Shown here piece after piece: positions 1 through 64,000 of a stretch of 64,000 nucleotides of DNA; positions within the stretch are counted from its first letter, which is position 1; every line of letters begins with the position of its first letter. The DNA is taken from NCBI GenBank assembly GCA_014905635.1, contig CM026547.1:248001-312000 (forward strand), given 5' to 3'. The notes below the pieces were generated by a model, which was not told the origin of the DNA, made no database searches, and saw only the letters and a list, made by a program, of their open reading frames with translations. The translations under genes were made by a program, and so were the position numbers. Source of the stretch: Scenedesmus sp. PABB004 (taxonomy: Eukaryota).

Positions 1-538
1 CTGGTCGCGCGCCCGCGGCAGCGGGGCGGTCAGGAAGGTCTTCGGCGAGCCGGCAATGTAGTACATCTGCGGGCGCGGCGGCGGCGGGGCAGGGGCGGGG
101 TGGGCGGCGGCGGCCGGGCGCGCGCCGAAGCACACAGCTGCGGCGCGCGCGTGCGCCGCCGCGCCACGCACCGACATCTGCAGCTGCGTCATCTCGTCGG
201 CGCTGCCGAAGCTGCTGCCTGCGCGTGGGTGCGGGCGCGCGCCGTGAGCGGGCGCGCGGCGCAGCGTTGCGCGCAGCCGCGGGCCGCCGCGCCGCCGCGC
301 GCGCACCCGAGCCGCCCTTGCCGATGGTCCCGCGGCCGGTGGACGTGCTGGTCATGCCCACGAGGTCCTCGAACGAGCCGAACGCGCCCGCCGCGCCGAC
401 TTCGCCGATGGCGAGCTGCTCAAAGCTGATGTCGAGGCCCTGGCCCGCTGACGGCTGGACCAGCGCCGCGACCGCCAGCGCGAGCAGCAGCAGCGCCACC
501 GGTCTGCCGGCGCCGCTGGTCTGGCGGGACCGAGCCAT
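1..538 (-). CDS. Secreted protein of unknown function, 5' part (runs off the window start); exons about 538-307, 218-172, 66-1
   Basis: ATG at 538 gives MARSRQTSGAGRPVALLLLALAVAALVQPSAGQGLDISFEQL..., a signal-peptide-like start. Two GT-AG introns keep the frame (...GSSFGSADEMTQLQMS|MYYIAGSPKTF). Confidence 0.65.
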   Translation of the reverse strand, partial: MARSRQTSGAGRPVALLLLALAVAALVQPSAGQGLDISFEQLAIGEVGAAGAFGSFEDLVGMTSTSTGRGTIGKGGSGARAAARRPAAARNAAPRARSRRAPAPTRRQQLRQRRRDDAAADVGAWRGGARARRSCVLRRAPGRRRPPRPCPAAAAPADVLHCRLAEDLPDRPAAAGARP

Positions 539-1253
539 GGTCCCGCCCGAACGGGCGCCTGGGGCGGCTGCGGGTTCGCGCCGCGGCGCGCGGTGCCGGC
601 GCGCTGCAGCGGCGGCGGCGCGAGCCCTACGCGCCTGCGGTGCGCGCAGCCGGCGGCCGCGAGGTCGGGCGTGAGTTGGGTGAGGCGTGGGAGCCGTGGA
701 CGCGCGCTGGGGCCGCGCGGCCCGCCACGCGCGGCAGCAGCAGCGCCTGGTGAGGCGCGGCGCGCACCGGGCCGAGGCGCCGCGCCGCGGCCGCGTGGCG
801 TCGCCAGGAGAGTGCAGCAGGGCCAGAGCCGTCGATAGACCGCCCCCGGATCGGTGCTGCGCTCGCCCGGCGGAGGGCGCAGGTCCGGCGGGCCTGCTGC
901 TGGCGCAGTGCTCGGCGCGCGCGGCGCGCGGGACCGCCGTCGTGCGCTTACGATCAGTCAGAGTGGCGTGGGCAGGGCGTCGGTGCCCGAGCGCGGGTCG
1001 GGACCGCGCAGGTCTCTTCTGGGCAAGTTCAGTGTGCCAGACCTGGCCGCGCGCTGCCCGCGACACGCCCGTTGCATCCTCGAGTTTGTTTCAAACGCTC
1101 CTGCACGTCACAGAGCCGTTTGCGGCGGCGCAGCGAGCGTGTCACCCGGGCGACGCTGCTCGCGCCGACCGGTGACGCACGGCGGCGGCGGCAGCGCAGG
1201 CCAATGTTAAACGCGCGCAACCCACACGCAGAGAAACACACCAGCCTTCTGGT

Positions 1254-3549
1254 TCAGGCGTCGTCGTCATCGCTCAGGCCCAGCTGGTCGCCCGGCCCCG
1301 CGACCATGAGCTGCCGCAGCAGCGCGGCGTCGCCCGCCGCGCCCTTACCGCCTCCCGCCAACGACCCCGCCGCGCCGCCGCCGCCGCCGCCGCCGCCGGT
1401 CGCGCCGGCCGACCCGCCGCCGCTCGTCGTGCCGCCGCTGGCCGCGCGCGCGATGGCGGCCGCGGCGAGGCCGCTCGCGGCGCGCAGCGCGACGAGGCTG
1501 CCGCGCACCAGGCGCCCGCCCGTGTCGCGCGTCCAGCGCCCCGCGGCCTGCAGGTGGTCCTGAATGCTCGCCGGCAGCGCGTTCACCGCCGCCTCGTCCT
1601 CCTCGTCCCAGTAGCCCGCCACGACCTTGGCGCGCAGCGCTGCGTCGTCGCCACTGACGCCGCCACCGCCGCCGCCGCCGACGACGACGACGGCCGCGGG
1701 CTGCGCCGGCGGCTCGACGGCGCCGCGGTCGCCCGGGCCGCGCGCCGCGCGCTGCGCGGACGCGGCGGCGGCGGCCGCTGCGGCGGCGCGGCCTGCAAAC
1801 GCGGCCTTGAGCGTGCCGGCGGCGTGGCCAGCCGCGAGCGCCGACGCGGCCGCCGAGCTGTCCGGCGCCCGCGCCGGCACGCGAGCCCCAGGCGAGCCCC
1901 GGTGCTGGCTGGCCAGGGCGTAGCCCCAAGGGTCTCCCTGGTCCTGGTGCGCGCCGCCGCCGCTGGCCGTGCCGCCGGCCAGGTCGTCGGCATCGCTGTC
2001 GTCGTCGCCAGCGGCGCTCGCCAGCGCGGCGCGGCCGTGCAGCGTGAACCCGCCCGCTGAGCCCCGCCCGCCGCTGCTCGCCCTGCCGCCGCCCGGGTGG
2101 CCCGGCTCCCGGGCGGCGCCAGCCGTCCGCGTGTCCGCGGCGCCCGCAGCCCCGCCGCGGGCGGGAGCGCGCCGCCGACCGCCAGCGAGCGCAGCAGCCG
2201 CGCCCAGCGCAAGCAGCGCGGCGGCGCCGGCCAGTACCTGCAGCGGCGAGGCGCGCAGCACCAGCTGCCGCGCGGCTCCGTCGTACGAGGCGGCGGGCCG
2301 CTGCCCGCCGCTGCTCGGCGCAGCGCGGCGCTGGTCGGACGCAGCAGCACCGCCTGCGCGCGTCGTGCCGGCCCCCGGGCCGCCGCCGTTGCCCGTGCGC
2401 GGCAGGCACGTCTGCAGGAACAGCGCGGCGCCCTCGCGCACGTCGGCGGGCCAGGCCGGGCACTCGCCGCGCACGCCCGCCGCCCCCTCCGGCCGCAGCA
2501 CGCCCGCCAGCCACGCCGCGTGCGCGGGCGCCGCCGCCAGCAGCGCAGACACGGCGTGGGCGGCGCTCGCGGGGCTGGCGGCGGCGCAGGCGGGCAGCAG
2601 CCGGTGCAGCGCGCCGCAGGTCGCGCCCGCGCCCGCAGCGGCGGGGCGCGCCTGCCCCGCTGTGGCGGCGGCCTGCACAGGAGCCGCGTGAAGCTCCGCG
2701 CCGGCCTCTGCCGCCCTGGCCTGCATCGCCTGGGGCGGCGCGGCGGCGAGGCCCTGCAGTGCGGCCCACGCGGCCGCGGCCGCGGCGGTGCCCTGCCTGG
2801 CCGCCCGCGGCGGCGCGTCGGCCGCGGCGCCCGTCGCCCGCCCCGGGGGCGGCTCAAGGGGCGGGTCGACGGGCCGGCCGTGCTGCGTGAGGTTGACGAC
2901 CACCCGGGCGCTGGCGGCGCCTGCGGGGCCGCGACGGTGTGTGTTTTGGTTGCGTGTCCCCCCGCACCGCCTGTCGCGTCGCCCCACCTCCCGCCCGTGG
3001 CAGCCCCCCTGCTGCCGCCGCCGCCGCGCGCGCTCGTCACCTGCCGGCACCAGGGCGCTGCCGGCCCACGCGTGCTGCTGGCCGCCCGCGGCCTGCAGCG
3101 CCTGCACCGTGAGCAGCAGGGGCTGCGCGGCACCCGGCCGCGCGCCGCCGTCGGGCGGCGCCAATGGCAGCGGCAGCAGCAGCGCGACGTCGCGCGGCTC
3201 GCGCGGCGGGCCGCACACGCGGAATGCCGCCGCGGGGGCCGCGGCCGCGTGCTGCGCGGCGTCGGCCGGCGATGCGATGCTCGACAGGGCCGCCCGCACC
3301 TCGACGCACGCGGCGGCGCGCGCGGCGTCCGGCAGCGGCACGAGCGTGCTGCGGCGCGGGGCGGCGGCGGCGGTGGGTGGCGGCGCGCTGGGCAGCGGGC
3401 GGCGCGGCCAGGCCGGGTCGGCGCGCGCCCCCGCACCCGAGCACTGCGAGGCGCCGCGCGCCGTGCAGCGGCGCCGTGCCGCCGCCAGCGGCGGCGCACG
3501 CCGCCACGGCTGTCAGCGCCAGCAGCGCGGCCAGCGCGGCGCGCGCCAT
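1254..3549 (-). CDS. Hypothetical signal-peptide plus single-TM protein, Ala/Gly-rich, 2 introns
   Basis: Starts MARAALAALLALTAVAACAAA, has an internal hydrophobic segment LQVLAGAAALLALGAAAALAG, GT-AG introns and a TGA at 1254. Divergent from transportin. Confidence 0.6.
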
Positions 3550-3900
3550 GCTGCGGCGTGGTGGTTGCGGCGGTTGCGCGGCGCCGCGGCGGCGCGCTGC
3601 GCGCGGCAGCGCGGGCGGGCGCGCGGTGCGCGGCGGCGCGCCGGGGCGGCCTGGCGGTGCCGATCGCGGTGTCGACGCGGCCGATTGGGGTGCGAGGCCG
3701 GCCGGGTGGCGCCAGGGCACGCGGGACGACGGACCGGCGCAAAGCCCGCGCCCCGACGCGCCAGCGCCCCGCCACGTCGCGCGGCACTGCACAGCGTGCA
3801 GATCAACGCGTGCGCTCGCCGTCGCGGCCGCGGGTTCGACTGCAGCGGCGGCAGGGGGCCCGCAGGGGCGCGCGCCATCACGCCGTCCGCGCCTGCGCCG

Positions 3901-6900
3901 ATGGCGGAGGCCCAGGTGATCGCGGCCATCACCGCCCTGTACCGCAGCGACGATGGCGCCGTGCGCAACGAGGCGGACCGCTGGCTGGAGGCGTGGCAGG
4001 CGAGCGCGGAGGCCTGGACCGTGGCCAACGCGATCCTCCACAACCCGGCGAGCGAGCCGGAGTTCACCTACTTCTGCGCCCAGACGTTGAAGACAAAGGC
4101 GCGCCGCGGCGGCGCCCGCGCCGGCAGCGGCGGCGGCGGCAGCAGCAGCAGCAGCGGCGGTTGGCGCGCGCCGCCGCGCGCCGATCGCGCCGCGCCGGGC
4201 CACGGCCGCAGGTGCAGCGCGACTACGAGGAGCTGCCACCGGACGCGGTGCCGCAGCTGCGCGACAGCCTGCTGGCGCTGCTCCTGCGCTTCGGCAAGGG
4301 CGCGCCCGCGGTGCGCACGCAGCTCTGCCTCGCGATGGCGGCGCTCGCGGCGCACCTCCCCGCGGCGGCGTGGGGCGAGGGCGGCGTGCTGCGCTGGGTC
4401 ATGGACCGACTCGCCGGCCAGCCGCCCGACGTGGCGATGTCGTGCATGCTAGAGCTGCTCACCGTGCTGCCGCAGGTGCGGCGGCCGCGGCGCCGCGCGC
4501 CCGCGCCGCGCGCCCGCACCAGCGGTAGCGCCGCGGGGCCGCGCCGCCGCGCCGCCGCGCCGAGCGCGCCATCGGCGCCGCCGCGCACGCAGGAGGCGGA
4601 CAGCCGGCGCATCTCGAGCCGGCCGGAGCGCCGCGCCGCGTTTGCGGCGGAGCTGCGCGCCGTCATCCCTGACGCGCTCAACCTGCTCACCAGGTGCGCG
4701 CGCGAGCCGCGCGAGCGGCAGCGGGCCACGTGGCGCAGCGCGGCAGCGGCCACCGCGGCGCCCCTCCGCAGCGCACAGTCACGCCTGCCCGGCCCGCGCG
4801 CGCCCACGCCGCAGCTGCCTCTCGCAGCCGGGCGAGACGGTGCGCAGCCAGGTGCTAGAGAGCCTGGGCTGCTGGCTCAAGCTCAGCGGCGGCGACGAGC
4901 TGCCGCCGGGCCTGCCGGACAGCCCACTCGTTGCGGCGGCGCTGCAGGGGCTGGGCGTGGACGGCACCTTCCACGCGTCCGTCGACGCGGTGCGCGGCGC
5001 AGGGCGCGCGGCGGCGGCAGCAGCGCCCGGCGGGGCGGCGGCCGCCGCGCCCGCTCACCACGCCCGCGCGCCGCCGCGGCCGGCGCCGCCGCCGCCGTTG
5101 CCCAGGTGGTTGAGCTGATCTGGGTGACGGTCGACCCGCGCACGTGCGTGCCCAACGGCAGCATGACCGGCCTCTCGCAGCACCTCGTCGGCCAGGTCAT
5201 GGGCCTGCGCCCGCGCTTCAGCGTCGCGCTGCGCAAGGCCATCGCGGGTGCGCGCGGCGGGGCCCGCGCCGGCACACGCGGCCGCCGAGCGGGCCGGCGG
5301 CCGAGCGGCTCCGCGCCGCGCCTGACCGCGCCGCGGCGCGCAGAGTCGGACGGCCGCGACGGCGGCGGCGACGACGTGGACGACGAGTTTGACGACGACG
5401 AGGAGGCGGTCAAGGGCATGGCCCGCCTCTTCTGCGAGGTCGCGGAGGCCTACATCCAGCTCGTGCTCGCCGCCACGCCCGACGTGCGGCGCGGCGCGCC
5501 CGCGCGCGGCGGCGGCGCGGCGGAGCGCAGGCCGGGGAGTCCGCACGCCGCGGCGCCGAGCCCCGCGCGCCACGCCACAACGCCGCCGCCGCCGCCGCGG
5601 CTCGTCCGCGCAGGTGCTGCCGCCGGTTGAGGCGCTGCTGGACGCGACGGCGCACCCGGACCACGAGATCTACAGCATGTCGTTTGGCTTCTGGCACAAG
5701 CTCGCGCGCCAGCTCAGCATCGACCCGGCCGCGGCCGCGGCGGCGGCGCAGCCGCCGGGCTCGCCCGTCGCGCAGGGCTCGCCGGCCGCGGCCGCGGCCG
5801 CGGCGGAGCAGCAGCGGCGGCGTGAGTTCTTCCGGCCGGCGTTTGAGAAGCTCGTCGCGCTCGTGCGGCAGCGCATGCGGTGCGCGGCGACGCGCGGCGC
5901 GGCGCGGGGCCCACGGCACGCGCGGCTCGCGCGCCGCCCGCGCAGCAGGCGACGGAGCGGCGCGCCCCGCACGCGCCTTGCTGCGCCGCAGGCTGCCGGA
6001 CGGCTACCACAGCATGCGCAGCGGCGAGCGCGCCGACTGGCGGCGCTCGCGGCACGCGTGGGGCGACGTGCTGACCGACGCGGCGGTCGCGATGGGCGAG
6101 ACGCGCGCGCTGCAGCTGCTGCTCGTCCCGCTGACGGAGGTCAGCCAGGCGGTCGCGGCGGGGCGGGAGTTTGACTGGAAGACGGCCGAGCTCGCGCTCA
6201 ACTGCGTGCGGTGCGCGCACGGCGCAGCGCGCACGGCAGCGCGCGCCCGCCCGGGCGCGCAGGCCCGGCCGGGAGCGAGCGACGCCCGGCGCATTCGCGC
6301 GCGCCCACGCGCCGCCGCCGCCGCCGCCGCCGCCCGGCCGCAGGGAGCTGGGCGTGCTGCACCGCTCGTTTGCGACGGGCGAGCCGCTGCTGGAGCAGCT
6401 GCTCAGCGCGCTGCCGACGCTGCCGTCGACGCCGCCGCAGCTGCCCTACACGGGCGCGCTGCTCCTCTCGTCGTACGCCGAGTGGCTCGGCCGCACCATC
6501 AGCGCGGGGCACTGCCGCGACCTCCTGCCCCGGTGCGGCGGCGCCGCCCGCGGGCGGCCCCCGCGCCCGCCCGAAGAGCAGCGGCGGCGGGCAGCACGTC
6601 TGCCGGCGCGCCGCCGCCGCCCGCCGACGCCTCGCCCTCCTCTGCCGCCGCCTCTGCCGTCGCCTCTGCCGCCGCCGCAGGCTGCTGCAGATGCTGATGA
6701 CCGCCCTGGGCGACCCGCAGTCGTCGTCGGCCGCCGCGATCGCGATCCGCGACCTCTGCGACTGCTGCGGCCAGCACATGGCGCCGTTCCTGGAGCAGCT
6801 GAGCGCCCTCTACGGCAAGACGCTCGAGGCCGGCGCGGCGACCAAGGCCGCCGCCGCCGCGGCCGCCGCCGCCGCCGCGGCGGGCCCCGCCGGCGTGATC

Positions 6901-8856
6901 GCGGGACCCGTGCTCAACGCGGCGCAGCGCAGCGCGGCGGCGGCGGCGGCCGCGAACAACGCGGCCGCGGCGGCGGGCGGGCTGCACGAGGACGACGTCC
7001 ACGCCGTCATCCAGGGCGTGACAATGGCCCTCACGCGGTGCGTGCGCGCGTGCGCGGGAGGGGGAGGGATGGAGACTGCTGCGCGCGCGCGCTGGACGCA
7101 GCAGCGCGCTGGACTCCGCTGCGCGCTGGACACGGCCCGCCGCGCCCCGGCCGGCGCTGCCGAGCCTTCTCCCGACGCGCGCCGCCGCCGCCGCCGCAGG
7201 TGCCTGCCGGAGCAGCAGCTCCCCACGGCGCTGCAGGCGCTCGCGCGGCCGCTGCTCGCGCCGGTCCAGGCGGCGATGCAGCAGTTCACGCCCAGCCTCA
7301 GCGCGGGCGAGCTGGCCGCGCAGCTGCCGCTGTTCGACCGCCTCGCCACACTCTTCCAGGCCCTGGGCGAGCAGCGCGGGGCCGCGGCGGCGGTGCTGCA
7401 GCAGGCGTGGCCGTCGATCGACGTCGGGCTGCAGCGCGCCGCGGGCGACAAGAGCGCGGTCGAACGCCTGGGCAGGCGCGGCGCGGCGCCGCTGCTCGCC
7501 GGCGGGCGTCGCCGCCGGGCTGGCCGGCCGTGCGCGCGCCGCGCAGCGGCTGCGGGCGGGCGGGCCTCCCAGCCGGCACGCCCCGCCGCCCGCGCCGCCA
7601 GGGTTCTGCGCTACGGCATCAAGGCCTCGGACAGGGCCTGCGCGCCGATGCTGCCCACGCTGCTGGACGCGCTGCCCGCGCGCTTCGCGCAGGTGCGCGC
7701 GCCTGCGTGCCGCGCCCTGCGCCGCGCCGCGCTCACCTCGCCACGCCGCGCTGGCCGCCGCCGCGCTCACCTCGCCGCGCCGCGCTGGCCGCCGCCGCGC
7801 TCACCTCGCCGCGCCGCGGTGGCCGCCGCCGCCGCGCGCCAGACGCGTCACCCGGTCTTCATCTACACCGTCAGCGAGCTGCTCAAGGTCTTTGCCTCCG
7901 AGCCCGCCGCCGACGGGAGCATGGGCCCGATCCTGGCCGCGCTGCTCGGCAGCAGCGCGGCGGCGCTCACGACGCTGCAGGCGCGCGCGGCGCGGCGCGG
8001 CGCCGCGGCGGCCGCGCACGTCGCGCCCTGGCCCGACGGCTCCGACTCGGCGCACGCCGCGTGGTCCGCTCGCTCACAACGCGCCGCGCTCCTGCCGCAC
8101 GCAGGCGATGGACGACCAGCCAGACCTGGTGGACGACACCTTCCTGCTCGCCGGCCGCGCCGCCGCGTACTGCCCGCGCATGCTGCTGCTGCCGCAGCTG
8201 CTGCCGCCGCTGCTCGACACCGCGGTGGTGAGCGAGCGCGCGCGGCGCAGCGGCCGCGCTGCGCCCGCGCGCTCGCGCCGCTGCTCACACGCCGCGGCCG
8301 CCGTGCGCCGCCCGCGCGCGCGCCGCAGCTCGGCGTGCTGGTGCAGCACCGCGAGGCGTGCCGCAGCGTGCTCGCCTTCCTCACGCGCCTGTTTGACCCG
8401 GGCACCGCGCTCGCCGCGCTCGCGCGCCAGCCCGGCCCCGACCAGGCGTCCGCGGTCGCGCTGCTGGAGGCGCAGCTGTCGCGCGTGGGCCAGGCGCTCG
8501 TGCACGTGCTGCTCGGCGGCGTCGTCGGCGCGCTGCCGCTGAGCCGCGTCGAGGACGTCGCGCCCGTGCTGCAGGCGATGCTGCGCCTCGCGGGCGCCAA
8601 GGGCGTGCTCGCGTGGGTCACCGACGCGGCGCGCGCGGTGCCCGACGCCGCGCTCACGCCGAGCGACAAGGACGCGCTCGTCGCCGCCGCGGCGGCGGTG
8701 GTGCAGGGCAACGCGGGCATGGACGGCGGGTGCGAGGGCCTCGAGGCGGCGCTCGAGACGGTCAGCGACCTCGCGCGCCGCAACAAGCGCGCGATGCGCG
8801 CCGCGCAGGCCGCGCTGCTGCCGCCCGCGCTGCACGCGCAGCTGGGCCTCGCGTGA
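3901..8856 (+). CDS. TNPO3: Transportin-3 / MOS14 / Mtr10 family importin-beta (about 15 exons)
   Basis: MAEAQVIAAITALYRSDDGAVRNEADRWLEAWQASAEAW...YFCAQTLKTK|VQRDYEELP...VRTQLCLAMAALA, LELLTVLPQE, KGMARLFCEVAEAY, MSFGFWH and PDLVDDTFLLA. These match the importin-beta N-terminal/Xpo1 pattern of TNPO3. Confidence 0.9.
7726..7820 (+). repeat. Intronic 34-bp tandem repeat (about 2.7 copies), each copy containing CTCAC
   Basis: Repeated unit gccgcgctcacctcgccgcgccgcgctggccgcc. Confidence 0.8.
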
Positions 8857-9151
8857 GCGCTGGCGCGTGTGTGCATGCGTGTGTGCACAGCGGCGCGAGC
8901 AGCAGGAGCGGGCCGGGCGGGCGGGCGGCTCTGAAACGAACGCCGAGCGCCGCCGCCGCGATCGATCACGCGCGCGCCCCGCGGAGGCAATGAGACTGTT
9001 TCCTAGGAGGAGCAACTGTCCGCGCCTCTGCGACCTCACCTCACCGCCTGGCGGTCGGCGCCCGCCCGCGGGGCGGGCGCCTGCGCCGGCCGCAACGCCC
9101 AACTCGCGGCACGCGCTCCGCGCCCACAACTCGGCACCCGCGCTGCGCGGC

Positions 9152-10870
9152 TCACTGCCACTTGGCCTTGTTCGCCGCGGCGCGCGCCGCGGCCTTGGCC
9201 TCCACCTCTGCCGCCACCTGCGGCGGCGGCCGCGATCGACGGCGCGGGCGCGCGCCGCCAGGGCACGCGCCCGCCCGCAGCGCGGCGCGGCCTGCTGGCC
9301 GGCCAGGCCCGGCGCGCGCCGGCCGCGTGCCCCGCAGGCCAGCTGGCCGCACCTTGAACCAGAGGCTGCCGTCGTAGTTGGCGCGGATGGCCTCCTTGCT
9401 GATGACGCCCGCGTCGTCGGCGGCGAGCAGGTAGAGCGTCCACCACTCGAGCCGCTCCGCGATCCTGCGGCCGGGCGCGGCGGCGGCGCGCGCTGGGCGG
9501 CGGCCGCCGCGCCGCGCCGCGGGCGCGCTGCCGCACGCTTGAGCTCAGTTGGGCTTGCAAGCGCGGGGTGCGTCAATCTCAATGCTGTGCCGCACCAGCC
9601 CACGGGGTCCATGATGTTCATGTTGCCCAGGATCATGGCCTGGCCAGGGGCGGCGGTGGCGGCGGCAGCGGGCCCGGGAGCGCCGGTGGGCGGGGCATCG
9701 GGCGGGCGGCCGCCGCTTGAGCTCGGCCACGCGCCGCGCGCCGGTGAGCCCGCGCGCGCGCGCCTGCAGGTCGTCCCAGGAGAGGCCGCCCTTGTTGCCG
9801 CGGTCGTACTTGCTGAAGAGCTCCTCGAAGCGCTGCGGCACGAAGCGGCCCTCCGTGTCGTAAACCTCTGCGGCGCGCACACGTGGAGCGCGCGGCGCGC
9901 GCGGGCTTTGGTCAGCGGCGCGGCGGGACGCGCGCACGGCGAGCCGCGTCGACGACTGGCCCCCGCGCGCGCGCGCGCGCGGCGCACCAGAGTCGCTGCC
10001 GTGCTTGCAGCGGTGCACGTTCTGCGGGCGGCGCGGCGCGGCCGGCGGCGGGGCGGGCGGCGGGGCGGGCGTGCGCGTGCGCATGTGCGGCGGCAGCACC
10101 GGGCCCGGGCCTGCAGGCCAGCTGGTGGCGCGCAGCGTCGACACCAAGCTTGGTGTTCACTCATGAGTGAGCTGATCAGCTCAGCCTCAACCCCCACCTT
10201 GAGGTAGATGCGCATGAAGGGGTCGGGCAGCCACGTGGGCGCGGAGGGGTAGCTGAAGCTGCCTGCAGCGTGAGGGCGCGGGCGGCAGCGGCGGCGGCTG
10301 ACCAGCGCGCGCCGCGAGCGCGCGCGGCCGCTGCGCGGCGGCAGCCGCGCGGCGGCTGCGCGGCGGCCGCGCGCCGTGGATGAAGGGCACGGCGAGGGAG
10401 CTGATGATGCGGCCGAAGCCGAGCCGCCTGAATCCGACGTACGTATCCGATGGCCACAGGATGCCGTCGTTATCGCTGGCGATGCGCGCGCGAGCGGGCG
10501 GGCGGGCGACTGGCGCACGCGCGGCGCGGCGCGCGCGCGGCGCGGGCGCCCGCGCCGCGCGGGCCCCAGCGGGGCCCGAGGCGCCCGCACAGGGGCCTCG
10601 GGCGCTCGCCAGGGCCGCCCTGGGCGATCAACGGCGCGCGCGGGACTGGGGCACGCACCGGTCGAAGAAGTCGCAGTGCTGGTGCAGCACCGTGTGGTCG
10701 GGGCGGCTCAGCGAGTCGGGCGCGCCCTGGGGGCACTCCTTGCTCACGGCCTTGGCGGCCCGCGCGACGCCCGGCTGCGGCAGCGACGCGTCCAGCCCGA
10801 GCGGCAGCGGGCGCGCCACGGTGACCGGCGCCGAGTCGATCGCCGTCGCGAGGCCGTCCACGGACGCCAT
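9152..10870 (-). CDS. Caleosin / peroxygenase (8 exons)
   Basis: TVLHQHCDFFDRDNDGILWPSDTYVGFRRLGF (EF-hand), proline-knot-like PSAPTWLPDPF, NVHRCKHGSDS, YDTEGRFVPQRFEELFSKYD and YDGSLW. Confidence 0.95.
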
Positions 10871-11152
10871 GGTGGTGGCGGGGGCTGTGAGCTGCGGCGA
10901 GGGACGCGGGAGGGCCGCGTTGTGGGGGAGTGGGAGGGGGCGCGCACGAGGCGCCCGCCGCCCGCCGCGCACCACGACGTCAACGACGACGCGGCGAGGG
11001 CTCAGCCCCCCTCGCTGGTGGCTTCGGCGTCGTCCGGTCGCGCCACACGCGGCGCCGCTCCAGACCGCGCCGCCAGCGCGCCCCCGCCCGAGCCGCACGC
11101 CGCCGCGTCGACGCCGCAGCTTGCCGCTCGAGCGCCCAGCGCAGCGCGCCCC

Positions 11153-12546
11153 ATGGCGGCCAGCGCGACGGCCCCGCGCCACGCCGCGGCCTCAATGCAC
11201 GGCCCTCAATCGCGGCCCTGGCCCGCGCAGCTGGGGGCGCCGTGCCGGGCAGCAGCGGGCGCCGCCGCTGCGCGGCGCGGCCGCCTCCTGCGCCGCGCCG
11301 CGCAGCCCGCGGACGTGCAGGTGGGTCCCGTGGCTCAGCGCAGCGTCGCGCCGTGGCAGCGCGGGCCGCGCCTCGCGCGCTGAGCTGCCGCCGCCCGGGC
11401 TGGCAGGCGGCCGCTGCTGCCAGGCCGGCGTTTGCGGTGCGCGAGGCCGAGACGGCCGCGGAGCTGCGCGCCGCCGGCTACCTGCGGGCCCACAGCTTCT
11501 ACACCTACCCGCCCGACCGCAGCGAGTTCTCGGCGCGGGTGCGCGCACGGCGCGGCGGCAGCTCGGGGCGCGGCAGCTCCCGGGGCGCGCGCAGCGGCGC
11601 GGGCGGCGGCCGAGCGCGGCTGCCACGCGGCTGCGCCGCGCAGATGCACCGCCGCATGAAGGGCGACGCGGAGTGGGAGTCGGTGACGCGCAAGGTCAAC
11701 GGTGCGCACCCGTCAACGGCGGCGCGGGCGCGGGCGCGGGACCGCCGCCCCCGCGCGCGGCCGCGGCCGCGCCGCCGCCGACGCGCTGCCGCCGCGCCCC
11801 GCCGCCGTAGGCACGGAGCCCAGCTACGAGTCGATGACGGTGGTGTGCCTCGTGGCCACGCTGCCGGACGTGCCGGGCTGCCCCGTGGCGGAGCGGGTGC
11901 GCGCGCGCCCTTCGCCGCCGCCGCACGCGGCGCGACGCGGCGCCCGCGCCGGCTGCTCACGCGCGCCCGCGCCCGCGCGCTCGCGGCGCAGGCGGCGGCG
12001 GAGCTGGACCCTTCGGCCAAGCTGCCCGCCGACGCGGCGACGGGCGCGCCGCCGCAGCTCGTGGTCGGCAGCGTCGACGTCAACCGCGGCGCGGTGCTGC
12101 CCGCCGAAGACCTGGTCGGGCGCCTGCCGCCGGTGCGGCGCGCGGCAGCGGCAGCGGTGGCGGCCGCGCACGGCGGCGGCGGGGCGCCGCCGCGCGGCCG
12201 TCCGTCCGCGCAGCCCCCCGCTGACCGCGCCCACACGCCGCCGCGGCCCCGCGCGCAGGAGGGCCAGGCCACGCGGCGGGCGTACCTGTCAAACGTGTGC
12301 GTCGCGTCGGCGGCACAGCGCCGCGGCATCGCGGCGGCGCTGCTGACCGCCGCCGAGGCGCGCGCGGCGGCGCTGGGCGTGGCGCACCTGTACGTGCACG
12401 TGGTGCACGACAACGCTCCCGCGCGCGGCCTCTACGCCCGCCTGGGCTACGAGGCCGAGGCGGAGGAGACGGAGGCGTTCGCGCGCGCGCTGCGCCGCCC
12501 GCGGCGCCTGCTGCTGCACAAGCGGCTCGCCGGCGCCGCCGAGTGA
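11153..12546 (+). CDS. GNAT-family N-acetyltransferase, probably plastid-targeted (6 exons)
   Basis: AYLSNVCVASAAQRRGIAAALL (acetyl-CoA binding motif A), LYVHVVHDNAPARGLYARLGY, and an Ala/Arg-rich transit-like N-terminus. Confidence 0.88.
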
Positions 12547-12849
12547 GGAGGGGGCAGGCTGGTGTGCGGGCGCTGAGAGACGCGCCGCCGCCGCCCAGGG
12601 GGCTCAACGCGCAACCCGCCGAACCGCCGTGGGTCTCGCCGCTGCGCCCTGCGCCGCCGCCGCCGCGCCGCCGCGCGCCACCGCGCCGCCCGCCTCCACG
12701 GTCGCTTCATACCTCTCGCGAGCGGTCCCGGAGCGCGCTGCCGGCCCGCACAGGCGCGCCCAGCCCTCCCGATCGCCCTGCCATCTTGCGTCTGCTGCTG
12801 CTGATGGCCCCCTGAGCGCAGCGAGCAGCAGGCAGCCCGGGTCGCACCA

Positions 12850-15800
12850 ATGGCGGCCACCGCGCAGGACTCTCTGGCGCCCCTGCGCTCGGGCGAGGGC
12901 AAGAAGGACGAGGACCGGGAGGAAGAGAGTGCGTGCCGGCCGGCCCCGCCCTGGCGTCCGGGGGCCTCGGCGCCGGGCTGTGGAGGAGGCGGGAGCTCCC
13001 GTCCCTGCAACCGCGCCGCGGGCGTGGCAGGCCGCGGCGCGGGGGCGCCGGGAGGGGGCAACCACCGAATCAGTTGCTGCCCCGCCCGCCCCCGCAGCCG
13101 AGTACTCGCCCTTCTATGGCATCGAGAAGGGCGCCGTGCTGCAGGAGGCCCGCATCTTCCACGACCCCAACCTCGACCCGCGGCGGTGCTCGCAGGTGCG
13201 GCGGGGGACGGCAGCAGCGCCGCCGGCAACAGCAGCGCCCGCGCCCGCGCCCGCGCGCGCCCCACGCCCCGCGATCCCGCGCGCCAGGTCATCACCAAGC
13301 TGCTCTACCTCCTCCACCAGGGCGAGACCTTCACCAAGGCGCGGCCGGCGCCCGCGCCGCCGCCGCCCGCCCCACCGCCGCCGGCCGCCCGCGCCGCCGC
13401 CGGCCGCAGAGCGCCGCCGGCGAGCGCCGCCGCCGACGCCGGATGCCCGCACCGCGCGCCGCGTCCCCGCGCGCAGAAGGAGGCGAGCGACGTGTTCTTC
13501 GCCGCGACCAAGCTCTTCCAGGCGCGCGACCCGCACCTGCGGCGCATGGTGTACCTGGTGCTCAAGGACATCTGCCCCGGCAGCGACGAGGTCATCATCG
13601 TGACCTCGAGCCTAATGAAGGACATGAACGCCAAGGTCGAGCTCTACAGGTGCGGGCTGTGGGGCGCGTGCAGGGCGCGTGTGGGCCGCGCCTGCGAGGC
13701 GGCGGCGGAGAGCACAGGAGGGGGGCCGGCGCGCGGGCAAGGGCGCGGCGGGCGGGGGCGGCGCGGCGGGCGAGGGACGCAGGATGGGGGCAGCGGGCGC
13801 GGTGGGCGCGAGCGCCGCCGCCGCTGCCGCGCCGGCGCCGCAGGTCCAACGCGGTGCGCGTGCTGTGCCAGATCGTGGACGGGCAGCTGCTGGCGCAGAT
13901 CGAGCGCTACCTCAAGCAGGCGGTCGTCGACAAGAGCGCCGTCGTCGCGGCGAGCGTGCTCGTGTCGGCGCTGCACCTCATCAAAAACGTGAGAGCCAGC
14001 CGCGGCAGCGGCCGCCGGCGACCGGCGAGAGGCGGCGAGCGGCGATCGGCGGCGGCGGCAGACGCAGCGGCGGCAGCAGCAGGCGCAGCGGCAGCTGGGG
14101 CAGCAGCGGCGGCAGCAGCTGTCCGGCGCGCCAGTCGCGCCCCGCGCGCTGCCGCCGCCCCGCCGCCGACGCCCTGCCGCTGCTGCTGCCGCGCAGAACG
14201 GCGAGATCATCAAGCGCTGGGTGAACGAGGTGCAGGAGGCGGTGACGAGCAAGCACCCGATGGTGCAGTTCCACGCCGTCGCGCTGCTGCACGCGCTGCG
14301 CGCGACCGACCGCCTCGCCGTGAGCAAGCTGGTCAGCCAGCTCACGCGCGGCAGCGTGCGCAGCCCGCTCGCGCAGTGCCTGCTGGTGCGCTACGTCAGC
14401 CAGGTGCGGCGGCGGCGCGGCGCGCGGCGCAGCGCGCGGCTTCGCGCCAGGCCTGGCGGCGTTGCGCGGCCGGGCCGCGCCTCGGTGCTCTGCCGCCCCA
14501 CACCCACCCGCCCGCCACTCGCCCGCCCCGCGCGCAGGTGATCGCGGACAGCCAGCCGGGGCCCAACGGCGAGGCGCGGCCGTTCTACGACTTCCTGGAG
14601 AGCTGCCTGCGCCACAAGGTGTGTGTGTGGGGGGGGGGGGGGTGCAGGGCCGGCGCGCGCGCCCGGCGCGGCGCCAGGCGGCGGCGGCAGCGGGTGCGGC
14701 GCCTGCCGCGCGCGTGCGCCGCCGCGCGCGCGCCCGCTCACGCCCGGCCCCGCCCGGCCGGTGGCCGCGCAGGCGGAGCTGGTGATCTTTGAGGCGGCGC
14801 GCGCGATCTGCAACCTGCGCGACGTGAGCGCCCGCGAGCTGCAGCCCGCGATCACAGTGCTGCAGCTCTTCCTGAGCAGCAGCAAGCCCGTGCTGCGCTT
14901 CGCGGCCGTGCGCACGCTCAACAAGGTGCGCCCGCGGCCGCGCTAAGCCTACGGGCGGGCGCGCGCTGCGCTGCGCGGCGCCGCCGCCCGGCCCGTCTCT
15001 GCTTCCTGCGGGCCGCTGAGCGCGCGGTTGCGCGCCGGCGCGCCGCCACCCCCGCGGCGCCTGGCCAGGTCGCGATGAGCCACCCCATGGCGGTGACCAA
15101 CTGCAACATCGACATGGAGTCGCTCATCACCGACCAGAACCGCTCCATCGCGACGCTCGCCATCACGACGCTGCTCAAGACGGGTGCGCCCCGCGCTGGC
15201 GCGGCGCGCGGCTGCGGCGCGGCGCGGCCGGCGGCAGAGCACGCGCGCGCTCACGCCGCACCTCGCTGCCCCGCGCCGCCGCTCGCGCGTGGGCGCCAGG
15301 CAACGAGGGCAGCGTGGACAAGCTGCTGAAGACCATCGGCGGCTTCATGGCAGACATCCCTGACGACTTCAAGGTGCGTGTGCGTGAGGCTGTGGCTGTG
15401 GCTGTGTGTGTGGCTGTGGGTGTGTGGTGGGTGGGTGGGTGGTTGCGTGGTGGTGGTGGTGGGGGGAGGGTGCGTCGCTGGTGCGGGCGCAGCGACGGCG
15501 CACGCGCGGGGCGCGCGGGGCGCGCCGCGGCGACGCCGCCCGCCGGCCGCCGGCGTCGCCGGTTGCGCGCGCAGGTCGTGGTCGTGGGCGCGATCCGCAG
15601 CCTCGCGGTCAAGTTCCCGGCCAAGCACCGCGGCCTCATGGCCTTCCTGGCCAACGTGCTGCGCGAGGAGGGGGGCTTCGAGTACAAGAAGGCCATCGTC
15701 GCCGCCATCCTCGCCATCATCCAGGCACGCCGCGGCGCCCGCGCGGCGCGGCGCAGCACACACAGCGCAGCGCCGCGCGCCGCGCCGCGCCCGCGCGGGC

Positions 15801-18375
15801 CGCCCCGCTCCCGCGCGCCGCGCGCCGACCCCGCTGCCGTGCTGCCGCCGCGCCGTGGCTGCGGGCGCGCAGGAGATCCCGGACGCGCGCGAGTCGGGGC
15901 TGGGGCACCTGTGCGAGTTCATCGAGGACTGCGAGTTCACCTTCCTCAGCGTCGAGGTGCTGCACCTGCTCGGCCAGGAGGGGCCCACCACCAAGGAACC
16001 CGCGCGGTGAGACCGCGGCGCGGCGCGGCGCGCAGCGCACGCCGGGCCGCCGCCGCCGCGCCCCGGCGGGCGGCGCTCAACAACGTTGACCGGCCAACAC
16101 ACCTAACGCATGTTTTGTAATGCTGGATGTTATAACGCACAGGTACATTCGCTACATCTACAACCGCATCATCCTCGAGAACGCGACCGTGCGCGCGGCG
16201 GCGGTGTCGGCGCTCGCGTCGTTCGGCGCGCGCTGCCCCGAGCTCACCGAGCGCGTCGTCGTGCTGCTGCGCCGCGCCCTGTACGACAACGACGACGAGG
16301 TGCGGCGGCGGGGAGGGACGGGCCGCGGGCGCCGCGGCCTGGGCGCACGCTGGGCGGGCGCGCCGCGCCGCGAGCCGCTGTGCTGAGCTCGCTGAGCCCG
16401 CTGAGCCCGCGCCCGCCGCCGCCGGCGCAGGTGCGCGACCGCGCGACGCTGCACCTCACGCAGCTCGGCGGCGGCGCGGGCGGGCCGGACGCGATCCGGC
16501 CGCAGCTGGACGTGAACCTCGCGGCGATGGAGGCGGCGCTGCGGACGTACCTGGCGGAGGACGACACCGCGACCGCGTTCGACGTGGTGCGCGCCGCCCG
16601 CGGCACGCGCGCCCGGCGCCTGGCCGCGGCGGCCCCGCGCGCGCGCGCAATCTGACCCACCGCCGCGCCCGTGCCACCGCCACCGCCGCCGCCGCGCAGT
16701 CGGCCGTGCCCAAGGCGCCGCCGCCGGAGGCCAAGCTCCCCAAGGGCGGCGCCGGCGGCGCCGCGGCCGCGGCGGCCGGCGCGGCGCCGGGCGCGGCCGC
16801 CGGCGCGGCCGGCGGCGCGGGCGGCGCGGGCGTCGGCGCCAACGCGTACGAGGCGGCCATCAAGGCGCGGCCCGAGTTTGCGGCGCTCGGACCACTCTTC
16901 AAGAGCTGCGCGCCCGTGCGGTGAGCGCGCGCGCGCGCGCACGCTGCGAGCGGCCGCCGCCTCTCCCTCCCGAGCCCCCCGCGCTCACACGGCAACGCAC
17001 CGCGCACCCCGCCGCGCCCCGCGTGCCCCCCTGCGCCCCCTCAACCCTGAACCCTAAACCCAGGTTGACCGAGGAGGACACTGAGTACGTCATTCACGCG
17101 ATCAAGCACATCTTCCCGGCCCACCTGGTGCTGCAGTTTGACTGCACCAACACCATCGCCGAGCAGCGCCTCGAAAACGTGACCGTGCTCACAGACCTCG
17201 CCGACGCGGTGCGCCGCCGCGGGCGGGGCCAGCGCTGGCAGCCGCCGCCGCCGCCGCGGCGGGCGGGGGGCGCGCCGTCGCCCGGGGCGCCGAGCCTCAC
17301 CGCCGCACGCTGCGCCTCACCGCCGCACGCCGCGCCGCGCCACAACAACAGCCCGAGTTTGAGGCGGAGAGTGCGCTCGCGCTGCCGAGCATGCCGCTGC
17401 ACGAGGTGGGGCAGTGCTACACCGTGCTGCGCCGCGGCGGCGGCGGGCTGCCGGGCGGCAAGATGGCGTGCGTGCTGCGGTTCACGGTCAAGGAGATCGA
17501 CCCCGGCACGGGCGAGGCGGAGGAGGAGGGGTACGAGGACGAGTACCAGGTGCGAGGGGGCTGGGAGCAGGGCCTGGGAGGGCCCCTAAACCCTGGGGAC
17601 CTGGGGAGGGGCGGGAGCGGAGGGAGCACGGCGGCAGCGGGGGCGCGGCTGCACGCGGCGCCGGGGGCAGGGGAGCTGCTGGCCCGCGCGCGCGGCGGCC
17701 TGAGCCGACCGCCGACCGCGTCACGTGCCTCGCTCCTCGCACCGCAGCTGGAGGACGTCGAGGTTAGCGGTGCCGACTACATCCGGCCGCTGCCGCTCGG
17801 CAACTTCCGGGCCGCGTGGGAGGAGGTCGACCCCGGGACGGAGCGGGAGGACGACTACGGCCTCGGCCCCCGCGACAGCCTGCAGGCGCGCGCCGCTGCG
17901 CCGCCGCCGCCGCGCCGCACCGCCCGTGGCGCCCCCCTCGTCCCCGCGCTCGCCCGCTCTCACGCCCCCGTCCGCCTCCCGCGCGGCGCCGCGGCCTGCC
18001 GCAGGACACGGTGGAGACGGTCATGGGCATCCTGGGCATGCAGCCGTGCGAGGGCACCGAGGCGGTGCGCCCAACGCGCGCAGCCACACCGTGCTGCTCG
18101 CGGGCGCGCTGCCGGGCGACGAGCGCGCGCTCGTCAGGTGCGCCGCGCGCCGCCGCGCCGCGCCGCACCGGCCGCCCGCTGGCGCGCTGGCATGCGCCCG
18201 CTCCGCCGCCGCCGACGCCGCCGGCCGTTGTCCCTCGCCCGCGCTCGCGCTCGCTCCGCGCCGCAGGCTGTCGTTTGGGCTGGGCGCCGACGGGCAGGTG
18301 GCGATGAAGGTCGTCAGCCGGGGCGACAGCGAAGCGGCGAGCGAGGCGGTGCACGCGGTCATTCAGGAGGCCTGA
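12850..18375 (+). CDS. COPG: Coatomer subunit gamma (about 20 exons; apparent 1-nt frameshift near 18068)
   Basis: [92 protein letters not shown] and [12 protein letters not shown]. Confidence 0.97.
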
Positions 18376-18849
18376 GCGTGCGGCGGCGCCGCGTGGGGCC
18401 AGAACCGGGCCGGGGGGCGGGCGGGCGAGAGTGGGGGGGGGGGGGGGGACGGGGCAGGTAGGGGGGCTGCGGCGGCGGTTTGGGACCAGCTGGGCGCGGC
18501 CGATGAGCCGGGCTGTGTGTGCGTGTGCGCCAAGCCAAACCTCGGGCGGCGGCTGACCGCGGCTGTGTCGGTCTGTCTCCGAGTGACGCGATCCATTACA
18601 CTGCAGCGATCACATGCCTCGCAACGGCCGATTTCGCCGGGGTGGACGAGGGTCCGATCCCTCAGCCCAGCAGCAGCGCAGACCACCGATGGCGGCGAGC
18701 GAGCAGCAAGCGGGGAGACAAGACAGCACGGGGCGCGCGCGCCGGCGGCGCCAGCAGAGGGCGGCCGCCGCCGGCACGGGCCCGCGCCCGGCGCCCACGC
18801 GTGAGAGCCCGCACGCGTGCGCCAGCGCTGACGCGCGGGTGTCCGGCTG

Positions 18850-20255
18850 TCACCCCCGGTTTGAGAAGCAGCGCCCAAAGGTCACGTCCCCGCAGAGCGC
18901 GCGCACCTCGTCGTAATAGTGCGGCTGCAGGAAGAACGGCGGCCCGCTGCCCGGCGTGCGCCAGTCCGGGCCGTACTGCCCGACCAGCTGCTCCTCGGCG
19001 TTGTCCGGCATCGGGACGTCCAGCACGCCGGCGATGCGGCCGGTGCGCGGCGGCGACGACACGCGCATGACGACGTTGGTGAACGACCGAAACAGCCGCG
19101 CGCTGCTGCTGTTGCCGCCGCCGCCGGCACTCGCGCTGCTGCTGCCGTTGGCCGGCGCGGGCGCCGTGAGCGACTCCCGCGCCGCGCCGCCGGCGCCGCT
19201 GGCGCTGCCACTGGGCTGGCCGCGCGCGCGCGCGTCCCTCGTGCGCGCCGCGCCGGCCTCCCCCGCGTCCCCGTCCCGTGGGGACATGAGCCAGAGGTCC
19301 AGGAACGCGCGCTCGTTCTCTTCGGCGTAGCGCCGCCCCGGCGGCGCGAAGCGCGCCTGGAACGCGGGGTGCGGGTGGTGGGCGTGGGGGCAGAGCTTCC
19401 AGAACACGCCATTGAACCACATCAGGTACCCGCCCGCCCACAGGCCCGCCTTGGCGCCGTCCGACTCGAGCGCCACCAGGCCGCCGGGGGTCACGGCCAG
19501 GTCGAGGTCGTAGTGCCCAGGTATGATGGTGCCGTTGCGCACCGCGCCCAGCAGCTGCGCGCGCGACGCGCGCGCGGGCGGCGGCGGCGGCGGCGCGGCG
19601 GCGGCGGCGCACGGCGGGGGGCGGGGCTCGGCCGGCACGCGGCGGGGCTCGGCCGCCGCGCGGCGCGGCGGGGCTGGGCCGGAGAGCGGCGCGGCGTGGC
19701 GTGGCGTGGCGCGGCGCGGCGCGCGGCGCGGCGCGCAGCGCGGCGTCGCACCGTGCTCGCCTCGACGACCCACTCGCCGGCGAGGCCGGCGCGCGCCATG
19801 AAGGCTTGGAAGAAGGCGAGCAGGTGGAGGTTGAGGTGCGCGCAGCAGCGCGGGTCGTGCACGGTGCAGTCGGCGCGGAGCCAGCAGTCGAGCGGCTGGC
19901 AGCCCGACTCCTTGCCCCACAGCCGCCCGCGGCGCCTGCGGGCGGCGGCGCGCGGGTGTGAGGCGCACGGGCCGGCAGCTGCGGGCCGGTGCGTGGGCGG
20001 CGCGCACCGCGTGGCCTGGCGCGGCAGCGGCACCGCGGTCGTCGCCGAGAGCGCCGCCGCCGCGAGAGCGTCGCCGCGCAGGCTGGAGGACGTGGCGATG
20101 GGCGGCGATGGCGGGCCGCTGGGCTCGACCGGGCCGGGCGCCGCGGGCAGCAGCAGCCAGCAGGTGGAGGCGAGCAGCAGGCCGACGACGAGCGGCGCGC
20201 GCCACCGCGCCGCCACTAGCAGCGCGGCCGCACGCTGCCCCGGCCGCGCCAGCAT
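18850..20255 (-). CDS. LicD/fukutin-like nucleotidyltransferase-fold type II membrane protein (3 exons)
   Basis: N-terminal TM, spliced motif EAST|LLGAVRNGTIIPGHYDLDL resembling the LicD GTLLGAVR..GIIPWDxDxD motif, C-terminal VPMPDNAEEQLVGQYGPDWRTP, and a downstream minus-strand TGTAA near 18596. Confidence 0.75.
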
Positions 20256-20552
20256 GCTGCCGATCGGGAACGCGCAAAGCAGCAGCAAAATCAGCAGCGC
20301 CGCCGGTGCCGCTGCTGCTGCATCCCTCGCGGCGGCGGCGGCTGTGCGCCGGCCGGCGGCATGCGTTGGGTCCGGCCCGGCTGGATGAGACCGAACAGGC
20401 CGCGCTCACGGGCGCGCCGGGGAGACCGGCACCTGCCGGAGCGTTGCGCGCGCGCAGGGCGCAGCGCCGCAAAGCCCCCGTCACACCGCGCCGGCGCACC
20501 GCGCCGACGCACGCGCGCAGGGGGCGGCGCCGCTCAGCCGCCTCAAACCGCG

Positions 20553-22328
20553 TCAGCCGAGCGCGCCGGCCTGCAGCAGCGCGACGTACGCCGCCATGAA
20601 CGCGGGCAGCGTGGCCAGGGAGGCGAGGTACTGCCAGAACAGCACGGCCGAGATCTCGTCCTCGCCGGCGCGCTGCATCGTCGCGAGCGAGTGCACGAGC
20701 ACCGCCGTGGGCGTCGCCCAGCTGAGCATCATGACCAGCGGCACCAGCGGGTCTGCGGCGCGGCGGCGCCGGGGGGTGGTGTGCCAAGAGCTTGGCGGCG
20801 GGCCCGATGTGTGCGCGCGCGCGCGCGCAAGTGCAGGCGTGCGCCCGGGCGCCGCCGCCGCGCGCGCCGCGCGCGGCACACCGAGGTCGGGCGGCAGCAG
20901 CCCCGCGCGCAGCGCGCCCAGCACCAGCGCTACGCCCGCGAGCGGGTGCAGGACGAGCTTGCCGAGCACGGCGGACGCCAGCAGCGCGGGCGGCACCCTC
21001 GCAGCGCCTGGGCCGTCTGCGAGGTTTGCGCCCAGCACCAGGAACAAGCAGGGGATCGTGGGCTGCCCCAGCAGCGCCGCCGCGTCGCCTAGCACCGCGA
21101 GGCTGCCTGCGCCGGACGGCGTGGCGGCGCGGTGAGCTGCGCCGCGGCCGGCGCGCGCCGGGCGCTGCCGGCGCGCCGCAACGCGCCGCACCGTCGGGGC
21201 TGAACAGTGCGCTGTGCAGCATTGGCGCCGTCGCCACGGGGATGGAGAGGAGGCAGGCGATCACCGGAGGGTTGAGCACCGACCGCGCCAGCGCTAGCGG
21301 CCGCAACGGCTGCGCCGCCGGCGCCGCCGCCGCGCCGGGCGCCGCGGCCGCCGCGGCAGACGCTGACGGCTGCGGCGCGAGCTGCAGCTGCGCGCCGCCG
21401 GGCGGCCCGAGCGGCCGCGCCGCCGCCCCGCCGGGCTGCCCGAGCTGGTCCAGCCCCTGCGCCGCCGCCTGAGCAGGCGCGGCCTCCTGCGTGGCGACCG
21501 CCGCCTCGGGCGGCTGAAGCAGGAGGTACCCCAATGGGAACTGCACCAGGCTAGCAACAAAAAAGCCAATCATCACGTAAGCCTCCGCCGCGCCCTGCGC
21601 CGCCGCGCTCACGCCGACGCCGGGGCTGGCCGCGAGCGCTGGCACCAGGACCAGCGGCAGGTTGCCCACGTTCCTGACCAGCAACGGCGGCGGCAACAGC
21701 GGCGGCGGCGGCGGCGGTTGCGCGGCGGCAGCGGCGGCGGCGGCCCCCGTGCGCTGAGCCCGAGGGCGCCGCGGCGGCGCTGGCGGCCGTGCAAGCGCGT
21801 GCGCTGTGCTCACCCCAGGGCCGCCATGACGAGCACTTGGCGCGCGCGCGCCGGCGGCGCGCCGAGCGCCGCCGCCTGCGCCCAGCCGAGGGCGAGGCCG
21901 ACGCCGTGCACGGCCAGCATGTTGGAGGCCAGGGGCCAGAGGTGCAGCGCGAGCGCCAGGTCGACCGACGCGCCGAGCTTGCTGAACAGCAGGGCCGGGG
22001 TGAAGATGTTGAGAATCAGCCCCGACAGCAGCCGCCGGCCGCTCGCCGGCAGCAGGCCCGCGCGTGCGGCGGCCGCGCCGGCGCCCGCCAGCACCGTGAC
22101 CGTTGCCACGGGCTCGGCGGCGAGCTGCAGCAGCGCGCCGCCGCCCAGCGCGGCGGAGCAGGTGCATCGACCGCCCCGCCGCCCGCTGCTGTCGCGCGCG
22201 CTGCTGCTGCCGCACGCGCTGCTGCTGGCGCGCGCGCCGCAACGCCGCCGGCAGCGCGCCAAAGCTGCGGTCGGGGCATGTGATCGCCGGAGGACATGCG
22301 GCGCGCGCGCCCGACGCCCTGCCTGCAT
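20553..22328 (-). CDS. PIN-LIKES (PILS) / auxin efflux carrier family transporter (start codon uncertain)
   Basis: LSGLILNIFTPALLFSKLG, G|NVGNLPLVLVPAL, LNPPVIA, LLGQPTIPCLFLVLGANL, WATPTA and ISAVLFWQY. Confidence 0.85.
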
Positions 22329-22884
22329 CGCGGCAGGGCCGGGCGCGGCGCGGCGCTGCTGCCGGAGCGCGGCCGACGGGGCAGGCTGCCCGAGCTCCTG
22401 GGACGCCGCGGCCTCACGCTGTGCGTGAAAAAGAGCGGGAAACTGCGGGTACCGGGGGCGGGGGCGAGCGTCCGAGCAGTGGCGGCGAGCCGCGAGTTGC
22501 GAAACCGCTGCGGTTTGGGGCACGGGCGGCAGCTCGCATCGGCGCCGCAGTTCCCACATTCCCTGTCAACCCATCCGCCAAAACAATTCATGCGGTGCAA
22601 GTGACCCCTGCCAGGTTTGTCGTAATACAGTTGGTCAACGGCGCGGCGAGGCGGGGTTGGATGCACAGCGCCGCGCCGCGCAGCGCGCAGCGACTCTCTC
22701 CTCAGCTTGACAGTGCTGATCCAACGCAGTGCCCCGTCCGTGCGCGGCCGCCGCTCGCGCCCGTGCAAACCCGCCCGTCAAGGCCCTAGAGAGCTCGCGC
22801 GCTCGCAGAAGAGCAGGTGCAGGTCGCATTGCAGGTGCACAGGCGCTCATTGGTTTCATGCTGTCATCGTGCGTTTGGTCCGGT

Positions 22885-22970
22885 CAGCAGCTGGGTGCGC
22901 AGCTGCTGCAGCAGCTGGGTGCGCAGCTGCTGCAGCAGCTGGGTGCGCAGCTGCTGCAGCAGCTGGGTGC
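22885..22970. repeat. 24-bp perfect tandem repeat (about 3.6 copies)
   Basis: (cagcagctgggtgcgcagctgctg)n lies just past the stop codon of the 22978-24841 gene. Confidence 0.9.
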
Positions 22971-22977
22971 AAGCAAG

Positions 22978-24841
22978 CTAGCTGGCCAGCTCCAGCTTCA
23001 CGAGCGGCTGGCTTTGGCTCTGCGGCGGGGCGGCCTCCAGCGGCGACTGCGGCTGCGTGCCGCTGCCGGGGAGCGACCGGCGCCGCTCGCCGGCGGACGG
23101 CGACGCCGGCGGCGCCTGCCCCGAGTGCGTGCTTGCGTGGGCCGCCGCCGCCTGCTGGCGCCGCGCGGCCTCCTGCTGCTCCACCAGGTGCTTGCACACT
23201 GCGCGCCGGCGCGCGGGGGCGGGCGGCGGCGTGAGACCGGGCGGGCGGCGGCGTGAGACCGGGCGGCGCGCGCACCCCGGCAGCCTCCCCCCCCCCCCCC
23301 CCCCCCCCGCCGCCGGCGCGGCGGCGCCAGCTCACTGCTAAGCGGCTGGCTCCAGAACGGCCAGGAGCGCACGATGCTGGCCGCGAGCTGCTGCTTGGAA
23401 AGCTGATTTAGCCACAAGAATGTCAGATTCCTGTGCACCTCGCGCAGCCTCATAACGGTCGCGAGGAGCTGCTGCAGCAGCGCGTCCATCTCCTCAGCGT
23501 CCTCCGCGCTCAGCCCGCCGCTCACCAGCCCAAACTGCTGCCACGGCCGCGCCACGGCCGGCGGCGCGGCCGGCGCGGCGCGGGCGCCCGCCGCGCCCGC
23601 CGCGCCTGCCGCGTCCGCGCCGCCGCTGCCGCCGCCGCGGCCGCCGGGCGTGGGCGCCGACGCCGCGCTGCTACAGCTGTGCGCGGGCGACTCGCCCGCG
23701 CCGGCCGACGCCAGCCCCGGCGGCGGCGGCGTGCCGGTGAGCACGTGCAGGCGCCGCACCATCGCGTGCGACGCCGAGATGAGCGGCGCCGCCGTGCTCT
23801 GATACACCTGGCGGCCGCGGCGGCGGCAGCGCGCGGGAGCGCGGGGGCGCGGGGGCAAGTGAGCCGGCGCCCCGCCCAAAACCCAACGGGCCCCCGTCGG
23901 GGCCCCCGCGGCCGCGGCGGCGGCGGCAGTGGCGGCGGCGCGGCGTGCCTGGTAGCCGGTGCAGAGGTGCGGGACCTGCTCCGGCCGCAGCGCGAGGTGG
24001 CCGAGCACTCGCTCCCAGTGCTGCGCCGGCGGCTCCTGGGGCTGCAGCGTGTCCAGGTTGAGCGTGGCGAGCGAGAGGTTGATCTGGTCGCTCACGACGT
24101 GCAGCAGCATCGCGAGCTCGGTGTACTCGTCGACGACGTCGGCCAGGCTGTATGACAGCAGCGGCGCGCCGCCGTCGTCGGCGGAGAGCACGATCGCGAG
24201 CTTTGACGTGAGGCGCTGCAGCTCCGCGGCGACCTGCTCCACGCTGAAGCCGCGCACGCGCTCCACGCGCTCGGGCGTGAACGCCGCGCGCATGCAGCGC
24301 GCCGTGTAGGGCTCGTCCGGTGCCGCCGCGCTGCTGCCCACCTGCCCCAGCAGCTCGTGCACCTGCGCGGCGGCAGATGTGGGCGCGCCGCCGCCGCCGC
24401 CGCTGGGTCACCGCTGCTGGCACCGGCGCCAACGCTGGCGGCTGTCGCTGGTCGGGCCGCCGTCGGCGCCGGCGCGACCGCTGGCGGCGCCGCCGCCGCT
24501 GCGCGACGCCGCCCGCTCAGCCGAGCCGCCCGGCGCACCTGCACGTCCTGCAGCATGCTGCGAGCTACCCCCGCGGGGTCGCCGCCGAACGCCGCGCAGC
24601 AGCGGCCGATGAAGTGCAGGCAATTGGCGCCGGCGCTGATGCTCTCCAGCAGCACGCGCTCCCGCGCCCTCAGCGCGGCCTGCCGCTCCGCCAGGGCCTC
24701 GCGCCGGAGCGACAGGTCGGCTAGCTGCGCCTCCAGCTGCTGAATGGCGAGGCGCCGGCTGGGTAGCCCGTGCTTGTCCCTGGCCGCCGCTGCCTTCGCC
24801 GCTCGTCCCGCGCGGCCCCCTCGCCGCGGGCGGCCATCCAT
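22978..24841 (-). CDS. bZIP-like basic/coiled-coil protein of unknown function (4 exons)
   Basis: Basic N-terminus, heptad-like LEAQLADLSLRREALAERQAALRARERVL, C-terminal blocks EPPAQHWERVLGHLALRPEQ and LSKQQLAASIVRSWPF. Splicing gives a continuous frame to a TAG at 22978. Confidence 0.65.
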
Positions 24842-25020
24842 TCGGGCTACGCTCGTGGGCTCACCGCGCCAGGCGTGGGACGCGTGCCGGATGCGCTCGC
24901 CGCCCGGCGCTGGCGGCAGTCGGCGCGTGCGCGACGACGGCGCCGCCGTCGTAGCGCGCTTTTGCGGCGCCGGTTACAGTTCGCGGCCGGGCCCCGCCCC
25001 GACAGCTCCCCGCGCACAAC

Positions 25021-26145
25021 TCACGCGCCCAGCAGCAGCAGCCGCCGCCCGCACGGCTCGCCGGCGGCCGCGCAGCGCCCGCCGCAGCAGGTCGTGCCGG
25101 GCGCACAGCACGCGCCGCCGCAACACGTGTTATCAGGCGCGCAGCAGAGTCCGCCGCAGCACGTCGAGCCCGCGACGCAGCACCTCCCGGCGCAGCAGCT
25201 GCCCGTGCAGCACGTCCCGCCGCAGCGGAACCCGCACCGGCCGTTGCCGCAGTCGGCGCCGCAGTCCTGGGCCACCGCGGCCTGGCGCGTGTTGGGCGCC
25301 GGCATGATGGCGGGCAGCGGCGCCGGCAGCGGCTGCGCGGGGATGGGGACCGGCCCCGGCCGCGCCTTGGGCGCCGCCTCGGACACGGCGCGCGGCCGCC
25401 GCGGCCGGGGGCCGGCGCCCGCCGGCCGCGGCCGCGGCAGCGGCACGCCGACGGCGGGCGCGATCGCCGGCGGCGCGGGGCGCGCGGGGATGGGCTGCAC
25501 GTCCGCCGCCGCGCCGTCCAGCGTCGGCGCCTCCTGCACGATGGGCTCGTCACCGGGGTAGGCCTCGTCATACGGCTCGTCCAGGCCGCCGCCGGGCGAT
25601 GCCGGCGCGGGCTTGGGCGCGGCCGCGGGCGCCGGCTCGGGCTTAGGCATGGGCCCGGTCGCAGCCTTGGGCGCCGCCTCTGCCACCGCCGCCGCCGCCT
25701 TGGGCGCGGGCGCCGGCGACGGCGCGGCCGCTGGCACGGGCTCGGCCGCGGCCGTGGCCTTGGGCGCAGCCTGTGCCCCCGCCGCGGTCGCCACGGCCGC
25801 AGTCGCGGGCTTGGGCGTGGGCGGCGCCGCCGCGGGCGTCGCCACTGGCGCCACCACCACCGCGGGCGCCGTGGGCGTCGGGGGCGCGTCCGGCGCCAAC
25901 GTCACCGGCTGCTGCTGCTGCAGCTGCTGCTGCTGCAGCTGCTGCTGCTCCTGCTGCCACGCCGAGCTGAGCCACGCCGCGATGAAGGGCAGCGCGAAGA
26001 ACTGCTGCGACTGCGCGCCCTTCGCGGCCTGCGCGCCCGTCGCGCCCGTCGCGGCCTGCTCGACCGCCGCCGCGCGGCCGAGTGCGAGCAGCACCACCAG
26101 CGCCGTGGCGCTGCGCCTCCGGCCCGCCGTGCCGAGGCCATCCAT
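25021..26145 (-). CDS. Secreted Pro/Ala-rich protein with Cys-rich C-terminal repeats (intronless)
   Basis: MDGLGTAGRRRSATALVVLLALGRAAA signal-like start, APKA-rich stalk, C-terminal CCTGSCCAGRCCVAGSTCCGGLCCAPDNTCCGGACC, and a minus-strand TGTAA near 24974-24978. Confidence 0.8.
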   Translation of the reverse strand: MDGLGTAGRRRSATALVVLLALGRAAAVEQAATGATGAQAAKGAQSQQFFALPFIAAWLSSAWQQEQQQLQQQQLQQQQPVTLAPDAPPTPTAPAVVVAPVATPAAAPPTPKPATAAVATAAGAQAAPKATAAAEPVPAAAPSPAPAPKAAAAVAEAAPKAATGPMPKPEPAPAAAPKPAPASPGGGLDEPYDEAYPGDEPIVQEAPTLDGAAADVQPIPARPAPPAIAPAVGVPLPRPRPAGAGPRPRRPRAVSEAAPKARPGPVPIPAQPLPAPLPAIMPAPNTRQAAVAQDCGADCGNGRCGFRCGGTCCTGSCCAGRCCVAGSTCCGGLCCAPDNTCCGGACCAPGTTCCGGRCAAAGEPCGRRLLLLGA

Positions 26146-26655
26146 TAAAGACGACTCGGTGTCCCTGTTTTGGCGGTCGCGGGTGGCGCGGCCAGCGGTG
26201 AGGCCGCCGCGGCAGGCCAGCGCAGCGGAGCGGAGCCCGCCGCCGCAGCCCGGGCCCCCACGGCGCCCGGGCCGCGCGACGCGATCGCCGTAACTCACAG
26301 TAGCTCGACGAGCTCTCCGCGCGTCCCGGGGCTTCGCGGCGGCCTCGCGGGCCGGAGTGGGGCGGGCCCCGCGCTCAGGCGGCCGCGTACTCGGGCTGGC
26401 AGCGAGTTAAGCAAAGGCCTAGAATCGATGCCAGTGCCTGGCCGCGGCGGCGGGGCTCCCGACACCCTGGGCGGCGGCGCAGCGTGACGGCCGTCACTGG
26501 CGCGGTGCGCGGCCACCAGGCTGACGGCGGCTCTGCGGCTGGCCGGCGCGGCGCGGGAGCTCGGTCTGTCACACACAGAGGCTTTGAGTCGTCGCGCCAT
26601 GCCGCGCCGCGCGCCGGCACCGCAGCTCCCCCGGCCCGGCGCGGCGTCGGCCACC

Positions 26656-30379
<3,724 letters not shown>

Positions 30380-30613
30380 AGCTGCGCGCGGGCTGGGCCG
30401 GTCAGGACGATATCGGGCGAGCTCGGGACGTCGCTCGACCTTGCGGGATGGTGTGGGCGCGCTGGGGCGCGGCAGCAGCAGCGAGGTGACCTGTCGGGAG
30501 CCGGTCGTCAGAAAGACTGCGCGCTCGCTGGCTCGTGCTGGACGGTCGCACAGGAGCCCGCTCGTTGCAACACGCCACAGAACCGCCGCACCGCCGCGGC
30601 TCCGCCGCGGGGC

Positions 30614-32447
30614 TCACGCCTGAGCGGCGCCGCCGCCGTCGCGGCCGATCGTGTCGAGCGTCTCCACGCCGCGCGGCGCGCCGCCGCGCAGCGCGCGCAC
30701 GCGGGCGCCGCCGGGCCCGCCCCAGAGGCCTTCGAGGTCGTAGAAGGCCCGCGCGCGGGGGGTCAGCACGTGCACCACGACGCCGCCGGCGTCCAGCACC
30801 GCCCAGTCCGACGCCGAGTCGCCCAGCACCGCCAGCGGCGGCAGCCGCGCGTCGTCGTCGGCGACGGCGGCGGCGCCGTCGTCGCTCGCGCCGCCGCCCG
30901 CCGCGCCCGCCGCGCTCGCGCGCTGCTGCAGCAGGCCGCGCGCCTTCTCGCGCAGCTGCCACGCCACCGCCTCGGCGCACGCGTGCGTGTGGCGCTGGCT
31001 CAGCCCGCTGGCGACGACGAGCTGCCGCGTCAGGCCGGCGCGCCCGCTGCGGCGCGCGCGGGCGGCAGGGGCGGCGGGCGCGGCGCGCTCAGCCTCGGCG
31101 CGCGGGCGCGGCCGTGCCGACCGGGCCTGGCAAGGCACCTGGCAGCTGCCGCCGCCGCCAGGGCCGCTCACCTCACGTCGACGACGCACACGTCCTGCGC
31201 GCGCGCCGCCTGCAGCCAGCGCCCCACCTCGTCCACGCACAGCACCTCCTCCAGCAGCCGCTGCCGCGCCGCCGCCGCGGCGCGCACCGCCGCGGCGCGC
31301 GGGCTGCCGGGGCCCGGCGCCGCCGCGTCCTGCTGCCGCTGCTGCAGCTCGGCGCCCCCGCGCTCGCTGCTGCCCCGGGCGCGTCCGCCTGCGCCCAGCC
31401 GGCCTCGCCCTCCAGCCACGCGGCGTAGCCCGGCGCCGGCGCCGCCGCCGGGGCGCCGTGGCCGCCAGCGGCAGCGGTGGCCTGCTGCGCCGCGCGCTGC
31501 TCCTGCAGCAGCAGCGCCACGCGGCGCAGCAGCAGGGGCTTTGCGCCGTACGTTGGCGCCTGCGCGTCCTCCAGCAGCGACGCCAGCTGCTGCGCCTGCA
31601 GCCGGTTCAAAACCCCGGCGTGCGCCGGCCCGGGCTGCTTCCTGCTGCGCTCCGGCGCGCCGGCACCCGCCGCCGCCGCCGCCGCCAGCGCTGCCGCCGC
31701 CTCGTCCGCGGGCACGCCCGCCTGCTGCAGCAGCTGCTGCAGCTGCGCCGGCAGTCGCTGCCTGCGCGCAGGCGCGGAGCGGCAGGGTGCGGGTGAGCGG
31801 CGCAACGGGCGGCCGCGCGCGCGAGGCCCGCCAGCGCCGCCGACGCCGCCGAGCGCCCACCTCGCGAGCGCGGGGCTCGGCAGCGGCGCCCACGGGTCGG
31901 TGGCGCCGCCGCTCGGCAGCGGGTGCCAGGCGCTCACGCGCGGCGGCGGCGCGCTGCTGCTGCTGCTGCTTGGCGGCGCGCCCGGCTGCGCCTGCTGCGC
32001 CTGCTGCTGCTGCACCGGCCCCGCCGCCGCCGCGGCCGCGGCCGTGGCCAGGCGCTGCTGCAGCTCCGCGTCAAACAGCTCGGCGAGCAGCGCCTCCGCG
32101 TCGTCGCCGGCGCCCGCCGCGCGGGGCTGCGCCGTGAGCAGCTGGTCCAGGCTGATGGGGTTGACCTCGTGGGCGGCGGGGCCGGCCCGCTCGTCATTGC
32201 CGCCCCCGCGCGGCGCGGCGCCGCCGTGCAGCCGGCGCCGCTGCGCTGCCGCCGGCGCCGCCAGGCCGCTCGGCGGCGGCGCTGCAAGGCCCACCAGAGA
32301 GCGCGCGTGGTGGTGGTCCGCAGCGGCACTGGACGCGGCCAGGCAGCCCGCCAGCGCGCCCGACGGCGCCGCGGGGGCGAGCGCAGCGGTGCGCCCGCCG
32401 CTGCGCTGCAGCGCCGACACCGTGCAGGCCACGGCGCGCCGCAGCAT
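30614..32447 (-). CDS. Ribosome silencing factor RsfS / Iojap-like protein, probably mitochondrial (3 exons)
   Basis: LQAARAQDVCVVDV, LVVASGLSQRH and DWAVLDAGGVVVHVLTPRARAFYDLEGLW, with an MLRRAVAC transit-like start. Confidence 0.9.
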
Positions 32448-32690
32448 CGGCGCGTTGATCACGCAAGCTGCCACTCTCTCGTGCGGACCAGGCGCGCTGG
32501 GAGCCCGCCGCTGGGCGGCGCACGGCGCCGGCGCCGCTGCCGCGCGCTGTCAATGGCGGCTGCGGCTTGCCGCGGTCCGGCCGTGTTTGCGGGCGAGCTG
32601 GGGTGTAGCGGAACGAACGATGGGCGAGCTGCCGGCGGCGCAGAACCCCAGACCGCGGCAACCGCCCGCTGCGTGCAGCTCGCCCATCGT

Positions 32691-35600
32691 TCACCGCCGT
32701 GCACGAGACGGCGCGCGTCCCCCTCCCCCGCCGCCTGACTCGTCGCCGCCCAGGCGCGCGCGGTACGCCGCCACAAACTCGTCCGGGCTCTCCAGCGCCT
32801 TGATCGCGCGCCAGTAGACGCGGCCGCCGCCGCCGCGCGCGGCGCGCTGCTCAAAGAGCGCAAACTCCACCCACAGCTCCGCGTCGGAGCCGCCGTACGC
32901 CGCGGCCCAGGCGTCATACACGGCGCGCGCGCGCGCGAGCGCGCCTGCCGCCGGCGGCGCCTGCGCCTGCTGCGCCGGCGGCGGCGCCCCGGCGTCGTCG
33001 CTGCCGGCCTCCTCCAGCGCGGCCATCGCGCGAAACATGTCGCCGCCCGCCGGCGGCAGCAGCGCGAGGCGCCGCCACAGCGCGCGCGCGGGCTCGGCGC
33101 CGGACGCGCGCCACGTCGCGCGCAGCAGTGCGCCCGCGGCGGCGCCGAGGCCGCCGCGGCACGGGCCGGCCGCCGCGGCGCGCGTGACGGCGTCCACGAG
33201 CGCGCGCTGCAGCCCGGGGAGCTGCGCCGGCCGCGCCGCGCCCAGCTCCGCCGCGCGGCGCCACAGCTGCTCCGCCTCCGGCGCGGGCACGTGGCGCAGC
33301 GCCTGGCTGACCAGCTCCAGCAGCAGGCCGTCGGCGTCGCCGCCCCGCGCGGCGCCGGCCTCGAGCCGCAGGCGCGCCTCCCACGCCGCGCCGTCGGCGG
33401 GGTGCGCCTCGCACGCCAGGCGCGCCGCCCGGAGCGCGACCTGCGGGGCGGCGGGCGGTGGGGCAGCGTCGGCAACGACCGCGGCGCGGCCCTCGTGGCG
33501 GCAGCGCCACACACAGCCAACGCCAGGCACATGTCAACGGCACGCAGCAGCGCCGCCCGCCGGCTGGCTCAGCTAGGAGCGAAAGACGTGATGGTAGTTT
33601 ATCTTCAGCGGTTGTTCAGATGAACTATGCATGAAAGGGGATCATCAGCGCCAGGCCGGGGCGGGCGCGACACACGACAGCAGCCACACACGACGACACA
33701 CGCGGCGACAGCCGCAGCAGCCCGCGCGCACGCCGCGCCACGCCGCGCGGCGGCCCGCCCGCCGGCGCGCACCTTTGGCTGCTGCAGGCGCTCCGCGAGG
33801 CCGACCCACTGCGCGTAGAGCGCCGGCGCCGCGGCGCCCGCGCCGTGCGCGCGCAGCATCACGCCAAAGAGCGCGGCCGCGCACGCGGCCGCGGCCGGCA
33901 GGCGCGCCGGCTCGGGCATGAGCGCGTCGAGGCGGTCAGAGAGATAGCGGCAGTACAGGCGGTACGCCTCGCCCGCCGCCGCGCCGCTCAGCGCCGGCTG
34001 CACCTGCTGCTCCTGCTCCTGCTCCTGCTCCTGCGCCGCGCCGCCCCGGCTGCCGGCGCCGCGCCGCCGCTTGCTGGCACGGCCCGCGGGCGCCGGCGCG
34101 GCGGCGGCGCCGCCCAGGAGGCGCTCAAACTCCTGCGCCGCCGCCTGCACCGCCTCGGCGCTGGCGTCCGGGTCTGCCGGGTCGCATGCCGCGCGTGCGA
34201 GCAGGTCCGCCGCCTCAGGGTCCTGCGCGCGTGCGGCGGCCGGCGCGGCGCGCGCTCGCCGGGCTGCTCGCCTCGGCCCCGCCCGGCCGCGCGCCGCGCC
34301 GCCGCCCAGCCCGGCGCCGCCACGCCGCCGAGTCCTCCCGCCCTCCGCCGCACCTCCGGGAAGTCGCGCCGCACGCTGTCCAGCACCTCGCGCCGCAGCG
34401 CGGCCACGCCCGGCGCGTTGTAGCGTGCCAGCACGGCGAGGAAGCCCGCCCGGAAGCCCAGCGGGCTGCCCGCGCCGGCGTCGGCGCCGCCGCGGGTGAG
34501 GGGCACCGCCGGGGCTTTGAGGTAGTTGGCGCTGCCGGCGCCGACGCCGCGCGCCGACGCGGCCGCCGCCAGCGCGCGCTGGAAGACCAGCCGCGCGACC
34601 GCGCCCGTCAGCACCGCATTGACCGCGGCCTGCGCGTCCGCCGGCGGCGCGGCGCCGCCCTGCTCGCCGCCTAGCAGCAGCGCGCCCGGGCCCTGCTGCG
34701 CCCCGCCGGCGCCGCCCTCGTCTGCAGGGCCCTCCGCGTCCTCCTCCTCCCCCGCCGGCTGCTGCGCCTCGCCGCCCGCGCCGTCCTCCGCCTGCTGCTG
34801 CTGCTGCTGGCCGCGCCCGCGCTTCCTGCCGCCGGCGGCGGCGGCCGCCGCAGCGGGGGCGCCGCCGCCCTCGCCCTCCTCTGGCGGCGCGGCCGGCACG
34901 TCGAGCCCCATGACGCGCCGCCGCGCGATGAGCTTCTCCACATACATCAGCTCCTGCGCGCGGCACGACGCACGGCGCACGGCGCGCGTCACGGCGGAGC
35001 ACCCCCGGGCACGCCGCGGGCGGGGGCGGCGCAGGCGCCGCGCGGCGCGCCGCCGCCCGCAGCGGCTGCCTGCCCGCCGCCCCGCCAGGCGCGGCGGCTC
35101 ACCATGTCGAAGTATGCCAGCCACATCTGGGGGCTGTGCCGGCAGAGGCGCAGGCCCTGCTGCATCAGCGCGCGCGCGGCCGCGGGGTTGCCGTTGTGCT
35201 CAAACTCCCAGCCCGCGGCGTAGATCCACAGCCCCGGCTCGGTCGGGTGCAGCTGCAGCGCGCGCCCCGCGACGCGCCCGAGGCGGCGGTGGCTGCCGCT
35301 CGCGGCGCAGTACTCCAGCCAGGCCACCCAGAGCGACACGTCGTGCGCAAACTTGCGCACCGCGCGTTCGAATATGAAGTGCACGCGCCGCACGATGGCC
35401 CAGTCCGACAGGCCGCGCTTCTTGCCTGCGCGCGAGCGGGCGCGCGGGCGGGCGGGCGGGCGTGGGCACGCTGAGCGCCGCGCAGGGCGGGGCGCCGCCG
35501 CCGCCGCGGCCGGGGCGTGCACTGCCTGCCGCCCAGGGGCCGGCCGGCCGGCACGCACGCGCGCGGCCAGTGTGCTGCTGCTGGCGCGCAGCCACGCCCG

Positions 35601-36047
35601 GGCCGGTCGCACGCACCCGCGGTGTCCATCGCCGCACGCCGGTGCTGCCGCAGCTCCTCGAGCTTGGACTCGTACTCGATGTACCTGCGCGCACGCCAGG
35701 CGCGTGAGCCGCCGCTGAAGGCGCCCGACGGCGGCCAGCCGTCGCTGCGTGCAGCGGCGGCCGCCGCGGGCCGGCGGCGCGCGCGCGCGCACGCCCGCCC
35801 GCTGCGGCGCCGCCCCCGGGTGCGGGAACCGGCCGGCCGCTCCCCGGGCCCCGCGCCGCGCCGCGGCGGGGGGCGCGCACCGCAGGAAGTCCTCCTTGAG
35901 CGCCGCCTTGCGCTTGAGCAGGTACTCAAAGTCCTGCCGCCGCTTCACGATGGCCCTGACCTCGCTCCGCGTGAAGTACTTGCGCGCCACCATGTCCTCC
36001 AGCTCGGGGACCATCTCCTCCATCATGTAGCGCACGGTGTCGGCCAT
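32691..36047 (-). CDS. UTP6: U3 snoRNA-associated protein 6 (HAT repeats)
   Basis: MADTVRYMMEEMVPELEDM...IVKRRQDFEYLLKR...DFLRYIEYESKLEELR and LWIYAAGWEFEHNGNPAAARALMQQGLR. Confidence 0.93.
33564..33654 (-). ncRNA. Box C/D snoRNA, snR60/U80(SNORD80)/Z15 type, in the last UTP6 intron
   Basis: Minus strand reads ctggcgc-TGATGA...gcatagttcat-CTGA...ctgaaga...gtctttcgctcctag-CTGA-gccag. It has box C, D', C'-like and D elements, a 5-bp terminal stem, and two guides complementary to conserved LSU rRNA TGAACTATGC and TAGGGGCGAAAGAC. Confidence 0.9.
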
Positions 36048-36491
36048 CTTCGATGCGCAGCCCCCCGGGCGCCGGCGCCAAGCGAAGGGAGGCGCCGCGC
36101 GGCGCGGTGGGCGCCGGACGCGACCGGCGACGCGGGTGCGCGAGCGCAGGGCGCGCGGCGGCCGGACGGCGGGCCGGCGGGCGGCGGCCGCTGCTGCTGC
36201 CGCTGCGGGCGGCGCGGCCGAGAGCGCTGCTGCCGCTGCGGCTCTCCTGTGCGCGCGCGGCGCGCAGTGTTGTGGCGGGCCGGGCGCTCGCCACGTCAAG
36301 TTGCGTCGCGGCGCCGAGCGGCCGCGCTTCAGCGAGACCGCCGCCGCCTCGTCCCTCGCCTCTCGCGCAACGCCCAGCCACGCGCACAATCCCGCGCTTC
36401 ATCACGACGCCGCCGACGGCCCCGGGCCACCCGCCGTGCCCAGCCGGACACCGCCCGCGCCCGCCGCCGCGCCCGCCACACACCGGCAGCG

Positions 36492-37672
36492 ATGGCGGCG
36501 CTCGGCGCCTGGCGGCTGGAGCTGTTCTGCAAGTCGCCCGAGGAGCTCCGGGGCTCGACCCTGCCCCTGCTGCGCCGCCTCGGCGTGCGGCGCGTGAACG
36601 TGCCGAACAAGGCCGCCGACGACCGGCTGCTCGAGCGCGTCGCCGCGCTGCAGGCGCGGCGGCCGCGGCACGCCTGGCCCGCGCGGCGCGCCTGGCCCGC
36701 GCGGCGCGCCTGGCCAGGCTGCTGCCGCCGCGTCCCACAGCCCGCGCGCCCGCGCAGGAGGGGCTGCCGGGCGCCGAGGTGTGCGTGCACTACTCGATGA
36801 AGTACAACTACGCCCGCACGCCCGCCGCGACGCTCGCGCGGCTGCAGGCCTTCCTCGCCGCGCTCGCCGGCGCCGCGCCGCGCGGCGCGCGCCCCGCGAC
36901 CGTGCTGCTCGTGAGCGGCGGCGGCAAGCGCCGCGCGTTTGACTCGCTCGCCGCGCTGCAGGCGCTCGCCGCTGCCGCCCCAAGCCGCCCGCGTGCGCAG
37001 CCGCCGGGCGCGGCGGCAGCGCCGGCGGCCGGCGCAGCCGCGCAGCGCGGCGGCCGCCGCAAGCGCGGCCGCAGCCCCGAGCCGGGCGCCAGTGCGCCGG
37101 GGCCGCAGCAGCAGCAGCAGGAGCAGGAGCAGCAGGAGCAGCACGAGCAGCAGGCGTGGCAGGCGCAGCTGCCGCCGCTGGCGGTCGCGTTCAACCCCTA
37201 CCTGCCCGAGCCGGAGCAGGCGGCCGAGCGCACGCGGCTGCGCGCCAAGCTCGCCACGGGGCTCGTCGCCGCGGTGTACCTGCAGATGGGCACCGACCTG
37301 GACGCGCTGGCGGCCGGCCTGGCGGCGCTGCGCGCGGCCGTGGCGGCGGAGGTGCCGCCTGGGCGGCCGGCGCCGTCCGTGCTCGGCAGCGTGTTCCTCC
37401 CCACGAAGCGCCTGCTGGCGCAGATGCGGTTCAGGCCCTGGAGCGGCGTGCTGCTGAGCGACGAGTACCTGAGCAGCGTGGCCGCCGCGACCGCGCTCAC
37501 GCGGCGCCTGCTCGCCGCGTACGACGCGGCCGGCGTCGCGCCGCTGCTCGAGAGCGCGGTGCGCAGCGACGCCGACGCGGCGGCGGCGGCGGGCCTGCTG
37601 TCGCTGCCGGCCCTGGGCGGCGGGCCTGCTGTCTCTGCCAGCCCAGGCGCCGAGCGCGCGCGTGAGGGTTGA
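36492..37672 (+). CDS. Conserved hypothetical protein, possibly MTHFR-like FAD-linked oxidoreductase fold (2 exons, GC-AG intron)
   Basis: RVNVPNK, VCVHYSMKYNY, VLLVSGGG, VAFNPYLP, ERTRLRAKL...VYLQMGTD and GSVFLPTKRLLAQMRFRPWSGV. The fold assignment comes from motif order only. Confidence 0.65.
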
Positions 37673-37962
37673 AGGGCGAGAACCCTTCGTTTGAACGCGG
37701 CGGCGCCGTGCGCATCGCGAGCTAGCCGGCCGCCGTCCCGCAGCGAGGCCTCGTCCATTCCCGCTCAGAGGCAGCAGCCCCGCGCGGACTCGAGCGAGCG
37801 AGCAGGCGCCCAGCCCCCCGCAGAGGAGCAGCGCGCCCCGGCTCGCCTGGCGCGCGGGCGTGCCTGATCGCTGCCGCCCCAGGCCCCGCCGCGGCCCTCA
37901 CACCTCCCGAAGCACGCGAGGGGGGCCTCGTGCCCGGCGCGCGTCGGGGGCCGCGGGAGCTG

Positions 37963-40900
37963 ATGGCGGACGACGGCCCCGCCCCCGGCGCCGATGGCGA
38001 GCGCGGCAGCATCACGCTGCTGCGGGAGCTTCCCCCGCGCCCCACGCAGCGCGTGTGCAAGATCTCGGCCGACCTGACGGCCGCGTCGGCGGGTGCGGCC
38101 CCGCGGCGCGGCAGCAGCGCCCGCTGCCGCGGCGCGCGCGCCGCTCACCGCCGCCGCCGCGCGCCGCAGAGCTGGACGCCGCCGTGTTCCCGGGCGGCCC
38201 TGAGGAGCAGGCCGCGCAGCTGGCGGCGTTTGAGGAGACGTGGGGCGCGATCACCGGCACGCTCAAGGCGCGGGCCGCGCAGCGCCCGCGCAGCAGCCGC
38301 GCCGCGGCGCGCGCGGCCGCGGCTCACGCCGCCGCGCCGCGTGCGCGCCCCCGCAATGCAGGAGCTGCAGCAGCACAGCCTGGCGCCGGTGTTTGCGGCG
38401 CTGCAGCAGTGGGCGGCGGACGGCGGCGCGGTCGACGGCGCGGGCCGCGCCGCCGCGCGCACGCCCGGCGGCGCGCTGCCGGCCATGGCCCTGTCGGTGG
38501 CGAGCAGCAGCAACACGTCCGCCATGTACGCCGCCCTGATCGTTGCGCTCAAGCAAAAGGTGCGGCCGCGCGGCGCGGCGGGGTGGTGCGCGGGCGGGCG
38601 CGGCGCGGCGCGGCGGCGCGCGGCCTCTGTCGGCCGCGACGCTCCCCCCCTCTCCCTTGCGCGCCCCGGCGGCTCCAGGGCCACCCCGTCGCGCTCATCA
38701 GCCCCCGCGAGGCGGCCGCGGGCGTGCCCTCGGTGGTCAGCGGCGCGCTGCGCCAGTTCCTGGGCGGGCCCTCGGCGGCGGACGACGTGCCGGCGCTCGT
38801 CGCCTGGTGGCAGGACGAGTGGGCGCGCGCGCACGGCGGCGGCGCGGGCGGCACGCCCAAGACGGCCGGCAAGGGCCGCGGCCGTGGCGGCGCGGCGGCG
38901 GCGGCGGCGGCGGCGAGCACGCCCGAGAAGCAGCAGCCGGCCGGCATGGACCTGGACGCCGCCACGCCGCCGGGCAAGGCCGCCGCGACGCCGCGCGAGC
39001 TGCGCGCGCGGCCGAGGGCGCCCGGCGCCGGCGCGCCGCCTCTGGCCGCGCCGGTGCTTGTGCTGCAGGAGGCCGACAGTGGCGACATGGAGGCCCTGCA
39101 GGAGCTGGTCGCGGCGCTGAGCGAGGTGCGGCGGCCGCGGCGCGCGCGGCAAGCGGCGCGCGGCGGCCGGCCGGCGCCCAGTCCAGTCCCCGCCGCTGCC
39201 GGCGGGCCGCGCCACGCGCCCGCCCACGCCGCCCGCCGCCGCCCGCAGGCGCGCGGCGCGGGCCTGCCGCTGGTGCTGGTGCTGGGCGTCGCGAGCAGCC
39301 CCGCGCTGCTGCTGCAGGTCCTCCCAAACGCGCTGCTGCGCCGCGTGAGCCTCGGCCTGCTGTCGCTGCCGCCGGCGCGGCAGCAGCTGGCACAGCTGTA
39401 CAGGTGCGCTCAGGGGCGCTCGGGGCGCGCGCGGCCGCGCGGCGTGGCCCCCGTTGAGCCGCCCGCGCGCCCGCGCCCACGCGCCGGCGCCCGGCTGCTG
39501 CCGCCGCCGCACGCAGGACGCTGCTGCTGGCGGCGCGGCCTCCGCTGCTGCTGGGCCCCGGCCTCGCGTCCTGGCTGCTGGCGCACTTCAGGGACGTCGA
39601 CTGCAGCGCCAGCATGGCGGAGCGCGTGGTGCGCCTCGCGGCGGTGCAGCATTTCCAGCACGAGCCGCTCAGCGCCCTCGCGCCCGCCGCGGCCTCGGGC
39701 AGCCGGCGCCGCCTCGCGGCCGCGGTGCGCGCCCTGCCGGCGCCGCAGCTGCGGCGCTGCTGCCAGGCGCTGCTGGAGCACCCGGCCGTTGCGGGCGCCG
39801 GCGGCGGCGCCGCCAGCCCCACCGGCTCGCCCGGCGCGGGCGGCGGCGGCGCCGCGGCCGACGCGCTGCGCGCGTTTGTGCGCGGCAGCGGCGGCGCGGG
39901 CAGCGACGGCGCGGCAGCCGCGCTCGAGGCCGCCGTGTGGGGCGGCGTGCAGGCGTTTGGCCGCTGGCGGCTGGGCGTGCTGCTGATGAGCATGGCCGCG
40001 CAGTACACAGGTGAGCTCGGGGGCGGGCGCGCTGGCGTCGCCGCCGCTGGCGCGTGCGCGTGCGCGTTGGCCCGCCGCGCTCACTCGCTCCGCCGCCGCC
40101 GCCGCCGCCGCTGCCCGTCGCGTGCAGGCGCCGCCGACGCGAGCGCGGCGCTGCAGCTGCCCGCGCTCGTGTCTGCCGCGTCGCAGGCCAGCTTCCTGCG
40201 CGTGAGGCGGCGGGGCATGCTCAGCGCCTGCGACCTGCTGCTGCTCAAGCTGCTGGGCGGCGGCGCCGCCGCCGCGGCGGGCGGAAGCGGCGGCGGCGGC
40301 GGCGGCGCGGGCAGCAGTGCCGCGGCCGCGGCTGCCGCGCCGCGCCGCGGCGTGCTCAGCGTCGACGCGCTGCCCGACGGCGAGGCGCTGGAGCTGCTGG
40401 AGAGCCTGGTAGCGCTGGTGGCGGGCGCGGCGGCGGCGCCGGGGCACGCCGGGGAGCGCGGCGGCGCCAAGCGGCGCACGGCGCGTGGCGGCGGCGACGG
40501 CACCAGCGGCAGCGACAGCGACGGCGGCAGCGCCAGCGACGGCGGCAGCGCCGACGACGAGGAGCAGGGCGCGCGCACCACGGCCGGCCGCAGCAGCGCC
40601 ATTGCGGCCTGCGCCGACGTGCAGCAGCTGCGCCAGGCGCTCGCGGCGCTGCGTGCGGCCGCGGCCGTGCCCGGGGCGGGCGGCGCCGCCGCCGCGGCGC
40701 CCGCGGGCGACGGCGGCGTGCTGGTCAGCCCCTCCAAGCGGCTCAAGCGCGGCGACGGGCAGCCCGCGCCGGCCGCGGCGGCGGCGCAGCAGGAGCAGCA
40801 GCGGCTGCTGGCAGAGTTTGCGGAGCAGTTTGCCGGCCTGCTCGCGCCGCTGCCGGAGCTGCTGGAGCCCGCAGCGGCGCCGCCGCCGCCCGGCGCCGCC

Positions 40901-42622
40901 GCGCTCGCGGCCACGCCGCTGGGCAGGGCGGGCGCGCGCGGGCGGGGGCCCGGCAGCGGCGCGGGGTCGGACGTGATGACGCCCGGCAGCCTCGCGAGCG
41001 TGCTGCGCCGGCAGGTGCGCTTCGCGCCCGACACGCCCAACGCGAAGGCCGGCGCCGGCGGCGTGAGCGCGCGCAGCACGCCCGACGACGGCGCGCCGGC
41101 GGTGGCGGGGTACATCAAGACGCCGAGCAAGCGCGGCGGCGGCGCGCAGCCGCGCAAGCAGCTGTTTGGCGCGGCCGCCGCGGCCGCGGCCGCCGCGGCG
41201 GGCGGCGCCGCCAAGCCGCGCAAGGGCAAGAAGCAGGCGACCGAGGTGGGCGAGGCCGCGGGCAGCACCGCGGCGGGCCTCGCTGCCGTGGCCGCCGCCG
41301 CGGCGGGCGGCCTCGGCGCCTCGCCCGTGGCCGGCGCGGTCGCCACCAACAAGCGCTCGCAGCGCCTCATGCACCTGCTGCGCGCCTCATCCGGCAGCGA
41401 CGGCGGCCCGGCCGCCAAGGCGGCGCCCGGCGCGGGCTCGCCCGCGGCGGCCGCCGGCGGCGGCGCGAGCACGCCGCCCGCGGCGGGGCGGCGCGGCGGC
41501 CGCGGCCTGCTGGCCACGCCGCCGGCGCTTGACACGCCCTCGCCGGCGGCGGGCGCCGCGAGCTCGCCGGAGGGCCAGCTGCTGTCGCCGCGCGGCAAGG
41601 GCAGCAAGCGCGGCGTGCCCGGCGCGGCGCCGGGCGCGAGCGCAGGCCCGCTGACGAGCCCGCCGCGTGGCGGCGCGCGCGGCGGCAGCCGCCTGTCGCG
41701 GCAGTCCGAGCCGCAGGCGGCGCACGCGCCGCAGCCGGCGGCCGAGGAGGAGCCGGCGGCGGCGGCGGCGCCACAGCCACAGCCGCAGCCGCTGCTGAGC
41801 TGCGGCGGCGCGCTGGCCGCGCTGCTGCGCGGCGCCGTGCCCAGGCTGCTGCTCGCCTGGTGCTGCCCCGGCGACGGCGCGGCCGGCGGCGGCGCCACCA
41901 CCGCCGACGCGGCGCTCGCGGCCGCGGGCGCCGCCGCGTTTGTGTGCGACGACGTGGCGCGCGTGACGGGCCCCCTGTCGGCCGCGCCGCGCTGCGCGGT
42001 GCACGCGGCGCTCGTCGACCCCGCGGCGCGCCTGCCCGGCCACCCTGCCGAGCTCGGCCCGGGCTGGGACGAGACGTGCGCGGCGTACCTGCTGCTGCAG
42101 CAGCAGCGCGAGGACAGCATCGGCGTGGCGGAGTGGTTCACCCGCTTCTGCTCCACGCAGGGCGTGCCCGGCTTTGGCGGCGGGGCCGGGGCTGAGGACG
42201 AGGACGAGGCCGCCGACGCGCCGGGCGGCGGCCGCGGCAAGGCCGGCCGCGGCGGCCGCAAGGCCAAGGGCTACGCCGAGGCGCGGGCCGGCGGCGGCGG
42301 CGCCACGGCGGCGGCGACGCCGCGCAGCGCGCGCAAGGGCGGCCGCGACCAGGGCGCGGCGACGCCGCCGGCGCCGGCGGCGCGCGCGGCCGCTGACGGC
42401 GGGGCCGCCGTGGACGAGGGCGAGCTGCTCGCGGCGGCGGCGCGCTTCTGCGCCGCCGCGTCGGCGCTGGTGCACCTCGGCGCCGTCAAGCCGGCGCGGC
42501 GGCGGCGCGCGGTCGCGGTGGCGCGGCTCTTCGCGCCCGAGGGCCCCATGATGGCCGCGCGCCTGGGCGCCGCCGGCGGCGGCGAGGACGTGGAGTCGCT
42601 GCCGGACCACGCGTACGAGTGA
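37963..42622 (+). CDS. ORC3: Origin recognition complex subunit 3 with large low-complexity insertions
   Basis: PVLVLQEADSGDMEALQELVAALS, LPLVLVLGVASS, HFRDVDCS...QHFQHEPLSAL, and a C-terminal winged-helix-like region (TCAAYLL...IGVAEWFTRF...ARFCAAASALVHLGAVKP). Confidence 0.8.
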
Positions 42623-43032
42623 TGCGCGGCGGCGGGCATCGCGGGCGGGAAGTGCGACGGCCGCCGCCCTAACAGAGCAGCGCCGACGCGTGACCGACCG
42701 CCCCGCGCCCCTTCGGCCCGCGCGCCGATCAGCCCCAGTAGTCTCCCAGGCCCTGAGCTCGCGCGGAAGCAGCGCAGCGCCGCGACAGGCGCCGGCGAGC
42801 GCCTCAATCTCGTCGACGCGCCCGCGGCCAGCCCCGCCACCGCCCAGCCCTGCCGACGGCGGTGTCACATTGACCATCATATATCAGTGCTCCTGCCGCG
42901 TGTGCAGCCGCGCGCAGCGCCTCCCCGAAGCGAGGCAGAAGGCCGGATTCCGGCGCTGTTCGTGCGCCGCCAGGGCAGCCTGCCGGGCCCACCGCGGGCG
43001 CTTGGACGATGCGCCGGGCTCATCTCTTCGCG

Positions 43033-44756
43033 ATGGGAGCGCCAGTGCTCGTTGCACTGGCGCTCCTGCTGGTCGCGCCCGCCCCCGCGGCAGGCGAGCT
43101 GGCCTTCCCGGCCGTGCCAGGCCGCTGGGGCAGCAAGCTGCTGGACCAGTACCTCTCGCACAAGGAGGTGCGCTGCGGTTTGCCGGGCGCGCGATCGCGC
43201 GCCGGCCGGCCGGCCGCCGCCCGCCGCCGCCCGCCGCCGCGGCAGCCCGCCGCCGCCCGCCGCCGCCACCCACGCCGCGCCACCCGCGCGCGCGCCCGCA
43301 GCTGGGGGCCTGGATGAACGAGTTCACGGGCCGCTGCGGCGCGATCTCGCGCGCGTTTTCAATCGGCACGAGCGTAGACGGCGCGCGGCTGTGGGCGCTC
43401 GAGATCAGCGACCGCCCCGGCGCGTCCGAGCCCAAGCCGGCGTTCCGCTACATCGCCAACATGCACGGCGACGAGACGAGCGGCCGCGTGCTGCTGCCCG
43501 CGCTCGCCGAGTGGCTGTGCGCCAACTGGCAGACCGACGCGCGCGCGGCGCGGCTCGTGGGCGGCGCGCACCTCTACATCGTGCCGACCATGAACCCCGA
43601 CGGCTACGCCCTGCGGCAGCGCGAGAACGCGCGGTACGTGGACCTCAACCGCGACTTCCCCGACCCCGAGATGCGCTGCGTGCCGAGCGCGGACGAGTGC
43701 GACCCCGCGGTGCTGCAGGCGATCCCCGCCGACACCGCGCCCGAGGCCGCCGCGGTCATGCGCTGGTCGCTCGGCGGCGACGTCGTGCGGCGGCGCAAGC
43801 GCGCCGGCGCCGCCGGCGGCGCCGCCGCCGCGGCGGCGCGCGGCGGCCCGCACCGCGTGCACTTCACCGCGGCGGCCAACCTGCACGAGGGCGCGGTCGT
43901 GGCCAACTACGGCTGGGACGCGGCGCCGTGGCGGGGCTCCGCCGCGGCCGCGGCCGCGGCCGCGGCGGGCGCGCCGCAGCCGAGCGCCGCGGGCGCGTCG
44001 GCGCCGCGGCCCGACGCGGGCGACCGCGCGGCCGCGTCGGCCGCGTCGGCCGCCGGCGCGTCGGCGGCGCCGGCGGGCTCCAACTACCACGCGAGCCCCG
44101 ACGACGCGACGCTGCGCTTCCTCGCCGGCACCTACGCCAACGCGCACGGCTTCATGTCAAAGTCTGCCGAGTTCCCCGGCGGCATCACCAACGGCGCCGA
44201 CTGGTACGACGTCTACGGCGGCATGCAGGACTGGTGCGGCGGCGGCGGCGCGCGGGGCGGCGCGGGGCGCGCGCGGAGGGAGGGGGCGCCGGCGGCGCGC
44301 GGCGGTGCGCGGGCGGCGCTCGGGCGGTGCGCAGCGGCCGACGCGCCCCGCCGCCGCCGCCGCCGCCGCGGTCGCAGGAGCTACGTCGCGGCGTCGTGCA
44401 TGGAGATCACGCTGGAGCTGAACCAGCAGAAGTCGCCGCCGGCGTCGCAGCTGCGCAAGCTGTGGGCCGAGAACGGCGAGGCGCTGCTCTCGCTGCCGCT
44501 TGCCGCCGCGCTCGGCGGCGCGCGCGGGTTTGTGACGGACGCGGCCGGCGCGCCCGTGAGCGCGGGCGTCGCGCTCGCCGGCGCGCACTGGCAGACGTTC
44601 TCGGACGCGGCGTTTGGCTTCTTCGCCCGCCCGCTCGCGCCCGGGGACTACACGCTCGTCGCGACCGCCAACGGCTACGCGCCGGCGTACGCCAACGTGA
44701 CGGTCCCCGCCGACGGCTCGGGCGCGGAGGTGCGCCTCGTGCTGGGCCCCGCGTGA
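43033..44756 (+). CDS. Secreted M14B (carboxypeptidase D/E, SOL1-like) zinc carboxypeptidase (3 exons)
   Basis: Signal peptide, YIANMHGDE, PTMNPDG, RENARYVDLNRDFPD, ANLHEGAVVANY, GITNGADWYDVYGGMQDW, EITLEL, and a C-terminal transthyretin-like domain. Confidence 0.93.
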
Positions 44757-45141
44757 GCCGCGCGTGAGGCGCGCGGCGCCTGGGCTGCACTGACCTTGAC
44801 CTAACGCGTGGGCGCCGGAGGGTTTTCCACAATGCCGGGCGCGCGATGCCCCGGGCCCCTTATTTGGGCTGCCTTGCGCTGCCGCCGGGCACGGCGGCGC
44901 GCTCCTGCTCCCTGCACAGCTTTCCCCCTCCTCCTCTCGCACTGCTCTCCCATGATCGGCCGGTTTTTTGACGTGGGCGGACGTAACCGCGCCCTGCGCC
45001 CTCAAGCCCCGCGGCAGCCGCACCCCCGTGGCGGCGACCCCCGCACGCGCCGCCCGCCACGCCGGCACACAGGGAGGGCGCACGCCGCCGCCCCACGCGT
45101 CAGCAGCGTGCGCAGGCCCCGCACAGCAGCACACCCGCGCG

Positions 45142-48100
45142 ATGCGGGGCGCCGCCGCGGCGGCGCGCCTGCGGCGGCCCGCCGGCGGCCTGCTGGCGGA
45201 GGCCGCGGGCGCGGTGCCGCCTTCAGGCACTCGAGCGCTGGCGGGCGCCGCTGGGCCGCCCCTGGGCGACGGCCCTCCCGCGGGCGCAGCGCCCGCCAGC
45301 GCCGCGCACCCCACCGGCGCGGGGCCGTCAGGAGATGCCGCGTGCGACGCGCCACGCACGGGTGAGGAGCGCGGCGCCGCGCGGGGCGGCTGGCGCGATC
45401 GCGGCCGCGCTCGGCGATCGAGGGCAGCCAGCGCCTCCACGACGCCGCATGGCGCGACGACGCACGGCGCACCTCGCTCACGTCAATTCCCCCAACCCGC
45501 CGCAGGCGTCGCGCGGGCTGGCGCGGGCGCCGGCGGCGGCGGCGCGGCGGCGCAGCGCGGCGGCACTGGCGCTGCCTGGCCGGCGAGCGGCAGCGGCGGC
45601 GCGCTGGGCCGCGGCCGGCTCGAGCTCGGCGCGCAGCACCAGCAGCGCCTGGGCCTGCACTCGAGCGAGGCGCGCGCGGCCGAGCCGGCGGCCGCGCCGC
45701 GCGCTCGCGCGGCGCCCGACGGCGCGGCGTGGGAGGCCGTGGCGCAGCAGCTGCGGGCGCAGCGCGCGCGCCAGGCCGGCGCCGCGCCCGCGGCTGACGG
45801 CGGCGAGCAAGGCCGTGCCGCGCAGAGCGGCAGCAGCGGCGGCGGCGGCGGCGGCGACAGCGGCGGCGGCGGCGGCGCTCAGCAGGAGGCAGGCCTGCAC
45901 CGCCTGCTGGAGGAGTTTGGGGCCGGCGGCGCGCCGCCGCCGTCGGGGCAGCTGCGGCACGGCGCGCGCTCGTCGCCCAGGGCGGTCGAGCTGCCGGGCG
46001 GGTTCACGATGCGAGTGCAGCAGCAGCGCCCGCCCGCGGCCGAGGGCGCCGCTGCGGCCGCCGCTGCGGCGCAGGCGCAGGCGCAGCAGGCGCAGCAGGC
46101 GCAGGCGCAGCAGGCGCAGGCGAGCGGCTGGGGCACGTACCTGTGGCACGTCGAGCGGGCTGCCACGCTGCGCGCCAGCGCCGCGGCGGCGGCGCAGCGG
46201 GAGGCCGCTGCGGCGCGTGCGGCGGCGCCCCCTGCCACGCCGCGGAAGCAGCAGCAGCCGCGGGAGCAGCAGCCGCGGCAGCAACAGCAGCCGCGGCAGC
46301 AGCCGCGGCAGCAGCCGAGGCAGCAGCCGGGCGGCGACCTGCTGCAGCAGCTGGAGAAGCTGCAGCAGCAGGCGGCGAGCGGTGCCGTCGCAGCCGCGCA
46401 CGGCGCAGCGGCCGAGCAGTCGCTGCTGAGCAGCCTGGCAGCCGTGCTGGAGGAGCTGCAACCGCCGCAGGGCGCTGCTGTGGCAACGCAGCCGCACGAG
46501 GCGGTGGCGGACGAGGCGCCGCTGCCGCTGGCGGCGGCGCAGCACGCGGGCGAGCGGCGGCACGCGGCCAAGGCCAACGAGCGCCAGCGGCGCCAGCGTC
46601 GGCTGGAGCAGCACCGCGTGTCGCTGGCCGCGCTGCTGCAGGCGTGCGAGCAGCAGGCGGCCGCGGAGGCGGCGGGCGGCGAGGCGTCGCGCCCCGAAGC
46701 CACCCAGATCGTCCGTGACCTGTCGGCCGTGCTCGACCTGCTGGCGCCGCCCGCGAGTGCTGCTGGCACTGCAGAGCCCGGCGCTGCCGCCCAGGCGGAG
46801 GCGCAGGCAGGGGCGCAGGCGGAGGCGCAGGCCGCGCTCGCGGCGGCACTGCAGCAGGCCCCGCGCGCCAATCAGCGCCACGTGTCGCTGCAGGGCCTGA
46901 TGCGGAAGCTGGGCGGCCAGCAGCGGCAGCAGCAGCCAGAGTCGCGGGAGCTGGCCGCGGCGTCGCCGGCGGGGGTGCAGGGCATTGTCGACATGCTGCA
47001 GGTCCCCGCTGCCAGCAGCGGCGGCGGCACCCTGGAGGACGGCATTTTGACCCGGGTCACGGCCGCGGATGCCAGCCGGCCGGTCGACCTGGCGGCCCTG
47101 GCGGAGCAGCAGCAGGCAGCAGAGCAGGCGGTGGAGCAGGCGGCGGCGCAGCAGGCAGCAGCGCCGGCGCCGCCGCCGGGCGCTGGGCTCAGCCTGGCGG
47201 AGCTGCTGGCCAACCCTGCGGCCCTGGCGGTCAGCAGCAGCGCCCTGCGACGCGCAGCGCTGGGCAGCGACGCCGCACAGGGCGGCGCCGCGGAGGGCAG
47301 CGACGTCGCGGAGGCGGGCGCCGAGAGCGGCGCGCCGAGAGCGGCGACGTCGCAGCAGACCCACAGCACGCTGGACCTGCGCTCACTCATGCAGCAGCAC
47401 GAGCGGGATTGGGTCGCCGCGAGCGAGCGCGACACCTCGGCAGCAGCCGCTGCAGGTGGCGGCGGCGGCAGCGCCGGCCTGCAGGATCTGCTGAGCAGCG
47501 TCGCGCCAGAGGGCGGCAGCGCGGGCAGCCTCGCGGACGTGCTGAGCAGCTCGTGGCAGGCAGAGCACCGCGCGGCGGCCGACAGCAGCGCGCCGACGGC
47601 GGCCGAAGCCGCGCCGGCGGCTGTGCCGCTGCCAGCTGAGCCCTCGCGCGCAGCAGCGCGTCTGCCGGTTCAGCACCAGCAGCAGCAGCAGCAGCGGCAG
47701 CAGCGGCAGCAGCAGCCACCTCAGGACTCATGGCATGCGCCGTCCCCCGCGCTGGTGGCGCAGGCGGCGGCCGCGCAGCGCCTGGCAGCACAGACTGAGC
47801 GGCGCATCAACGCGCTGCTCGCCGACCCGGAACTCGGCGGCAGCACCGCGCCGCACAGGAAGCAGGCCGGCGCGCGGGACGAGGTGCGCGGCGCTGGCTC
47901 GCGCCAGCGGTTGGCGTGCTGCGTGCCTCGCCGCGCTGCGCGTCGCAGGACCAGCCGCGCCGCCGAGCGGCCGCCGACCCCCGCCCGCCGCCGCAGGAGA
48001 GTGACGACGAGGCAGCACCGCGGCTCGACGCCGCGGCGGCCGCCGCCAAGCGCCGCAAGGCCAAGGAGCGGGACAAGCTCGCCGCGCTCGCGGCCACGGC

Positions 48101-51100
48101 GGCGGCCAAGGCCGAGAAGCGGGCAGCGCGCAAGACGGGTGCGGGGCGCGCGGGGCCGCCGCCCCTGCGTGGCGGCTGCGCCGCGCCGCGGCGGCGCCGC
48201 CGCCGCCGCCGACGCCGCCGCCGCCGCCCGATGCTGCGCGTCCGCAGCCGCCGCGGCCGCGGGCGCCGCCACCAGCAGCCGCTGGGCAAGCAAGCTGCAG
48301 GCGCTGCAGCAGCAGGCGGCCGTGCCGGGCGCCGCGGCGGCCGCCGCAGAGCTGTCGGACGGCTCTGACGCCGACGAGGAGGCGGCCTCGGACGCCGAGG
48401 ACGGCGGCGCCTTTGCCGACGCCGCCGGCCCCAACCTGGCCGCCGCGGGGCCCGCCGGCGCGCCGTCCGCGCTCGTGGAGCTGCAGCTGCCGCCGCTCTG
48501 CTCGGTGCGCCAGCTCGCGGCGCTGCTCGGCGCGGAGCTGGGCGCGCTCGAGGACCTGCTGCGGGAGCAGCTGGGCGAGGAGGTGCAGTCGGGTGCGTGC
48601 GGCGGCGCTGTGCGCGCACCTCACGCGCCGCGCCCTGCCCCCCGCCGCGCCCGGGCTCGCTCCTCGCGCCGCGCTGAGCGCGGCCCCGCCCCGGCGCGCC
48701 GCCCCGCAGCGGAGGACCTGGTGTCGTTCGAGTCGGCCGAGCTCGCTGCGCTGGAGCACGGCCGCGTGCTGCTGCGGCCGCCCGAGGACGCGGCGGCCGC
48801 GGCCGCGGCGGCGCCGCGCCCGCCGATCGTGACGGTGATGGGCCACGTGGACCACGGCAAGACGAGCCTGCTCGACGCGCTGCGGCGCAGCAACGTCGCC
48901 GGCGGGGGTGAGCGGAGGGGCCACGCGCGCCGGCGCCCACGCCCCGCGTCGCCGTCCACCCCCCCCCCTCCCTCTCTTCTCTCTCCCTCTCTCCCTCTCT
49001 CTCTCTCCCCCCCTCTCTCCCTCTCTCGCTCTCCCTCTCACACACCCACACGACGACCACGCACCCCACACAACCAACAGAGGCGGGCGGCATCACGCAA
49101 CACATCGGCGCGTTCGAGGTCTGCCTCCCCGGCAGCGGCGCGACGCTGACCTTCCTGGACACGCCCGGGCACGCTGCGTTTGGCGCGATGCGCGCGCGCG
49201 GCGCGGCGGCGACCGACATCGTGGTCATGGCCGTCGCGGCCGACGACGGCGTGATGCCGCAGACGCGCGAGGCGCTCGCGCACGCGCGCGCGGCGCGCGT
49301 GCCGGTCGTCGTCGCGCTCACCAAGTGCGACCTGCCCCAGGTGCGCGCGGCGCGCGGCGGCGGCGGGGGAGGGGGGGCGTGGGCGGTGGCGCGGCGCGCC
49401 GCGGGGGGCGGGGCGGGGCTGGGCGGATGGCCGTCCGCGCGCGGGGCGGCGGCCAGCGGCCCGCGACCGACCGCGCGGCCGCCGCCGTCCACCGCCCTCG
49501 CAGGCGCGGCCCGACCAGGTGAAGCTGCAGCTGCTGGCGGAGGGCCTTGAGCTGGAGGAGTTTGGCGGCGACGTGCAGTGCGTGGAGACGGCCGCGCGCG
49601 CCGGACGAGGCCTCGACGCGCTCGAGGAGGCGCTGCTGCTGCAGGCGCGGCGCGCGCGCCGCCGGCCCTCGCTGCGCCGCCGCCGCCGCCCCGCGCCGCC
49701 GCCTGGCGCTGGCTCCGGGCCGGGCTCGCCGCCGCTCGCCCGCCCCGCCTCACGCCCTTGCCGCCTGCCCCGCCCTGCACCGCCCTGCCCCTGCCCCCCC
49801 CCCCCCCAGGCGGAGGTCATGGAGCTCAAAGCCCCGCGCGACGTGCCCGCCGCCGCGGTTGTGGTCGAGGCGCAGGTGCGCCCAGCCGCCCCCGCCCCCC
49901 CCCCCCGTGTCTGGCCTCCGCTGGCGCGCCGCCCTGCGCGCCATGCGCACCGGTCCTGCCCTGATCGCGCCGCGCCGCTCCACGCCCCTCCCCCACACAC
50001 CCACACACGCACACGCACGCGCGCACACACGCCCACGCGCAGCTGTCCAAGGGCCTCGGCCCCGTGGCCACCGTCATCGTGCGGCGCGGCACGCTGCGCC
50101 CGGGCGACGCAATCGTCGTCGGCACGGAGCACGGCCGCGTGCGCGCGCTGCGCGACGGCCGCGGCGCCGGGCTCGACGCCGCGGCGCCGGGGCAGGCCGC
50201 GGTCGTGTCGGGCCTGCGGGGCATCCCGGCCGCCGGGGACGAGCTGGTCGTGGTCGGCAGCGAGGCGCGCGCGGCGCGCATGGCGGCGGCGAGGTGCGCG
50301 CGACGCAGCGCGCGGGCCGCGGCGCGGGTCCCGGCGCGCGCGCGGCGCGCCCGCGGCGCGCCGTGCCTGCGCCGCTGCCGCCCAGGCTGCGGCCGCCGCG
50401 CGCCCCGCGCTGCCCGCAGGGCGTCGCGCGCCGCGGCGTTCCGGCAGAGCCAGCTCGCGCGCGTGGCGGCGGAGAGCGGGCGCCGCCAGGCGGAGCTGCG
50501 CCAAGCGGAGTATGAGCGGTGCGGCCGGCGGCGCGCCCGACGCCGGCGGGGCCGCGGGGGCTGCGCCGCGCGCGAGCGCGCCGGCCGCCGGGGCGGGCGG
50601 GGGCCCGACGCGCGCCGCGCGCGCCCCCGCGCGCGCCCCCGCGCCGCGCTCGCAGGAAGCGCAAGCTGCGCGCGCGCATCCGCGAGCTGCAGCTGGGCGG
50701 CTTCAAGCGCCACACCGACGGCAGCCTGCGCGCCGCGGTGAGCGAGAGCATCTCCCTTGGCGACGCGCAGCTCAAGCTCGCCGCCGCCGCGGCCGAGGCC
50801 GCCGCGGCGGGGCGGACGCTCGACGTGGCCGCCGCGGCGCGGCAGCTCGGCGTCGCGCCGCCGCCGAGCGGCGACGGCGACGCTGGCGCCGCCGCCGGCG
50901 CCGACGGCGCGCCCGTCGGCGCGGCGCTGCCGTCGCTGCCGCTGGTGATCAAGGCGGACGTGCAGGGCTCGGCCGAGGCGGTGCGCGACGCGCTGCTGTC
51001 CGCGGCGGCGGGGCGGGTCGACCCCAAGGTCGTGTTCTGCGGCGTCGGGCCCGTGACCGCGAGCGACGCGCACCTCGCCGCCGCGACGGGCGCGGCGCTC

Positions 51101-51598
51101 GTCGCGTTCAACCTGCGCCCGCCGGCGCCCGACGTCGACGCCGCGCTGCGCGGCGCGCGCGTGGAGCTGCTGCAGCACCGCGTCATCTACCACCTGTTGG
51201 ACGAGCTGGACCGCCGCATCGACGCCGCCGCGGCGGCGGCGGCCGCCGGCGCCGGCGGCGCGCCCGGCGCGCCCGGCGGCGGCGAGGTGCTGCTCGGCAG
51301 CGCGGCGGTGCTGGCGGTCTTCCCGCTGCTGGTCAACCGGCGCGAGGCGGGGCGCGTCGCGGGGTGCCGCGTGTCGGAGGGCGCGCTGCAGGCGGGGCCG
51401 GGGCTGGTGTACCGCGTGCTGCGCGACGGCGCGGTGGTGCACGAGGGCACGTGCACGAGCCTGCGCCAACACAAGGCCGACGTGGGCTTGGTCGGCAAGG
51501 CCGGCGAGTGCGGCGTCGTGCTCGACGGCGACGCGTTTGAGGGCGTGCAGCCGGGCGACGTGCTGCAGTGCGTGCGCGTGCCGGGGCGCGCCGCGTGA
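45142..51598 (+). CDS. infB: Organellar (probably mitochondrial) translation initiation factor IF-2 with a very long N-terminal extension
   Basis: [55 protein letters not shown] and [11 protein letters not shown]. The 5' start is less certain. Confidence 0.9.
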
Positions 51599-51666
51599 GC
51601 GAGCGCGGCGGCGCTGGGTAACGCGGCTCGAGGCGACCGCTGCCTGCAGCGCTCGGGGCTGCAGTC

Positions 51667-52965
51667 GTCAGCGCGGGCGCGGCGGCGTGCCCGCGGCTCG
51701 CGGGCGGTGGCCGGGCGCGCGCGCGCGCGCCGTCGGCAGCGGCGCCGCGCTGTGACTGGCTGCTGGCGGGGCGGGGCGGCGGCCCGCCGCGGCACCCGAG
51801 TGCCGGCAGCCTGCAGGCTGCCGGCTGCAGGCCCCGCTGAGCGGCGCGCCACGGCTGCGAGCCCGAGCGCATGAGCTGCGGCGGCTCAGGGAGCCGCGCC
51901 GCAGCACGCCGTGCACCGTGCGAGCCGATCCACGCTGCCGCGCCTCGGAACCCGCGCTGGCCCCATGGGCAGGCACCCTGCGCGCGGCGCGCGCCGCGCG
52001 GTGGCGGCACGGCGGCCCAAGCACCATGCTGCGCTGGTGGCCCCGCGCGGCGCACGCGACCGCACGCGCGCCGCCGGCGCCCCAGGGCGCCCGCGCCGGC
52101 ACCGCCTGCGCGCTCGAGACCCAGGTGCGGGCTGACTGTGGTTGAGCCTGGTATGCTCCCTCAACACCCGCCGGTGCCGTCCCGGTGCGCGAGGGCGTGC
52201 CCGGATCCGGGCACGCCCTCCGGAGGCGGGGATGGGTTTTTGTTTTGGTGTGGTTTTTGGGTGTTTTCAGGGGCCCCACCGGGCGGATTGCGACGTCAAG
52301 GGGTCCCCCGGGGTCGGGGTACAATTTCCCGTCGATTCCACTAAGAATTTTGGCCATCTGGCGAAAATCGAGTATTTGAGGTGTGCTGTAACTATATGCT
52401 AGGTTGACGTCTGTGATCAGTAAATCGCCAATACCGCCCCCGCTCTGTGGGTGCTGACGCTCTCTCCCTGGTTGGGAGGCAGTCGCCGTAGTATAGTGGT
52501 CAGTATCCCTGCCTGTCACGCAGGAGGCCCGGGTTCAATTCCCGGCGGTGGCGAAAATGACGCTTTTTGTCATGAAAACGGCCGATTTTGGCCTTCATTC
52601 TTTGCTCCCGCTTCGCCCCCCACCCCAGTGAACGCGCCCGAGCGGCCGGGCGGGCAATTCGGGGGTCGCCGCCGCCGCGCGCGGCGCGGCGCGCCCGCCG
52701 CCGCGGCCGCCGGCGCGCGTGCGCCGCCCCAGCGCGGCGCCCGACCCCCTGGCCCCGCTCTCCACGAGCCCCGCCCGGCAGCAGCGCCACGGCCTGCGCG
52801 GTGGCTGCGCGGTGGCTGCGGCGCCGGCCGGCGGCAGCGGCGCTGGCTGCCGGGCTCGCGCTGCTCCGCCGTGCCCGCGAGAGCTCGACGCGTCTGACGC
52901 GCGAGCTCCTGGGCCAGGCGCGGCGGCCCTTCGCCGCGCAGGCGCGCGGGGAGGGCGGTCGGGCA
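51667..52965 (+). repeat. Left arm of a long inverted duplication
   Basis: Near-identical reverse complement of 54132-55507. Confidence 0.95.
52482..52553 (+). tRNA. trnD-GTC: tRNA-Asp (GTC), intronless
   Basis: GTCGCCGTAGTATAGTGGTCAGTATCCCTGCCTGTCACGCAGGAGGCCCGGGTTCAATTCCCGGCGGTGGCG folds into a full cloverleaf, with a T5 Pol III terminator about 10 nt downstream. Confidence 0.96.
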
Positions 52966-54532
52966 TCCCGAGCGCGCGCTGGCCCCGCGGCAGCGGCAGG
53001 CGCGGACGACGCTGAGCACTCGTCCCCGGCGGCCTCGCGGGCGCGACGGTGCTCGCGGTCGAGCGCGCGCGCGCGCCCCGCTCGACAGCGGGCGCGCAGA
53101 CGCGGCGCGCGAGGCGGCGGCGGCGGCCTGCTCTGCGTCGAGATGCTGGGCGCGGTGCGGGGCCAGGAGGCGCAGGAGGTGGGGGACGCCCCCAACGCTG
53201 CGCCGCGCGCGACGATGGCGGCGGCGCACAACAACAACGTGCTGCTTGCCTGCCTCGCCGCCGCTTCTAATCGACGGCGGCGATGGTGGGCGCGTGAGCG
53301 CGTGAGCGCGGCGGGGTTAGGCCGCGGCGCGGCGCGCGGGCGCGCGCGCGCGAGCGAGCGCAGCGCGGCGCGGGCGCGGCGCGGGCGCGGCTGCTGGCGC
53401 AGGCGGAGCTCCGCCTGCCTGCGGGGGTCACACCTGGGTGGGCAGCGCGCAACGGGGGAGGCACTCGGCGCGCAGGCGCAAGAGCAACTCCGCCGACCGG
53501 CCGCGCGTACGCACAGCGCTGCGCGCGCACAGCGACCGCCGCGCGGCGGAGCACCGATCGGTGGCAGGTCGCGATGCCGCAACAGCGACGGCTCGCAGAG
53601 GCTGGTGTGTGGTGGCGCCCCGCCGCCCGCGTCGGCAGCGTAGCGGCGGCTGCGCGGGCCGCGCACCTTCGCGCCGGCCGCCCGCGGGCGCGGGCGACTG
53701 CATGCCCCCGGGCCAGCAGCGGCGCGCCTGCCGGCGGCGTGCGCTCGTGCGCGCTGTCGGTCGTGCGGGGAGGGTGTCGCGCGGCCGGCCGCCGCGCGGG
53801 CGCGGCCCTGGGGCGCCGGTCAAGTCGCGCGCCGCGCCGGCCGCGGGCCGCTGCGGCGCGGCGGCGCGGCGGCGCTCAGGCAGCGGGGGCGCTGCGGCAG
53901 GGCCTGCAGAGCACCACGGCGCCGCCTTAAGGCTACAGGCCGGGCCGGGCCGCCCGCGGGCGCCAGCGCGGGCGCGGCACAGCGGCGGCCGCGCCTCTCG
54001 CCCGACCCCGCGGCGCCGGCCGGGAGGGGCCCGGGCGAGCGCGCCACGAGCTCGCTGGAGGCCGTCGTAGCCGCTGACGCGGCTGAGAGCGGCCCCGAGC
54101 GGGCGTGTGGGGCTGGCGGGCGTCAGCGAGGTGCCCGACCGCCCTCCCCGCGCGCCTGCGCGGCGAAGGGCCGCCGCGCCTGGCCCGGGAGCTCGCGCGT
54201 CAGACGCGTCGAGCTCTCGCGGGCACGGCGGAGCAGCGCGAGCCCGGCAGCCAGCGCCGCTGCCGCCGGCCGGCGCCGCAGCCACCGCGCAGGCCGTGGC
54301 GCTGCTGCCGGGCGGGGCGCGTGGAGAGCGGGGCCAGGGGGTCGGGCGCCGCGCTGGGGCGGCGCACGCGCGCCGGCGGCCGCGGCGGCGGGCGCGCCGC
54401 GCCGCGCGCGGCGGCGGCGACCCCCGAATTGCCCGCCGGGCCGCTCGGGCGCGTTCACTGGGGTGGGGGGCGAAGCGGGAGCAAAGAATGAAGGCCAAAA
54501 TCGGCCGTTTTCATGACAAAAAGCGTCATTTT

Positions 54533-54604
54533 CGCCACCGCCGGGAATTGAACCCGGGCCTCCTGCGTGACAGGCAGGGATACTGACCACTATACTACGG
54601 CGAC
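54533..54604 (-). tRNA. trnD-GTC: tRNA-Asp (GTC), identical second copy
   Basis: Exact reverse complement of 52482-52553. Confidence 0.96.
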
Positions 54605-55028
54605 TGCCTCCCAACCAGGGAGAGAGCGTCAGCACCCACAGAGCGGGGGCGGTATTGGCGATTTACTGATCACAGACGTCAACCTAGCATATAGTTACAG
54701 CACACCTCAAATACTCGATTTTCGCCAGATGGCCAAAATTCTTAGTGGAATCGACGGGAAATTGTACCCCGACCCCGGGGGACCCCTTGACGTCGCAATC
54801 CGCCCGGTGGGGCCCCTGAAAACACCCAAAAACCACACCAAAACAAAAACCCATCCCCGCCTCCGGAGGGCGTGCCCGGATCCGGGCACGCCCTCGCGCA
54901 CCGGGACGGCACCGGCGGGTGTTGAGGGAGCATACCAGGCTCAACCACAGTCAGCCCGCACCTGGGTCTCGAGCGCGCAGGCGGTGCCGGCGCGGGCGCC
55001 CTGGGGCGCCGGCGGCGCGCGTGCGGTC

Positions 55029-55105
55029 AAAGACAAAGACAAAGATAGTTACACCATAGGCTCGCGCCCATTGGTCCCGCGCCCCTTAAGGACGGTGTCC
55101 CGCAT
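55029..55105 (-). mobile_element. 77-bp insertion with 8-bp TSD; probable 5'-truncated non-LTR retroelement 3' end
   Basis: Flanked by GTGCGGTC at 55021-55028 and 55106-55113, while the left arm has a single copy. The minus strand ends TGTAA-CTAT-(CTTTGT)2-CTTT. Confidence 0.85.
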
Positions 55106-55831
55106 GTGCGGTCGCGTGCGCCGCGCGGGGCCACCAGCGCAGCATGGTGCTTGGGCCGCCGTGCCGCCACCGCGCGCGCGCGCGCCGCGCGCAGGGTGCC
55201 TGCCCATGGGGCCAGCGCGGGTTCCGAGGCGCGGCAGCGTGGATCGGCTCGCACGGTGCACGGCGTGCTGCGGCGCGGCTCCCTGAGCCGCCGCAGCTCA
55301 TGCGCTCGGGCTCGCAGCCGTGGCGCGCCGCTCAGCGGGGCCTGCAGCCGGCAGCCTGCAGGCTGCCGGCACTCGGGTGCCGCGGCGGGCCGCCGCCCCG
55401 CCCCGCCAGCAGCCAGTCACAGCGCGGCGCCGCTGCCGACGGCGCGCGCGCGCGCGCGCCCGGCCACCGCCCGCGAGCCGCGGGCACGCCGCCGCGCTCG
55501 CGCTGACAGCGCCGTGGCCGCACGCTGCGCTGCAAGGTTGCTTTGATCATTGCCTCTCCGCCGCCGGTCGCGCGAACTCCCTGGCTCCCCATGCATGCCT
55601 GCTCGGCAGGGCTGCAGCAGACTGCCGGCCCCCTCTGCCGACCGCGCCATGCTCTGTGTGCCCCGTGTTGCATGCCTCGCCCCTCCCGCTCCCTCCCTCC
55701 CTCCCTCCCTCCCTCCCTCCCTCCCTGCCTGCCTAACCTCGCCCCACCTCCCGCATGCCTGGCTCTCCGCGCGCCTCGCCGGCGCCTCGCCCGGCCGCAT
55801 CGGGCCCGCCGCCGCCGCCGCGGCCGGCTCA

Positions 55832-57976
55832 TCAGACCTGGGGCTGCGCGGGCACGCCCGCAAACTCGGCGCTCACGTCCCACACCGCGGCGGCCATCTT
55901 CTCGTCGTACGCGTGGCTCCCCGGGCGGCAGAGCTTGGTGCGGCCCATGAGGCCGTTGCCCAGCAGCCTGGCGGCGCGGCGCGGCGCGCGCAGGGGCGCG
56001 GCGGCGTGGGTTTAGCGCCACGCGCTCGGCGCGCGGGGCGCGGGGGGCGCGGGGTCCGAGGCGCGCGGCGCGGCGCGCGCACTTGCGCAGGGGCCAGTCC
56101 AGGAAGGAGAGGAAGACGGTGCTGCCGCCCCAGAGGTCGCCCTTGACCTTGGCCAGGCCCTTGCCGCCGAGCGCCCAGTCGTTGCACAGCTGCGGCACCC
56201 GCGGCGCAGCGCGGACGCGCGTCGGCCGGCGCTGCCGCTGGCGCGCGGCCGACGTGCCGCCGAGAGGCGCGGCACGGCGCGTGGGGCGCGGCGGTGTGCA
56301 GCTCGCAGGACACGCGCGGCGCGGCACAGCGCGCGGCGCGCCTGGGGCCAGGTGAAGACGCCGCGCGCGTAGTAGCGCAGGTCCTGGTGGGGCAGCAGCG
56401 GCGAGCCGTCCTTGCCGGCGCGCTTGTCGGCGTCCCAGTCGCACGTCGCGGCGTAGATCACCGCCTGCGCGCACGCGCGGCGCGGCGGCGCGCGGCGGCA
56501 CGCAAAGCGCGGGGTCGGCGGTCGGCAGCACGTGCGGCGCGCGGGGGTCGGCGGCGCGGGCGCGCGCGCTGGGGTCGGCGGCGCGCGTGCGCGCGCGTTC
56601 GCCCAGCTCGCTGGCGCGGCGCGGGCGCGCACGCGCCTGCGCGCCGTCCTCGGGCGGGGCGTAGCAGTTGTCGATGAGGGTCTTGATGAAGCCCCGGCCG
56701 AGCTTGGGGCTGTTGTTGTAGATGTTGGTGCGCACCGCGCCCGGGTCGGCCGCGACCGCCTGCAGCCGCGCGCGCCCAGCCTGCGCGGCGGCGCCGGCGC
56801 CGGCGGCGGCACATCGCGGCGGCGCCACCGGCCGCACGCCCGCGCCGCACGCGCCCGTCCGAGCCCCGCGCCCCGCCGCAGCGCCCCGCCGCAGCGCCCC
56901 GCCGCAGCGCCCCGCCGCAGCGCCGCCGCCGCGTCCGCGCCCGCGCCTGCGCTGCAGCTCAAACGCGGTGTACACGTTGGCGAGCTTGTTGTGCTGGTAA
57001 AAGCCGCCCTTCCAGTCGGTGAACAGCGCGCGCGCGTCCCTGGGCGCGCGCGCGCGCGAGCGCGGCGCGGCGCGCGGGCGCGGGTGAGGGGGGGGGGGGC
57101 CCGCCGCCGCGCCGCGCGACCGCCCGGCGCGCCGCCGTGCTGCTCCTGCGGCGCGCCTGATGGTGGTGATGCGGTGCGTGACGGAGACCACGTTGACCAC
57201 GCGCGCCTTGGAGGCGACCAGCTTCTTCTCCAGCAGCCGCGTGAGCGTGTACGGCCCGAGGTGGTTGACCTGCGCCCACGGCGGGCGCCCGCGCGCGCGC
57301 GTCGGCGCCCGCCGCCGCCGCCTGCTGCTGCGGCTCCGCGTGCGCCCGGGCGCCGCGCCGCGCCTGCGTGAGCATGCCGACGCCCTGCTCGGTGAATGAC
57401 TTCTTGGTGTAACCGAGGCCGGCGTTGTTCACCAGGATGTTCAGCGGCCCCGGCCGCGCCGCGAGCGTGGCGGCAAAGGCCTTGACGCTCTCCTGGCGCA
57501 TGAGGTCGAGCGGCGGGCCGACCTCAACCTTGGAGCCGGGGAACTTGGCCCTGCGCGCGCCAGCGGGAGGGGGCGCGGGGCGCGGTCGCGGGCGGGGGAG
57601 GAGTCGGCAGCAGCATCCGCGGGCGGCGGCGCTGGCGCTGCGCCGCCCGGCGGGCGCGTGCGTGGACCGCCGGCGGCCGGCACGGCGGCGCACATGATCT
57701 CCTTGGCGAGCTTGGCGCCGGCGTCGGTGTTGCGCACGCCCAGGATGACGGTCGCGCCGTGCTCTGCGCACGCGGCGCGGCGCGCGCGACGGCTCAACCG
57801 ACGCGCGCCGCTGCGCTGCGCTGCGCCCCGCGCGCGGCGCCCGCCGCGCCGGCGCCCCGAGCTCGGGGCAGCTCGTGGGGCGTCCCGGCCGCACCTGCGA
57901 GGTACTCCGCGGTCACCTGGCCGATGCCAGAGGTGGCGCCCGTCACCAGGGCCACCTTGCCCGACAGGTCCGCCAT
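55832..57976 (-). CDS. Short-chain dehydrogenase/reductase, retinol-dehydrogenase-like (9 exons)
   Basis: KVALVTGATSGIG, LVNNAG, VNHLGPYTLTRLL, catalytic YQHNK and DPGAVRTNI. Confidence 0.93.
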
Positions 57977-58700
57977 GGCGCTGCTGCGGGGCGCGTGGCG
58001 CCAGGGAGGACGACGGTGCGTCGGCGTGGCGGGCGGCGGGGCGCGCCGGGGCGGCGGGCGCGGCGCTGGGGCGCGGCAACAGCACCGAGGCCCCTGGCCC
58101 CCCGCCAACGCGCGCGCTGCGGCCGTGGGGCTGCGCGGCCACGCCCGGCGTGAGCCTCTGAGCGCCCCACACCGCCACGCGTGCAGCCTGGGCCGCAGCG
58201 CTCTGGGCGCGCGCGCCCGGCCCGGGCGCTGCCCCCGTGCGGCGCGCAGCGGCGGCCCGCCGCGCCCATTGGCGCGCAGCCGACCGCCAGAGCGGGCACG
58301 GGCACTCACGCGCTGCGCCGGCGACTGGCCAGCTCCGGGGGGTGGCGGTTGCTGCTTCGGGGAGCAGCAACGGAGCACAAACGCGGCCGGCAGAGCGCAG
58401 GGGAGGCGTGCGAGGGCGGCGGCCGAGGAGGGGAGCGCGAGCTGCGCGGCGGGTAGCTGCGGGCCGGCCCACGGTGCTTCAGCCCCGCTGTGCCCTGCGG
58501 CGCGGCGCGGCTGTGCTGGCTGTCCCAGCGCCGCTCCCACGCTCGCACATCAGCGCCCTCGCCTGTCCCATCACGTCAAGCACCGGGCAAACACAACACC
58601 CCCGCGGCACGAGCAGCAGCAGCAGCGGCGGCGGCCCGCGCACGCGCCGGCCCCTGCGGCGACCCCGAGAGCGCGCCGTAGCCGCGGCAGCGGGACGGAA

Positions 58701-59464
58701 ATGGCGCAGCTGTCGGGCGCGGCGAGCTCGGAGCCGGGAGGTGGGCCGCGAGATGCATCCCCCCGCCCGCATTGCTGCCCCGGCGCCCGGCTGCCGGAGG
58801 TCGCGGCGTCCGGGAGATGCCCCGGCGCCCCGGCAGCCGCGGGGCATCGCCCCGGCGCTCGCAGCCGGCCGCCGCCGCCGCCGCCGACCGCCGCTGCTCC
58901 GCCGCGCCGCCGCCGCCGGCGCCGCGCCCGCAGACGGCCCCAGCACCAGCGGCCGGCGCGTGGTCATCGCGCGGCACGAGCTGCCGCTGGAGCTGCTGCT
59001 CGCGCGCCGCGAGCCGGCGGCGCTGGGCGTCGTGTGCGGCGCGGGCGAGCTGCGCCGCGTGCGCCGCGACGCCGCGTGGTCGCAGCGCCGCGAGCACCTG
59101 CTCGCCGCCGCGGCCGCGGGCTTCCACCTCGCCCTCTTCGCGTGGAACCTCGCGTTCTGGGGCTTCGAGGGCGTGCCGCCTGACCGGTGCGCGGGGCGCC
59201 GCCGCCGCTCAAGCGCCGCCGCGCCACGCGGCGCCGCCCGCCGCGCCGCGCCGCGCCGTGCGCCGCCGCGCCGCCCGCCCGCCCACCTCTCCGCCCACCT
59301 GCCCGCGCGCCCATACACCCCGCAGCTACTGGCCCGAGAACCCGCGCGTCAAGGCGGGGCTCGTGCCGGGGCGGTACGGCAACATGGCGGGCGCCAAGAA
59401 GCTCTGGTACTACTACCTCTCCAAGCTGGAGGGCGGCGGCGCGGGGCCGGGCGCGCCAAAGTGA
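58701..59464 (+). CDS. Small hypothetical single-TM protein (3 exons)
   Basis: MAQLSGAASSEPG|DGPSTSG...GFHLALFAWNLAFWGFEGVPPDR|YWPENPRVKAG, with GT-AG introns and a TGTAA at about 59603. Confidence 0.65.
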
Positions 59465-60088
59465 CGCCGCCGCCGGCGCGGGGGGGGGGGGGGGGGGCGC
59501 GCTCAGCCGCGGGGCGCGCCGCAAGGCGCGCGTGGCGGGCGCGCGCGCGGCAGCAGCGGCTGCAGGCGCAGCCGTGGGGCTGTCGGGGCGTGGCTGTCTC
59601 TCTGTAAGCAGCAGCTGGGGCCGCTGCGGCTGCCGGCGTCAGCGCTCGCCGCCGCTGCGCGCGCGCTCGGCAGCGATCGCGCCGCCGCCGCCGGCCACAG
59701 CTTGACGCGGGTCGCCGAGGTCGCAGGGGTCGGGGCTGGGTGGGGTCACTGACCACAGCGGGTTTGGGGCGCAAGCAGCACACCTCCCGCGTCATCTCCT
59801 CGCCGGTGCGCGCCCAGGCTCAGCAGCGCCCTCCACGACCATGGCACCGCTAAGGCTCAGCGTCGGCGACGGCGGCATGGCGTGAGGGGCGGGATCGAGG
59901 TGGGCGACGTGACCAGCATCGCGCCTGCTGCTCCCTGGCCCGCCCGCGCGCCCCGCGCGGCCCCGCGGCGCCGCCCACCGCACCGCCGCGGGCAGCCGCG
60001 TCGCCCCGGCGCGCCCGCGCTGACCGCCGACCGCCGCGGCGGCGCCGCTGCCGCTGCCGGCGCGCAGCCCGCTGCACGCATCGCCGCC

Positions 60089-62076
60089 ATGCCCAGCGGG
60101 GGCGGCGGCAGCCGCGGGGGGTCGGACGACCCCATGTTCAGCCTCAAGAAGCGGCGCAAGGGCAACACGTACACGGCGGCGCGGCGCAAGCTCGAGGCGT
60201 CGGTCGAGCGCCTGCAGTCGGCGCTCGCCGCGAACGAGGAGCGCCTGCACGAGGCGCGCACGCGGGAGCAGGTGCGACCGCCAACAGCAGGGCCCCACGC
60301 AGCCGGCGCCGCGCCGCCGCTCGCGCGGCGCGGGCCCGCCGCCGCCCACCCCGCCCCTCGCGACGCGCAGGCGCTGCTGGACATCGTGCGCGGCCAGGAG
60401 CTGGTGCTGCGGGCAATGGGCGGCGACCCTGCGGCGCTGCCGGACGGCGTGCCCGCGGCGCCCGCGCCGCCGAACGCGGCGGGCGAGGCGCCGCCGCGCA
60501 CGTTGTCGCAGGGCAGCCTGGACAGCTGCCCGCCCGCGCCGCAGCGCGGCAGCAGCTCCGAGCCGGGCTCGGAGCAGAGCGCGCCGGCTGAGGCGCCGCC
60601 GCCGCAGCCCGCGCCGTGCGCAAGCTGGCCAGCCCTCGGCGCCGCCGCGTCCGACACGTACATGGGACGCCTGCTCAGCGCGGCGACGCCGGCGCACACG
60701 CAGCGCGCGCTGGCCATGGACACGCGGCAGCACTGGCTCGACTACATGCGGTGCGCCGGCGGCGCGGCGCGGCGCGGCGCGGCGCGTGGCGCGTGGCGCG
60801 GCGCGCGGCGCGGCGGGCGGGCTGCGCGCAGGCGGCGCGGGGTGGCGCGGAGCGCGCGCCGCCCGGTCGAGCCGCGCTGCCTGCCCGCGCGCGCCGCCAG
60901 GGAATCGATTTCGGAGCTCCGCGGCCTGCTCGGCCGCGCGCTGGCCGAGGCGGCGGGCAGCGGGCCGGCGTCGGCGCGCGCGGGCAACGCCGCGCTGGCG
61001 CAGCTTGAGGCGCGCGTTGAGGACATGACGCGGGTCACCACGCTCGGCCTCCTGCACCGCGCCCAGGCGTGCAGCGCGGCGGTGGCGGTCAACCAAGTCA
61101 CGGAGCAGCTGGAGGAGCCGCCGCAGGACCACTGGCGCCAGGTGGGTGCGCCCGCGGGGGAGTCTGGAGGGAGGGGGGGGTGGCTGCTCGCGCCTCTGCC
61201 GTGTGGCAGAGCGCCCGCCCACCGCGCGCCGCGCGCCGCGCGCCGCCGCAGGTGGTGCGGCAGCTCGCGCTCACTCGCGAGCAGGCGCAGCAGCTCACCG
61301 CCGTGAAGGTGCACTTTGACCGCCTGCGGCAGCAGACGTTCAGCGAGATGGGCCAGCTCGCGCACTCGGCCGCCTGCCCCAGCCTGCTCGTCATCGCCGC
61401 GCAGGCGGCGTCCAGCCGGCCCGACAGCAGCGGTGCGACAGCAGCGGCCAGCGGCGGCAGCGGCGCCGCCGGCAGCGGCAGCGGCGCCGCGGGCAGCGGC
61501 TCGTCGGGCGCGTCCGGCGGCGGCATGGACTGGGCGACCGGCGGCGGCGGCAGCGGCGGCGCCGCCAGCGCGGCCGCCGCCGGCGGAGGTGGCGCCTGGG
61601 GCGCCGCCGCGGCCGCGCCGCCGCGCCGCGCGGGCGCGCCGCGCGCGGGCGGGGCGTGCGCGCGCGACGACGCGGCCGCGGCGCCGCCGTTTGCCATGGC
61701 CGCCGAGGACCGCCTGCAGCGCGTTATGCTGCGCCAGGTGCAGCTGGGGCTCTACCAGAAGAACTACAAGGGCAACGTCATGACGCCGCTGCAGCTCGCA
61801 GTCGAGGCGGTCGTGAGCTGGCCCTACGCGCCGCGCCCCGCGCCGCTGCTCGCGGCGGTCGCGGAGCTGCTGGAGGAGGCCGGCGGCGGCGGCGCGCCGG
61901 GGGCGGGCGAGTCAGTTTACCTCGCGCTGCTGACCGCGCCCGACCACCGGCAGCAGCAGGCGGAGCGCACGCGCGTGCTGACGCAGCAGCACACCGAGTG
62001 GGTTACGCAGCAGCTCGCCGACGGGATGGCGCGCGGCTGCAGCCTCGGCGGCGCCGGCGGCGGCACGCACGCCTGA
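60089..62076 (+). CDS. bZIP-like basic/coiled-coil protein, paralog of the 22978-24841 gene (4 exons)
   Basis: KKRRKGNTYTAARRKLEASVERLQSALAANEERL, EPPQDHWRQVVRQLALTREQ and MTPLQLAVEAVVSWPY. Confidence 0.7.
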
Positions 62077-62721
62077 CAGCGTGCCGGCGCGGCCTCGCCC
62101 GGCGCGCGCCCCTGGCTGGGGCCCGGAGCCGCTGCCGCGCGGCCGCGTGATGATGGCAGCCTAGCGGGTGCATCACTCTGGGTAGCCGCAGGATGACGCG
62201 GCTCGCTGGGAGGCATGGGGAATCGTCTGCGACGGCGCGAACGGTGCGGCGGCTGCACCAGCCTCTCACTTCTTCTTCTGGGCTGCACGTGGCCTCGGTG
62301 TCATGGTCTGGGGCGCATGTCATATCTTTTCGGCGGAGCGCCGAGGGGCTGCGCACTGCTGATGGCGGTCATGCGAAGCTTGCAAGCGGCGGCGCGTCAT
62401 TTGTCATCGGCGGCCGCGCACGGGCGCGCGCGCGCGCCCGGCTGCTGCGGAGCTCGAGCGGCGCCAGCGGTCAGCGGGCGCCCCTGCCCGACAAGACACG
62501 CACGCTGTGTGGCGCGGTGGGTGTTGACGCGCGCCGCCGCGCAGCCTCGGTGCAGCGTGTGCTGCGTGCTGCGCTCCTATATTGTTTTGTGTGAGCACCT
62601 CGCAATCTTGGCGGTCGCGGCGCGAGTTGAACGAGCCGCCTCCGCGCCCCAGGGCAGGCCCGCCCCAGCCCAGCAGCCCAGCAGCAGTCCGCGCCCGCCT
62701 CTTCGCCTCTTCGCCAGGGCG

Positions 62722-64000
62722 TCACTCCCCGTGCTCGGCGCCCTCCGCCGCGGCGGCGGCGCTCTCCAGCGCGGCCGCGACTTGCCCCGCGAGCGCGGGG
62801 TCGGCCGCCAGCACCGCCTCCTTGAGCGTGGCGAGATAAAAATCCTCCATGTGCTGCCCCAGTGCCGACCCGTCAACCTGCGGGCGCGCCCGGGCGCGCA
62901 GGCGCGTGCGCGGCCCGATGTCGGTCGACACCGACCGAGCGGCCGCCCCGCCCGGCAGCGGCGCGGCGTGCGCGGCGCGGCGCGACGCAGCGCGGTGCGG
63001 CGCCAGCCGGCGGCGGCGGCTGTGGCTGCAGCGGCAGCTGCACGCACCAGGGCGTTGAGGATTGCCATCTCGTGCTCTTGGATCGCGTCCCGTAGCGCCT
63101 GCGACGCGAGGTCCATGACGACCTCGGACACCTCCCTGCCCTCGCCGAGCACGTCCTTGGAGCCCGCCTCAAACACGAGCGCGCCGCCCGGCTCAAGGCG
63201 CACGCCCGTGCGCACGTGCGCGTAGCCGAGCAGGCGCGGCACGCTGCGGGCGCGGCGGCGCGGTGGGCGGCGCGGGCGCGTGGGCGCGTGGGAGCGCGGA
63301 CGAGGGGATGCGGCGGCGGCGGCGGCGACAGTGCGGCGGTGCCGCGCCTGGGCACGATGTCGGCGGCGTTGGTCACGCGCCACGCGCGCCCGCCGAGCCG
63401 CGCGTCAAACTCGTCCGCAAACGCCTTGTTGCCGACGCGGGGCGCGCCAAACGTAAACATCGACACGCGCCGCGCCGCCGCCCACGCGCTGCCGCGGCGC
63501 CGGGGCGGGCGGGCGGCGGGGCGGGGCAGGCGGCGGCGGGCGGGCGGCGGCGTCGGGGGCAGGCCTCCTCCCCACGCGGCCGGCGGGCGTTGGATGGAGC
63601 CCCCGGACGCCCCGGCGCCGCGCACCGCGGCGCAGCGCCGCGCGGCGCGCGCACCGGCGCCCCGCCAGGTCGTACGCACACAGCGTGGCCAGCGCGCCGC
63701 CGAGGCTGTGCCCCGTCACAAACACCTGCGCCGCCGCGTGGGCGCGCGCGCGAAGGGTCGGCGCCGGCGGACCGGCCGGAGCCGGCGCGCGCGGCGCGGC
63801 CCAGCCGGGGCGCATCACGTCGCCCACCTGCCAGGGCCGCTCGGGGTGGCGTCCGCGGTGAGCTGCTCCACCAGGCGCATCACCTGCGCGGCGTCGCAGG
63901 CGGCGCGGCGCGTCGGGATGCGTCAGCGCCTGCGCGCGGCGCTGCGGCCCGCCGCGGCCCGCCGCGGCCCGCCGCCCAGCTTCTCCCTGCATGCCTTGGG
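62722..64000 (-). CDS. Class 3 lipase, 3' part (gene continues beyond the window)
   Basis: VFVTGHSLGGALATL, FTFGAPRVGN, RVTNAADIVP and QHMEDFY. Confidence 0.92.

Follow-up and report, generated by a model that had tools for sequence, protein, structure and literature searches.

Homology points to frequent GC-AG introns in a 64-kb window of the GC-rich green alga Scenedesmus sp. PABB004

The locus and its nucleotide background

The window, by which is meant the whole 64-kb stretch of DNA that was analysed, carries four genes with orthologs suitable for spliced alignment, namely a TNPO3-like importin, coatomer gamma (COPG), propionyl-CoA carboxylase beta (PCCB) and an SDR. Alongside these are predicted genes for a caleosin, IF-2, a class-3 lipase and a putative ORC3 (a name taken from the original prediction for this DNA), as well as an unnamed gene and a gene at 22978-24841. 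NCBI proteins of PABB004 (Scenedesmus sp. (glucoliberatum), a green alga) are 99-100% identical to exons of the window. The genome is reported to be 78.5% GC and its public annotation to hold only 7,092 genes (PMC12571836); within the window the G+C content is 76-82% when measured in 4-kb steps. A search with Rfam returned one snoRNA and two tRNAs and no spliceosomal snRNA in the window.

Such a composition bears directly on the recognition of introns. The dinucleotide GC makes up 21.6% of all dinucleotides in the window, against 3.6% for GT and 4.8% for AG, and because of this abundance a bare GC is almost uninformative as a donor; the junctions were therefore set by homology. The intron bodies contain 46.5% C and 6.8% T, from which a neutral pyrimidine at position +2 would be expected to be C in around 87% of cases. 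Stop-to-stop open reading frames are also useless at 80% GC, where 280 overlapping frames were found, and a scan for codon periodicity was substituted for them.

Introns placed by homology

The main mode of analysis was spliced alignment to orthologs in which the donor was left free and an AG acceptor was mandatory. This fixed 52 introns, with 8 in SDR, 12 in PCCB, 18 in COPG and 14 in the less conserved TNPO3-like gene. They comprise 37 GT-AG and 15 GC-AG introns (Table 1), a GC-AG share of 29% that comes from a single 64-kb window with three of the four genes preselected as GC-rich examples and that may overstate the genome-wide rate. Left out of the 52 were the 5' intron of PCCB at 30202, where the alignment is weak, and the last COPG introns at 18046-18266, which did not resolve. 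The original prediction had placed a GC donor at about one intron in five, and this is borne out for the window by the homology count (15/52) and by an ab initio parse, which gives around 17-36% depending on the filter applied. The 18 donor coordinates that it listed all carry GC and include every one of the 15 introns fixed here. Its proposal that five of the eight SDR introns have a GC donor is likewise upheld by alignment, although one of them, at 56946, also needs a 1-nt indel.

At all 15 junctions, distributed over the four genes, excision of the GC...AG segment restores the conserved protein, with the same proviso for 56946. Nearby GT donors had been named beforehand as the alternative to be feared, and forcing them onto the alignment lowers its score by 20-126 units at every one of the 15 (28-126 per junction, and 20-45 in the TNPO3-like gene). 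In the converse exercise, where only GC donors were permitted, the junctions with GT in SDR, PCCB and COPG lose 5-31 units. Were the 15 non-GT junctions random positions, the probability of finding at least 14 GC among them would be 6e-9. Two NCBI protein models, P0039 and P0158, also imply seven of the GC-AG introns.

A fully blind mode, in which any donor and any acceptor were permitted, was applied to SDR, PCCB and COPG. Boundaries in this mode slide among placements that are equivalent at the level of the mRNA; 30 of the 38 yield the same mRNA as one, and only one, canonical form, which is GT-AG in 21 cases and GC-AG in 9, with none fitting both. The other eight lie a few nucleotides away from a canonical form, as a result of protein-level ties, and were settled in the AG-acceptor mode only.

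Several of the individual introns call for comment. Placement appears less firm at TNPO3 7981 and PCCB 26984. The former is the weakest of the 15, the blind mode being divided between 7981-8104 and 7996-8119; its GT rival at 8020 is an off-consensus GTCGCG donor that costs 35 units. At PCCB 29016, the GT rival at 29025 removes three residues and costs 28 units. In the SDR gene, joining GC (56946) to AG (56781) yields 'RRLGARG', which is the sequence of the orthologs, and a 1-nt frameshift follows some 15-20 nt downstream. At this junction the blind mode takes a CG-AG placement one base off with 7/7 homologs, and P0158 reads through the intron. The GC intron here requires the assumption of a 1-nt indel in the assembly.

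Table 1. GC-AG introns of the window, placed by homology or predicted. Positions are those of the window; in the donor column a slash separates exon (lower case) from intron. Fractions refer to homologs, and GT-only values are changes in alignment score units.
Gene	Positions	Strand	Donor	Evidence
TNPO3-like importin	4099..4211	+	aag/GCGCGC	8/12 homologs donor-blind; GT-only -45; ab initio agrees
TNPO3-like	7476..7601	+	cag/GCGCGG	6/12, plus 4/12 shifted 3 nt; GT-only -20; ab initio agrees
TNPO3-like (probable)	7981..8104	+	cag/GCGCGC	GC-only mode 8/10; ab initio agrees
COPG	13339..13476	+	aag/GCGCGG	8/12 gene-wide; unique canonical placement; GT-only -63; in NCBI model P0039
COPG	15725..15872	+	cag/GCACGC	11/12; GT-only -76; in P0039
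COPG	17886..18004	+	cag/GCGCGC	6/12 gene-wide, 12/12 locally; GT-only -66; in P0039
PCCB	26833..26984	-	cag/GCGCGC	3/10 gene-wide, 6/10 locally; GT-only -105
PCCB (no exonic AG)	28839..29016	-	atg/GCGCGG	9/10 gene-wide; unchanged in fully blind mode 4/4
PCCB	29400..29531	-	cag/GCGCGC	10/10; GT-only: no intron there, -70
PCCB	29588..29728	-	cag/GCGCGC	9/10; GT-only -31
SDR	56190..56341	-	cag/GCGCGC	6/7; GT-only -56; in NCBI model P0158
SDR	56465..56636	-	cag/GCGCGT	7/7; GT-only -126; in P0158
SDR (apparent 1-nt deletion in next exon)	56781..56946	-	cag/GCGCGG	restores 'RRLGARG'
SDR	57040..57156	-	cag/GCGCGC	7/7; GT-only -71; in P0158
SDR	57270..57363	-	cag/GCGCGG	7/7; GT-only -64; ortholog in relatives GT-AG
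Caleosin (predicted)	9640..9763	-	cag/GCGCGC	ab initio parse only
Caleosin (predicted, no exonic AG)	10263..10374	-	cacg/GCGCGC	ab initio and Pfam
22978-24841 gene (predicted)	23808..23948	-	cag/GCACGC	ab initio parse only
Unnamed gene (predicted)	36654..36757	+	cag/GCGCGG	ab initio parse only
Putative ORC3 (predicted)	38268..38361	+	aag/GCGCGG	ab initio parse only
IF-2 (predicted)	49645..49809	+	cag/GCGCGG	ab initio and upstream-exon match
Class-3 lipase (predicted)	63244..63347	-	cag/GCGCGG	ab initio; upstream exon = Pfam Lipase_3 97-133 of 140

Introns predicted ab initio

A further seven GC-AG introns in Table 1 are predictions from a gene parser built for this work. When Pfam was applied to the exons flanking these seven sites, it was informative only for caleosin 10374, where the two exons correspond to positions 16-48 and 51-70 of the Caleosin profile and are contiguous once the split codon and the first residue are counted. 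At caleosin 9763 the upstream exon fits profile positions 83-115 almost to the exon end, and the downstream exon is only 14 aa long. The upstream exon at IF-2 49645 aligns end to end with residues 118-164 of 1zo1_I, ending '...LLQ', and a PDB search with the 22-aa downstream exon gave no match. Pfam offered no usable match for the flanking exons of 36654, 38268, 23948 and 49645 or for the TNPO3 exons near 7981.

The parser tends to chain genes together through intergenic and antisense stretches, and a strand filter was applied to its output. After filtering it reported 129 introns, with 23 GC donors that lack an exonic AG; most of these 23, including 8240 and 30619, are doubtful. The call at 8240 is false, as homology places a GT donor at 8228. 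Two donors that do follow AG, at 36962 and 41420, depart from the consensus and are also doubtful.

The donor consensus and its compensation

Apart from position +2, the GC donors match the consensus GTGCG of the species' own GT donors (G+1, G+3, C+4 and G+5). In SDR, PCCB and COPG, the 26 GT donors have G+3 in 25, C+4 in 20 and G+5 in 26 cases, and the 12 GC donors have them in 11, 12 and 12 cases, respectively. The original prediction described most GC donors as AG/GCGCG, and this holds for its 18 listed sites, with AG preceding 17 of them (29016 follows ATG) and GCGCG present in 17 (15725 reads GCACG). The two GC donors that it singled out as lacking an exonic AG, 29016 (ATG) and 10374 (CACG), do lack it. 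Its view that +2 is loosened and +3 to +5 are kept agrees with the occurrence of GCG at +3 to +5 in 14/15 GC and 29/37 GT donors. Position +2 is T or C throughout the 52 homology-fixed introns, with no GA or GG donor among them.

On the sense strand of the four genes, AG/GCGCG is a donor in 13 of its 17 occurrences and AG/GTGCG in 12 of 14, making the former nearly as good a predictor as the latter; GCGCG on its own is a donor in only 14 of 368. The exonic AG is found at 14/15 donors with GC compared with 16/37 with GT (Fisher p=0.0014, odds ratio 18). Put the other way, GC accounts for 14/30 donors after an exonic AG and for 1/22 elsewhere, and T at +2 is retained in 16/30 and 21/22, respectively. 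GC-AG 5' sites elsewhere are described as having a stronger consensus at their other positions, which offsets the mismatch of +2 to U1 (PMC1557818). The dependence on an exonic AG seen here is the compensation described in that source for ordinary GC-AG introns recognised by U1.

These observations also bear on the suspicion of an artefact, whether boundaries misplaced beside a real GT or T-to-C errors in the assembly. There is some ground for it: GC dinucleotides outnumber those of GT sixfold in the window, at least one GC call of the ab initio parser (8240) was false, and the SDR gene apparently contains a 1-nt indel in the assembly. The losses under GT-only alignment at every junction tell against it, as do the unique GC-AG placements found without any splice-site assumption for 9 of the 12 junctions that carry GC in SDR, PCCB and COPG, and the coincidence of AG/GCGCG with exon ends in 13/17 cases. 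Base errors, moreover, are not expected to pick out +2 of sites preceded by AG. We regard an artefact as highly improbable.

The preferred reading is that the GC-AG introns of the window are real, ordinary U2-type introns, driven by GC bias, handled by a standard spliceosome and amounting to around one-fifth to one-quarter of introns. We consider this probable, splicing at the sites being deduced from homology and public gene models.

The original prediction had favoured a different explanation, in which 5' splice-site recognition itself has changed (the U1 5' end, the U6 ACAGAGA box, U1C/Luc7 or Prp8), with C at +2 accepted almost like U. The very high share of GC donors (15/52) would fit such a change, as would their nearly equal standing with GT after an exonic AG (14/30), and PMC3033335, given the unchanged U1 sequence of Aureococcus and Micromonas pusilla, suggests that U1 snRNP proteins or the modification of RNA bases might play a part in those species. 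However, GC donors in the window still need the exonic AG, which fits ordinary U1 pairing rather than a relaxed +2, and the other bases are never seen at +2. Furthermore, those two best-known GC-AG-rich algae have canonical U1 5' ends (Iwata & Gotoh 2011, PMC3033335), and the one intron that can be compared has a GT donor in less GC-rich relatives. Altered recognition is judged unlikely, and the narrower version in which a change in U1 snRNP proteins, snRNA modification, U6 or Prp8 has loosened the check on +2, with GC roughly equivalent to GT given an exonic AG, is held to be slightly less likely still. Were the latter true, an alga with around 78% GC would be a natural system for learning what holds the 5' splice site to GU.

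An orthologous intron and its age

A comparison with relatives had also been proposed, and metagenome contigs supplied one. Only four (L001-L004) of 80 metagenome loci are close relatives (58-71% identity), and they contain a single real intron, giving one orthologous comparison; the 31-39-nt 'introns' reported there by the aligner are alignment gaps. The SDR intron at 57363, GC-AG in the window, is GT-AG in three algal contigs of 64-68% GC (L001, L002 and L003), where it reads gcgcag/GTGAG and likewise lies in phase 0 after residue 113. As its GT counterparts in these three contigs agree with it in position and phase, this intron is old.

Its age weighs against a further explanation, that the GC-AG introns belong to a proliferating, introner-like family of mobile introns with a GC 5' end. 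The idea has a precedent in some dinoflagellates, where introner-derived introns are predominantly GC-AG according to a review (PMC11282704). When the introns of SDR, PCCB and COPG (38 in all) were compared with one another by blastn, only short, low-complexity, GC-rich matches of at most around 46 bits appeared; these occurred in both orientations and in GT and GC introns alike, with no full-length family. The median lengths of the GC and GT introns are also equal to within 2 nt (144.5 and 143 nt). We find a mobile family very unlikely.

Comparison with known GC-AG introns

Ordinary U2-type GC-AG introns represent around 0.4-1.3% of introns in animals and plants (Sheth et al. 2006, PMC1557818; Pucker & Brockington 2018, PMC6310983). 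The introns of the window resemble them in having GC...AG ends, a donor that otherwise follows the GT consensus, stronger flanks, and an interchange of GT and GC between relatives. They differ in being 15-30 times more frequent in the window and in having a GC-rich consensus (GTGCG/GCGCG), in which the information lies mostly in the rare A-2 and T+2. With U12-type GC-AG introns, which belong to the minor spliceosome and carry a GCATCC motif (PMC1557818), they share only the termini; the ATCC-type motif is absent from all 15 GC donors, every one of which is GCGCG or GCACG.

The closest parallels are found in other algae with high-G+C nuclear genomes, where GC-AG introns can reach tens of percent and are otherwise ordinary and short. 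Reported shares are 39.6% in Aureococcus anophagefferens, 22.2% in Micromonas pusilla CCMP1545 and 7.7% in Chlorella, and they are tied to high G+C (PMC3033335). The same source gives only 2.7% for Micromonas RCC299 at 64% GC and notes that GC content by itself leaves part of the pattern unaccounted for. Pelagophytes (Pelagomonas calceolata) are reported to have around 14-17%, which is put down to GC content (bioRxiv 10.1101/2024.10.30.620910). In contrast to these algae, PABB004 is a chlorophycean (Sphaeropleales), its GC content is 78.5% compared with 65.9% in M. pusilla and 69.5% in Aureococcus, and its share is known from one window. No published GC-AG share for Scenedesmus sp. PABB004 was found in a search that lay outside the publication of its genome (Calixto Mancipe et al. 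2022, doi 10.1111/jam.15311), and the words 'splice' and 'intron' are absent from PMC12571836.

Origin and significance of the GC-AG excess

The likeliest cause of the excess is GC-biased substitution at +2 that is tolerated at otherwise strong sites. Extreme GC-biased substitution, arising from mutation bias or biased gene conversion, would keep changing T at +2 to C. A standard spliceosome would accept this C where the rest of the pairing with U1 is strong, above all where the rare A-2 is followed by G-1, and selection would purge it where such support is absent. The excess in PABB004 would then be the same as that in other GC-rich algae, and alterations in U1, U6 or Prp8 are not needed to account for it.

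A GC-AG excess is already known in GC-rich algae, and PABB004 is a chlorophycean addition to a pattern described in a pelagophyte and a prasinophyte. The window provides a clean measure of how the constraint on the 5' splice site responds to extreme GC pressure. The excess opens no new question and mostly matters for correct gene models: gene finders that allow GT donors only, or that penalise GC, will break a large proportion of the genes in PABB004 and comparable GC-rich algae. Among the public models of this window, P0158 reads through an intron and runs to 406 aa, against around 350 aa in its orthologs, and P0039 fuses two genes.

GC-AG introns fixed by protein homology

The window maintains a G+C content of 76-82% along its whole length, a base composition at which stop-to-stop open reading frames carry no meaning, and in a codon-periodicity scan both strands prove to carry numerous short coding segments. 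The assembly, that of S. glucoliberatum PABB004 (GCA_014905635.1), is described as 39.8 Mb with 78.5% GC and 7,092 genes (PMC12571836). The genome GC values listed for other Sphaeropleales are lower: about 57% for Tetradesmus, 65% for Monoraphidium and 71.5% for Raphidocelis. Single-exon queries match the PABB004 proteins P0039 (coatomer gamma) and P0158 (an SDR), both encoded on a 4.85-Mb contig, at 99-100% identity. The best protein matches after PABB004 itself come from Tetradesmus obliquus, Raphidocelis subcapitata and unnamed algal transcripts. The dinucleotides GC, GT and AG account for 21.6%, 3.6% and 4.8% of the window, respectively, and at such a frequency of GC a bare GC dinucleotide therefore proves no donor. 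The whole analysis is based on homology, sequence statistics and the literature.

Junctions were placed with a purpose-written protein-to-genome spliced aligner, in which an intron may open with any dinucleotide, using 7 SDR, 10 PCCB, 12 coatomer gamma (COPG) and 12 TNPO3-like homologs. The majority of these sequences derive from transcripts or from bacteria and therefore lack introns. In the SDR, PCCB and COPG genes, this donor-blind alignment places 38 introns. GT is picked as the donor in 26, though so few positions offer it, and GC in 11, all at sites named in the original prediction; the remaining donor, CG in SDR intron 5, lies one base from the predicted 56946. Disallowing GC donors costs 28-126 BLOSUM units per GC junction in these three genes, and disallowing GT at the GT junctions costs just 5-31, because GC dinucleotides are everywhere. 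With both intron ends unconstrained, 30 of the 38 placements yield the same mRNA as one, and only one, canonical form (GT-AG in 21 and GC-AG in 9, in no case both at once), and the other 8 deviate by a few nucleotides through protein-level ties. The TNPO3-like gene is less well conserved and its junctions are resolved more coarsely. Across the four genes, GC donors make up 15 of 52 homology-fixed introns (29%), a count that omits the weakly aligned PCCB 5' intron at 30202 and the unresolved last COPG introns at 18046-18266. Were the 15 non-GT junctions random positions, the probability of at least 14 GC would be 6e-9.

The original observation of abundant GC donors is correct and was carefully made. 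GC is present at every one of the 18 coordinates it listed, of which 17 are preceded by an exonic AG and 17 read GCGCG. A self-built gene parser, combining codon log-odds with donor and acceptor matrices and trained on SDR, PCCB and COPG, recovers 35 of 38 introns exactly when one gene at a time is left out, with no GT/GC miscalls. For TNPO3, which is outside the training set, it agrees with homology at 13 of 14 introns, the one exception being 8240, which it wrongly calls as a GC donor and for which homology places GT at 8228. Over the window, after strand filtering, it returns 129 introns, 83 with GT and 46 with GC; under stricter filters the GC share is 28-32%, or 17-22% when only AG-preceded GC donors are counted. 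Seven of its GC donors beyond the four genes are credible and, together with the 15 fixed by homology, reach the approximately 22 GC introns first proposed, with the parser as sole support for five.

Positions of GC donors, gene models and other features, in window coordinates
Feature	Position	Strand	Observation
TNPO3-like GC donor	4099	+	chosen by 8 of 12 homologs
TNPO3-like GC donor	7476	+	chosen by 6 of 12 homologs
TNPO3-like GC donor	7981	+	split in blind mode, chosen in 8 of 10 in GC-only mode; the competing GT placement opens with an off-consensus donor and loses 35 units
COPG GC donors	13339, 15725, 17886	+	in public annotation
SDR GC donors	57363, 57156, 56636, 56341	-	in public annotation
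SDR intron 5	56781-56946	-	about four tandem copies of a ~13-nt GC-rich unit
SDR exon	56760-56781	-	peptide fits orthologs through LGARG, then 1-base frameshift
Parser GC donor	10374		CACG/GC; contiguous Pfam Caleosin coordinates across junction
Parser GC donor	49645		preceding exon stops exactly at '...LLQ' of IF-2 structures
Parser GC donors	9763, 23948, 36654, 38268, 63347		parser only
P0039, NCBI model (COPG)	11153-18372	+	1233 aa
P0158, NCBI model (SDR)	55835-57976	-	406 aa
PCCB intron 8	27932-28259	-	328 nt, longest in the four genes; 60% GC, 100 A residues
Adenine-poor introns	17886-18004, 7476-7601	+	
C/D-box snoRNA, snR60/Z15 family	33561-33657	-	61.8 bits
tRNA-Asp(GTC)	52482-52553	+	
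tRNA-Asp(GTC)	54533-54604	-	

Gene models and intron origin

Alignment of the two NCBI protein models to the window reveals that GC-AG introns are already in the public annotation at seven sites, after equivalent placements have been shifted to a common register. The claim of five GC donors among the eight SDR introns holds, with the caveat that the 56946 intron is paired with an apparent 1-nt deletion. The junction of GC 56946 with AG 56781 reads RRLGARG, as in the orthologs, and the frame slips by one base some 15-20 nt downstream; the deletion is probably an assembly indel. P0158 reads through this intron, with ~55 residues absent from the orthologs, and for this reason exceeds their length of ~350 aa (348-353). 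P0039 joins an upstream acetyltransferase-Pfam gene (exons 11153-12543) to COPG via a 279-nt intron; COPG orthologs are ~890-916 aa and align from ~12830 on, and P0039 is apparently a model that fuses the two genes.

Scanning metagenome contigs with an SDR alignment yielded three algal contigs of 64-68% GC. Their sole real intron is found in phase 0 after residue 113, the same position as the 57363 intron, and reads gcgcag/GTGAG (the slash marks the splice junction). The shared position means that this intron is old; in these relatives, which have a lower GC content, its donor is GT. No mobile intron family is apparent among the 38 introns, whose matches to one another are all short, GC-rich and of low complexity, in either orientation, and the median length is equal for GC and GT introns.

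Other features of the introns and window

PCCB intron 8 is an outlier in composition, as the other introns are 70-93% GC. Some introns, including SDR intron 5 and the adenine-poor introns tabulated, harbor just 2-3 adenines beyond the terminal AG (the COPG 17886 intron has two, lying 86 and 43 nt upstream of its 3' end), and branch-point choice in these must be very restricted. The snoRNA lies within a parser-predicted same-strand intron (33772-33441), which suggests that it is intron-hosted. The two tRNA genes have identical Rfam scores and are inverted, ~2 kb apart.

Recognition of the GC donors

On the sense strand of the four genes, AG/GCGCG is a donor at 13 of 17 occurrences and AG/GTGCG at 12 of 14, whereas bare GCGCG serves at 14 of 368 and bare GTGCG at 29 of 69. 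Four AG/GCGCG and two AG/GTGCG words stand unused within exons of the homology models, and may be cryptic or alternative donors.

GT donors carry G at +3 (25/26), C at +4 (20/26) and G at +5 (26/26), and the GC donors retain the same core. An exonic AG precedes 14 of 15 GC donors versus 16 of 37 GT donors (Fisher p=0.0014), such that GC makes up 14 of the 30 donors with a preceding AG and 1 of the 22 without. Intron bodies contain 46.5% C and 6.8% T, so that an unconstrained pyrimidine at +2 would be C in ~87% of cases; GT donors persist against this expectation and the +2 T is thus still under selection, which is strong where the AG is missing and weak where it is present. With T and A so scarce in this sequence, it is these two bases that are informative, and A at -2 makes up for the lost T at +2. 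The same compensation is described for ordinary U1-recognised GC-AG introns (PMC1557818).

An altered 5' splice-site recognition machinery, involving U1/U6, U1C or Prp8, was originally proposed as a possible cause of the GC donors, but is not needed to account for them. That they depend on the exonic AG speaks for U1-type recognition of the ordinary kind, operating under strong GC pressure. The mean GC-AG share is given as 1.2-1.3% of introns (PMC3033335; PMC6310983). The first of these sources reports a consensus U1 sequence over the 5' 11 nucleotides in Aureococcus and two Micromonas strains, and 2.7% GC-AG in Micromonas RCC299, indicating that GC content does not explain everything (PMC3033335). 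The GC-AG excess in this window is a further, chlorophycean, case of the enrichment already known from other GC-rich algae.
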